Below, piece by piece: positions 1 through 64,000 of a stretch of DNA of 64,000 nt (position 1 is its first letter; the number at the start of each line of letters is the position of its first letter). Source of the DNA: Bispira polyomma. Lineage: Eukaryota. Both the position numbers and the translations under genes were made by a program. The notes beneath the pieces were generated by a model. That model saw only the letters and a list, made by a program, of their open reading frames with translations. It was not told the DNA's origin and ran no database searches. The stretch is taken from NCBI GenBank assembly GCA_965649765.1, contig OZ287753.1, positions 7,440,001 through 7,504,000 of the forward strand, in the 5' to 3' direction.

Positions 1-190
1 TTTCCTATAGGTTGATGTCATATCTCAAAACTGTAGGACCAATGATAAACGAGTTATAAGCACTTTTAAGTTTAACTACCCTCGTCTGACCTTGACAAAA
101 GGGCCCAAGGTCAAATCTGAATACATCAAAAGTCTCCCAGCCCATGGTTTCCTATAGGTTGGTTTCACATCTTAAAACTGTAGAACTACT
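1..190. repeat. Partial ~147-bp tandem unit with tgaccttgac/aaggtcaaa motifs (resembles Helentron-associated non-autonomous repeats)
   Basis: tttcctataggttg...aaaactgtag occurs at 1 and at 148. The family assignment is by motif recall only. Confidence 0.45.
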
Positions 191-1246
191 GTGTGATTCT
201 TACAATGGAGATGTACGGTTAACTCGACCATGGCGATTCTAACACAACCTCCCATGTGGTGAACAAACTATTGCAATAATTTTATTTAAAGTACTGGTTC
301 GCCCCAGCCGCACACCTTGGGGGGCAGAGTAGGGGGCACCGGACAGCCGTTAAACTCTCAACTCAATCACGGGGTGATCACTGGTGGATCCACATTGCTT
401 CAGCATACTGAGATCACAATTAAAATTCGCCGATCGACCTAGACTTTAGCAAATGCATACAAATTTGTAATACATCTTTACCTAGTTTAAAGACACTTTA
501 TTTCCTTTAGTCGGCTAAGTAGATAATTATCTATATTTTGCATTATACCACAGAAAATCTATGTTCAAAATAGGTTGGGTGAGAATGGTTTTATTTTTAT
601 TACTCTATATTTATAATGTAGAAGGAACTTATTTCATATAGCTAATAGGCAAATAGATTTTTAATAGTCAAATTTTTAACTTGAATATTCAGATACTAAG
701 AGTATTAACAAGGAAGTGCTAAAGTAAGGAATCTAAAATTTCCCACTGTATCTGAAATTCGCCTTCTAAAGAAGGTGATGAATTTTGGTTAATATTTGCT
801 GAAAATTGAAAGTTTTTGTGACTTTTACCTTTGTTATCTGAAGTCCAGTTATTTTTCGCCAGTTTGTATTTATTTGGCTGAAATGTTTGGTATGACAAAT
901 TTTAGATACAGTGGCTAATTTTAGATTTCTCACTCTACTGTATTTAGATCCAGATGGAATTGTTAGACAATATTTAAATGAGTAGCAGGCCTTGGCTCTC
1001 TTGATATATTGTTCAGGACATTTGTTCCCAGCTGTTATCACGGGTTCCTAGTGCATATTTGGCTCCAAAGGCACTTAGCAGCAAGATCCAAGAGCTTATT
1101 AAGGAAGTAGATGCAGAGGAGTCTGAAAAGAAATGGCATTGGTTTACATATAAACAATTATATAATGTCTTATCCATCAGTCAATTATCATCAGAGTATA
1201 ATCAAAAGTTTGTATTTGAAATTTGTTTACATCCATTATTGTAGGT

Positions 1247-1305
1247 ATTGTATTATGGATTTTTAACTCGCCTTATTGATGCAAGGCATCTTTAAAGTGC
1301 AACAA
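1247..1305 (-). mobile_element. Short 3'-end fragment of the L2 family seen at 17575 and 44611
   Basis: tattatggatttttaactcgccttattgatgcaaggcatctttaaagtgcaaca aligns to 17585-17640. Confidence 0.7.
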
Positions 1306-2042
1306 AACATACTCAGTTAACCAACAGAGAAGTCCAAAAACATAGCAAGGTCATAAGGAATGATGTTGTTATTAATTTCTTACAATTTAATCATATATAT
1401 AAATATTAAAAATGCCTTGAGCTTAAAGCAATCATTTTATTAGTGTACGTTTAAAACAACAACAACACATACATTCACTTTTACCCTAACTATAAAAACC
1501 TAAACTCTAAAAATAGTCATAACAGAACATTATTTTGACAACCAGTGTGGTGCTGTAAAAAGTCAAATCTCCCTTCTCATATACATACACTGACGGTCAC
1601 AATGTGTGTCCAGGTCATGGTTGGTTTATTTTTTTCTTCGTTGGTTCTTTTCATTAATTTGAAAACAACATAAATATCTGTTAAACTGAACTTTAACTAA
1701 ATTGTCCATTTAATAATACAACTCTCCACAGAAGAACCTTGGAAAGGAAATGGGAAAGGGAATCAGTACTAGTACAATAGCCAGAAACTGGGAGTGGGGT
1801 GGGGGACTAGTAATAAAAGAGGGAGGTGGGAGGGGGGAATTTCTGAGGAAACTTCATACATACTACATTCATGGAAGACAACTTTTGTTCTGTGTGTGTG
1901 AAAAAATATAGCACAGCTATACAATACTTTTTACATAAAATTGTAAAATAAAACATTTTGGAGGTTTTATAGTCAACATTTTTGTTATAATTTTTTAATA
2001 ACTATTAATTATGTCTCGTATAATGTGGTAGATTATTGGACG

Positions 2043-2048
2043 TTTATT
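2043..2048 (-). terminator. Candidate polyadenylation signal AATAAA of gene A
   Basis: tttatt on the plus strand, about 30 nt after the stop codon. Confidence 0.5.
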
Positions 2049-2078
2049 CATAATATATGATATAGTGTCAGCGGCGGT

Positions 2079-2107
2079 TTACTGGACCTGTGACCAAATG
2101 GTTTGAT
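2079..2107 (-). CDS. Gene A putative terminal coding exon DQTIWSQVQ*
   Basis: Strong acceptor ttttcttatag|, correct phase 1, TAA at 2081-2079, AATAAA about 30 nt downstream. Confidence 0.65.
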
Positions 2108-5100
2108 CTATAAGAAAAATTTACTTAAAATATTTGTTTTGTGTAACTATCATCTTTCCATTTAGACAGTGGTTGTATATTGATTAATTTAATAGCTATA
2201 CACAATAGTATAACTTATGGCCAACCTATTAGGACTTTCTTACATAAATAGTATTATTTGGAAATATTGCCGTATATTTCCCCTTTGAAAAGAACATAAT
2301 AAACTGATGTCAGATTTACAACGATTTGCTATATAGAGAACTCTGTCCCTCGCCATGCGTACCATCAGTAAATCTAAGCATTGTTGAGAGAAAACTTGGT
2401 CTATAACTAAAGTAGCGACCGTAACATCACTGCAGTTATGCAGCCCAGAAGTTGGGCCTCACACCTGCACATTGCAAACTAGTCATTCTCTTGTGTGAAA
2501 AAAAAATTATCAAAAAAAAAAACAAAACATTATTTCAGATTTGAATTTTTCCCTTTGGTTTAACTTACCAGGTACCCTCAGTATATGGTTCTCGAAATCC
2601 ATTGCAAACACTAACTAGTAACTAGTTCGCTATTTTCAGACTCATCAGTAACTTGCTTTGTAGTGGCAACTCATGCCGCAAGGCCATTTTCCTCTTTTCT
2701 AAAGTGTTTTAAGTGTTCTAAGCTCAACAGGGATAGGGTGAAATAAAGGTAACTTGGAACCGAACAATGTACTAGGTTTAACATGTACATGTACAAGAAG
2801 AACCATATAAAAAGTCTTCAAGCACAGTTTGTTACCAGTAATGGTTTTTACAAAGATTCCTATTCTTAAATTTTTGTCTCCAGCAATTCGATTAGGTGAA
2901 AATATTGTGTCAAAACTTTCAATTTTGATTAGCTGAGATTAAGAAAATTCTAATAATTTGTATTCTAAGAATGTGTGTGAATATGGCCCCTGATTTTTAT
3001 ATACAGGCCAATCTTCATCTGGCGAAGTCTTTACACTAATGTACAAAAGATGTATTTTTTTACATTAATTACAATACCTGTGTCGCAGAAGGTGCCAGAA
3101 TATCCCTGAGGACAGTCACAGAAGTAATCCATCTCCTGGGCTTTACATGTAGCATTGTTAGTACACAGGTGATTAGAGCAGGGGCTGGCTGTAGCGTCTG
3201 GTGTGACTGGAAGAATCAGAGGCCAGGATAAAATATATGTTGCTGCTCTCCACACTTTGTACTGCTGTAACAAAGTCTCTTTTTAACAGGTTTTAGGGTT
3301 CTGAGGTTTATGACCCAGGGGTCAAATGGTCTTTAGTCTTAACATAGTCTTAAGCTTAACCTTCTAAAATATTTTTGACCGCCTACTGACCGCCTACTGT
3401 TGGGCTTAGTAAAAAGAGCAAAATTAACACTAACCAAAATTCTTTCTTATTGTCCCTGGAACTAACACCAAAATCTTGTCAATCAAAATCAAACACCAAA
3501 ATCTTCAGATTAAGACCAAGAACTTTTGTGAATACGGCCCCTGTTTTGTGAATACGGTCCCTGTTTTGTGTAGAGTTTAAGTTGGTAAGATCTTAATTGT
3601 TTTACCTGGTACAGCTGTGACGCTAATATTGAAGCCATGTCTGTTTTGTCCTGCAAAACCTGGATCTGTGTGAAACACCAAGCTCATCTGGTTGTTTTCT
3701 ATGGTAATGATGTTTGTGGGCTGGTTTCCATTACAGAGGCTAAAGGGTGAACACATTGTGCAGTTGTGTGACAATATAAAATACATACAAAACCATATAT
3801 ACATGCACACATAGTATATAGTGACATGATTATTTTTTTGTTACTGGATACTGCATAACCCTGAATATTTATAATTTTATTCAATTAGCATGCAAGTGAA
3901 AAACTAAAATCTAACAAGAATCTAAAACAGCGTGTCATAACAGGTAAATTGCCAGGTTTTTGTCATGGAAACATTTTAACAGGACTTTTATGATGGCATA
4001 TTAGCCATGTAATGACATAGTTATCTGTCCATTTTCTCTCAATTAAAGTAGATAAAACTTAAACCAAGGTGCAGTTTTTTGTTATGTCTATAGCAGCATC
4101 TTCATGGTTTACTCACACATAAACTTCATCAGCAGGGCTTGTATCTTGTAGACTGTAGATGATTACCAGATCATAAATGCATGGGCAGAATCTACACAAA
4201 TACAAACACAATGTCAAAACAAGGCGTACGTGTAGATAAGCACTCGGTTCACCGTGGCCTAGTGGTTATGGAGTTGGTCGAAAGATCAAAATGTGCCAGG
4301 TTCTACTCCCGGTGCTGGCTGCTAGTTTCATTAGTGTGATAAGTTTGCCTAGTGGCTCGGATGACCACTTAAAATGGCGGTCCTCTGTCACTGGTTTCTG
4401 TCCCCAGTAGCAGGCTAAAGATCCTTGGGAATGTTGATAAATGGTCATCCGCAAGTCTCTCTTCCTTCAGTTAGGGGAATGACAGCAACTGATGCAGTTG
4501 ACTGTTACAGTCAGGAAAAGGGTAATTAGCGCTCTGAATACCAGATGAAGGTAGATATATGCGCTGAATATAAATAAATGTGTACTTGTGAAATGAGCAG
4601 TGATTTTGTTTAAATCTCTTTAACACCGCTGTCGATGGAACTAAAAATATTACTGAAACTATTTATGCTATTTATACATTTGTTATATGAAACTTATAAA
4701 GGTATGAACATTTCTATCTTTATGGTGATTATGAAAAAAGATTGCTGTAATTCCATACCTTACAATGTCTTCATCAGAAAAGAAGTCGTAGCTTGCATAA
4801 CTTTTAACATTGTCACTGTAATCACTTAAACAGTCAATGGCAGCTGAATGGTCCACATCAAATTTATTGAAGGTAAGCTGCAAAGTAAAACAGACTGGTT
4901 GGGAATATTCTTCAACCGCCTCACAATCTAAGTAAAGGTTGTGAAACCTTCAATTGGCATAAGATTTCACTAGATATGCCCTATTGACTCGTGATAGTAT
5001 ATATGAACATCAGGGGCCATGTTTACAAACATTCTTAGAATACAATTCTTATGACTTTCTTTGTCTCAGCTCATGAAAACTTTTGACACAATATTTTCAG

Positions 5101-8100
5101 CCAAGTAAATTGCTTTAGACAAAAATTTGATAACATGATTTTGAATGCAACAACGACTGCAGCTTGGTATAAACATTGTCTGCATTAGGGCTGCAATTGT
5201 AATTGTAATTAGACTTTTGTCGCGCTTAATCTCCCCTTAACAAAGTGGACTCTAATGCGCACCAGCACAAAAGACAGTAATCCAATTTCCAAAATCAAGG
5301 GACAGAAAAGGGCCAGTACCACAGAGCATGCCGGGGGATGATTGAGACTAAGGTGGGTATGCTTTAGTGTACAAGTGAGTTTTAAGCTGCTTTTTAAAAC
5401 AGGCTTGTGAGGGGGAAGCCCGAATCACATCAGGAAGAGCATTCCAAACAATAGGAGCATCAAATGCCAAGCTGTGACGAAACTGTTTAACCGACTTTTG
5501 AGTAGATGGGTGGAACTTCGGCACAACAAGGAAATTACTACCACTCTGACTACGTCTGGTATTGTAGGAACTACTGTAAGTGGAAAGATATGGGGCAAAA
5601 TACTTTGGAAACCGAGTGTGAAGAAACTTTTAAACAAGTGTAGCTGTCTTAAACATTGAACGCTGTTCAACAGGGAGCGAATGCAATTTCTTAAGAACAG
5701 GAGTTATACTGGTGTATCGACTGGTGTTTGATGCAATTCTAGCTGCACTATTTTGAATGCATTGTAATTTACGTAAATTAAACTTTGAAAGATTCCTGAA
5801 AAGCGAATTGTAGTAATCCAGTCTACTACTGACAAAAGCATTGGCCACAAGTATAGAAGCATCATAAGTGAGAAACTGCCTGACACGTCTAAAGTCCCGG
5901 AGTTGCACAAAACAGCTTTTGCAGACACTCTGAACGTGTTTAGAGAAAGAAAAGTCAGAGTCAAACCATACACCCAGGTTCTTGACAGAATCAGCTGGGC
6001 TGAAAGGGCTACCCAGGATGTCAACTTGAAACAATGCTTTCAACTTATCCCTCTGTTGTTTTGAGCCAAAGATTATGAACTCAGTCTTGTTGGGATTAAG
6101 TTTGAGTTTACCAGTTGACATCCACTCTTTCACATCGTCAAGGCACCTGTTCAACTGTTCAAAGGCAGTAGATGTGTTCTTATGGGATAGGTGCACATAA
6201 ATTTGGGTATCATCTGCATAAAAATGAAACTTTATACCTGTGTATTTGCCAATAACCAATCTGAGAGGGGCAGTGTATAATGAGAACAACAGAGTGCCCA
6301 AAACAGAACCTTGAGAAACACCAAACAAAAGTTTGCAAAGATCGGACAAAGTAGAGCCAATTTTTATCGACTGATAACGATCAGTTAAGTAGGAAGTGAA
6401 CCATTTGAGAACAGAGCCCCTAACTCCAAACCAAGTCTGAAGACAACTGAGAAGCGCTGAATGATCAATAATGTCAAAGGCAGCAGAGAGGTCGAGCAAT
6501 ACCAGGGCAGTAGGTTCCCCTCTTGACAAAGATAGGTAAACTTTATTTCTTATAGACAGAAGAGCTGTCTCAGTCGAATGACCTGTTTTATACGCAGACT
6601 GGTATGGGTTGTCTAAGTCATGGACAAAGATGTGATCTAACAGTTGCCTAGCAGTTGCAATGACCTTATATGGGTCATATTGCTGGTTGTTGTCAGGAAA
6701 TTTCACATGTCGTAAAAATAATAAGGGGCGGTGAATGGTTTGATTAGCAATGTCTGGTCTGATAATGATAACCATAACGGGTCTGTACCATGAAATTGGA
6801 CTTTTGTTTTATAATATTCAACTTAATCTTGACTTGATATGTTTGACCGTCATCTTAATACTTTTGTACGACCCATAGCTCAGAAAAAAGTTATGGCAGG
6901 AAAGTTCATTATTATTCACAAACAATAATTAGGTAATATATGACGTCAGATGTCAATCTGAACCAAGACTTATGACTTAAATTAAACTGTAACATATTGT
7001 CACATCTATGGAACCTGCTATGAGAGGAAGAACATATTCAGTGAAGGTAACCATAAAGATCAATGGCTGCCATTACTATAGTTTGACATTTGTTTACATT
7101 ATTGTGTCAATGAGTTTTGGGTTTTAGCAAAGATAATGGTATTTTTGTAGTGCTCGCTGTCTTATTTGCCACTCTAAGATACTTAGAAATTATATGAATT
7201 TCTTTACTTAATTTGTCGTAACTATTTTACCTTCGTAACACTAGTTGGTTATCTTGTAATAAATGTAAATGTGATGCATTTATATAGCGCTTTCTCTTGG
7301 TAGCTCAAAGCACTGTACACAGTTTACGCCCCCTCAGCCTGGGTTTTTTTACTTGTCAACTAGTTGTTCAGTCTCAGCTCCCTATGGGAGAATACTGCAG
7401 AGAAGATCGAACCTGGGAACCTCTGATTCAAAGTTGAAACACTGTAAGCATTAGACCACAGATACCTTAATACATAGAAACTTCACCTGTATGTTTAAAC
7501 CTGGATCTGCAAATATAGTCCATGTACAGTGTATGTTGTCTGGATATGTGTCTGGATAGCCCACAGATGTGAGGTCCAGTAAACTAGCCTCTGTCAGGTT
7601 GATCTCCTCCCCACATTCTGCTCACAGAAAAAAATAGATCTGTTTTACTCACTGTTTTACTCTGTATGTTACATATGTTCTGTATTGTGGTAAATTATCT
7701 CAAATGCCTAATTTTTACCAGTCCTTTGCTTGATTATTTTTATAATTGTAGTGAAATATTGCGACAAACAATTAGGGGTTTTACGCTTGCAGAAACACAC
7801 TTCTCAGAAAATTTAGTTGGTGCTCCTCCACCGATGGCAAAGTAGAATTACTGAAGGCTTATTGTACTAGTTTTTGTTGCTGTCCTATCTGGCCAAACTA
7901 CAACATACCAACTTTTAACAAAATTGCAGTGGCATACATTAATGTTATTCGGCAGTTACTGTGATATGGATACAGAGACAGTGCTAGCAATATGTTTGTG
8001 AACAATGATATTCCATTGCTTAACTGTTATCCTGAGAAAAAGCATGCAACGTAAATCTAAGCAATTATATAAACACATAAAGGTATACCACTAGTACAGT

Positions 8101-11100
8101 TTTGTCCATAGAAGCCACTGGTACAGACACAGTTGTAGTCCATGTCATCAGTCTCACTCTGAACACAGCTACCATTGTTTGCACAGGGCTCTAACTCACA
8201 TCCTTACAAAATATAGGTTAAAGATTACCAATATATGTCTCTTAATAGATTGTCCAATAAAATTGATGTCAGTTTATAGTAAGCCTATGCTTCCTTTTAG
8301 CCGATATTTGTAGACCGACTTCAGCAGACATCGGCCGAATATTTCAGTCACTGTATGTGTAAGGAACGGCTTCCTTTCAGCAGTTTTTCGTCAGATCCGA
8401 TCAGATGTCGAGAGAAGTCTGTCCCATCATCAGATGTAATCGGTCATGGGGCGAAAAAATCGAGACGTAGGTCCGATTTTTCAATCTTAAATATCAATCC
8501 ATTACCTAATGGATTTTGATGGAACACAAAAGCACAATAATCGCAATAAAAAAGGCTGTCTCACACAATTCCACCAATGAATATTTAGTACATATCTGAT
8601 GAAAGGAAGCGCTACATTGGCTGATGTCGACTCATCTCGGACTTTAATAAATCGGCCGATATCGGGATCAGCTGAAAGGAAGCCTAGGCTTAGTTATCCC
8701 TGCTATAATTCAGCTTATGAAGTATACTCTTGTGGTAACTGACATAGAATTACTGGGTTTTTTTCAACTACATGTATGTTTTTAGTAATTTATGGTTGAC
8801 TGACATTAATTGTTTTGTTGTAATTTCTTGGTGCCTGTAACTAAAACATAGAATAAATTATTATACTTGTTGGTCCTGACTGTTCTTATATCCGTCAATT
8901 TATAAATACTGCTAAATGTGTGGTGAGAGACACTAAAACAGACAAAGTTTGATGGTAGATGTACAAACCACAGAGGACTGTGCACGTGTTGACAGGCCGA
9001 GTGCTGCTACCCGAGCAGTTAGCGCCCCCATTCTGCGGGGGAGGGTTGTCACAGGTCCTGACCCGTACATTAAACCCCTGACCACAGTCCACGTCACAGA
9101 TCTCAGTCTCACTCCAGGATGACCACACTCCATTTACTAGTAACAAAAAGACGGATCTCTGAAGTTATAGGTGAAACAATGGCTTCTCTAACAAAACACT
9201 GACTTGAATGTAAAACAGACCAAAGGTATGTCTAATATATCTCTAACTCATAAGTAAAGAAAAGACTTCTCTAACACAACACTGAGTTGTATGTAAAACA
9301 GACCAAAAGTATGTCTAATAGATGCTTAAATTACAAGTCAAACAAAGGCTTCTCTGAAAGACACTGACTTGAATGTAAAACACACCAAATGTGTGTCTAA
9401 TAGATGCTTAACTTATAAGTAAAGAAAAGGCTTCTCTAAAAAACACTGACTTTAATGTAAAACACACCAAAGGTGTGTCTAATAGATCCTTAATTTATAA
9501 GTAAAGAAAATGCTTCTCTAACACAACACTGACTTGAATGTAAAACACACCAAAGGTGTGTCTAATAGATTTCTAACTCTTTATGTTGAGCAAATCAAAG
9601 AGTTTTAACTAGATTTCTTGCTACAGGTAAAGCAGAAAAGAATTGCCTAACAGATTTTGTTAGTTTAAACATACTTTATTTTCAATTCACAGAAACTATA
9701 CTGCACTGAGTTCATCATTCACATGTTTGGGGCTGAAACCTAAAGACATACATATGAATTGTACCTGGAGCTCAAAAAACTTGGCTAGAAGTTTAACTAC
9801 AGTACACTGGAACAGCCGACATTTGATACACTAGTAAGTATGTGGCTTCAGATGTGAAATCAATGACCCACATAAATGGCCTGCTTTCTGCTATGTCGAT
9901 GCCCAGGGTATTTTTCAATAAAATAGCCTGTCAGATTGAATTAGCTATGGGAAGGTATCAGGATGTATCTTGGTAAAAAAGGACACACTTTTTGTCCCAC
10001 CAAAATCATTCAAATTTACAGCACTTGCTAGGTGTAATAGTCTACCTACTGGTCTTTTCAATTAGACAAGGATTTACAGGCTTCAGGAAAAAGCTCAAAA
10101 CACAGCCGTATCAACGCTTTTCTGCCTTAACTTTCGTTTCCTGGTCACGACTGAACTCTGATCACAAACTTTCACCTATCAGACTATTCTTTTGATTACT
10201 GTGTGCCACAGAAGATGTTCAGCCATTGATTGTGGTACTATAGAAGTAAAAACATCAACTAGTTCCATGTAAACATACATATAAACGTCTTGTACAATAG
10301 AGATATGTTGTTGGTATTTCAAGTGATAATACAGACTTTCTGCTTTTCCTTTTGCCCAGTGCATTTTGCAATAAACCATCCCAGTTTGTACGCCAGAGGT
10401 GTAAAATAGTAGAAATTCTGATCAATAGAACCAGTACAGATGAGATTGTTCTATGTAGACTACTACATCAGTGTAATACATACAGTCTTGTCAGTGTGGG
10501 TATATTTACAGAAACATTCATAGGAATGACAGACTATGTAAAAGATTTAATAGGAATAAAGTTGATGATGAGAAACATGTATTACTAAAATGTACTTTAT
10601 TCGAAAGTGAAAGAATCATTTAAAAATTGTACACCAAAATGTTCCAGACCTTGGTGTCCTGTTTGAAAGTAAAAAAAAATTAGAAATGTTCTTGTCGCAT
10701 TCATCAAGTTTTTTTTTCTGCAACATAAATTCTCCCACATTATGTTTTAAATAGTCCTTTATTTTTACTTGTGTATCGTAAGTGTACCACCTGGGTGTTA
10801 ATATTTATATGGTTAAAATATTATTCTACTGAAATGGTATTTTAACATGTGACATATAAATAAAAGATATTCCATTATAGGAACAACACCTGACAAACCA
10901 TGGTATAGGCAGAATTTTACCATAACTCAAGGTTCAGGCTCACGAAGGCGAAACCTGTAATAGCATGACAAATTGATAAAAAAGATAAAACTTGACTTAA
11001 ATAAAATAAAATAATTACCATTTTCAGTCATAAACACTCGGAAACACCGGCTGGTTAAAATTTTACTTACATTTGCATTGGTTACTGATGGAACAGCCTA

Positions 11101-11250
11101 TATGAGTATGTACAGAATTTTACCGAGGCTATCGGCCAATCAGAATCGCGAAAAATAGTTGCGTCATGCTAGAATCTATTCTATACCTGGGTTTTGTGAG
11201 TAGGCCAGCTGTAAGCAGGATGCTGTAAGTAAGAGGTAGAGCCAGCACAT
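2079..11250 (-). CDS. Gene A: secreted TSP1-EGF-CUB-EGF protein, about 320 aa, 9 coding exons (spliced model)
   Basis: Exons, all GT-AG with compatible phases: 11187-11250, 8969-9136, 8089-8202, 7487-7617, 4759-4877, 4117-4191, 3606-3739, 3078-3206, 2079-2107. They sum to 963 nt = 320 aa + stop, open throughout, with recognisable domains. Confidence 0.88.
2845..2992. mobile_element. MITE fragment with CAGGGGCC(A/G)TATTCACA terminus
   Basis: Its reverse complement aligns to 5011-5140; the same terminus occurs at 3524-3563. Confidence 0.6.
3078..3206 (-). CDS. Gene A exon: EGF-like domain 2
   Basis: VTPDATASPCSNHLCTNNATCKAQEMDYFCDCPQGYSGTFCDT; six Cys; phase 1-1. Confidence 0.9.
3316..3570. 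mobile_element. MITE remnant with a tandemly duplicated terminal repeat
   Basis: caggggtc at the left; ttttgtgaatacggcccctg repeated about 2.5 times at the right. Confidence 0.5.
3606..3739 (-). CDS. Gene A exon: CUB domain part 4
   Basis: LCNGNQPTNIITIENNQMSLVFHTDPGFAGQNRHGFNISVTAVP matches the CUB C-terminal F.TD...GF motif; phase 2-1. Confidence 0.9.
4117..4191 (-). CDS. Gene A exon: CUB domain part 3
   Basis: FCPCIYDLVIIYSLQDTSPADEVY contains the CUB C-x-Y-D motif; tgtgtag| and |gtgagt; phase 2-2. Confidence 0.82.
4247..4580 (+). mobile_element. tRNA-derived SINE
   Basis: A box TGGCCTAGTGG, B-box-like GGTTCTACTCC, body ggatgaccacttaaaatggcggtcc, A-rich tail; second copy at 11706-11880. 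Confidence 0.75.
4759..4877 (-). CDS. Gene A exon: CUB domain part 2
   Basis: LTFNKFDVDHSAAIDCLSDYSDNVKSYASYDFFSDEDIV(R); tttgcag| and |gtatgg; phase 0-2. Confidence 0.82.
5011..5140. mobile_element. MITE fragment, inverted copy of 2845-2992
   Basis: caggggccatgtttacaaacattcttagaatac... aligns to the reverse complement of 2860-2992. Confidence 0.6.
5193..6665 (-). mobile_element. 5'-truncated L2/CR1-group LINE (reverse transcriptase) in a gene A intron
   Basis: ORF 5630-6775 has QSAYK..HSTETAL, LDLSAAFD, QGSVLG, YADD and LNP.KTE; 3' tail is a (CAATTA)n-type repeat at 5193-5211. Confidence 0.93.
7258..7465 (-). mobile_element. Degenerate tRNA-derived SINE with L2-like tail
   Basis: B box GGTTCGATC (plus strand gatcgaacc) near 7405; L2-type tail tttatatagcgct...caaagcactgtaca. 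Confidence 0.55.
7487..7617 (-). CDS. Gene A exon: CUB domain part 1
   Basis: ECGEEINLTEASLLDLTSVGYPDTYPDNIHCTWTIFADPGLNIQ matches the CUB N-terminal CG...S.GYP..YP.N..C.W.I motif; phase 1-0. Confidence 0.9.
8089..8202 (-). CDS. Gene A exon: EGF-like domain 1 (absent from the ORF track)
   Basis: GCELEPCANNGSCVQSETDDMDYNCVCTSGFYGQNCTS; six Cys; 114 bp, phase 1-1, aag|...|gtat. Confidence 0.9.
8282..8690. mobile_element. MITE with ~25-bp terminal inverted repeats, flanked by TA
   Basis: ta|agcctatgcttccttttagccgat ... atcagctgaaaggaagcctaggct|ta; a related fragment lies at 25311-25490. Confidence 0.75.
8969..9136 (-). CDS. Gene A exon: thrombospondin type-1 repeat
   Basis: VNGVWSSWSETEICDVDCGQGFNVRVRTCDNPPPQNGGANCSG...C contains the WxxW, CxxxCG and RxRxC motifs; 168 bp, phase 1-1. 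Confidence 0.92.
9155..9580. repeat. Minisatellite, about 5 units of 82-83 bp
   Basis: cttctctaac...acactgacttgaatgtaaaaca..ccaaagg recurs at 9181, 9264, 9347, 9429 and 9511. Confidence 0.9.
11187..11250 (-). CDS. Gene A first coding exon: signal peptide MCWLYLLLTASCLQLAYSQNP
   Basis: ATG at 11250, hydrophobic core, AYS|Q cleavage-like motif, phase-1 donor CAG|gtatag. An acceptor ttttatcag at 11300 implies a further upstream 5'UTR exon. Confidence 0.8.
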
Positions 11251-11705
11251 CTCTGCACTCACAACTAGAATACACAAACAGCTGGGTCTGTAGTTAGATC
11301 TGATAAAACACACAGTGAGTTATGTCCTAGGCTATGCTTGTTTATTATTATTAGTAAAATTTATATAGTGCCTTATTATAGTTATTCAAAGCGCTTAACA
11401 AATAAAATCATAACGTTACCATTAGTGATAAAAATGATAGTACATAAAATGACTAAACAAGATATATATGTAAAGAAGAGATTGTATAAAATAAAACTGT
11501 AGCTTAAAAAGTAGTTACATACATAGAAATAAAAGTCATAAAATAAACTGGAGGAAACACAAAATATTGAATATAACAGTTTAAAAGTTGTTAACAGTTT
11601 TAAAAGGTGTTAAGGTATGGCTAATTCAAATGATTGTGTAGATGTGCTGGATCGTAATAGACAACCCTAAAGCTTGTTATCTGTGCTTGATGGAGATATT
11701 ACTCA

Positions 11706-11880
11706 GTGACAGAGGACTGCCATTTTAAGTAGTCATCCGAGCCACTAGGCAAACTTGTGTTTACATATTGCCTAATGATGTTATCCCACCAAATGAAACT
11801 AGTGGCCGGTACTGGGACTTGAACCAAGGAACTTCTGATCATGAGACCAACACTCCAACCACTAGACCACGGTGGATCCC
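11706..11880 (-). mobile_element. tRNA-derived SINE, 3'-truncated copy of the 4247 family
   Basis: Reverse complement aligns to 4247-4393 with a ~26-bp insertion; B box GGTTCAAGTCC. Confidence 0.75.
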
Positions 11881-12799
11881 AATTGCTCAAACATTTGTAA
11901 ATATATGTCGAATTACGAAATAAACAGGTAGCTAGTGTAGCTTGATTGAATACTCTTTAGCAGTGTCCCTGACAACTAGCTTAATATATTTGTCATGTTT
12001 TTGTGTATATACTCCAATGATAACAAACAAAACTTTAAAAACTTTTGCAGTTAAATTTCTATGCAATCACAAGGCGCACACAAGACATATATCCAAAACT
12101 AGAATTTTAATTTGAGTTCACATTTGAAAGCTCTATTAAAACGAATAGTAACATGTGTGGGTATTGATAAAGAAACCTGGTATCTGAGTTCAACACATTT
12201 AATAAACACAGTAAAGGTGATCTTACACCTGTAGATACATCAGGATGTACATCTCCTGTTGTTGTAATACCTAGGTCTCATTTCCATGGATGGCTGTCAC
12301 GAACGCAACACAAACGTCCTTGTATCAATCCGGGACAGTATGTTTTAACTTTGTTTCAGATGTGTATACATTAGCAGCGCTTTGGTGCGTTTCATTAATA
12401 TCCATGAGCATTAATCAAATTGTTTGGAAATTTGTAAAATTTTTGTGTACAGTAGCAGTTTGTGTTGGTTACTTCTGACTCGTTTCTCGTTTTGCATTGG
12501 TCTTAATTAGTATCAGTTATTGGCCTTTCTTTGTGATTAGTGATGTATTAGTGGGTATTGGTTATTGTTCGTTATGTCTATGTTTCTCATTAGTGGATGT
12601 TAGTGGAGGTAGGTGTCATTTCTGTGGCACGTCCGTCACAGTATCCTTTTAGCTTAACAATGTGTTTCCAGGTTAAATTTAGTTTTAGTAATATGCCAAC
12701 TTTATTCTAGAAATTTCCACACGGTTACATTGAAACAGCAAATGTTCGGGAGTGTCAATATCTTTTTAAAAAACACACATTTAAGAGATATATCTTTAT

Positions 12800-14860
12800 T
12801 CCATTTACTGAGATAATATATCCAGTTATAAAAAGGTTATGACGCACTTTATAATTAAACTCACAAATCTTGTTTTAATCCTCCTCAAGCAAATATTCTT
12901 CCATTCAAAATAGAAGTATTTATAACCAAATCTAACATTCCAGCATTTTTTCGTGTAATATCTTGTTGCAATCTTATAAGCCATAATTTCATCAAATAAT
13001 TTACTTTCTGCTTTTTTTAATCTACCATTAATCTGGCCATTAAGAAGAATGTATTAGTGTGTATGTTTCGCAAAGAAGCTTAGTATTTTTAGTATTAAAT
13101 GTTTTACCTAATGGTTGAAATACCTTTTTGAATTATGCTGTATTCTGATATCCATTTTCTTTTATCAAGTAGCAAATTAAAAACAAGATTCTCTGAAAGA
13201 ATATTTCCATTGAGATTAAAAAGGTCTTTGACATAAATAATTTTTATCCAGTTTTTAAAATACAAACGCATTTTGTTAATTTAAAGCTATTGTTTTCCCT
13301 TTTTGATACTAGATAAAAACTCAAAAGAAGTCATTTTATTTAATGAAACTGCTATTTTTGATCGGATATCTACTACACTGATTCCACCATTTTCAATGGA
13401 ATTAATTAAACATATACGGTCATATTTCTAAACAATTCTCTCAGAGATCCCTGGCTATTGTGACACAATACGAGTATTGATCCAGCATATATAAACATAT
13501 TATGTAGGCTACACAACTTTAAAAAACGTGTATATTGTTTTGAATGAATTACATTTTTTAAATATGTTTCCTTATGTTATATAAATGAAGAATACAAAGT
13601 ATATTTCTGTTTAGAAGAGTGTAACTTTAATATTTTTCTATTTATCTCCGTTTTTTGTGCTTTTAATAAAAAAAAGAATTCAATCAAAATATTGCCAATG
13701 TTTTACTTTTTCTGGTCATGTACAATATTTCAGCATTGATACCTTCTTCGTATGTGTATTGTGTCACGTTTGTGAAGGATGTACTTGGACAAATATTCAT
13801 GTTTTTCTAACAATTTTACAGCTTCTTATACATAGTATTTGTTGCTAATAAATTGTTAAAATCTATGTTAAAACTTATAAAATTCGGCTCAAATTGTTAT
13901 TTAATCTGTCCACTAAAATTTTCACAACTGATAAAGCAAAAATCGTATTTGAAAATAGACTTTAAGGCCTTTACAACAATGTAGTGGATGTTTCTAGACA
14001 GTAATTCCTTAACAACGTGGTTTAGCGGCGATCGTTTTTTGTGTTTACGTCACTAAAGCCTTAAACAATGTCTACTTTTGAATAAGAATTGTGTGATTAC
14101 TTTAGAGTTTCTAATTATATTATTACTTTTTCTGGTACTCCTAAAAAAACAGTTATAAATAATCTATGAGACACACACCTTTCCAAAAATTGTCAGTGGC
14201 CCTGTTCCTCATGTTTTTAGTGTATTTTTCAATTTACTAATGTTATCATTCCAGTTTAAACCCATACATTTTTCTTTTTTATTACCTACATACATACCAA
14301 GGCATTTAATGTATTCGTTTGTTAAAGATATAGCTGAATATCTTGTAATTTTGCTTATTTTAAAAAGTGTCCATTGGTAAGCCTTCTGTTCTGTTTGTGT
14401 TTAGTCTTGGACCAGCTACTTTTGTAAATTGTCCAATTCTATTTAGTCCAGAAGTTATTGAGAAAGAACAGACAGAACAAGCATCATGTTATCAGCATAC
14501 TGACTTATTTTGATTTCAGTTTTATAAAATCCTTTAGTATTTTTACATCGAGTAACTCTACCACTAGTAAAATCAAAAGGACTGACACTAGGCAGCCCTG
14601 TCTCAGGCCTCTAGTTAAATTATTTTTTCTTGTAAAGTAGCTATTATTTTTAACCACAAGTTGAGGTTCCATATATAATATCTTGATCCAGTTCATAAAA
14701 TCTTCCCCAAAATTAAATTTTGTTAAACATTTATACGCAAAATCCCACTCCACAGTGTCAAAGGCTTTTTTAAAGTCAAGACAGAGGAGGACCCTAGTTT
14801 TTCCATATTTACCACAATAGTCAATAACATGACATATTATTCAAATATTGTTACCCATTG
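12800..14860 (-). mobile_element. Heavily decayed L1/Tx1-type LINE
   Basis: LCLDFKKAFDTVEWDF...FNFGEDFMNWIKILY...RGLRQGC at 14500-14790; the left boundary is approximate. Confidence 0.8.
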
Positions 14861-17574
14861 AAATTAATTTGCTTGCTACATTTGAAAAGTAGTGGATCCC
14901 CCTTTTCGAATATGAGTGACAAAACTGTCATTTTTGAAGATTCAGATCGGGAACGATGTCTAGGCACGGAACATGTCAGTCCTGCACAACCTTAATTAAG
15001 TTAAGTAGGGTACCAGACCATTTTTTACGGGTGAAAAGTTAAGTAAGTAAACATTCCCCCTTGTTGTTAAGGAAAATTGTTTACAAGCATGCTGATTAGC
15101 TAAGTCAAATAAACAAGTTACTTAAGTGAGAATATATGGTCAGTTTGAATTTAGTCACTGACAGAGTGACATTGAAAAAACAAATAGGGTCACCTAATTA
15201 GTTAGGGTCACCCCAAAAATTTGGAAACTCAATGTCAAAAGTTCTTACCTTAAGGTAAGGTGACCTTAGCTTAAGGTTTTAGACGCTATCTTAAAGTCAA
15301 TATGTAAAATGTAATTTAAAGACTTATATGAGTTAATACTTAACTTGACGGTTTAATTTAAAGATTAATGTAAGTTAAGTTCAAACTTAACTTGAAAATT
15401 TAAATGTGTTATAGACTTAAAGTGAATGTGTAATCTTATCACGAGATGTAAATATACATGGTAGTTAGATATATATATATATACTTTGCAATGTTACATG
15501 TTTTATATACACAGATATAATAAAATATATATACCCTCACTTAGCTTTGTCATTCGGATTAGTTGTGTTGGGGACTGACAAGTGTCCCGTTTGAAAAGTT
15601 TCATTAATCATATTGCAAAAAGGACTTTGTAACTGTTTCTAAAAAATGTTTATAGAGCTCTGGTGTCAGACCATTAAATCCCGGAGGTTTTATTGAATAT
15701 ATACTGATGCACATAAAAATACACTCTCCTAGGTCCCACCGGATTCACGTGAAGTTAAATTACTCCTGCAGGGTCTCACAGATACTCGATGCAAAACTCC
15801 ACGTACAAGTAAAATAAGTATTTGAAAAACCTCAAACCCCCACTAAAATTTATGTCAATCTATGCGAAAACAGTTGTTTGTGGAAGTGAGGAGACTCATT
15901 ATTTTATGTTAAGCCCATTAGACTGCCTAAACATCTATGTAAAGGTATGTTGTATTGCACTGAGAGTCGCTTGAGGATGCTAGACTACGCCACCTGTCGC
16001 GCAGACATTCAAATATTTACATCGACACACTTTCAATCTGACAGGGTTTGTATGACTAAATATTAAACAGTTCAAAAATTAAAATTTCTTGCATACCAAC
16101 TACGATGCATGATTATAAATATAGATTAGCAGCTTATCTTTTAAAAAGGGACAGAGGAAAGGTATCTACTGGTACTTTTATATATGAGGTCCAGCCAGTC
16201 CTATTTGTGAAATACAACCATGTGAAATTGATAGCATATATAAAGAAATGAAGACATAACGTTCAATAAATTGTGAATTTTCCCATTCTGTACAATATAG
16301 TACAGGTTAACACCTATTTTTACCCACACATTGAATTAGAATATTATACCTAAACTGACTTATGAGCCTTATAAGGCTGAGTGTTACAATTATGAAAACA
16401 TGTAAATCTTTTGTATATGTATAACACAGTGTTAGTAAAATATAAAAATTATCTATCTATCTATTTGCCATAATAAATGTTTTCAAATCACATTTTATTG
16501 AAGAGATAGCATACACACAGCTTCACATCCAATAAAAGTACATTAAAAGATTCTACAGTGTTTTTGTTGTAAAATAATGAGTAAAATATCTTTGTGGTCC
16601 TACAGACGATTAGCACTCAGTGACCAGGTATTATAACGACAAAGGATGTTAACAAAACGTGGGAAATACTTTAACCACCCCTAATTATTGTCTAATAATT
16701 GGATCCTGAAAGCTTTTGATTGAAAGAAAAGTGAGGTCTCAGAAACTGACAAGTATTGTATTTGTGCCCAACAACTGTGCAAATATTGACATGCTTATAA
16801 TTTTAGCATGCAATAATAATAGGTTATTACCATTACCACCGATTTAGCAGTCTAAACACTAGAAGTAAAGTCTATAATTGTCACAAAAATAAAGCCAGGT
16901 TAGACACCTATTGACACATACATTTACCATAGACTTGTGAAAAAGAAAGAGGACATCAGAGAACACTGAACTGTAACTCTTTCACACTATTCAACATTTA
17001 CAGACTATCAGAATAAATAATAAACCCCTGGTCTCGCTATGGCAGTATAAAAAGGTGGTTTGAAACGTTTTAAAATCACCCTGGTAGTGCCTTGTAGAAC
17101 CCTATCTCTAACTTCCCCTAAGTTCAGCTTCCTTCCCGAACCCTTCTACAGTTGGCTGTGTGAGGCGGAAGTTTTGGGTATGTTGAAAATCTCCGCCTCA
17201 CCAAAGTAGAAAAAAGGGTAGAAAAATGCTTCCACCCATTGGCCGAGTAGTGCCAAATTACTACTGTCTGTCTTCCGTCCCTGTAATCGTTTTCAAATAT
17301 TTCCGCCTTTTTCCGTGTATGTCTGTTTCATTACTGTAACTTACTGCCTCCCATTTCCTCCAGTTTTCCTTGTTTTCGCTTATTTCCCAGTATTTCTGTT
17401 TTGCTACTGTAAGATTACCATAGTAGTAATCGTCTTTTGTTATCTGGACAAGTTTCAGAGGATATATTTTGCATAGTTGGAACAGCCAATTTAATAGGCG
17501 GAAAGACAAGTTACAATATCTTCTACTACCTTCTAGTACCGCCTACCTTACCGTCAATGTGTGAGAGGACTGAT

Positions 17575-19180
17575 ATATTATTATTATTATGGATTTTTAA
17601 CGCGCTTTATTGATGCTAGGCATCTTCTAAAGCGCAACAGCAGAATCATTAGTCCAATCATTAAGTCCGTGGAAATTGCAAAGTCGTAAGGAAGGAAGTG
17701 GGAGCGTGCACGAGGAAAGCTAAGGTGGGTAGGCAAGATTAAAAAGATAGGTTTTAAGCTTTTTCCTAAAACCGATAAGCGTATCAACTGATCTGAGGTC
17801 GACTGGGAGACTGTTCCATAACCGTGGAGCTGCAGTGGAGAATGCTCTGAAACCCGCCTTTCTGATTGGTCTGACCGAAGTGACAGAGAGTCTGTTTCCT
17901 CTCTTACGGTTACTGAAGGAAAGAAGGGAGGCAAGGTAGGGTGGCTGTTGAGTGACTACAGCCTTAAAAGTGGTAACGTGAATCTTAAACAAAATTCGAG
18001 ATTCAATGGGCAACCAGTGTAATTTTTTGAGGTAAGGAGTGACGTCTATGCGACAACCCAGGCGAAAAATGACCCTACATAGGTAGTTTTGGATGGACTG
18101 GAGCTTTTTAATGTTTGACTTGTTTGCTTCGTACAAGAGAGAATTGCAGTAGTCGAGGCGGCTACTCACAAGGGCATTTGCCACAGTTATCGCTGTGTCC
18201 ATGGACAAGTGGTTTCTGATTCTTTTGATGTCACGTATGTGGTAATAGCAGGAGCGACAGATGTTGGCAACATGCGTATCGAACGAAAAAGCTGAATCAA
18301 AAGTGACACCTAGGTTTTTAGCATTTTCGGAAGGTAGTATGTCTTTTCCCAGCAGGGAGATGGGAAACAAAGATTTTAGGAGTTCACTGTTTTTCTTGTT
18401 TCCTATGAGGATGAATTCTGTTTTGTCCGGGTTAAGCTTTAGTTTGGAGTAGTTCATCCACGCCTGGACATCAGACAGTCAGTTTGCAAGTAGGTCTATG
18501 TTAGTATCTGCATTTTGTGGGTTGAGGGAGAGATAGACTTGAGTGTCGTCTGCATACATGTGGTGCTTTATATTGTGTTTATTGATGACAGTGCTGAGAG
18601 GATGTGTATAAAGGGTGAAAAGTAGAGGACCAAGGACGGATCCCTGGGGTACTCCATATGGAAGTTTTATGGAAGATGATAGGTGATCATCTAGTTTAAT
18701 TCTTTGTGCTCTAAGAGTAAGGTAGGATCTGATCCATTTAAGGACACTGCCATTTATACCGAACCACTGCTTGAGAGTGTCGCAGAGCAGGACATGATCA
18801 ATAGTGTCGAAAGCAGCTGAGAGATCTAGAAGGGTGAGGGCCACTGTGTCGTTGCGGTCCAGTGCAAGATTGATATCATTGCTAATTGAAAAAGGGCACT
18901 TTCTGTAGAGTGAAATTTTCTACAAGCAGACTGATGGCGATTTTGAATGTTTTGTCTATTAAGGTGGTTAAAAATTTGTTTAGCTACAGCTTTCTCAATG
19001 ACTTTTGAGACGAAGCTGAGGTTTGACACTGGTCTGTAGTTTTTGAGCTGGTTTTTATCAAGCCCTTGTTTTTTAATCAAGGGAGTTACGTTTGCCGTCT
19101 TGAAACAGGTGGGAAAAACACCATCCCGAAGAGAAAAATTTAATATATTTATTATGGGTGTGACAAGAATGTCAAGACAT
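17575..19180 (-). mobile_element. 5'-truncated L2 LINE (RT, frameshifted), nearly identical to 44611-46480
   Basis: [29 protein letters not shown] and LHWLP motifs; (TAA)n 3' tail. Confidence 0.95.
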
Positions 19181-19379
19181 ATAGAATAATATTGGGTATA
19201 AACAGGTTCTACATGCTAAGTATTGAACTATTACTGATGATGTCAGTCACCAGTCAGATTGCTACAAATAACATTTCTCAAACAGGGCAGTCTTAAGTAA
19301 AAACTTTAATTTGAGTTGGCTCAGCATCAGATTTAGTACTGTGGGACAAAAAGTAACAGGAGAGAAGGAACCAGACAGA

Positions 19380-20230
19380 AAGTCTCACTACTACTTCAGT
19401 TAAACAGTTTGGTCACAGCTTTGCTTTTGATGCTCCCATTGTTTGGAATGCTCTTCCTGATGTGATTCGTGCTTCCCCCTCACTAGCCTCTTTTAGAAAG
19501 CAGCATAAAACCCACTTGTAAAACCAAAGCATACCCACTTTAGTCTCAATCATCCCGGTGCGTTCTGTGGTGCTCGACCCTTTTCTGTCCCTTGATATTG
19601 GAAACTGGATTACTGTCTTTTGTGTTGTTACGCCTTAGAGCCCTCTTCGTTAAGGGGAGATTAAGCAATATTAAAGTCTAACTACAATTACAATTACTAC
19701 TAGGACACAAAGGTACAAAAGTTATGTTATTGAAAATAAACCATATCAACATTAAACATATAAAACATACAAAAATCACAAATATTTTAGTCCTTCAGTT
19801 CTTTTAGTAATTCAAATACAAAAGGTAAGCTTCACTGGATATTTCTTAATTAATATTATTTTATATGGCATAAATATTGTAAAAAACGTAAATATGATCA
19901 ATCTAAATAATCATATAAATAAATATGAATAATCATTTAAATATCACATGACAGGGTAATTTTACTCTACAAAACATTTGAACACATTAATTTAAAGGGG
20001 ATCGGTTGAAAAAAAAATTAACAGTTAAAGTCATTTAAAGAAGCAATTGGCTTACTGAAAAATTTTAAAAATATAAAACTACTAAGGATCTTTTCAAAAT
20101 TACAATTCACTGGGAATGTAAATTTTTATACAGTATGTGTTTGTTTTATGTGTCTTTGTTTTATGTTTATATCTCTTTTTTCAATAAACTAAATTGTTGT
20201 GCCTTTATGTCCTAGCAGTGGAACTTTTTT
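19380..20230. mobile_element. AT-rich MITE-like element with imperfect TIRs
   Basis: aaagtctcactacta[L2]ggacacaaaggtacaa versus ttgtgcctttatgtcctagcagtggaactttt. Confidence 0.5.
19394..19695 (+). mobile_element. 3' fragment of the 5193-family L2, apparently inserted into a MITE terminus
   Basis: Aligns to the reverse complement of about 5195-5500; ends acaattacaatt; actacta occurs on both sides. Confidence 0.8.
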
Positions 20231-23200
20231 ACCAAATAATTTTTGTCTGTTTTCATGTTATCAATTAAAGAGGTTCATTAATTGATCATGTGATAGTGCG
20301 CTATGTACCATGATAAAATTATATTTTTCACATATTTGTATTGTACCGATACTTCTGATACTCTACATTGTAATAACTATGATACACACCTATACATTGA
20401 GCCATTAAGAAATAAAATATGTTCATAATGCAGAACATTACAGGGGTTGAAAGTGAAAAATTCAGTGAAAATAGGTCCATTAATTGATTGTGACTTCTCT
20501 GCTACTTCATCGCTATGAATTATGAACAAAGCATTTTATTTTAAGGAAATCTACGTTTTAAGCATGGAAACGTGCGTCGAAAGATATTGTGACTCGCCCG
20601 CTATTATGAATGCATGTGTACTCTTTTAAAACTTAGGACACTGAGACTCGTCCAATATGTTAAAAAATAGGTTTTTGTTGTAATCTATTCGCCAAATACA
20701 CATTTCCTGTATTTCTCAAATTAAGTTTAAACTTAATTATTGGTCTATCAATTTATCTTTAATGACATTGGCGTTGGCCAGTGTTTTAGAAACAACATCT
20801 GAATGGAAAAGTGTTTACTGACATTAAAGGTAGTTACAAAAAGTATTACATATTGACATGCACTTTAAATTATTAAGAAACATATATATGATTTGACATT
20901 ACTTGTGAAATGCACTTATTTTAGTCAGATATTTCATGTAATGTATCTATTGCACTTTATCTAGCAGGTAAAATATTGTATAGACAGTATATCTATTCTT
21001 AGTTTAACATTCAAGTTTTTGTTTTACTTGACTTAACACACATACCTGTCGAATTAAGAAGAGAGAAGAGTTTTATTCCTAAACATTGAGTCCCACACAG
21101 TCAACTGTCTTCCTACAATCAACGTTTGTTTGTTTGTCAATGATAAGCTTAAAATGAAGACATGTCAAGTTGTTGTCATACCTTCGTATTTACTAATACT
21201 GAGAATAAGTTATTTTCCCACATGTGTTTTTTTCTTTCATTATATTACTGGAAATATTAGATTTAAGCTATTTTAGAGATTTGAAAAGCTCTATGTTTAC
21301 TTTGTCTGAGATAAATTAAATGATACCCCGTGTCTGTACCAAATAATAATAATGTTTAATCTTAAGATGTTTTCTTCTGTTTAAATTGTGTTTTTTAATA
21401 TATATTTTTTCTGTATCATGTTTCACGTATATGCGAATCCAGATTATTTTTTTTTTACTAATGTGGTAAATATCAAATTTAATGACATATTCCAGATTGT
21501 AAAAACTATCATTGTACTCTGTGTACGAATAAAATATTAATCAGAATCAGAAGAACAAGGCGAGTGTTTGAATGTCTGGATTTATTCAGGGAGGTATTCA
21601 GTCAATCTTTTGGATGAGTTCCTGCAGCCTTTCAACACCCTGTCAAAAAATATTATGTCAACAATGGGTTGCATATGAATGCTTATAATAAACTATTATA
21701 TATAATAGTAGGGCTACATTTATATGTTTATATTAATGAACCTCTTGTTGAAATAATAACTCCCGATATAGAAGTCCAGTGTCCTCTTTATTTAGATATG
21801 GCAACAAAAAAAAACTAATATTTAAATTCATAAAGAAGGAAGGTATATAATGGACAAAACGTACATAAACATTGTCACCTGAAGACTTGGTACATTTTCT
21901 TATGAGGTGGGTATGTGTAAGGGGTAGAGGGGTTTACATTTTAAAAAAGAACATAGAAGAAGTGTGTGGGCAATGGGACAGATAGAGACAATAGCAGATT
22001 GAATTGGTGAAGTGAGGATTCCATCCGTCTGATTTCAGCAATCATTACAGTTTTTTTTTTTTTTTGGTTATTTATTTATTATAGTGACACAGTACTACAC
22101 ATGTAAATAACAAAAAAGTAAAAGTAATACAGTAAATCTAAGATAAAATACCCATCAGCTCTAATGTGCGTATTCGTCACTATAATAATTAATTTAAGGT
22201 GGCAGTTACACAAATACACATAAACTTAAGCTGTAATACCTAATTTTTGTTGTTCAGTAGCATATATTTCAATTCTACATTTCTGAGATAAAGTCAACCA
22301 CTAGCTAGTTTGACTCTATGGATGCACATTACTTTATAAAACTGATCCAGATCGTTATGACTCTTTTTCTTATATCTAGTTTACACTAGGAGATGAGGGG
22401 CCACTTTTAATTACTTACCAAAGCCACTTTGTTAAATACAGTATCATTTCTTTAATTCAGTTAATGGCCGGATGTCCTTCTCCACTCCTATAGCCAAATT
22501 ACATTTTTTTTTACATCAAACTTACGAAGACAATAAGGACCAAATACATACGCACAAGGAAATTACATTTAGACAACATACAATGTGTTATGTGGTTAAA
22601 ACACTAAATAGGTAATAAAAACTATCACAGATTTTAAATCCAATGGTTATTTTTTTAATACTCTATAACACAAGATTTAATAAATCTGAAATTACTCTCC
22701 ATTTCTTTTGCAACTGTTCATGATTACAATACAATTTAACTGCAAATTCCTGTTCAGTATGTAGCATCTTTAAACACTGCTTAAATACTATCAGATGCAG
22801 TTCTAGAGGTTAATTTTTTTTTTTGCCATTTAGTAAATAGAGGGATGAAAGAAACTATCAGGTGACAGATATTAAAACATGACCAGTGTTCACTGCTTTA
22901 CATTAAACTGACAACATTAAACTTAGAATTTCTCTTATACAAACCTCTATGGTCAGATTACTTGATTTTATAAACAACCCTAATTTATATTTAACCTACC
23001 ATTTTATTTTGAAATGACTCTTCCTTTTTTATGAACCTTTTATTTTCCAAGCACATGCAAAGAAAATAATACTGTTTCTTATAAACGACAATAAGCCGTA
23101 CGAAGTGTCGAATAAACCTTTAAAGCTTTCACTCCTGTTTAACATAAAGTTCACACAATATACTGCATAACGGTATGGAATCACTTTAAAACTATTTGTA

Positions 23201-23572
23201 TTGTTTATAGATAGTAGATGTATTCTTAATTTACATTGAAGTGTTTGTTATGCATAAGTTAAAATTACACACATTACCTGTATAATTTGAGAATAACCAC
23301 TTATATCAATGTATTGTTTTATTCCTAAAGCTTGATTCTCATTCAACTATCCCACAACCAACACTTTCATACATGTATGTTAATGATAGACTTAAAATGA
23401 TTACCATGTCCATAGGAAGTATTAAGGCGAGTGATTGAGTGTCTGGGTTTATCCAGAGATATTCAGGTGAATCTTTCAGATGAGTTCAGCCTTTCAACAT
23501 CCTGTCAGAATGAGTTAGCTATGAGAAGGTGTCATGAGGCACACTAATACAAACAGGGCAGTATTTAAGGCA

Positions 23573-23726
23573 NNNNNNNNNNNNNNNNNNNNNNNNNNNN
23601 NNNNNNNNNNNNNNNNNNNNNNNNNNNNNNNNNNNNNNNNNNNNNNNNNNNNNNNNNNNNNNNNNNNNNNNNNNNNNNNNNNNNNNNNNNNNNNNNNNNN
23701 NNNNNNNNNNNNNNNNNNNNNNNNNN
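23573..23726. other. Assembly gap (154 N)
   Basis: Run of n characters. Confidence 0.99.
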
Positions 23727-25310
23727 TGGAGATATGTTGTTGGTAGTGGTGTTTATGTGTACCATAAAAATAACAACTAAAAGTAGTTAATGACCTGGTG
23801 ACATAGTAATACAGACTGGTTTGACTGATTGTAGGCCCCAGGCAGGGTAACATTTACCCCCCTTCCCCCAAATGTATAAAGGGGAACAAAACTATCATCA
23901 TATACCCTTGCCAGACACATTGATAATGCTAGTAATGCAATCAAAATAGATATAGCCAGAAACAGTAAATCTATAGACGAATCCCTCATGCCTGTATGAT
24001 TAGTGTAAATTTGCCGATGAATTGTTTTGCGTTTAACTGTTATACCTACGTCTCATTTAAACGCACCATAAACGTCTTCGTATCGATTGGCGACTACGTT
24101 TCAAACTTTATTTCAGATTTGTTTCCATTGGAAGTGCTTCAAAACTCTTCATTGATATCCGTGATCATTAGTCTTGCCATTATAAAAGTTTTTAAATGCC
24201 CAAAACTTTCATTGATGATTGCTTGTTTATAAGGGTTTTGTGAGGAGGGCGGAGGGGTATATGCCTTGATGAGTTTTAAAACAATTTTCGTTGGTAGCAT
24301 GTTGTGTTGGTTTGTTCTGGCTCGTTTTGCATTAGTGCCAAATTGTAGCAGTTAGTGACTTTTCGTTATGATTAGTGAGGTATTAGTGGGTATTTGTTAT
24401 TGTTTGTTGTCTTCGTTTCTATTTAGTAGGTGTTAGTAGAGGTAACTGTCATTTTTTTGTTGAGGGGAGGGGGCCATGGTGGAAGAAAAGCCACGACCTG
24501 CTGCACATATACTTATTTAGGTCTGAATAAGATTGGGCCTTTAGTTTTGCGAAACAAATCAGGCATTTTACACACAATGCTACAATGCACACAATGCTCT
24601 TTTGTTCACATCGGGTTGTATGAAAGCATTTCCTGAAGAAACTATAAACGTATGCTCTTCCACGATATGCTATTTGGAGATATCAAAGCTACATTTGATG
24701 CCATACATTTAAGATAAACACTTGCCACATACTATTTAGTAGGTGAAAAGCTGACACATTCCTACGATCATTCCAGTCATATAGAATATCACTGAATAAT
24801 GGGTTGCTGGAGTTTATTTCATAATTATACCTGTTTTATTAATTGATAGAAAGTTATAGAGTTCATTATTCTAAAGTTTCTATTCTAAAGTTGTAAATGA
24901 TCTTTAATAAAGTACAATGGTAAGTGAAAAAGTTTTTCAGTATATAGAGCCGAGAGTCACACAGTGCAGTACTGGGTTTTTATACACCAATAGAAGACTT
25001 ATATCTATAGTTGTGTTGATCTATTCATAATTGTATGGTGCATTCATTGAGTTTATTAGAATGACACTTACAATAGAACTTACATATTTTATTCATGTGT
25101 AACTTTATTCATGTATTTGAACTAAAATAACCTGACAATTCTGAAACATATTTCAATTAATTGTCATCTAGACCGTAAAGCATTTAATTTATCAGTTTTT
25201 ATATACCTAAAATTAAACATATAAATTTGCATTTTTATAGTGCTTTTGAAGGTACAGAGTTTACAACCCCAAACCAGGGTTCTTCAACTTGTCAACCAAC
25301 TCTCAACTCC

Positions 25311-25490
25311 CTAAGCATACGCTTCCTTTCAGCACATTCCAACGTCGACCAATTTGGGTATGTCTGATCCGATCTGATGTCGGCCGATGTAGCGCTTCTT
25401 TTCATCAGATATATACCCAATATTCGTCGGATGTTGACTTTAATAATGGCATGAGAAAGCTTATTTTGTTGTGATTACTGTGCTTTAGCG
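25311..25490. mobile_element. Fragment of the 8282-8690 MITE family
   Basis: taagcatacgcttcctttcagc...gatgtagcgcttcttttcatcagatat matches the reverse complement of 8560-8690. Confidence 0.65.
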
Positions 25491-26094
25491 GCCAGGTACC
25501 CATTTATACGACATTTATAATCCAGTCCCTTGTACTACAGTATGCACCAGGTTTGACTTGTCTTTCAGCAGCAGAGGCACACGTCCATAATGTCCCCGTT
25601 GTGTGTGTCGTTAGTGTTTCTACTTATAGGCTGGTCGGTAAGTTTTTCCCTATTGACTATCAGTATTTATCATTCTGAATTAACAATGAACTGGATTATG
25701 TATGTAGGTCTTTTGCCATCAAACCCCAAACATGATTAGATTTTACTTTTTGTTTATATCACAACAAATACACTAGGTTTGAATGTTCTATATTTTTAAC
25801 AAAGTAAAAATGTTATATCTTTGTTAACAAAGACGGTATTTGTCTATATATGTGGTCACTCATTCATTCTATATTTATTATTTGTATATGATAATATCTC
25901 TTGGTCAGCTACATAATGTCTATGTTATTATTATTATCAGTGCTGAACATTCCTAAAGCACTTCAACTATTAAAAGCTGTAAGTGCTGTACAATGTATAG
26001 CAGCCAAAAGTCAATATTATATACAAGATTGGTACGAGATATAGATATACCCGAGATATATTAAAACAAAAAAAAAGGGGAATTAAGTGTGAAT

Positions 26095-26390
26095 GCTATA
26101 TAAGAATGTTTTCAGTGATTTCACAGATACTGCCCGGTGTCTATGTCATCAAAATTTGCAGGTAACATATTCCATAGCTCAGAAACAGAATTTATAAAAT
26201 ATATGTCTCCAAATTTTGACTTTGTTCTTGTTTCACAAAACTGAAAAACCACAATATGAGTGTAGTGAGAGGAGGACCTGAGTGGTGGTAGGAGATCTGT
26301 CAGATAGGATGGGGCTTGTCCCTTAATAGAGTTGAAGATACATCACTAGGTTCTTGAATAGGATTCTCTTCCAAATCGGTAGCCAGATAT
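26095..26390 (-). mobile_element. Old L2 LINE 3' remnant
   Basis: Translates as WLPIWKRILFKNLV, then after a frameshift GQAPSYLTDLL, matching the L2 ORF2 C-terminal motif. Confidence 0.65.
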
Positions 26391-29016
26391 TAGTACGATT
26401 GTATATTTAAACAAAGGGTTTGGATCTGGTTACATCTGGGGGGTTTTCTGACCTACAAATCCCAATGAAGTATCTTCGCTAGAGAAGACAATTTTTCACA
26501 GTATTTACAAAATTAACTGTGGTGCTCACTGAAGTGTATTTAATCCATAATATACAAAATAATTTTTTAACCATACAAAGGATGTTTGTATAATGTAATT
26601 GTTGTTATCATCTTTCTTAAGCATATCAGAAATTGTCTTGGATGCAGATTCTAAACCATCAACTAAATAGGGAGCCCCTAATCCGGATATGTGTAAACCT
26701 GCAGGAAAGAAATTCCATATCACTGATACCCAAAATTGTTGAAAGTTTTGTTATCTAACAAATCTATCAATAAAGTAATGCTATGATCACACTCTATCAA
26801 ATTCTCTGCTACATTTATACCAGTTTACCTCCGATTATTAGAGCTTAAGTAGTCTGGAGAGAATGGTTCAAAATTCTCTTATTTGCATACCATTCATCAG
26901 ATCATGCTCAGGATATTGTGAACAGTTTATGCTCTGACGATGCCAGAGATGTAATAAGCAGATCATTACACACTTATGCATTGTTTCTCCATATTAAACC
27001 AGTACTGTATAGATCACACAAGTTCTGAGTAGTTTATGCCCTGTTTATGTCTCAACCATCCCCTTATCTCCAATTCTCTCCAGATGTGCTTTAAGAGCTG
27101 GCCACCCACAACATTTTTGAACTTGTTCAAAATTTCTGGCTCTGCCTCCTATTCTTGTCGATCTCCAGTTTATGCCACATAAGCAAGTGAAGCAATGTAA
27201 ACAAATCATCAGCATACTACTGGATTTTAAGGCACTCACGAAGACAAAAAAAAATAAATTAATGCATTTCTATACCTGTGTAGTATGTGGACTAAATAAA
27301 AAAACTAAGATGGTGCTCAGAGAATTTATTACTGTACAAAATATGGTAAAGCTAATAATAATACAACTGTACAAAGCTATCGGTAGTGTTACTGTGCCAA
27401 AACGTATGTCACTTTCAACTGGTAAATTGTATCAAACAATTCATATTACTTTCAATATTAGAGTTAAAGTTTCAAATATTATTTTTCTTTTTCTATGGCC
27501 TTATAGATCTATTATTTTATTGTTACAAACAAATATATACTGTTGATGCTGTCACACCTGTGACTCTCTCTGACTATCCCTCTCATCTTATTTCAATCAG
27601 AATTTTTTACACACGATGCATCAATGTCAGTTGAAAGATGTTGTAGTACGGAATGTCATGGACTCCTTGATAGTAACATGTCTTGTTATATTTTTTACTA
27701 CAACACTGATAACAATAGTGACATACTAGTCATTACTGGGATGTAGGAATAATTCGTTTAATTTATTTATGCATTCGTACTCAAGAGTACGTGACCCCCA
27801 AAAAGTGCAATAAAAAGGTAAAACAGATATAATAAACAAACTGCAGATAAATACAAATATAATTATATATATATATATATACACAGCGGTTTCAAAATGG
27901 CCACCTATTTATCTTGGCCGTTTCAGGGCCTACTATTATTATTTTAAACATTTGTAAATTTAAAATTTATTAAATATTGCTTGAGACAGTTTGAGTGAAT
28001 AAAACAACTGTGTTAGCCATACTTAAAGGCAATGTTCTTCAAGTTCACCTAAACCTGTCACATTTGATAGTTTGGCCAAGTTTTTATTTTTACCTACTTA
28101 GTCCTTTGATATATTAATTTTGTTTCTCTTTTGAGAGTTAATATATAATATTTATTCTCAAAATAGGCATTTCTTTTATATCACCATGAAATATTACATT
28201 TGTAGTTTAATTTATATGTTAACTGTTAATATATAGAAATTTAATTTATTGATAATATTATGTTGGTACATTGTTTTTGTACTTCTTAGTATATGTAAAA
28301 ATTTATATCCAAACCACTGAGCCAGTTCAAAACTTAGTAAAGGTCCCAAAACGGCCATAGCCTTTTTGAAATTGCCATTGGTCGCAAAAAGGCAAGTGAC
28401 ATATATATTTAGATTAAGTACCAAAAACGTTCAATAAGTGCCTAGCACCAATAACGTGTGATAAAAATCAAAAATCCTATATAATACAATACAAGTGATT
28501 GATTCGATACAACAACTACTGGAATTAGTTTGTATAATCATACTTCAACAGTGTATTTAGAAAATACACCTACTTATTAGATTAAACTGGTTTTTGCTTG
28601 GAAAATTGGTGCAAGGTAATGCAATATAATAATATTGCAGGTTACTCATAGTAAATTATCATACATCTATATATATCTCCATTCCTATACATATCTCTAG
28701 AGTCTGGTGTTGTTGTTTTGCACAGTGTGTCATAATATGGCACTGATGTATTGATTTATACTCAAACATAATGCTGTTCAAAAATAAGGTGAAATATGAA
28801 TGTTTATAAAGCGCAAAATAGATTTCGTTGACAGATTACAATAAAAACCAGACGTTATATATTATATATAGTATATCTACACACTAGATTGTACATAAGT
28901 TGTACATATATTTACAGATTTATAGATATTCCATCCTGCGAATGTTGTCTGTGGTTACTTCTGCAGGAGGGTACATTGTCTCTTACGTTGTTGACATGCT
29001 GAGCTAACCCAGTGGT

Positions 29017-29195
29017 TTACTTATGATGGGTTAGGACGGTGCTCACTGGCGCCCTCTGCCCTCCAAGGTTTGGGGGATCAGCTGTCATGCTGCATTCAGT
29101 GCCTGTACTGCTGGCTGTATCAGTATCACTGTCTATGCTCTCTGTGTCCACGGATTTCTTCCTGCTCAGCCTCCTCTTGATCACATAGGCAGCAC
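29017..29195 (-). CDS. Gene B terminal exon: end of TM, stop-transfer and cytoplasmic tail
   Basis: [59 protein letters not shown]; acceptor cttccgttcag|. Confidence 0.88.
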
Positions 29196-32100
29196 CTGAA
29201 CGGAAGAGTGCAATAACCACCAGTATAGATCAGTATTGTGATTAGTACTTAGCATATTATCAAAGGATAACAGTCAAAGAGGTTTGATTCTTCTCACATG
29301 AGATATACCAATTTATTACACACATTGATTAAAATAATGTTGAATTAAGTTAACAGGTCAATCCATATAAAGGTCATTTGTCTACAACAATATATTTTGG
29401 AAATATTTGGTTGACCCAATAGTTCTGACATTGGTCACTTACCGAGGGCTAATGATCCTATAAGCACCAGGACCGCCAAAGAAGAGCTACCAATGATATT
29501 GATCACTTACCAAAGGCTAATGATCCTATAAGCACCAAGACCGCCAAAGAAGAGCTACCAATGATATTGATCACTTACCAAAGGCTAATGATCCTATAAG
29601 CACCAGGACCACCAAAGAAGAGCTACCAATGATATTGATCACTTACCAAAGGCTAATGATCCTATAAGCACCAGGACCGCCAAAGAAGAGGTACCAGTGA
29701 TATTGGTCACTTACCAAAGGCTAGTGATCCTATAAGCACCAGGACCACCAAAGAGCTACCAATGATATTGGTCACTTACCAAAGGCTAATGATCCTATAA
29801 GTACCAGGACTGCCCATAGAGGAGCTACCAATGATATTGGTCCCTTACCCAGGGTAAATACTTTTAAAAAAACAGGACTTCCATAGAAGAGCTACCAGTG
29901 ATAATGGTCACTTACCAAGGCCTACTATTCCTATAAGCCCCAGGAGCCCCACAGAGGTGCCAGCAATGGTTGATGTACTGGCTCCGGTCTCAGTCTGAGG
30001 CTCATCTGCCTCTTGTCTACCACTGCGAGAACGTCTTTGTCGTGCTGGTAAAATAAGTATGGTTTACAAACACCAATGAATATATTGGGAGAAAAAAAAA
30101 ATCTTTTTATTACAAATACTTTTATTTATAGTCTGTTTTTGCTAAGTGATCAGGCAAAAACAGGTTGAACTTAATATCCAGAACATCACATCTGGTATTT
30201 ATCAATGCGGTTCACTTTGAAGCAATGCAAATCCTGTCAAACGCTGACATGGCTTATGTTTAAAAATATGTTAGAGTGTAGGATTAAATGTTCTAGGGAT
30301 CATGCCTGAATACCTTCTATAATACTTATTTATTTAATAAAATATCTGAATATCGCCTACCTGACTGAAGACCAGAAAATACAGCAGAGGTTTTAAAAAA
30401 CAACCGACCCATATAAGTGACCATTTTTACTGACTCCCGAGGGTGACAAACTTCAATGCATCTGACATACATCTGGTTTTTATCTCGACCATTAAAGGAC
30501 AGAATAACAAAGGACTTAATTACCATGTTATCAGAGCATTTTAGAGGTGGGATTCTTACAAACACTCATACACAATGGTACTGCTGTAAAAACTACTCAC
30601 TATCGCAGTAGGTTCCTGTCCAGCCACTTTCACATATACACTGGTAGGTGCCGACCCCGTCTGTGATGAAGTTTTCACACTTCTCCCCAATAGTGTGTGA
30701 GCTGGCTGAGCAACTGTCATAGCCCCCAGTCTCACAAGGTCCTTCAGAACAGTCCTCTCCTCTATTGTACACATACAGATCTAGGCTCAGGCTGGTCTCA
30801 CTTACTATTCCTTTAAACTGATGCTTTTTAAACATCAGAAACTGTACTATTTTTACATTGTGTAAACATAAAGAGAAGTAGGAAGCGTTTTATTTCTGAG
30901 ATTTCACTGCGTGACAGGCTTTACGACATACATTATATCCAAGCAGAAAAACCCTGTTACTTCAAAATCCGAGATCACATGTACAACTGGAACTCAAACA
31001 TCAAAAACTCTACTATTTGTCAAAATATGTTAATAATGATGTTGATGTCCGTAAAAGCCTGGTCACACCTACACATGCTGGAGCTACCTGTGTTTGTGTG
31101 ATGTTTTGAACTGTTTTGAAACGGGGCAGAAGATAATGCCAAAGTGAAAAAAGGTTTGAAATAATCGTGGCAGAGCTCTCCATTTCTCGAGGATGTCTTT
31201 ACTCGTCTGTAAAAGTAGCATAACGTAGTAGTAAGTAGCAGTAAGTAGTAGTAAGTGGTAGTATAGTGGCTCTACGTAGTAGTAGGTAGTGATATCCTAC
31301 CAGTAAAAGTGTTCGATTCTTGCCCCCGCTCTGTGTGTATAAGTTATGAAACATCATGAAATGTCACAATCGACTGCACCTTTATAAAAAATTACATCAC
31401 TTTGACACGTACCTAACACGTTTTTAGTTTACATTCTGTTACTACTATGTGGGACGTTAGTATGTGTAGGTATGACCAGGCTATTACTGACAACATCATG
31501 TACACATAAAGAGAAGCAGCTGGCATTTCGTTTCTGAGATTTCACATTTCATATGTTAGTTCTGTATATAGATTCTAATTATTATAGTAACATGTAAGTA
31601 CTTGCAGAAATTAAAATTGCAATAACAATGGTTTTGTTAGACCCAACCCTACATGGGTTTATGTGTCACTCTATAAACACATATACGTTTAATGTTACAG
31701 GTATATGTTACAGGTATAAGCGCTGTAAAAGTTAGATTAGATTAGGTATATATTATATTCTAACACAATACGGCTGTGTCCACGGTTGTGATTGGCTCAA
31801 TGATACGATAAAAATAATCGTATAAACATGGATTAAAGTAGACTAATTTTGTCTGCAGTGTACTTCTTGCCCAGTGGACATAGGTTCTTTAACAAAGTAA
31901 TTTTCCACTACCCAGTAACATGAAGGAGAATGCCTTGTTATGTGTTATTCCTTAAAAAAACCATAAGAACTTGTCACTGCATACCCATAGTTAGCCAAAC
32001 AAGTGCAGACATAGCCAACTTCTCCAGTGTCACTCTCTGTCAATTGACAGGTTCCAGAATTCTGGCAGGAAGAATTCAGACATGGATCTGTGGTAGAGCA

Positions 32101-35100
32101 GTTCTTTCCATACCAACCGTCTGTACAATTGCATTCATAGTTGGTCTGACTGGTCATGACACAGCTTGCTGAAAACAGGAAAAAAAAAGCTCAACACTTG
32201 TATCACAAGTAAACACAGAGAAAACAAATGATTTCTGAATGCCAAACACAATGAGGCATATATTTAATACATAACAATGTTCTTACTTGCGTTCTGACAT
32301 GGATTTGGATTATTGCACAAGTCCTTATCACTGCAGGTGTCTCCCTGCCAGCCTTCAGTACAACTGCAGGAGAAACTGTTGTCACCAACTGTGCAGTCCC
32401 CTCCATTGGCACATGGGTTTCCTGTACACTCATCAGTGTCAATGTTACACGTCTCTCCTTAAAAAAACATAAAAATAAGAAATCTAAAAAACCCATCTTA
32501 AAACAAATTTAAAATGTATTTCTTTAGAAGTCTAACATAATATATATGCCATTTTTGACCTATGTACTGTGTGACAGGCTTTAGAACATACAGTATATCC
32601 AAACAGAGAAACCTTGTTACCTGTAAATCCAGAATCACATGTACAGCTGAAACTCCCTGCTGAATTTGTACAAGACCCATGACCACAGGGATTGTTTGCA
32701 CACTCATCAATGTCTGCATCACACACTTCACCTGAAAACAACTGCAAGTTTACACTTTTCCTATACACAGAAACTTGACATAGACATTTTATGCATCATA
32801 GACACTATATACAAGAACAAAGTTAAGACAGCTAATTAAAACATCACGTCAATCAGTTACACAATCAGCGAAAGCCTAGCAGTATAGCAAATAATTAAAA
32901 TTACACTATATACAAGAACAAAGTTAAGACAGCTAATTAAAACATCACGTCAATCAGTTACACAATCAGCGAAAGCCTAGCAGTATGGCAAATAATTAAA
33001 ATTACAGTTAACATCTATTACTGTATTGGGCATAAGGTCACCTTACATTAAACAGTACATAATGTACTCTTTTATCTCACTTTTGACTTACCTCAAAATA
33101 CTTAAGTAAATCTAAAAAGTAAAATTAAGTCAACCTTAACTGAATTACCAACCTTAAGTTGACTCACCTCAAAACTTTATCAATCTTAAAGGAATTTAAG
33201 TCAACCTTAACTAAATTAAGGTGACTTGATAACCCCAACTTACCTTGAACTGTATACACAACCTGGTAGATATTAACGGGTGTAGGGAAACCATTTTGCA
33301 CAACACCTATATTATGTAATCAACTGTGTCAATGGATTTTTTTAAATAAATAATTTATAGCAGGCCCTATTTTTGTATTTGAATAAATATTAATCATTTC
33401 CCAAGAATATTTTGGGTTTCTTTCTTTGAGATGTATTTATTGACTGGTCTAACTGAATTAATTGAACACTTTGGATATAAATATAAATTAACATTGACAA
33501 AGAAAACTTTAAGAGGTCTTTATTGACAGGTCTCACTGTATTAACCATACATGGGGACAACTAAGGGAACTTCTTGGCTTCTTCATGCATATTTTTTCTC
33601 ATTAATGTACCTGTAAAGCCAGCAACACATTCGCATGAGAAATCGTCTACAAGATCAGTACAGACTCCTTCATTTTCACATGGCTCTTGAGCACAATCAT
33701 CAATATTGGTTTCACAGGTATCACCTAAAATCACAATTGTTAGTCATAATAATAATATACATGTATCACTAAACTATGCTCTTCAGAACAAATTAGTAAA
33801 AGTGGGAAATTTACTATATCACATCAATTAGTGTTTTAGTGATGTTTCTCAACCAGAAATACAATCTAAAATTAAAAAGTATGATGGTCAATCATTAAAA
33901 TAAATAAGTAACATCAAAGAGCAGGAATTGAGAGATTCAGCAACTACAAACATCCATTCGGTCTATGTTTACTTGGCCATCTCAAGAAAGTTACCAAGCA
34001 TGGCTAAATATACTCTTCACTAGACTTGGATAATAATGAACTTCTGATGTGGAAAAAGAGAAAAACTATTTTGGACACCACCTATATTATTAAAATAGTT
34101 GTGTAGAATGATTTTAAAAAATAAAACCATTTCTAATATGTGCTTTAATTTTTGTTTTTAAATAAATATCAATCCTTTTCCAAGGAATAATTTGGGGGTC
34201 TTTGTTTGAGAGTTATATTATGCAAATAGTTGTGTAGAATAATTTAAAAAAATAACATTTTCTAATATGTGCTTTAATTTTTGTGTTTGAATAAATATCA
34301 ATCATTTCCAAGGAATGTGTTGGGAGTTTTTGTTTAAGAGGTATTTATAGTCTGGTTTAACTGTATTAACTAAAAGCCTTGGATATAAATAGAAATTAAC
34401 ATTGACAAAGAACACATTGGGGTCTTTCTTTAACAGGTTTTTATAGACAGGTCTTACTGTATTAACCATACATGAGGGCAACTAAGAGAATTTCTTGGCT
34501 TCTTCATGCATATTTTTTCTCATTAATGTACCTGTAAAGCCAGCAACACATTCGCATGAGAAATCATTTACAAGATCAGTACAGATTCCTTCATTTTCAC
34601 ATGGCTCTGGAGCACATTCATCAATATTGGTTGCACAGGTATCACCTAAAATCACAATTGTTAGTCATAATAATAATATACTTGTATCATTAAACTATAC
34701 TTTTAAGAACAAATTAGTAAAAGTGGGAAGTTTACTATGTTTACTATGTTACATCAATTAATGTTTTAGTGATGTTTCTCACATTGAAATATAATCTAAA
34801 ATTAAAAAGTACGACGGTCAATCATTAAAATAAATAAGTAATATCAAAGATTAGGAATTGAGAGATTTAGCAACTACAAACATCTATTCAGTCTATGTTT
34901 ACTTGGCCATCTCCAGAAAGTTACCAAGCATGGCTAAATATACTCTTCACTAGACTTGTATAATAATGAACTTCTGATGTGGAAAAAGAGTAAAACTTTT
35001 TTGGACACCACCTATATTATTAAAAAATTGCGTAGAATGATTTTAAAAAATAAAACCATTTCTAATATGTGCTTAAATTTTTGTTTTTAAATAAATATCA

Positions 35101-38100
35101 ATCCTTTCCAAGGAATATTTTGGGGGTCTTTGTTTGAGAGTTAATGATAGTCTAACTGTATTAACTAAAAGCCTTGGCTATAAATAGAAAATAACATTGA
35201 CAAAGAACACATTGGGGTCTTTCTTTAAGAGGTTTTTATAGACAGGTCTTACTGTAATAACCATACATAAGGACAACTAAGGGAATTTCTTGGCTTTTTC
35301 ATGCATATTTTTTCTCATTAATTTACCTGTAAAGCCAGCAACACATTCGCATGAGAAATCGTCTACAACATCAGTACAGACTCCTTCATTTTCACATGGC
35401 TCTGGAGCACATTCATCAATATTGGTTTCACAGGTATCACCTAAAATCACAATTGTTAGTCAAATAATAATATACTTGTATCATTAAACTATGCTTTTCA
35501 GAACAAATTAGTAAAAGTGGGAAATTTACTATGTCACATCAATTAGTGTTTTAGTGATGTTTCTCACCTAGAAATACAATTTAAAATTAAAAAGTATGAT
35601 AGTCAAACATTAAAATAAATAAGTAACATCAAAGAGCAGGAATTGAGAAATTTAACAACTACAAACATCCATTCAGTCTATGTTTACTTGACGATCTCAA
35701 GAAAGTTACCAAACATGGCTAAATATACTCTTCACTAGACTTGGATAATAATGAACTTCTGATGTGGAAAAAGAGAAAAACTATTTTGGACACCACCTAT
35801 ATTATTAAAATAGTTGTGTAGAATGATTTTAAAAAATAAAACCATTTCTAATATGTGCTTTAATTTTTGTTTTTAAATAAATATCAATCCTTTTCCAAGG
35901 AATAATTTGGGGGTCTTTGTTTGAGAGTTTGAATTTGGATATTTAACGTCCACTCTAGTACCTTTTAGTAGGTTATATTGGGACGGGTAGTTGGAAATGC
36001 TGGAGGAAACACTTCATACAGCTGTTGTTTTTAAATAAATATCAATCCTTTTCCAAGGAATAATTTGGGGGTCTTTGTTTGAGAGTTTGAATTTGGATAT
36101 TTAACGTCCACTCTAGTACCTTTTAGTAGGTTATATTGGGACGGGTAGTTGGAAATGCTGGAGGAAACACTTCATACAGTCGGTCAAGGTTCTGCAGAGA
36201 AACCAGCGGCCCACAGTAAGGATCTACCACCTTTCCCACATAAGCATCGACGGGATTCGAACTCACGCCGCCCAGAGGTGAGAGACCAGTGATTGTGAAG
36301 CGCAATGCTTGCTAACCACGAGGCCACCGTGGCCCCTTCACTAGACTTGGATAATAATCAACTTCTGATGTGTAAAAAGAGTAAAACTATTTTGGACACC
36401 ACCTATATTATGCAAATAGTTGTGTAGAATAATTGAAAAAATTAACCATTTCTAATATATGCTTTAATTTTTGTGTTTGAATAAATATCAATCATTTCCA
36501 AGGAATGTGTTGGGAGTTTTTGTTTAAGAGGTATTTATAGTCTGGTTTAACTGTATTAACTAAAAGCCTTAGATATAAATAGAAATTAACATTGACAAAG
36601 AACAAATTTGGGTTTTTATAGACAACAGGTCTTGCTGTATTAACCATACATGAGGACAACTAAGGGAATTTCTTGGCTTCTTCATGTATATTTTTTCTCA
36701 TTAATGTACCTGTAAAGCCAGGAACACATTCGCATGAGAAATCATTTACAAGATCAGTACAGACTCCTTCGTTTTCACATGGCTCTTGAGCACATTCATC
36801 AATATTGGTGTCACAGGTATCACCTAAAATCACAATTTTAATCAATAATATTATACTTGTATCATTAAACTATGCTTTTCAGAACAAATTAGTAAAAGTG
36901 GGAAGTTTACTATGTTACACCAATTAATGTTTTAGTGATGTTTCTCACATAGAAATACAATCTAAAATTAAAAAGTATAACGGTCAAACATTAAATAAAA
37001 TAAGTAACATCAAAGACCAGGAATTAAGAGATTCAGCAACTACAAACATCCAGTCAATCTATGTTTACTTGGCCATCTCAAGAAAGTTACCAAGCATGGC
37101 TAAATATACTCTTCACTAGACTTGGATAATAATCAACTTCTGATGTGGAAAAAGAGTAAAACCATTTTTGACACCTCTTATAATATCGAAATAGTTGTTT
37201 AGAATGATTTTAAAAAACAAGATAAGAATAGAGTGGCCCTTGTGGGCCACATCATCAGTTGTTATGAAGGGGAGGGGCTGTAAATGTGGATAGGTAGTTG
37301 TTTATTGGTGTGAAAGGATTGAATTGTGGTGTGTAAAGGACTTTTGTTTTGTTAAAGAGGGCGAAGGTAAGATTTTAGTTGTGTTGTGAAGTGGGATATG
37401 AAGTGATGTTGTAGATGGAGATGTGAATTATGTTAGTGGATTATATGGTGAGTGTTTATTGTTTGTCTAAAGATAAGGTCAACGTGTTATGGTCGGAGAA
37501 GGTACAAGAATTGGTTGAGGGGTGTAGTGGGAGGGATGAGAAGCATAAGTTGATGAGGGTGCCGTAGCAAGATGTTGTGGTAGATTGCTGTTGTGCTTGG
37601 AAGGTGGCATTCATAGGTTGTAGCAATGTTTTATTTTGTGGTGATTGTATATTGATGTTGAAATCGCCATGGACAATGTAAGACCGAATGGGGGGTTGTA
37701 TTTGTTGTGTAAATTTTTTATGTCAGGTATGCTACAGTAATTTGCAGAGTATATGAGAACAATGACAATTGGATTAGAAGGCAGTTGTTGTAATTGTACA
37801 ATCCTGTATTAAAATGTGGGGGTGTTGAATTGATGATGGGACAACACTATGCATGAATTCAGTATATAAATGATTAATCCATGCGGAGGTCTAGTTGTGT
37901 GGCAATGATGGGTTTGGTTGTTTCTGATGCATGTAAAGTGGTCAATGTGGTATGATTGTTGGTCGGTAGGTTGAAGTCTGGATTCACATATGGTAATGAT
38001 GTCAGCGTCAGTGGAGATGCTAGAGAACTAAAAGCCTTGGATATTAATAGAAATTAACATCGACAAAGAACACATTTAGGTCTTTCTTTAAGAGGTTTTA

Positions 38101-41100
38101 TAGACAGGTCTTACTGTATTAACCATACATAAGGACAACTAAGGGAATTTCTTGGCTTCTTCATGCATATTTTTTCTCATTATTTTACCTGTAAAGCCAG
38201 CAACACATTCGCATGAGAAATCATTTACAAGATCAGTACAGATTCCTTCGTTTTCACATGGCTCTGGAGCACAATCATCAATATTGGTTTCACAGGTATC
38301 ACCTAAAATCACAATTGTTAATCATAATAATATTATACTTGTATCATTAAACTATGCTTTTCAGAACAAATTAGTAAAAGTGGGAAGTTTACTATGTTAC
38401 ATCAATTAATGTTTTAGTGATGTTTCTCACATAGAAATACAATCTAAAATTAAAAAGTACGACGGTCAATCATTAAAATAAATGAGTAATATCAAAGATT
38501 AGGAATTGAGAGATTTAGCAACTACAAACATCCTTTCAGTCTATGTTTACTTGACCATCTCAAGAAAGTTATCAAGCATTGCTAAATATACTCTTCACTA
38601 GACTTGGATAATAATCAACTTCTGATGTGGAAAAAGTGGAAAACATTTTTGGACACCACCTATATTATTAAAATAGTTGTGTAGAATGATTTTAAAAAAT
38701 AAAACCATTTCTAATATGTGCTTTAATTTTTGTTTTTAAATAAATATCAATCCTTTCCAAGGAATATTTTGGGGGTCTTTGTTTGAGAGTTATTGATAGT
38801 CTGGTCTAACTGTATTAACTAAAAGCCTTGGATATAAATAGAAATTAACATTGACAAAAAACACATTGGGGTTTTTCTTTAAGAGGTTTTTATAGACAGG
38901 TCTCACTGTATTAACCATACAGGAGGACAACTAAGGGAATTTCTTGGCTTTTTCATGCATATTTTTTCTCATTAATTTACCTGTAAAGCCAGCAACACAT
39001 TCGCATGAGAAATCATTTACAAGATCAGCACAGACTCCTTCATTTTCACATGGCTCTGGAGCACATTCATCAATATTGGTGTCACAGGTATCACCTAAAA
39101 TCACAATTGTTAATCATAATAATACTATACTTGTATCATTAAACTATGCTTTTCAGAACAAATTAGTAAAAGTGGGAAGTTTACTATGTCACATCAATTA
39201 GTGTTTTAGTGATGTTTCTAACCTAGAAATACAATCTAAAATTAAAAAGCACGACAGTCAATCATTAAAATAAATAAGTAACATCAAAAAGCAGGAATTG
39301 AGATATTCAGCAACTACAAACATCCATTCTGTCTATGTTTACTTAACCATCTCAAGAAAGTTACCAAGCATGGCTAAATATACTCTTCACCAGACTTAGA
39401 TAATAATCAACTTCTGATGTTAAAAGGAGTAAAACTATTTTGGACACCATCTATATTATGCAAATAGTTGTGTAGAATGATTTAAAAAATAAAACCATTT
39501 CTAATATGTGCTTTAATTTTTGTGTTTGAATAAATATCAATCCTTTTCAAGGAATATTTTGGGGGTCTTTGTTTGAAAGTTATTGATAGCCTGGTCTAAC
39601 GTTATTAACTAAAAGCCTTGGATGAAAATAGAAATTAACATTGACAAAGAACACATTGGGGTCTTTCTTTAAGAGGTTTTTATAGACAGGTCTCACTGTA
39701 TAAACATACATGAGGACAACTAAGGGAATTTCGTGGCTTTTTCATGCCTATTTTTTCTCATTAATTTACCTGTAAAGCCAGCAACACATTCGCATGAGAA
39801 ATCATTTACAAGATCAGTACAGACTCCTTCATTTTCACATGGCTCTTGAGCACAATCATCAATATTGGTTTCACAGGTATCACCTAAAATCACAATTGTT
39901 AATCATAATAATATTATACTTGTATCATTAAACTATGCTTTTCAGAACAAATTAGTAAAAGTGGGAAGTTTACTATGTTACATCAATTAATGTTTTAGTG
40001 ATGTTTCTCACATAGAAATACAATCTAAAATTAAAAAGTATGACGGTCAATCACTAAAATAAATAAGTAACATCAAAGAGCAGGAATTGAGAGATTCAGC
40101 AATTACAAACATCTATTCAGTCTATGTTTACTAGGCCATCTCAAGGAAGTTACCAAGCATTGCTAAATATACTCTTCACTAGACTTGGATAATAATGAAC
40201 TTCTGATGTGGAAAAAGAGTAAAACTATTTTGGACACCACCTATATTGTGCAAATAGTTGTGTTGAATAATTTAAAAAAATAAAACCATTTCTTATATGT
40301 GCTTTAATTTTGTGTTTGAATAAATATCAATCATTTCCAAGGAATATTTTGGGGATCTTTTTTACTGTATTAACCATACATGATGACAACTAAGCGAACA
40401 TCTTGGCTTCTTCATGCATATTTTTTCTCATTAATGTACCTGTAAAGCCAGCAACACATTCGCATGAGAAATCATTTACAAGATCAGTACAGACTCCTTC
40501 ATTTTCACATGGCTCTGGAGCACAATCATTAATATTGGTTTCACAGGTATCACCTAAAATCACAATTTTAATCATAATAATATTATACTTGTATTATAAA
40601 ACTATGCTTTTCAGAACATATTAGTAAAAGTGGGAAGTGTACTATGTCACATCAATTAGTGTTTCAGTGATGTTTCTCACCTAGAAATACCATCTAAAAT
40701 TAAAAAATACAACGGTCAATTATTAAAAAGAGGGAACATGAAAAAGCAGGAATTGAGAGATTCAGCTACTACAAACATCCATTCAGTCTATGTTTACTTG
40801 GCCATCTCAAGAAAGTTACCAAGCATTGCTAAATATACTCTTCACTATACTTGGATAATAATCAACTTCTGATTTGGAAAAAGAGTAAAACTATTTTGGA
40901 CACCACCTATATTATGCAAATAGTTGTGTTCAATGATTTAAAAAGACATTTCTAATATGTGCTTTAATTTTGTGTTTGAATAAATATCAATCATTTCCAA
41001 GGAATATTTTGGGGATCTTTTTTACTGTATTATCCATACATGATGACAACTATGCGAACTTCTTGGCTTCCTCATGTATATTTTTTCTCATTAATTTACC

Positions 41101-44100
41101 TGTAAAGCCAGCAACACATTCGCATGAGAAATCATTTACAAGATCAGTACAGACTCCTTCATTTTCACATGGCTCTGGAACACAATCATCAATATTGGTT
41201 TCACAGGTATCACCTAAAATCAAAATTTTAATCATAATAATATTATACTTGTATCATTAAACTATGCTTTTCAGAACAAATTAGTAAAAGTGGGAAGTTT
41301 ACTAAGTTACATCAATTAATGTTCTAGTGATGTTTCTTACATAGAAATACAATCTAAAACTATAAAGTATGATGGTCATGCATTAAAATAAATAAGTAAC
41401 ATCAAAGAGCAGGAATTGAGAGATTCAGCAATTACAAACATCCATTCAGTCTATGTTTACTTGGCCATCTCAAGAAAGTTACTAAGCATTGCTAAATATA
41501 ATCTTCACTAGACTTGGATAATAATCAACTTCTGATGTCGAAAAAGAGTAAAACTTTTTGGGACACCACCTATATTATTGAAATAGTTGTGCAGAATGAT
41601 TTTAAAAAATAAAACCATTTCTAATATGTGCTTTAATTTTAGTGTTTGAATAAATATCAATCCTTTCCAAGGAATATTTTGGGGGTTTTTGTTTGAGAGT
41701 TATTGATAGCCTGGTCTAACTGTATTAACTAAAAGCCTTGGATAAAAATAGAAATTAACATTGACAAAGAACACATTTAGGTCTTTCTTTAAGAGGTTTT
41801 ATAGACAGGTTCTACTGTATTAGCCATACATGAGAACAACTAAGGGAATTTCTTGGCTTCTTCATGCATATTTTTTCTCATTATTTTACCTGTAAAGCCA
41901 GCAACACATTCGCATGAGAAATCATTTACAAGATCAGTACAGATTCCTTCGTTTTCACATAGCTCTGGAGCACAATCATCAATATTGGTGTCACAGGTAT
42001 CACCTAAAATCAAAATTTTAATCATAATAATATTATACTTGTATCATTAAACTATGCTTTTCAGAACAAATTAGTAAAAGTTAGAAGTTTACTATGTTAC
42101 ATCAATTAATGTTTTAGTGATGTTTCTCACATAGAAATACAATCTAAAATTAAAAAGTACGACAGTCAATCATTAAAATAAATAAGTAATATCAAAGAGC
42201 ATCAATTTAGATATTCAGCAACTACAAACTTCCAATCAGTCTATGTTTACTTGGCCATCTCAAGGAAGTTACCAAGCATTGCTAAATATACTCTTCACTA
42301 GACTTGGATAATAATCAACTTCTGATGTAGAAAAAAAGTAAAACTCTTTTGGACACCACCTATATTATTAAAATAGTTGTGTAGAATGATTTTAAAAAAT
42401 AAAACCATTTCTAATATGTGCTTTAAATTTTGTTTTTAAATAAATATCAATCCTTTCCAAGGAATAATTTGGGGGTCTTTGTTTGAGAGTTATTGATAGT
42501 CTGGTCTAACTGTATTAACTAAAAGCCTTGGACATAAATAAAACTTAACATTGACAAAGAACACATTGGGCTCCTTCTTTAAGAGGTTTTTATAGACAGG
42601 TCTCACTGTATTAACCATACATGAGGACAACTAAGGGAATTTCGTGGCTTTTTCATGCATATTTTTCCTCATTAATGTACCTGTAAACCCAGCAACACAT
42701 TCGCATGAGAAATCATTTACAAGATCAGTACAGATTCCTTTATTTTCACATGGCTCTGGAGCACAATCATCAATATTGGTGTCACAGGTATCACCTAAAA
42801 TCACAATTTCAATCACAATAATACTATACTTGTATCATTAAACTATGCTTTTCAGAACAAATTAGTAAAAGTGGGAAGTTTACTATGTCACATCAATTAG
42901 TGTTTTAGTGATGTTTCTCACCTAGAATTACGATCTAAAATTAAAAAGCACGACAGTCAATCATTAAAATAAATAAGTAACATCAAAGAGCAGGAATTGA
43001 GAGATTCAGCAACTACAAACATCCATTCAGTCTATGTTTACTTGACCATCTCAAGAAACTTACCAAGCATGGCCAAATATACTCTTCTCTAGACTTACAT
43101 AATAATCAACTTCTGATGTTAAAAGGAGTAAAACTATTTTGAACACCATCTATATTATGCAAATAGTTGTGTAGAATGATTTTAAAAAATAAAAACAGTT
43201 CTAATATGTGCTTTAATTTTTGTGTTTAAATAAATATCAATCCTTTCCAAGGAATATTTTGGGGTTCATTGTTTTAGAGTTATTGATAGCCTGGTCTAAC
43301 TGTATTAACTAAAAGCCTTGGATAAAAATAGAAATTAACATTGACAAAGAACACATTGGGGTCTTTCTTTAAGAGGTTTTTATAGACAGATCTCACTGTA
43401 TTAACCATACATGAGGACAACTAAGGGAATTTCTTGGCTTTTCATGCATATTTTTTCTCATTAATTTACCTGTAAAGCCAGCAACACATTCGCATGAGAA
43501 ATCATTTACAAGATCAGTACAGATTCCTTCGTTTTCACATAGCTCTGGAGCACAATCATCAATATTGGTTTCACAGGTATCACCTAAAATCAAAATTTTA
43601 ATCATAATAATATTATACTTGTATCATTAAACTATGCTTTTCAGAACAAATTAGTAAAAGTGGGAAGTTTACTATGTTACATCAATTAATGTTTTAGTGA
43701 TGTTTCTCACATAGAAATACAATCTAAAATTAAAAAGTAAGACGGTCAATTATTAAAATAAATAAGTAACATCAAAGAGCAGGAATTGAGATATTCAGCA
43801 ATTAAAAACATCCATTCAGTCTATGTTTACTAGGCCATCTCAAGGAAGTTACCAAGCATTGCTAAATATACTCTTCATTAGACTTGGATAATAATGAACT
43901 TCTGATGTGGAAAAAGAGTAAAACTATTTTGGACACTATATTGTGCAAATAGTTGTGTTGAATAATTTAAAAAAACATTTCTAATATGTGCTTTAATTTT
44001 GTGTTTGAATAAATATCAATCATTTCCAAGGAATATTTTGGGGATCTTTTTTACTGTATTAACCATACATGATGACAACTAAGCGAACTTCTTGGCTTCT

Positions 44101-47100
44101 TCATGCATATTTTTTCTCATTAATGTACCTGTGAAGCCAGCAACACATTTGCATGAGAAATCATTTACAAGATCAGTACAGACTCCTTCATTTTCACATG
44201 GCTCTGGAGCACACTCATTAATATTGGTTTCACAGGTATCACCTAAAATCACAATTTTAATCATAATAATATTATACTTGTATTATAAAGCTATGCTTTT
44301 CAGAACCAATTAGTAAAAGTGGGAAGTGTACTATGTCACATCAATTAGTGTTTTAGTGATGTTTCTCACCTAGAAATACCATCTAAAATTATAAAATACG
44401 ACGGTCAATTATTAAAAAAAGGGAACATCAAAGAGCAGGAATTGAGAGATTCAGCAACTACAAACATCCATTCAGTCTATGTTTATATGGCCATCTCAAG
44501 AAATTTACCAAGCATGGCTAAATATACTCTTCACTAGACTTACATAATAATCAACTTATGATTTGGAAAAAAGAGTAAAACTATTTTGGACACCACCTAT
44601 ATTATGCAAACATCAGAGAAAGTTCTCCCCATAAACCACTGCTTTATTTTTTTAGCAGAAAAATTTGGAAATTTTTTTTTTTTTATAGAAAAAAACAGCA
44701 AAATTCGTGACGCCTTCCCAACGATACATCACTTTAACCCTCTAGCCCCAGGATATAAGGTTTGTAACCTGTTTCCTTTTAGTACACTGTCAGAGCCTGA
44801 AGTTCTGAAACTCATACAATCTTCTACCATTAAATCTTGTGACTTAGATCCCATCCCAGCAGTTATACTGAATCAATGTCTTGACATTCTTGTCACACCC
44901 ATAACAAATATATCAAATTTTTCTCTTCGGGATGATGTTTTTCCCACCTGTTTCAAGACGGCAAACGTAACTCCCTTGATTAAAAAACAAGGGCTTCATA
45001 AAAACCAGCTCAAAAACTACAGACCGGTGTCAAACCTCAGCTTCATCTCAAAAGTCATCGAGAAAGCTGTAGCTAAACAAATTTCTGACCACCTTAATAG
45101 ACAAAACATTGAAAATTGCCATCAGTCTGCTTATAGAAAATTTCACTCTACAGAAAGTGCCCTTTTTCAATTAGCAATGATATCAATCTTGCACTGGACC
45201 GCAATGACACAGTGGCCCTCACCCTTCTGGATATCTCAGCTGCATTCGACACTATTGATCATGTCCTGCTCTGCGACACTCTTAAGCAGTGGTTTGGTAT
45301 AAATGGCAGTGTCCTTAAATGGATCAGATCCTACCTTACTCTTAGGGCACAAAGAATTAAACTAGATGATCACCTATCATCTTCCATAAAACTTCCATAT
45401 GGAATACCCCAGAGATCCGTCCTTGGTCCTCTACTTTTCACCCTTTATACACATCCTCTCAGCACTGTCATCAATAAACACAATATAAAACACCACATGT
45501 ATGCAGACGACACTCAAGTCTATCTCTCCCTCAATCCACAAAACGCAGATACTAACATAGACCTACTTGCAGACTGTCTGTCTGATGTCCAGGCGTGGAT
45601 GAACTACTCCAAACTAAAGCTTAACCCTGACAAAACAGAATTCATCCTCATAGGAAACAAGAAAAACCGTGAACTCCTAAAATCTTTGTTTCCCATCTCC
45701 CTGCTGGGAAAAGACATACTACCTTCCGAAAATGCTAAAAACCTGGGTGTCACTTTTGATTCAGCTTTTTCGTTCGATACTCATGTTGCCAACATCTGTC
45801 GCTCCTGCTATTACCACACATGCGACATCAAAAGAATCAGAAACCACTTGTCCATGGACACAGCGATAACTGTGGCAAATGCCCTTGTGAGTAGCCGCCT
45901 CGACTACTGCAATTCTCTCTTGTACGAAGCAAACAAGTCAAACATTAAAAATCTCCAGTTCATCCAAAACTACCTATGTAGGGTCATTTTTCGCCTGGGT
46001 TGTCGCACAGACGTCACTCCTAACCTCAAAAAATTACACTGGTTGCCCATTAAATCTCGAATTTTGTTTAAGATTCACGTTACCACTTTTAAGGCTGTAG
46101 TCACTCAACAGCCACCCTACCTTGCCTCCCTTCTTTCCTTCAGTAACCGCAAGAGAGGCAACAGACTCTCTGTCACTTCGGTCAGACCAATCAGAAAGGC
46201 GGGTTTCAGAGCGTTCTCCACTGCAGCTCCACGGTTATGGAACAGTCTCCCAGTTGACCTCAGATCAGTTGATACACTTATCGGTTTTAGGAAAAAGCTT
46301 AAAACCTATCTTTTTAATCTTGCCTACCCACCTTAGCTTTCCTCGTGCACGCTCCCACTTCCTTCCTTACGACTTTGCAATTTCCATGGACTTAATGATT
46401 GGACTAATGATTCTGCTGTTGCGCTTTAGAAGATGCCTAGCATCAATAAAGCGCGTTAAAAATCTATAATAATAATAATAGTTGTGTTGAATGATTTAAA
46501 AAGACATTTCTAATATGTGCTTTAATTTTGTGTTTGAATAAATATCAATCATTTCCGAGGAATATTTTGGGGATCTTTTTTACTGTATTATCCATACATG
46601 AGGACAACTATGTGAACTTCTTGGCTTCTTCATGCATATTTTTTCTCATTAATTTACCTGTAAAGCCAGCAACACATTCGCATGAGAAATCATTTACAAG
46701 ATCAGTACAGACTCCTTCATTTTCACATGGCTCTGGAGCACAATCATCAATATTGGTGTCACAGGTATCACCTAATATCACAATTTTAATCATAACAATA
46801 TTATACTTGTATCATTAAACTATGCTTTTCAGAACAAATTAGTAAAAGTGGGAAGTTTACTATATCACATCAATTGATGTTCTAGTGATGTTTCTTACAT
46901 AGAAATACAATCTAAAACTAAAAAGTATGATGGTCAATCATTAAAATAAATAAGTAACATCAAAGAGCAGGAATTGAGAGATTCAGCAATTACAAACATC
47001 TATTCAGTCTATATTTACTTGGCCATCTCAAGAAAGTTACTAAGCATTGCTAAATATACTCTTCACTAGACTTGGATAATAATCAACTTCTGAGGTCGAA

Positions 47101-50100
47101 AAAGAGTAAAACTTTTTGGGACACCACCTATATTATTGAAACAGTTGTGTAGAATGATTTTAAAAAATAAAACCATTTCTAATATGTGCTTTAATTTTAG
47201 TGTTTAAATAAATATCCATCCTTTCCAAGGAATATTTTAGGGGTCTTTGTTTGAGAGTTATTGATAGCCTGGTCTAACTGTATTAACTAAAAGCCTTGGA
47301 TAAAAATAGAAATTAACATAGACAAAGAACACATTGGGGTCTTTCTTTAAGAGGTTTTTATAGACAGGTCTCACTGTATTAACCATACAGGAGGACAAGT
47401 AAGGGAATTTTTTGGCTTTTCATGCATATTTTTTCTCATTAATTTACCTGTAAAGCCAGCAACACATTCGCATGAGAAATCATTTACAAGATCAGTACAG
47501 ATTCCTTCGTTTTCACATAGCTCTGGAGCACAATCATCAATATTGGTGTCACAGGTATCACCTAAAATCACAATTTTAATCATAATAATATTATACTTGT
47601 ATCATTAAACTATGCTTTTCAGAACAAAATAGTAAAAGTGGGAAGTTTACTATGTTACATCAATTATTGTTTTAGTGATGTTTCTCACATAGAAATACAA
47701 TCTAAAATTAAAAAGTATGACGGTCAAACATTAAAAGAAATAAGTAATATCAAAGAGCAGGAATTGAGAGATTCAGCAACTACAAACATCCAGTCAGTCT
47801 TTGTTTACTTGGCCATCTCAAGAAAGTATCCAAGCATGGCTAAATATACTGTTCACTAGACTTGGATAACAGTCAACTTCTGATGTGGAAAAAGAGTAAA
47901 ACTATTTTGGACACCACCTATATTGTGCAAATAGTTGTGTTGAATAATTTAAAAAAACATTTCTAATATGTGCTTTAATTTTGTGTTTGAATAAATATCA
48001 ATAATTTCCAAGGAATATTTTGGGGATCTTTTTTACTGTATTAACCATACATGATGACAACTAAGCGAACTTCTTGGCTTCTTCATGCACATCTTTTCTC
48101 CTTAATGTACCTGTAAAGCCAGCAACACATTCGCATGAGAAATCATTTACAAGATCAGTACAGACTCCTTCATTTTCACATGGCTCTCGAGCACATTCAT
48201 CAATATTGGTTGCACAGGTATCACCTAAAATCACAATTGTTAGTTATAATAATAATATACTTGTATCATTAAACTATGTTTTTCAAAACAAATTAGTAAA
48301 AGTGGGAAATTTACTATGTCACATCATTTAGTGTTTTAGTGATATTTTTCACATAGAAATACTATCTAAAATGAAAAAGTATGACGTTCAATCATTAAAA
48401 TAAATAAGTAACATCAAAGAGCAGGAATTGAGAGATTTAGCAACTACAAAAATCCAGTCAGTCCATGTTTACTTGGCAATTTCAAGAAAGTTACCAAGCA
48501 TGGCTGAATATACTCTTCACTAGACTTGGATAATAATCAACTTCTAATGTTAAAAGGAGTAAAACTATTTGGACACCATTTATATTATGCAAATAGTTGT
48601 GTAGAATGATTTTAAAAAATAAAACCATTTCTAATATGTGCTTTAATTTTTGTGTTTGAATAAATATCAATCATTTCCAAGGAATATTTTGGGGATCTTT
48701 CTTTGAGAGGTATTTATAGTCTGGTCTAACTGTATTTACTAAAAGCCTTGGATATAATTATAAATTAACATTGTGAAAGAACACGTTGGGCTCTTTCTTT
48801 AAGAGGTCTTTACAGACAGGTCGCACTGTATTAACCATACATGAGGACAACTAAGGGAACTTCTTGACTTCTTCATGCATATTTTTCTCCTTAATGTACC
48901 TGTAAAGCCAGCAACACATTTACATGAGAAATCATTTACAAGATCAGTACAGATTCCTTCATTTTCACATGGCTCTGCAGCACATTCATCAATATTGGTT
49001 GCACAGGTATCACCTAAAATCACAATTGTTAGTCATAATAACAATATACTTGTATCATTAAACTATGCTTTTCAGAACAAATTAGTAAAAGTGGGAAATT
49101 TACTATGTCACATCAATTAGTGTTTTAGTGATGTTTCTCAAATAGAAATACAATCTAAAATTAAAAAGTATGACGGTCAATCATTAAAATAAATAAGTAA
49201 CATCAAAGAGCAGGAATTAAGAGATTCAGCAACTACAAATATCCAGTCAGTCTATGTTTACTTGGCCATCTCAAGAAAGTTACCAAGCATGGCTAAATAT
49301 ACTCTTCACTAGACTTGGATAATAGTCAACTTCTGATGTGGAAAAAGAGTAAAACTATTTTGAACACCACCTATATTTTGCAAATTGTTGTGTAGAATGA
49401 TTTTAGAATATAAAACCATTTCTTATATGTGCTTTAATTCTTGTGTTTGAATAAATATCAATCATTTCCAAGGAATATTTTGGGCGTCTTTCTTTGAGAG
49501 GTATTTATAATCTGGTCTAACTGTATTAACTAAAAGCCTTGGATATAATTATAAATTAACATTAAGAAAGAACACGTTGGGCTCTTTCTTTAAGAGGTCT
49601 TTACAGACAGGCCCCACTGTATTAACCATACATGAGGACAACTAAGGGAACTTCTTGGCTTCTTCATGCACATTTTTTCTCCTTAATGTACCTGTAAAGC
49701 CAGCAACACATTCGCATGAGAAATCATTTACAAGATCATTACAGACTCCTTCATTTTCACATGGCCCTGGAGCACATTCATCAATATTGGTTGCACATGT
49801 ATCACCTAAAATCACAATTGTTAGTCATAATAATAATATACTTGTATCATTAAACTATGCTTTTTAGAACAAATTAGTAAAAGTTGGAAATTTACTATGT
49901 CACATCAATTAGTGTTTTAGTGATGTTTCTCAAATAGAAATACAATCTAAAATTAAAAAGTATGACGGTCAAACATTAAAAAAATAAGTAACATCAAAGA
50001 GCAGGAATTAAGAGATTTAGCAACTACAAACATCCAGCCAGTCTATGTTTACTTGGCCATCTCAAGAAAGTTACCAAGCATGGCTAAATATACTCTTCAC

Positions 50101-53100
50101 TAGACTTGGATAATTTGAATTTGGATATTTAACGTCCACTCTAGTACCTTTTAGCAGGTTATATTGGGATGGGTAGTTGGAAACGCTGGAGGAAACACTG
50201 CATACAGTCGGTCAAGGTTCTGCAGAGAAACCAGCAGCCCACAGTAAGGAACTACCACCTTTCCCACATAGACATCGACGGGATTCGAACTCACGCCGCC
50301 CAGAGGTAAGAGACCAGTGATTGTGAAGCACAATGCTTGTGAACCACTAGGCCACCATGGCCCCCACTAGACTTGGATAATAGTCAACTTCTGATGTGGA
50401 AAAAGAGTAAAACTATTTGAACACCACCTATATTATGCAAATAGTTGTGTAGAATGATTTTAGAAAATAAAACCATTTCTTATATGTGCTTTAATTCTTG
50501 TGTTTGCATAAATATCAATCATTTCCAAGGAATATTTTGGGGGTCTTTCTTTCAGAGGTATTTATAGTCTGGTCTAACTGTTTTAACTAAAAGCCTTGGA
50601 TTTAATTATAAATTAACATTGACAAAGAACATGTTGGGGTCTTTCTGTAAGAGGTCTTTATAGAGAGGTCTCATTGTATCAACCATATATGAGGCCAACT
50701 GAGGGAACTTTTTGGGATCTTCATGCATATTTTTTATCATTAATGTACCTGTAAAGCCAGCAACACATTCGCATGAGAAATCATTTACAAGATCAGTACA
50801 GACTCCTTCATTTTCACATGGCTCTGGAGCACATTCATCAATATTGGTTTCACAGGTATCACCTAAAATCACAATTGTTAGTCATAATAATAATATACTT
50901 GTATCATTAAACTATGCTTTTCAGAACAAATTAGTAAAAGTGGGAAATTTACTCTATGTCACATCAATTAGTGATTTAGTGATGTTTCTCACATAGAAAT
51001 ACAATCTAAAATTAAAAAGTATGATGGTCAATCATTAAAATAAATAAGTAACATCAAAGAGCAGGAATTGAGAGATTCAGCAACTACAAACATCCATTCA
51101 GTCTACGTTTACTTGACCATCTCCAGAAAGTTACCAAGCATGGCTAAATATACTCTTCACTAGACTTGGATAATAATCAACTTCTGATGTTAAAAGGAGT
51201 AAAACTATTTGGACACCATCTATATTATGTAAATAGTTGTGTAGAATGATTTAAAAAAAATAAAACCATTTGTAATATGTGCTTTAATTCTTGTGTTTGA
51301 ATAAATATCAATCATTTCTAAGGAATATTTTGGGGGTCTTTCTTTGAGAGGTATTTAGAGTCTGGTCTAAGTGTATTCACTAAAAGCCTTGGATATAATT
51401 ATGAATTAACATTGAGAAAGAACACGTTGGGCTCTTTCTTTAAGAGGTCTTTACAGACAGGTCGCACTGTATTAACCATACATGAGGACAACTAAGGGAA
51501 CTTCTTGGCTTCTTCATGCATATTTTATCTCATTAACGTACCTGTAAAGCCAGCAACACATTCGCATGAGAAATCATTTACGAGATCAGTACAGACTCCT
51601 TCATTTTCACATGGCTCTGGAGCACATTCATCAATATTGGTTTCACAGGTATCACCTAAAATCACAATTGTTAGTCATAATAATAATATACTTGTATCAT
51701 TAAACTATGCTTTTCAGAACAAAATAGTAAAAGTGGGAAATTTACTATGTCACATCAATTAGTGTTTTAGTGATGTTTCTCAAATAGAAATACAATCTAA
51801 AATTAAAAAGTATGACGGTCAAACATTAAAAAAATAAGTAACATCAAAGAGCAGGAATTGAGAGATTCAGCAACTACAAACATCCAGTCAGTCTATGTTT
51901 ACTTGGTTTCTTCATGCATATTATATCTCATTAATGTACCTGTAAAGCCAGCAATACATTTACATGAGAAATCATTTACGAGATCAGTACAGACTCCTTC
52001 ATTTTCACATGGCTCTGGAGAACATTCATTAATATTGGTTTCACAGGTATCACCTAAAATCACAATTGTTATTCATAATAATAATATACTTGTATCATTA
52101 AACTATGCTTTTCAGAACAAATTAGTAAAAGTGGGCAATTTACTCTATGTCACATCAATTAGTGATTTATTGATGTTTCTCACATAGAAATACAATCTAA
52201 AATTAAAAAGTATGACGGTCAATCATTAAAATAAATAAGTAACATCAAAGAGCAGGAATTAAGAGATTTAGCAACTACAAATATCCAGTCAGTCTATGTT
52301 TACTTGGCCATCTCAAGAAGGTTACCAAGCATGGCTAAATATACTCTTCACTAGACTTGGATAATAATCAACTTCTGATGTTAAAAAGAGTAAAACTATT
52401 TTGAACACCACCTATATTTTGCAAATAGTTGTGTAGAATGATTTTAGAATATAAAACCATTTCTTATATGTGCTTTAATTCTTGTGTTTGAATAAATATC
52501 AATCATTTCTAAGGAATATTTTGGGGGTCTTTCTTTGAGAGGTGTTTATAGTCTGGTCTAACTGTATTAACTAAAAGCCTTGAATATAAATAGAAATTAA
52601 CATTGACAAAGAACAAGTTCGGGTCTTTCTTTAAGAAGTCTTTATAGACAGGTCCCACTGTATTAACCATACATGAGGACAACTAAGGGAACTTCTTGGC
52701 TTCTTCATGCATATTTTATCTCATTAATGTACCTGTAAAGCCAGCAACACATTCGCATGAGAAATCATTTACGAGATCAGTACAGACTCCTTCATTTTCA
52801 CATGGCTCTGGAGCACATTCATCAATATTGGTTTCACAGGTATCACCTAAAATCGCAATTGTTAGTCATGATAATAATATACTTGTATCACAAACTATGC
52901 TTTTCGGTGATGGGAGCAAGCGCGGTAGCAATTACCGGTTGCTTTGAGGTTGTAACAGGAAAAGACAAAAAGTTTCACTTAACAAATTTATTTTAACAAA
53001 TAAAATAACAATTACAGAATTACAAAATTATACAATTACAAAATTACAGTCAACTGAGATACCCTTAATAGCTCACACAATAATACAATAATGAAATCAA

Positions 53101-56100
53101 TCTGACCTGACCACAGTCCTGTCCACTCAAATAACAATTAAACCAGTTTGTCCACTGTATCCAGCAATCTGTCTTGAGGTCCGCTCAATGTCCACACAAT
53201 GCCTGTATCCTGCTATCCGTTCAGTGTCCATGCACACAAAATGTATATATCCAGAGAATCTGCACAACCAAGCTATCCAGTCCAGGATGCAAACACTATC
53301 CAATATGTAGTAAATCCAATCTCTGGTAGATCCACAACTTTTATCCAGTTCACTCCAATGAGTTCACCACAAAATGTATATAACAAACAGTTTATATCCA
53401 CAGTATAGTAGTTCATATAGAATTCATATAGCACCTCAGCTCCACTAACTCTCTTCTGTGGCCAGGCTGTCAACCCTTATATATACCACTGCTAGAGAAG
53501 GTTGCTAAAATGTGTAAGCAATTGCTAGGACATTCCAGAGATGAGATATACATATGAATACAACTTTAATAACCTTCAGAAATAAAATAGAACTGGTTTC
53601 TAGAATCTTAGGGGTTTCCCCAAATCTATCAATAGATCACTCCAGCAGAGTGTAAGACCATTAGTACTAACTAGACCGGATTTTCTTCAACACACCATAA
53701 TGTCCCCATATGTAACACCTCCCCCCTTAAAGAAAAATTTTGGAAGCCAAGGGGTTACAAAATTTCATATTACACAAAACATAAGTGAACATACAGTGTA
53801 CATATTGATCCATGAAACATTGTATTTTAAGTTACACAAGTAATATCCATAAGTAAACATCTAAGTTTTACAAGTTACAACTTTTCAGTTACTAACATAC
53901 AAAATAACCTTTAACTACAACTTCTTGATAGAGCATCAGCACAAATGTTATCCTTTCCTTTAACATGCTCTATTTGTAAACTGTATTCTTGCAAAACCAA
54001 ACTCCAATTCAATAGACGTCTGTTTTTGTTTTTCATTTTGTGCAAGAATACTAAAGGGTTGTGATCTGTGTACACAATAGTTGGTTTTGATGATGAAGAT
54101 ATATATATATCAAAGTGTTTAATGGCTAAAATGAGGGCTAAACATTCCTTTTCTATTGTAGAGTAATTCTTTTGATGTACGTTAAATTTTTTTGAAAAAT
54201 AACAAATGGGATGTTCAATATCTTCATCGTCAGTCTGCAGTAAAACTGCACCTGCCCCAACATCACTGGCATCCACAGCTAACCGAAATGGTCTATTGAA
54301 GTCTGGAGCAGTTAGTACAGGCTCCGAACAGAGAACATTTTTTACTTTGTCAAATGCTTTTTGACAAGTTTCAGACCAGTGATATTTTACGTTTTTTTCA
54401 AGAGCTCAGTCAGTGGAGCAGTGACATCTGAGAAATTTTTACAAAATTTCCTATAATAACCTAACATTCCCAGAAACCTCATTAAACTTTTCTTATTTCT
54501 AGGAATGGGATAGTCAATGATGCTTTCAACTTTTGCTTTAATTGGTGTCACAACTCCATGACCAACTACATGCCCTAAGTAAACAACCTTCGCTTTTACA
54601 AAGTCACTTTTCGATAGATTCACAGTAAGGTTGGCTTGCTTGAGCTGAAACAGAACTTGTTCAAGTCTTTTCAAATGTTCTTCCCAAGTATCACTAAAGA
54701 TGACAATATCATCCACATACACTTCAACCCCTTCTAAGTTCCTTAAACATATATTCATTAGTCTCTGAAATGTAGCTTGGGAATTTTTCATGCCAAATGG
54801 CATTACCTTGTACTGATACAGACCATCGGGAGTTACAAATGCTGATATTTCTTTTTCCAAAAGTTACCAAACATGGCTAAATATACTCTTCACTAGACTT
54901 GGATAATAGTCAACTTCTGATGTGGAAAAAGAGTAAAACTATTTTGAACACCACCTATATTTTGCAAATAGTTGTGTAGAATGATTTTAGAATATAAAAC
55001 CATTTCTTATATGTGCTTTAATTCTTGTGTTTGAATAAATATCAATCATTTCTAAGGAATATTTTGGGGGTCTTTCTTTGAGAGGTGTTTATAGTCTGGT
55101 CTAACTGTATTAACTAAAAGCCTTGGATATAAATAGCAATTAACATTGACAAAGAACAAGTTCGGGTCTTTCTTTAAGAAGTCTTTATAGACAGGTCCCA
55201 CTGTATTAACCATACATGAGGACAACTAAGGGAACTTCTTGGCTTCTTCATGCATATTTTATCTCATTAATGTACCTGTAAAGCCAGCAACACATTCGCA
55301 TGAGAAATCATTTACGAGATCAGTACAGACTCCTTCATTTTCACATGGCTCTGGAGCACATTCATCAATATTGGTTTCACAGGTATCACCTAAAATCACA
55401 ATTGTTAGTCATAATAATAATATACTTGTATCATTAAACTATGCTTTTCAGAACAAAATAGTAAAAGTGGGAAATTTACTATGTCACATCAATTAGTGTT
55501 TTAGTGATGTTTCTCACATAGAAATACAATCTAAAATTAAAAAGTATGATGGTCAAACATTATAAAAATAAGTAACATCAAAGAGCAGGAATTGAGAGAT
55601 TAAGCAACTACAAATATCCAGTCAGTCTATGTTTACTTGGCCATCTCAAGAAAGTTACCAAGCATGGCTAAATATACTCTTCACTAAACTTGGATAACAG
55701 TCAACTTCTGATGTGGAAAAAGAGTAAAACTATTTTGAACACAACCTATATTATGCAAATAGTTGTGCAGAATTATTTTATAAAATAAAACCATTTCTAA
55801 TATGTGCTTTAATTTTTGTGTTTAAATAAATATCAATCATTTCCAAGGAATATTTTGGGGGTCTTTCTTTGAGAGGTATTTATAGTCTGGTCTAACAGTA
55901 TCAACTAAAAGCCTTGGATATAAATAGAAATTAACATTGGGAAAGAACACATTGGGGTCTTTCTTTAAGAGGTCTTTACAATCAGGTCTCACTGTGTCAA
56001 CCATACATGAGGACAACTAAGGGAACTTCTTGGCTTCTTCATGCATATTTTTTCTCATTAATGTACCTGTAAAGCCAGCAACACATTCGCATGAGAAATC

Positions 56101-59100
56101 ATTTACAAGATCAGTACAGACTCCTTCATTTTCACATGGCTCTGGAGAACATTCATTAATATTGGTTTCACAGGTATCACCTAAAATCACAATTGTTAGT
56201 CATAATAATAATATATTTGTATCATTAAACTATGCTTTTCAGAACAAATTAGTAAAAGTGGGCAATTTACTCTATGTCACATCAATTAGTGATTCAGTGA
56301 TGTTTCTCACATAGAAATACAATCTAAAATTAAAAAGTATGACGGTCAATCATTAAAATAAATAAGTAACATCAAAGAGCAGGAATTAAGAGATTTAGCA
56401 ACTACAAATATCCAGTCAGTCTATGTTTACTTGGCCATCTCAAGAAAGTTACCAAGCATGGCTAAATATACTCTTCACTAGACTTGGATAATAGTCAACT
56501 TCTGATGTGGAAAAAGAGTAAAACTATTTTGAACACCACCTATATTTTGCAAATAGTTGTGTAGAATGATTTTAGAATATAAAACCATTTCTTATATGTG
56601 CTTTAATTCTTGTGTTTGAATAAATATCAATCATTTCTAAGGAATATTTTGGGGGTCTTTCTTTGAGAGGTGTTTATAGTCTGGTCTAACTGTATTAACT
56701 AAAAGCCTTGGATATAAATAGCAATTAACATTGACAAAGAACAAGTTCGGGTCTTTCTTTAAGAAGTCTTTATAGACAGGTCCCACTGTGTTAACCATAC
56801 ATGAGGACAACTAAGGGAACTTCTTGGCTTCTTCATGCATATTTTATCTCATTAATGTACCTGTAAAGCCAGCAACACATTCGCATGAGAAATCATTTAC
56901 GAGATCAGTACAGACTCCTTCATTTTCACATGGCTCTGGAGCACATTCATCAATATTGGTTTCACAGGTATCACCTAAAATCACAATTGTTAGTCATAAT
57001 AATAATATACTTGTATCATTAAACTATGCTTTTCAGAACAAAATAGTAAAAGTGGGAAATTTACTATGTCACATCAATTAGTGTTTTAGTGATGTTTCTC
57101 ACATAGAAATACAATCTAAAATTAAAAAGTATGATGGTCAAACATTATAAAAATAAGTAACATCAAAGAGCAGGAATTGAGAGATTCAGCAACTACAAAT
57201 ATCCAGTCAGTCTATGTTTACTTGGCCATCTCAAGAAAGTTACCAAGCATAGCTAAATATACTCTTCACTAAACTTGGATAACAGTCAACTTCTGATGTG
57301 GAAAAAGAGTAAAACTATTTTGAACACAACCTATATTATGCAAATAGTTGTGCAGAATTATTTTAAAAAATAAAACCATTTCTAATATGTGCTTTAATTT
57401 TTGTGTTTAAATAAATATCAATCATTTCCAAGGAATATTTTGGGGGTCTTTCTTTGAGAGGTATTTATAGTCTGGTCTAACAGTATCAACTAAAAGCCTT
57501 GGATATAAATAGAAATTAACATTGGGAAAGAACACATTGGGGTCTTTCTTTAAGAGGTCTTTACAATCAGGTCTCACTGTGTCAACCATACATGAGGACA
57601 ACTAAGGGAACTTCTTGGCTTCTTCATGCATATTTTTTCTCATTAATGTACCTGTAAAGCCAGCAACACATTCGCATGAGAAATCATTTACAAGATCAGT
57701 ACAGACTCCTTCATTTTCACATGGCTCTGGAGAACATTCATTAATATTGGTTTCACAGGTATCACCTAAAATCACAATTGTTAGTCATAATAATAATATA
57801 TTTGTATCATTAAACTATGCTTTTCAGAACAAATTAGTAAAAGTGGGCAATTTACTCTATGTCACATCAATTAGTGATTCAGTGATGTTTCTCACATAGA
57901 AATACAATCTAAAATTAAAAAGTATGACGGTCAATCATTAAAATAAATAAGTAACATCAAAGAGCAGGAATTAAGAGATTTAGCAACTACAAATATCCAG
58001 TCAGTCTATGTTTACTTGGCCATCTCAAGAAAGTTACCAAGCATGGCTAAATATACTCTTCACTAGACTTGGATAATAGTCAACTTCTGATGTGGAAAAA
58101 GAGTAAAACTATTTTGAACACCACCTATATTTTGCAAATAGTTGTGTAGAATGATTTTAGAATATAAAACCATTTCTTATATGTGCTTTAATTCTTGTGT
58201 TTGAATAAATATCAATCATTTCTAAGGAATATTTTGGGGGTCTTTCTTTGAGAGGTGTTTATAGTCTGGTCTAACTGTATTAACTAAAAGCCTTGAATAT
58301 AAATAGAAATTAACATTGACAAAGAACAAGTTCGGGTCTTTCTTTAAGAAGTCTTTATAGACAGGTCCCACTGTATTAACCATACATGAGGACAACTAAG
58401 GGAACTTCTTGGCTTCTTCATGCATAATTTATCTCATTAATGTACCTGTAAAGCCAGCAACACATTCGCATGAGAAATCATTTACAAGATCAGTACAGAC
58501 TCCTTCATTTTCACATGGCTCTGGAGCACATTCATTAATATTGGTTTCACAGGTATCACCTAAAATCGCAATTGTTAGTCATGATAATAATATACTTGTA
58601 TCACAAACTATGCTTTTCGGTGACGGGAGCAAGCGCGGTAGCAATTACCGGTTGCTTTGAGGTTGTAACAGGAAAAGACAAAAAGTTTCACTTAACAAAT
58701 TTATTTTAACAAATAAAATAACAATTACAGAATTACAAAATTATACAATTACAAAATTACAAAATTACAGTCAACTGAGATACCCTTAATAGCTCACACA
58801 ATAATACAATAATGAAATCAATCTGACCTGACCACAGTCCTGTCCACTCAAATAACAATTAAACCAGTTTGTCCACTGTATCCAGCAATCTGTCTTGAGA
58901 TCCGCTCAATGTCCACACAATGCCTGTATCCTGCTATCCGTTCAGTGTCCACGCACACAAAATGTATATATCCAGAGAATCTGCACAACCAAGCTATCCA
59001 GTCCAGGATGCAAACACTATCCAATATGTAGTAAATCCAATCTCTGGTAGATCCACAACTTTTATCCAGTTCACTCCAATGAGTTCACCACAAAATGTAT

Positions 59101-62100
59101 ATAACAAACAGTTTATATCCACAGTATAGTAGTTCATATAGCATTCATATAGCACCTCAGCTCCACTAACTCTCTTCTGTGGCCAGGCTGTCAACCCTTA
59201 TATATACCACTGCTAGAGAAGGTTGCTAAAATGTGTAAGCAATCGCTAGGACATTCCAGAGATGAGATATACATATGAATACAACTTTAATAACCTTCAG
59301 AAATAAAATAGAACTGGTTTCTAGAATCTTAGGGGTTTCCCCAAATCTATCAATAGATCACTCCAGCAGAGTGTAAGACCATTAGTACTAACTAGACCGG
59401 ATTTTCTTCAACACACCACAATGTCCCCATATGTAACACCTCCCCCCTTAAAGAAAAATTTTGGAAGCCAAGGGGTTACAAAATTTCATATTACACAAAA
59501 CATAAGTGAACATACAGTGTACATATTGATCCATGAAACATTGTATTTTAAGTTACACAAGTAATATCCATAAGTAAACATCTAAGTTTTACAAGTTACA
59601 ACTTTTCAGTTACTAACATACAAAATAACCTTTAACTACAACTTCTTGATAGAGCATCAGCACAAATGTTATCCTTTCCTTTAACATGCTCTATTTGTAA
59701 ACTGTATTCTTGCAAAACCAAACTCCAATTCAATAGACGTCTGTTTTTGTTTTTCATTTTGTGCAAGAATACTAAAGGGTTGTGATCTGTGTACACAATA
59801 GTTGGTTTTGATGATGAAGATATATATATATCAAAGTGTTTAATGGCTAAAATGAGGGCTAAACATTCCTTTTCTATTGTAGAGTAATTCTTTTGATGTA
59901 CGTTAAATTTTGTTGAAAAATAACAAATGGGATGTTCAATATCTTCATCGTCAGTCTGCAGTAAAACTGCACCTGCCCCAACATCACTGGCATCCACAGC
60001 TAACCGAAATGGTCTATTGAAGTCTGGAGCAGTTAGTACAGGCTCCGAACAGAGAACATTTTTTACTTTGTCAAATGCTTTTTGACAAGTTTCAGACCAG
60101 TGATATTTTACGTTTTTTTTCAAGAGCTCAGTCAGTGGAGCAGTGACATCTGAGAAATTTTTACAAAATTTCCTATAATAACCTAACATTCCCAGAAACC
60201 TCATTAAACTTTTCTTATTTCTAGGAATGGGATAGTCAATGATGCTTTCAACTTTTGCTTTAATTGGTGTCACAACTCCATGACCAACTACATGCCCTAA
60301 GTAAACAACCTTCGCTTTTACAAAGTCACTTTTCGATAGATTCACAGTAAGGTTGGCTTGCTTGAGCTGAAACAGAACTTGTTCAAGTCTTTTCAAATGT
60401 TCTTCCCAAGTATCACTAAAGATGACAATATCATCCACATACACTTCAACCCCTTCTAAGTTCCTTAAACATATATTCATTAGTCTCTGAAATGTAGCTT
60501 GGGAATTTTTCATGCCAAATGGCATTACCTTGTACTGATACAGACCATCGGGAGTTACAAATGCTGATATTTCTTTTGCCAAAAGTTACCAAGCATGGCT
60601 AAATATACTCTTCACTAGACTTGGATAATAGTCAACTTCTGATGTGGAAAAAGAGTAAAACTATTTTGAACACCACCTATATTTTGCAAATAGTTGTGTA
60701 GAATGATTTTAGAATATAAAACCATTTCTTATATGTGCTTTAATTCTTGTGTTTGAATAAATATCAATCATTTCTAAGGAATATTTTGGGGGTCTTTCTT
60801 TGAGAGGTGTTTATAGTCTGGTCTAACTGTATTAACTAAAAGCCTTGGATATAAATAGAAATTAACATTGACAAAAAACAAGTTCGGGTCTTTCTTTAAG
60901 AAGTCTTTATAGACAGGTCCCACTGTATTAACCATACATGAGGACAACTAAGGGAACTTCTTGGCTTCTTCATGCATATTTTATCTCATTAATGTACCTG
61001 TAAAGCCAGCAACACATTCGCATGAGAAATCATTTACGAGATCAGTACAGACTCCTTCATTTTCACATGGCTCTGGAGCACATTCATCAATATTGGTTTC
61101 ACAGGTATCACCTAAAATCACAATTGTTAGTCATAATAATAATATACTTGTATCATTAAACTATGCTTTTCAGAACAAAATAGTAAAAGTGGGAAATTTA
61201 CTCTATGTCACATCAATTAGTGTTTTAGTGATGTTTCTCACATAGAAATACAATCTAAAATTAAAAAGTATGATGGTCAAACATTATAAAAATAAGTAAC
61301 ATCAAAGAGCAGGAATTGAGAGATTCAGCAACTACAAATATCCAGTCAGTCTATGTTTACTTGGCCATCTCAAGAAAGTTACCAAGCATGGCTAAATATA
61401 CTCTTCACTAAACTTGGATAACAGTCAACTTCTGATGTGGAAAAAGAGTAAAACTATTTTGAACACAACCTATATTATGCAAATGGTTGTGCAGAATTAT
61501 TTTAAAAAATAAAACCATTTCTAATATGTGCTTTAATTTTTGTGTTTAAATAAATATCAATCATTTCCAAGGAATATTTTGGGGGTCTTTCTTTGAGAGG
61601 TATTTATAGTCTGGTCTAACTGTATCAACTAAAAGCCTTGGATATAAATAGAAATTAACATTGGGAAAGAACACATTGGGGTCTTTCTTTAAGAGGTCTT
61701 TACAATCAGGTCTCACTGTGTCAACCATACATGAGGACAACTAAGGGAACTTCTTGGCTTCTTCATGCATATTTTTTCTCATTAATGTACCTGTAAAGCC
61801 AGCAACACATTCGCATGAGAAATCATTTACAAGATCAGTACAGACTCCTTCATTTTCACATGGCTCTGGAGAACATTCATTAATATTGGTTTCACAGGTA
61901 TCACCTAAAATCACAATTGTTAGTCATAATAATAATATATTTGTATCATTAAACTATGCTTTTCAGAACAAATTAGTAAAAGTGGGCAATTTACTCTATG
62001 TCACATCAATTAGTGATTTAGTGATGTTTCTCACATAGAAATACAATCTAAAATTAAAAAGTATGACGGTCAATCATTAAAATAAATAAGTAACATCAAA

Positions 62101-63484
62101 GAGCAGGAATTAAGAGATTTAGCAACTACAAATATCCAGTCAGTCTATGTTTACTTGGCCATCTCAAGAAAGTTACCAAGCATGGCTAAATATACTCTTC
62201 ACTAGACTTGGATAATAGTCAACTTCTGATGTGGAAAAAGAGTAAAACTATTTTGAACACCACCTATATTTTGCAAATAGTTGTGTAGAATGATTTTAGA
62301 ATATAAAACCATTTCTTATATGTGCTTTAATTCTTGTTTGAATAAATATCAATCATTTCTAAGGAATATTTTGGGGGTCTTTCTTTGAGAGGTGTTTATA
62401 GTCTGGTCTAACTGTATTAACTAAAAGCCTTGGATATAAATAGAAATTAACATTGACAAAGAACAAGTTCGGATCTTTCTTTAAATAGTCTTTATAGACA
62501 GGTCCCACTGTATTAACCATACATGAGGACAACTAAGGGAACTTCTTGGCTTCTTCATGCATATTTTATCTCATTAATGTACCTGTAAAGCCAGCAACAC
62601 ATTCGCATGAGAAATCATTTACGAGATCAGTACAGACTCCTTTGTTTTCACATGGCTCTGGAGCACATTCATTAATATTGGTTTCACAGGTATCACCTAA
62701 AATCACAATTGTTAGTCATAATAATAATATACTTGTATCACAAACTATGCTTTTCAGAACAAATTAGTAAAAGTGGGAAATTTACTATGTCACATCAATT
62801 AGTGTTTTAGTGATGTTTCTCAAATAGAAATACAATCTAAAATTAAAAAGTATGACGGTCAAACATTGAAAAATAAGTAACATCAAAGAGCAGGAATTGA
62901 GAGATTCAGCAACTACAAACATCCATTCAGTCTACGTTTACTTGACCATCTCCAGAAAGTTACCAAGCATGGCTAAATATACTCTTCACTAGACTTGGAT
63001 AATAATCAACTTCTGATGTTAAAAGGAGTAAAACTATTTGGACACCATCTATATTATGTAAATAGTTGTGTAGAATGATTTAAAAAAAATAAAACCATTT
63101 GTAATATGTGCTTTAATTCTTGTGTTTGAATAAATATCAATCATTTCTAAGGAATATTTTGGGGGTCTTTCTTTGAGAGGTATTTAGAGTCTGGTCTAAG
63201 TGTATTCACTAAAAGCCTTGGATATAATTATGAATTAACATTGAGAAGGAACACGTTGGGCTCTTTATTTAAGAGGTCTTTACAGACAGGTCGCACTGTA
63301 TTAACCATACATGAGGACAACTAAGGGAACTTCTTGGCTTCTTCATGCATATTTTATCTCATTAATGTACCTGTAAAGCCAGCAACACATTCGCATGAGA
63401 AATCATTTACGAGATCAGTACAGACTCCTTCATTTTCACATGGCTCTGGAGCACATTCATCAATATTGGTTTCACAGGTATCAC
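29017..63484 (-). CDS. Gene B (5'-partial): giant type-I membrane protein with at least 36 EGF-like repeats (fibropellin/Notch-type calcium-binding EGF), furin site, TM helix and short cytoplasmic tail
   Basis: 31 array exons plus exons 32621-32731, 32287-32457, 31985-32168, 30601-30761, 29916-30044 and 29017-29195 splice in one open frame (4469 nt, about 1490 codons in the window). The N-terminus lies beyond 64000. Confidence 0.9.
29430..29915 (-). repeat. 68-bp minisatellite, 7 units, homologous to the TM-exon 3' end plus its 5' splice site
   Basis: cacttacc (minus-strand GGTAAGTG) recurs at 29436, 29504, 29572, 29640, 29708, 29773, a variant at 29842, and the real donor at 29909. Confidence 0.92.
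29916..30044 (-). CDS. Gene B juxtamembrane and transmembrane exon
   Basis: [43 protein letters not shown]; attttaccag| and |gtaagt; phase 1-1. Confidence 0.88.
30601..30761 (-). CDS. Gene B last (atypically spaced) EGF exon
   Basis: [53 protein letters not shown]; phase 2-1, |gtgagt. Confidence 0.9.
30910..30995 (-). pseudogene. Decayed partial copy of the gene B exon 32621 3' end and adjoining intron
   Basis: Aligns to 32571-32655; encodes [10 protein letters not shown] versus [12 protein letters not shown]. Confidence 0.7.
31056..31482. mobile_element. MITE (possibly PIF/Harbinger-like) with ~20-bp TIRs
   Basis: agcctggtcacacctacacat ... atgtgtaggtatgaccaggct; no clean TSD seen. Confidence 0.75.
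31985..32168 (-). CDS. Gene B EGF exon
   Basis: [62 protein letters not shown]; phase 1-2. Confidence 0.92.
32287..32457 (-). CDS. Gene B EGF exon (correct frame absent from the ORF track)
   Basis: [57 protein letters not shown]; 171 bp, phase 1-1, |gtaaga. Confidence 0.92.
32621..32731 (-). CDS. Gene B unique calcium-binding EGF exon
   Basis: [37 protein letters not shown]; 111 bp, phase 1-1. Confidence 0.92.
32802..33005. repeat. Near-perfect 101-bp tandem duplication
   Basis: acactatatacaagaacaaag... at 32802 and 32903, one mismatch seen. Confidence 0.92.
33611..63484 (-). CDS. Gene B: 31 tandem 114-bp calcium-binding EGF exons, consensus [38 protein letters not shown]
   Basis: Exon left coordinates (each +113): 33611, 34532, 35327, 36710, 38189, 38981, 39770, 40440, 41100, 41890, 42681, 43470, 44129, 46658, 47448, 48111, 48900, 49692, 50749, 51542, 51940, 52733, 55276, 56067, 56861, 57652, 58446, 60998, 61791, 62583, 63371. 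All have ttag|GT...CAG|gta boundaries, no stops or indels, and six Cys. Confidence 0.93.
35928..36336 (-). mobile_element. tRNA-derived SINE (36086-36336) plus a tandemly duplicated 3' part (35928-36021) in an array intron
   Basis: Minus-strand head GGGGCCACGGTGGCCTCGTGGTTAG (A box) ... GAGTTCGAATCC (B box); a 158-bp local duplication spans the SINE/intron junction. Confidence 0.88.
37218..38025 (-). mobile_element. Helentron-like 3' fragment: decayed C-terminal AP endonuclease plus terminal hairpin
   Basis: [11 protein letters not shown]...[10 protein letters not shown]...HGDFNIN...GTLINLCFS...FSDH, then a stop; hairpin GTGGCCC-TTGT-GGGCCAC at 37233-37250; ends CTTG|TTTTTT. Confidence 0.72.
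44611..46480 (+). mobile_element. 5'-truncated L2 LINE inserted antisense in an array intron
   Basis: RT ORFs 44586-45302 and 45212-46336; inserted at gcaaa|tagttg of the repeat unit; (TAA)n tail. Confidence 0.96.
50115..50364 (-). mobile_element. tRNA-derived SINE, same family as 36086, with a 17-bp TSD
   Basis: TSD cactagacttggataat at 50098-50114 and 50365-50381; A and B boxes present. Confidence 0.92.
52906..54858 (-). mobile_element. Ty3/Gypsy (Gmr1-like) fragment copy 1: RT-RNaseH, PPT, 3' LTR (52951-53717)
   Basis: MPFG, YVDD, DAS and ADALSR motifs then a stop; PPT AAGGGGGGAGG abuts TGTTACA; LTR ends TGTTACA; 1-bp frameshift near 54395. Confidence 0.93.
58619..60580 (-). mobile_element. 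Ty3/Gypsy (Gmr1-like) fragment copy 2: RT-RNaseH, PPT, 3' LTR (58664-59438)
   Basis: Uninterrupted 316-aa RT-RNaseH ORF 59632-60582; same junctions as copy 1. Confidence 0.93.
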
Positions 63485-64000
63485 CTAAAATCACAATTGT
63501 TAGTCATAATAATAATATACTTGTATCATTAAACTATGCTTTTCAGAACAAAATAGTAAAAGTGGGAAATTTACTATGTCACATCAATTAGTGTTTTAGT
63601 GATGTTTCTCAAATAGAAATACAATCTAAAATTAAAAAGTATGACGGTCAAACATTATAAAAATAAGTAACATCAAAGAGCAGGAATTAAGAGATTCAGC
63701 AACTACAAACATCCAGTCAGTCTATGTTTACTTGGCCATCTCAAGAAAGTTTCCAAGCATGGCGAAATATACTCTTCACTAGACTTGGATAATAGTCAAC
63801 TTCTGATGTGGAAAAAGAGTAAAACTATTTTGAACACCACCTATATTTTGCAAATAGTTGTGTAGAATGATTTTAGAAAATAAAACCATTTCTTATATGT
63901 GCTTTAATTCTTGTGTTTAAATAAATATCAATCATTTCCAAGGAATATTTTGGGGGTCTTTCTTTCAGAGGTATTTATAGTCTGGTCTAACTGTATTAAC

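Follow-up and report, generated by a model that had tools for sequence, protein, structure and literature searches.

In the 37-bp VNTR of human F7 intron 7 (IVS7) the first monomer straddles an exon-intron boundary, and minisatellites built in this way have also been described in IFI6 (6-16), CBS IVS13, LMNB2 and PDGF (PMC1557585); in the parts of that report considered here the authentic donor alone is used in F7, LMNB2 and PDGF, being in F7 the most upstream donor. According to the same portions of the text, the pseudo-donors of F7 do not compete even when they are strengthened, whereas 6-16 and CBS make use of two extra donors. In amphioxus, the repeats termed mirages have been found in Adh3 and in the globin genes BflGb6 and BflGb9, at both exon boundaries; their inner units are homogenised, the edge units stay outside this process, and splicing appears to be normal (PMC3087553, as far as the examined text describes them). 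The CBS variant c.844_845ins68, a 68-bp intron/exon duplication, has been suggested to serve the working exon as a template for conversion, the duplication being neutralised by splicing (PMC2630376, in the sections considered). A TGC (UGC) near the acceptor is named, in the part of PMC8797185 covered here, as a feature of eMIC/SRRM4 neural microexon targets.

In the window (the whole stretch of 64,000 nucleotides of Bispira polyomma DNA analysed here), an exon that encodes part of a transmembrane (TM) helix is followed by seven further copies of its own end and splice donor. We consider it probable that this is an intronic minisatellite, that splicing takes place at the first donor, and that the seven copies are silent passengers.

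The donor array and its host gene

The gene lies on the minus strand, and its model is based on sequence and paralogy. At its 5' side, outside the window, are two fibronectin type II exons (Pfam fn2 above cut-off), and at least 46 EGF exons were recognised by pattern, 32 of them inside the window and 40 being copies of one exon+intron unit; these tandem units occupy 33610..64000 on the minus strand and run past the window. Toward the 3' end, the EGF array is followed by an atypical last EGF exon with a phase-1 donor (30601..30762), a 129-nt exon of phase 1-1 (30044-29916) and the last coding exon (29195-29017), all on the minus strand. The 129-nt exon encodes an RQRR motif, which we take to be a furin-type cleavage site, a short Ser/Thr/Gly stalk and the first three quarters of the TM helix. 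The rest of the helix comes from the last exon, together with basic stop-transfer residues, an acidic Ser/Thr-rich tail and the stop.

One paralog was found, on contig C8, with the same EGF-array layout and the same intron position within the TM helix. Its exon colinear with the 129-nt exon has the same 3' boundary, the two tails are 36% identical, and its TM is Ala-rich, unlike the repeat unit. The paralog supports the predicted gene model and also speaks for the first donor being authentic. Over the 13 codons from RQRR on (30004..30042, minus strand), 13/13 residues equal those of the paralog (L010:1567-1605) though saturation is reached at synonymous sites; this pattern suggests that cleavage at RQRR is conserved and gives the membrane stub a new N-terminus. 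For an orthologous TM, three word-based protein searches returned no match, the full protein probably exceeding their 2000-aa limit. A profile search made one orthologue-like EGF exon call (P0001, E 1.8e-12), which came without TM or context, besides 19 generic EGF proteins, and the ESM Atlas matches were all below 0.9.

The EGF arrays of both paralogs (window 33610-64000; G000:C8:58125000-58175300) consist of about 40 exon+intron units, independently homogenised, with pN/pS of about 0.6 and no Cys codon hit. Within the array of the window are a LINE-like reverse-transcriptase stretch (44562-46336, plus strand), two copies of a Gypsy-like RT/RNase H fragment (53911-54863 and 59632-60585, minus strand) carried in a higher-order duplication, and SINE-like inserts (36100-36340 and 50150-50370); the LINE-like, Gypsy-like and SINE-like labels are presumptive, being assigned from motifs. 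A neighbouring gene holds an 82-bp minisatellite (9181-9570, minus strand) that ends about 40 nt before the acceptor of an exon, presumably thrombospondin-type-1-like, and has no unit spanning that site.

Behind the TM exon, Tandem Repeats Finder reports an array at 29426-29945 with a period of 68, 7.7 copies, 87% matches and a score of 730. The preliminary description had proposed seven extra donors after the real one, and eight GGTAAG donors are indeed found, at 29915, 29848, 29779, 29714, 29646, 29578, 29510 and 29442 on the minus strand, six of the extras sharing the core of the real donor. The donor reads GTAAGTGA at seven of these sites and GTAAGGGA at the second. Units 1-7 measure 67, 69, 65, 68, 68, 68 and 68 nt, and sequence comparison identifies each 68-nt unit as the last 51 nt of the TM exon, the template of the repeat (29916..29966, minus strand), joined to the first 17 nt of the intron. 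The original intron start is still present after the last donor (29426..29442, minus strand), provided the 17 intron-derived nt found in every unit, and likewise opens with GTAAGTGA. The count of 41/58 identical positions given earlier for a gap-free alignment of the typical unit with the exon end is confirmed, and the colinearity is real over the last 51 nt; the first 17 nt are a copy of the intron, so the initial N-I of the peptide that had been read from the unit is intron-derived.

The units are not equivalent. Units 3-7 (29443..29779, minus strand) are homogenised, stop-free and hydrophobic in the exon frame, and each closes at a GTAAGTGA donor; their mutual identity is 44-49 of 48-51 positions, and their exon-derived 51 nt match the exon at 36-38/51. 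Units 2-7 are identical among themselves at 43-49 of 48-51 positions, whereas unit 1 reaches only 30-35 of 47-50. The statement that every donor is preceded by a TM-like sequence therefore holds for five of the seven units and fails for the first two: unit 1 (29849..29915, minus strand) is decayed (33-35/50 identical to other units), carries an in-frame stop and ends in the weaker donor GTAAGGG, and unit 2 (29780..29848, minus strand) has a 1-nt insertion and is TM-like in frame only over its last 10 codons. A 13-vs-0 rate asymmetry between unit 1 and the consensus was set aside; the changes in unit 1 fall mostly in one T/A-rich patch, which may represent one event.

The array is a single locus, and the unit was not found elsewhere in the 1.04-Gb genome. 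In contigs of three DNA-like runs (X1-X3, two samples of one study) both flanks are matched without other letters; these contigs collapse or break inside the array. An extra contig of run X3 has a loose end at 29389, beside which depth rises in all three runs; it may be another haplotype or a chance match, and a search of the genome with the 86 bases adjoining 29389 found no second locus.

Related arrays in the gene, its paralog and the genome

The same gene carries further arrays of this type on exons to which no TM logic applies. A 38-bp unit is repeated 22.6 times behind an EGF exon (G000:C6:7519250-7520120, L021, minus strand); it consists of the exon end and its donor, and the units are out of frame. 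An in-frame 30-bp array copies the end of a fibronectin-II exon with its donor (G000:C6:7530177-7530905, L022:6177-6905, minus strand), its frame staying open for about 100 codons and the array being interrupted by a SINE-like insert; splicing at its later donors would extend the protein by Cys-containing repeats of 10 residues. The second fibronectin-II exon is followed by a 47-bp array (L022:5139-5740, minus strand) in which a SINE-like insert parts the first copy from the rest, and which probably copies the exon end and a GTAGGG donor.

The donor array behind the TM exon is not shared with the paralog, which has no donor array. The TM-splitting intron of the paralog ends instead in a 42-bp unit repeated 16 times (L010:264-942, G000:C8:58114300-58114978, minus strand), unrelated in sequence and composed of a branch point, a pyrimidine tract and an acceptor. 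The AG is kept at 13/16 sites, including the last, real one; most decoy acceptors score like the real acceptor, and behind every decoy a stop is met within 1-21 codons. The acceptor array of the paralog is thus the mirror image of the donor array.

To place these cases in the genome, we sampled 100 segments of 10 kb (1 Mb) over 13 contigs and obtained 126 arrays. A loose test for copies of exon ends flagged 7/126, against 1, 3, 1, 4 and 5 in five controls, a result that alone proves little. Three of the 126 were firm when checked by hand: a DUF1866 exon and a teneurin-type EGF exon (both above the Pfam cut-off), and a 63-nt open exon end matched at 60-63/63; two more are plausible exon-end copies. 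The exon-end donor arrays of the sampled DNA are located at L056:8552-8938 (DUF1866 exon), L076:1359-1599 (teneurin-type EGF exon), L079:8979-9739 (coiled-coil-like exon), and L061:1-536 and L119:9118-9248 (two without an assigned exon type). Extrapolation from the three hand-checked cases indicates that there are probably a few thousand such exon-end arrays in the genome. Strong donor motifs were not enriched among the sampled arrays (9/101 against 6.8 expected, P = 0.24).

Codon differences and splice signals in the repeat units

The copied stretch holds 16 full codons, 11 of which differ between exon and unit, none of them synonymously, and none of the 11 becomes a charged, amide, His, Pro or stop codon. 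Counted by site, pN is 12/33 and pS is 1/15 (Fisher P = 0.04), the 13 nucleotide differences being spread across all 51 nt. In neutral simulations the joint P was 0.0007-0.002, and it was 0.001 when the mutation spectrum was estimated on 28 introns from the EGF array; once the choice of this array partly for its hydrophobicity is allowed for, P is about 0.03. These values are post hoc, for one array out of probably thousands. In the literature covered, which is partial, no report was found of a nonsynonymous skew between such units and their exon.

If this skew is not due to chance, arrays of this type would keep older coding states beside the working exon, selection could be read from one genome, and so rapid a change of a TM would be out of the ordinary. 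We regard it as unlikely that the repeat units are under protein-level constraint or record it, either as the fossil of an earlier TM or as stackable five-residue micro-exons that tune TM length. If true, exon-boundary minisatellites would be readable archives, or sources, of TM evolution, with a furin-cleaved EGF receptor as the case in hand.

The first of these two forms, in which the silent array is a snapshot of an older TM and the working TM has since been remodelled to a glycine-rich helix under protein-level selection, we hold to be doubtful. It would account for 11/16 differing codons that are never synonymous and always TM-compatible, and for a synonymous divergence between exon and unit (1/15) that matches the divergence among units 2-7. 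The unit consensus shares 10-11 states with the edge units 1 and 2 against the exon, the paralog agrees with the unit against the exon at 3 sites, and the exon TM has a 9-nt periodicity (at lag 9, 20/42 positions match in the exon and 15/42 in the unit), all of which is consistent with change on the exon side. However, the paralog agrees with the exon against the unit at 4 sites, and its synonymous sites are saturated. The direction of base change also favours decay on the array side: G+C falls from 57% in the exon to 47% in the unit, with 6 changes from GC to AT and 1 from AT to GC (P = 0.06), and placing the changes on the array side improves the fit by about 4 log-likelihood units. That the units have become poorer in G+C speaks for neutral decay. 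The two halves of the unit are alike beyond chance (P = 0.025), and several of the differences may therefore be templated and non-independent. The EGF repeats of the same gene show a pN/pS of 0.64, not above 1.

The second form is one of the splice products that the array might yield, and all AGs in the array were enumerated. Two in-frame options exist, whole-unit stretches of 60-63 nt and a 15-nt micro-exon. The whole-unit cassette exons were rejected: they would start at the AG of the previous donor's GTAAG, which scores -5.7 to -6.6 bits and thus lower than any of the 16 real acceptors. In mutually exclusive TM exons of the Dscam-like kind, each alternative TM has its own acceptor; as judged with the matrix from 16 acceptors, the TM-like units lack one. 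The preliminary description had also envisaged a longer or alternative TM form, and this did not survive, as the exchange of a whole unit has no usable acceptor.

An in-frame 15-nt stretch of phase 1-1 behind a TAG, also pointed out earlier, is present in six of the seven units, five encoding GSLAF and the last GSLAL. Taking the candidate at 29647..29661 as an example (minus strand; the others are at 29780-29794, 29715-29729, 29579-29593, 29511-29525 and 29443-29457), each unit would add five residues and lengthen the TM in some cells, possibly through neural eMIC/SRRM4 regulation, a proposal that we find very unlikely. Its acceptors are strong for intronic sites: the TAG scores 1.9-3.2 bits in units 3, 4, 6 and 7 (97th-99th percentile of intronic AGs), and the TAG of unit 5 scored the same as those of units 3, 4 and 7 in the first, later rebuilt acceptor matrix. 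At 3.2 bits, the value in most units, it beats up to 10/16 real acceptors, whereas the same site in the exon scores -1.1 bits; the matrix is small and home-made, from 16 acceptors of this genome with one doubtful site. The donors are as strong as the real one, and the changes in the unit created a TGC at -9 of the acceptor (unit 5). Against this, the fit of the frame follows largely from copying a coding exon end, and 15-18% of all YAG sites are preceded by a TGC in the same window. Another AG stands as close as 29 nt upstream (-29), and no CUAAY branch point occurs in the 60 nt upstream of the acceptor. The predicted 15-nt micro-exon is the only splice idea left standing, and it only in part fits the eMIC code.

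Still less likely, in our judgement, is a regulated donor switch between the full receptor and a tailless form that would be GPI-like or degraded by NMD. Reading through the real donor gives G-K-stop, as described before, with the TGA at 29910-29908 inside the first donor (29908..29915, minus strand). The repeat did not create this stop, since the intron start that follows the last donor likewise opens with GTAAGTGA. All of donors 2-8 keep the stop behind donor 1 and would give the same tailless product, and with this one in-frame stop ahead of them none can provide an alternative TM; the three-way choice of isoforms that had been suggested finds no support. The stop would sit 59-465 nt upstream of the junction if donors 2-8 were used. 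Under the mammalian rule, a stop more than 50-55 nt before a junction leads to NMD, and an mRNA from these donors would be a candidate for it. At the end of the read-through product stand small residues, followed by a spacer and a hydrophobic stretch, a putative GPI-signal-like end as judged by eye, and this likeness speaks for a switch, as do the core common to seven of the eight donors and the decoy acceptors in the same intron of the paralog, which also lead to early stops. However, plain intron retention would already have given the same tailless product before the repeat existed, and later donors add no second one. The repeat in the paralog is unrelated, such repeats stand on non-TM exons of the gene, and the F7 pseudo-donors do not compete (PMC1557585, in the parts considered).

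That the units are a gene-conversion reservoir feeding variants into the working TM is the least probable proposal, and we give it hardly any weight: the few synonymous differences are what conversion filtered by selection would leave, and the CBS duplication offers a precedent (PMC2630376, in the part considered), but a unit-like tract is not seen in the exon, the 13 differences are dispersed over the 51 nt, and the contigs of two samples, an assembly form that drops variants, have no other letters over the exon.

Comparison with described systems

We return to an intronic minisatellite spliced at its first donor as the probable explanation, for which the exon-boundary architecture, the edge units outside homogenisation, the recurrence of such arrays on non-TM exons, the unrelated repeat of the paralog, the GC-to-AT direction of change and the two frameshifted or stopped units speak. 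A tandem duplication at a short CA microhomology would have founded the array, which would then have expanded through slippage or unequal exchange. With the donor inside the duplicated stretch, the first exon-donor pair would stay intact, which would be why the array was tolerated; it would then have drifted neutrally from its exon under concerted evolution. If a later donor were used now and then, the outcome would be a single tailless product that ends in G-K-stop and is probably degraded.

Several observations weigh against silence of the copies. The pN/pS skew has a joint P of 0.0007-0.002, or about 0.03 when conditioned on the choice of array; the changes in the unit lift the internal TAG from -1.1 to 3.2 bits, besides creating the TGC at -9; and some pseudo-donors are used in IFI6 and CBS (PMC1557585, in the portions considered). 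The sampled arrays show no donor enrichment, and the genome-wide rate is derived from three hand-checked cases. The locus offers a natural test of whether the first donor wins beyond mammals and amphioxus, with a donor array in the gene and an acceptor array in the paralog, in the same TM-splitting intron.

Among the described systems, the eMIC microexons share with this array a short in-frame candidate and a UGC near the acceptor, but their strong CUAAY branch point is absent here, and where they have a long AG exclusion zone the previous AG of the candidate stands at -29 (PMC8797185, as far as considered). The CBS ins68 allele is likewise a duplicated intron/exon junction; it is one extra copy at an exon start, with population data, whereas here several copies lie at an exon end (PMC2630376, in part). 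Closer is the F7 IVS7 type, in which likewise the first monomer spans the boundary, the donor is repeated in the intron and the copy number is similar (5-9 in F7); the array described here differs in that 51/68 nt are exon-derived (4/37 in F7), a TM helix is copied, and unit and exon have diverged by about 25% (compared with the parts of PMC1557585 considered). The amphioxus mirages concern a different animal and gene, and the nonsynonymous skew between unit and exon is absent from the examined text of PMC3087553. Like them, the present array duplicates an exon boundary with its splice signals and has concerted inner units and excluded edges (as in BflGb6), and donor and acceptor versions both occur, here in the gene and its paralog (PMC3087553, in the same text). 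A boundary-spanning monomer, a reiterated splice signal and concerted inner units, the three structural features checked, are all found, and judged by its sequence the array is a further case of the described class of exon-boundary minisatellites.

Follow-up and report, generated by a model that had tools for sequence, protein, structure and literature searches.

A 40-copy tandem array of EGF exons and introns builds the predicted stalk of a single-pass membrane protein

The window analysed here, a 64,000-nucleotide stretch of the Bispira polyomma genome, holds on its minus strand 31 intact EGF exons of 114 bp each, which form an array with a ~0.79-kb unit of one exon and one intron (Table 1). 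All 31 have AG/GT ends, phase 1-1 and six Cys and lack a stop codon, in line with what an earlier sequence-only reading of this DNA had described for its 31 units; identity to the last copy ranges over 91-100%. That reading's total of "31 or more" was right for the window, and nine further exons past its end bring the whole array to 40. The introns, of a standard length of ~677 bp, are repeated together with the exons. They had been described as rich in indels that the exons lack, and we counted 22 distinct gap runs in introns against 0 in exons; the comparison of divergence that had been proposed gave pairwise means of 7.1% for introns and 3.5% for exons. The gene span first given (33290-64000) takes in the array correctly but leaves out the gene's 3' end, at 32731-29017.

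Table 1. Features of the EGF-array gene and its inserted elements. Plain positions are those of the window; L001-L003 positions lie past its end.
Feature	Position	Strand	Remarks
Candidate first coding exon	L003:9727-9775	-	past window end; with 27-bp exon, reads by eye as signal peptide
27-bp exon	L003:8148-8174	-	past window end; with candidate first coding exon, reads by eye as signal peptide
Two fibronectin type II (FN2) exons	L003:5727-5921 and 6879-7082	-	past window end
Six non-array EGF exons E1-E6	L001:8866-9831, L002:1502-6221	-	past window end
Nine more array exons	L001:162-8364	-	162-8364 bases past window end
Array intron running off window end	63485..64000	-	gene goes on past it
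Array exons A10-A40 of 40	33611..63484	-	114 bp each, introns ~677 bp; Pfam EGF match
Array exon 5' ends, from A10	63484, 62696, 61904, 61111, 58559, 57765, 56974, 56180, 55389, 52846, 52053, 51655, 50862, 49805, 49013, 48224, 47561, 46771, 44242, 43583, 42794, 42003, 41213, 40553, 39883, 39094, 38302, 36823, 35440, 34645, 33724	-	
Six-unit 6,510-bp block, one copy	57734..64000	.	tandem duplicate, second copy past window
Gypsy-type reverse-transcriptase fragment, ~1.76 kb	58800..60582, limits approximate	-	in array intron
SINE-like 267-bp insertion	50115..50381	.	17-bp target duplication
LINE reverse-transcriptase fragment, 1,868 bp	44611..46478	.	in array intron; single
LINE-like insertion, ~0.8 kb	37226..38027	.	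in array intron; single; short endonuclease-like frames, by eye
Unique EGF exon C1	32621..32731	-	111 bp, phase 1-1
EGF exon C2	32287..32457	-	best other genome match C8:58120193-58120357, 64% identity
EGF exon C3	31985..32168	-	phase-2 donor; best other match C8:58119237-58119410, 48% identity
Atypical membrane-proximal EGF exon C4	30601..30761	-	only other match C8:58117423-58117584, 53% identity
Juxtamembrane exon	29916..30044	-	bulk of transmembrane helix, preceded by RQRRSR, a furin-type R-x-R-R motif; matched elsewhere only at C8:58115540-58115641
68-bp "mirage" minisatellite	29426..29945	-	seven copies of transmembrane exon's splice donor, real one included
Last coding exon	29017..29195	-	completes helix, then KRR stop-transfer and ~53-aa tail rich in Ser/Thr/Asp, up to stop codon; searches gave no homologue

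The exons were joined into a model for frame checking and motif counts, giving a predicted gene of 56 exons and 2,215 codons with a 6,648-nt frame that is open throughout. The protein is predicted to open with a signal peptide and two FN2 domains, to run on through 51 EGFs and a furin-like site, and to close with one transmembrane helix and a short tail; the earlier suggestion of a cell-surface protein is supported, with a single pass through the membrane. Extending the model upstream for N-terminal domains, as had been advised, supplied the FN2 pair, which that reading lacked. Further upstream the search gave no additional open exon, and other candidates for the first exon were dropped as lying in a LINE or low-complexity repeat, or far upstream. 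The 53-aa tail ends in LTHHK and has no Pfam match. Four splice-donor minisatellites occur in the gene, with donor-site ladders that follow the first EGF exons, the FN2 exons and the transmembrane exon. A run of N is present in the window at 23573-23726, and the mitochondrial code of the source is the invertebrate one.

The repeats carry the features of calcium-binding EGFs: D/N-x-D/N-E/Q before C1, D/N and an aromatic residue between C3 and C4, and six Cys. With D also permitted at the E/Q position, the calcium-binding pattern matched 47 times in the joined model and the EOGT consensus 42 times (consensus sequences from PMC5388531), and the O-fucose and O-glucose consensus sequences each occurred once across the 51 EGFs. 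A single array exon passes Pfam EGF and falls below the cut-off for EGF_CA, since the exon splits the domain. The closest solved relatives of the repeat are the EGFs of Notch1 and DLL1. The array is strongly acidic, with 378 D/E against 7 K/R, i.e., a net charge of ~-370 or ~-9 per repeat.

The present gene lies on chromosome C6 and a collinear paralogue on chromosome C8, where the same region is expanded from a different cassette of three exons (a 2,074-bp three-exon array) into a stalk of ~60 EGFs, compared with 40 array EGFs here. A third EGF array is located on C10, so that the genome holds at least three EGF exon arrays. In the suggested search with the membrane end, the tail gave no homologue, and the juxtamembrane exon matched the C8 paralogue alone (61% over residues 1-34, E 0.013). 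An exon-by-exon search with the tail and C4 returned no orthologue, and one with the FN2 exon returned only generic FN2 proteins of ~31-52% identity, both by a word search that sees only proteins of similar length. Proteins combining FN2 and EGF were among the matches (coral, prawn, and one of the form EGF4-FN2x2-TM), none in the present domain order. An Atlas search yielded generic EGF clusters only, and the FN2-EGF-transmembrane architecture found no match in the searches made. The FN2 head is single-copy, no close paralogue of it having been found in the genome.

Inserted elements record how the array grew. Six insertions had been noted in the introns and six are indeed seen in the window, but they represent only four events. 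The Gypsy-type fragment occurs also at ~53100-54860 and once past the window, the copies being 99-100% identical, and these three are one insertion copied along with its block. The SINE-like element recurs near 35930-36360 at the identical intron site, after the identical 17-bp target sequence, in a unit 15 positions away; this pair is a single event common to distant units. The two copies of the 6,510-bp block differ by three substitutions (61703, 62821, and 62953; 99.95% identity), nearest-neighbour intron distance goes from 0.4% for the 5' half of the array to 4.5% for the 3' half, and four-gamete incompatibility climbs with distance from 0.09 to 0.21. The array thus grew recently by block duplication and exchange between units, and the earlier proposal of homogenisation by unequal exchange holds up on the block duplicate, the shared insertions and the four-gamete trend. 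That the assembly is over-expanded and the true array much shorter is highly improbable. Although the near-identity of the block to its neighbour could reflect two haplotypes joined in tandem, the block copies are separated by their three substitutions, the 3' units stand ~4.5% from their nearest relatives, and short-read contig depth over the array, at ~18-50x that of the flank, corresponds to tens of copies. Among sequencing runs searched, the gene was met in short-read contigs of one study and in no RNA run. An artefact of the whole array was rejected; there is a small chance that some units, at most 6 of the 40, are artefactual.

Purifying selection keeps every array exon intact. Among 28 exon variants there was neither a stop nor a change of Cys (P about 0.007), 26 variants were seen versus 53 expected at the intron rate, and no exon carried an indel; the synonymous excess in array exons was not significant (P 0.17). 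The exons encode 23 distinct, near-identical peptides, the commonest of which appears ten times, and their non-Cys positions accept amino-acid changes.

The explanation that fits best, and in which our confidence is about evenly balanced, is a functional type I protein whose stalk, lengthened by exon-plus-intron duplication, is a constitutively spliced acidic spacer. The lengthening proceeded by repeated tandem duplication of the unit and of blocks of units, together with exchange between units. Since all 40 array exons are intact, constitutive inclusion is favored, and every array exon would be spliced into the mRNA, for which the selection seen on the exons gives indirect support; copy number would shift in the DNA through unequal crossing-over, by analogy with the kringle IV type 2 (KIV-2) repeats of LPA, and allele-to-allele variation in stalk length is likely on the same analogy. 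The repeats would form a calcium-stiffened, strongly acidic rod of ~130-150 nm, an estimate based on the familiar length of an EGF, and probably O-GlcNAc-modified. FN2 pairs bind collagen or gelatin in vertebrates, and the rod may act as spacer or tether, keeping the pair at a distance from the cell; cleavage at RQRR could free it into the matrix. Of the roles proposed earlier, that of a glycocalyx spacer fits best. Because the C8 paralogue has a stalk of similar size made from a different cassette, we take length, rather than repeat sequence, as the probable functional trait.

That same comparison bears on a less probable account, in which the gene is functional and selection drops broken exons yet is indifferent to length, symmetric exons simply tolerating frequent tandem duplication. 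Growth may be mutational, since the genome is rich in arrays and in minisatellites at splice sites (at least three EGF exon arrays, and four such minisatellites in this gene alone), and the accepted changes at non-Cys positions point the same way. However, expansion of the same region in two paralogues, from different cassettes and to similar sizes, fits selection for length without proving it. The accordion-like receptor envisaged by the sequence-only reading, its length varied by exon skipping and between alleles for self/non-self or gamete recognition, we consider unlikely. The array exons are all symmetric, which would allow in-frame skipping, the gamete receptor EBR1 also has near-identical repeat exons (PMC13672419), and alternative splicing is known for the EGF-rich dumpy gene (PMC2930355). 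Yet damage ought to be tolerated in exons that can be skipped, and 0 of 40 are decayed, so skipping is unsupported; likewise recognition, as the repeats are near-identical, offering little sequence diversity, and the head has no close paralogue. As the repeats are near-identical, only length could vary. A weaker point is that no differences are listed in the unique 3' exons across three runs of one study, possibly from one animal.

Two further roles appear less likely still. Given Notch1 and DLL1 as its closest solved repeat relatives, its single pass and a basic juxtamembrane site, the protein could be a non-canonical Notch ligand or modulator released at that site; DNER, DLK1 and Drosophila weary are likewise EGF-plus-transmembrane proteins. 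However, calcium-binding EGFs in general resemble those of Notch, the model has no DSL, LNR or ankyrin exon, and the O-fucose and O-glucose consensus sequences are nearly absent. Marginally less credible is an acidic rod that acts mainly as a polyanion, binding calcium or minerals in the matrix of a cuticle, tube, shell or glue. Its net charge, a possible shedding site and the tandem-EGF structural proteins of octopus egg threads and the sea-urchin apical lamina (PMC10336842) would suit that role, but calcium-binding EGFs are usually acidic and the protein retains its helix and tail.

Several known classes were ruled out. After the last EGF come a short linker, the helix and the 53-aa tail, with no LNR/NOD or ankyrin, which excludes a Notch receptor; the two N-terminal FN2 domains, with no MNNL/DSL, exclude a Delta/Serrate ligand; and the tail ends in LTHHK rather than ERLI, with no LamG exon in the model, which excludes Crumbs. 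The earlier verdict of "not Notch, not Crumbs" therefore stands. Fibropellins are defined as secreted, with C1s-like and avidin-like domains (PMC10336842), and are excluded by the FN2 head and transmembrane end; a Dscam-type array of diverged alternative exons is rejected on sequence, the exons differing by a mean of 3.5%, ten of them encoding one peptide, with no sign of diversification. The present protein shares Notch-type calcium-binding EGFs and a single helix with Notch, Delta/Serrate, DNER and DLK1, but its head is FN2, its repeats are homogenised where theirs are divergent, and it has almost no O-fucose or O-glucose sites.

The closest parallel in growth is LPA KIV-2, a coding tandem repeat of near-identical units of exons and introns, up to ~40 copies, that sets protein length (PMC6314250, PMC11462820). 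Here too the unit holds a whole exon and intron and is near-identical through the introns, with recent duplication and exchange; however, the LPA unit is a 5.6-kb two-exon kringle, the protein is secreted and its copy number is proven to vary between alleles, whereas our unit is a 0.79-kb one-exon EGF of a membrane protein. The sea-urchin egg bindin receptor EBR1 is another large invertebrate surface protein with lineage-specific, near-identical repeat exons (PMC13672419), but these are six CUB-TSP1 copies in a gene expressed in eggs, compared with 40 EGF copies here. Fibropellins and octovafibrin are marine-invertebrate rods of up to 21 and 29 tandem EGFs with binding-domain caps (PMC10336842), but are secreted and capped by C1s-like/avidin or C-type lectin domains instead of an FN2 head with a transmembrane helix; the EGFs of octovafibrin are not calcium-binding (PMC10336842). 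Drosophila dumpy is a giant tether, rich in EGFs and anchored in the membrane, whose exons are symmetric and which shows concerted evolution via unequal crossing-over and EOGT modification (PMC2930355). Its homogenised repeats, however, are confined to a single exon, DPY and ZP domains are present, and its alternative splicing has been shown (PMC2930355). The donor-site ladders are of the same type as amphioxus "mirage" minisatellites (PMC3087553), but in the main array each copy is a complete exon flanked by its two splice sites, so that protein domains are added.

The process of growth is already known from human LPA, its mechanism being of the KIV-2 and EBR1 type, and recurrence of such arrays in the genome lowers the uniqueness of the locus; the protein family and the parallel growth of its paralogues appear to be undescribed. 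Domain repeats are believed to lengthen as symmetric exons are duplicated (PMC1553488). Their introns have usually diverged past recognition, whereas the present array catches the process in progress, with 40 units whose shared insertions allow events to be ordered. We speculate, with little confidence, that these genes may form a family of shed-able EGF stalks whose paralogues rebuild 100-200 nm spacers from different cassettes time and again, each on its own, duplication hot spots at exon edges feeding growth and allele-specific or splice-controlled length tuning the distance of adhesion or recognition. The two paralogues, with long stalks built from different cassettes, offer a natural experiment to learn if selection favours the length of the stalk or simply tolerates it.

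The sequence-only reading had described 31 or more EGF exons, each retaining its frame, six cysteines and both splice sites. Indeed, all 31 in the window were flanked by AG and GT, lay in phase 1-1, encoded six cysteines and contained no stop, and nine further exons past the window end brought the array to 40. Introns were repeated together with exons, as that reading also held: the standard intron was ~677 bp, and 22 distinct gap runs occurred in array introns versus none in exons. The comparison between units that it had suggested gave a mean pairwise divergence of 7.1% for introns and 3.5% for exons. A genome-wide search with a unit's DNA (one exon and its intron) found no match besides the array. 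The locus is real, functional-looking and larger than first reported. One study contributed three runs, stored as contigs with no run type recorded, that covered introns at the locus; depths on the unique flanks were about 13, 13 and 70-80. Summed depth at array-unit sites was ~18-50 times that of unique flanks which, while not a copy number, indicates that many copies exist outside the assembly. An assembly artefact is therefore exceedingly improbable, and doubt about the assembly is limited to a near-identical six-unit block.

Coordinates of features. Positions refer to the window, which is chromosome C6:7,440,001-7,504,000, unless another sequence is named; L002 and L003 are stretches beyond the window end, on the gene's 5' side.
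Feature	Position	Strand	Details
EGF array exons	63484 to 33611	minus	exactly 31, 114 bp each
'Mirage' minisatellites	29426-29945; L002:5200-6110; L003:6170-6880; L003:5150-5730		
Neighbouring gene exons	TSP1-like 9164-8898; EGF 8202, 3188; CUB-like about 3840-3580	minus	by eye
Counterparts of downstream EGF exons C2, C3, C4 and transmembrane exon	chromosome C8:58,120,357-58,115,540		64%, 48%, 53%, 61% identity, respectively
Paralogue with own array	chromosome C8:58,115,540-58,175,215	minus	~20 periods of 2,074 bp, three EGF matches each
Third large regular EGF exon array	chromosome C10:51,617,000-51,699,000 (51.62-51.70 Mb)	minus	dozens of near-identical matches
FN2 matches in one open frame	chromosome C9:36,837,700-36,841,200	minus	1,368 codons, 13 matches
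Clusters of repeated EGF exon matches	chromosomes C5:60,659,000-60,670,000; C2:106,446,000-106,497,000		

Of the 28 different variants found across the 40 exons, 20 were replacement and 8 silent, and none created a stop or altered a cysteine (chance ~0.007 under the intron substitution spectrum). The 30 units with standard introns carried 26 exon variants versus 53 expected. The silent excess by itself was not significant (P 0.17). These exons have been under selection, and the array is therefore translated, or was until recently. Since a freely skipped exon could decay and no exon among the 40 has done so, constitutive inclusion in the mRNA is favoured.

The array grew by block duplication and exchange between units, bearing out the homogenisation proposed earlier. 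A six-unit block of 6,510 bp is tandemly duplicated, with three substitutions between copies. One Gypsy-type fragment, 99-100% identical in three introns, was evidently copied along with its block, and one SINE-like element lies at the same site, in each case behind an identical 17-bp target sequence, in two units separated by 15 positions; thus, the six element insertions previously counted are present but represent only four events. Non-adjacent units clustered together in the intron tree, and four-gamete incompatibility increased the farther apart sites lay within the unit (0.09 to 0.21), indicating inter-unit exchange. Nearest-neighbour intron distance was 0.4% in the 5' half of the array, which is young, and 4.5% in the older 3' half. 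Directly upstream, EGF exons E3-E6 share flanks and 77-91% mutual identity, which reads as the trace of an earlier duplication round. A LINE fragment in the array (44611-46478) has a reading frame near-identical to a LINE copy at 18919-17723 (within 17400-19200). For a SINE-like element at 35928-36337, the end of which belongs to a local 158-bp tandem duplication, contig depths added up to tens of thousands to >100,000 times the flank value, reflecting a very high copy number.

Upstream of the array and outside the window, where N-terminal domains had been anticipated, lie six other EGF exons (E1-E6), two fibronectin type II (FN2) exons scoring above the Pfam fn2 cut-off, and a 27-bp exon and candidate first exon that, judged by eye, read as a signal peptide. 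Downstream are four EGF exons (C1-C4), a juxtamembrane/transmembrane exon and a tail exon. The predicted model, joined by script for frame and motif counts, has 56 exons and spans 64.8 kb; its 6,648 nt read through 2,215 codons without an internal stop. No RNA run was found that contains the gene. Its protein would comprise a signal peptide, two FN2 and 51 EGF domains, RQRRSR, a helix and a tail of ~53 aa. The model matches the calcium-binding consensus 47 times and the broad EOGT O-GlcNAc consensus (PMC5388531) 42 times, but has only one site each for O-fucose and O-glucose; Asp/Glu outnumber Lys/Arg 378 to 7 in the array. Homology searches, made per single exon and weak for short exons, found no orthologue, including with the tail exon, part of the transmembrane and tail region that the sequence-only reading had singled out. 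Four minisatellite ladders in the gene, 'mirage' in the terminology of PMC3087553, are each built from the end of an exon with its splice donor; the exons concerned are the transmembrane exon, the first EGF exon and two FN2 exons. A neighbouring gene (3034-9164, minus strand) has, by eye, TSP1-like, EGF and CUB-like exons.

The best or only other genome matches of C2, C3, C4 and the transmembrane exon all fell on chromosome C8, with order and strand preserved. An EGF array begins seven kb upstream of them; it runs for about 20 periods of 2,073-2,080 bp, each with three exon matches. Since these are only ~53% identical to the repeat studied here, different cassettes expanded independently in the two paralogues. 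Genome searches with the FN2 exons found no match near the C8 gene, whose head may therefore differ. Regular spacing and recurring identical scores and frame lengths suggest homogenised introns in the C8 and C10 arrays. On C9, many FN2 matches at 276-bp spacing have identical scores, i.e., a homogenised FN2 array within one exon. In this animal genome (1.035 Gb; invertebrate mitochondrial code), C75:3364-7704 carries mitochondrial cox1 with cox2 close behind; in their flanks no long protein frame was found on that strand, and the sequence is apparently rRNA-like and non-coding.

In tandem, calcium-binding EGFs make up a stiff rod to which each domain adds about 2.5-3 nm, FN2 is a collagen/gelatin-binding module in vertebrates, and the furin consensus is R-x-K/R-R, to which the juxtamembrane RQRR conforms. 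Our best reading, to which we give an even chance, is a constitutively spliced stalk altered in length at the DNA level: unequal crossing-over would change copy number and thus stalk length, all array exons would be spliced in, and 51 EGF domains would form a rod of 130-150 nm holding the FN2 pair at a distance from the cell, from which cleavage at RQRR could free the stalk. Growth by mutation alone, tolerated in a genome prone to duplications and consistent with the C8 and C10 arrays and the four 'mirage' ladders, is possible but doubtful. The exon-skipping and recognition model of the sequence-only reading is unlikely, given the intactness of all 40 exons; a role as Notch modulator is more improbable, and a matrix polyanion binding mineral or calcium slightly more so again.

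The mechanism of array growth is already known. Exon duplication is the expected route of EGF repeat growth (PMC1553488), and the array works like LPA KIV-2, in which a 5.6-kb exon-intron unit is repeated from 1 to more than 40 times (PMC6314250); of four defining features of that type, the two that were checkable (a whole exon-intron unit; units near-identical through introns with recent duplication or exchange) were both found. Near-identical repeat exons also occur in the sea-urchin egg receptor EBR1 (PMC13672419). Dumpy, an EGF tether, likewise shows concerted evolution, alternative splicing being its own feature (PMC2930355), and fibropellins and octovafibrin are capped EGF rods (PMC10336842). 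By feature tests, the gene belongs to neither Notch nor Crumbs, as previously stated, nor to Delta/Serrate (its N-terminal end is the FN2 pair) or Dscam-type arrays (its array exons are only 3.5% divergent); fibropellin membership was rejected on the FN2 head and transmembrane helix. Two aspects appear to be new: the predicted FN2-EGF-transmembrane architecture and the fact that a paralogue expanded in parallel.
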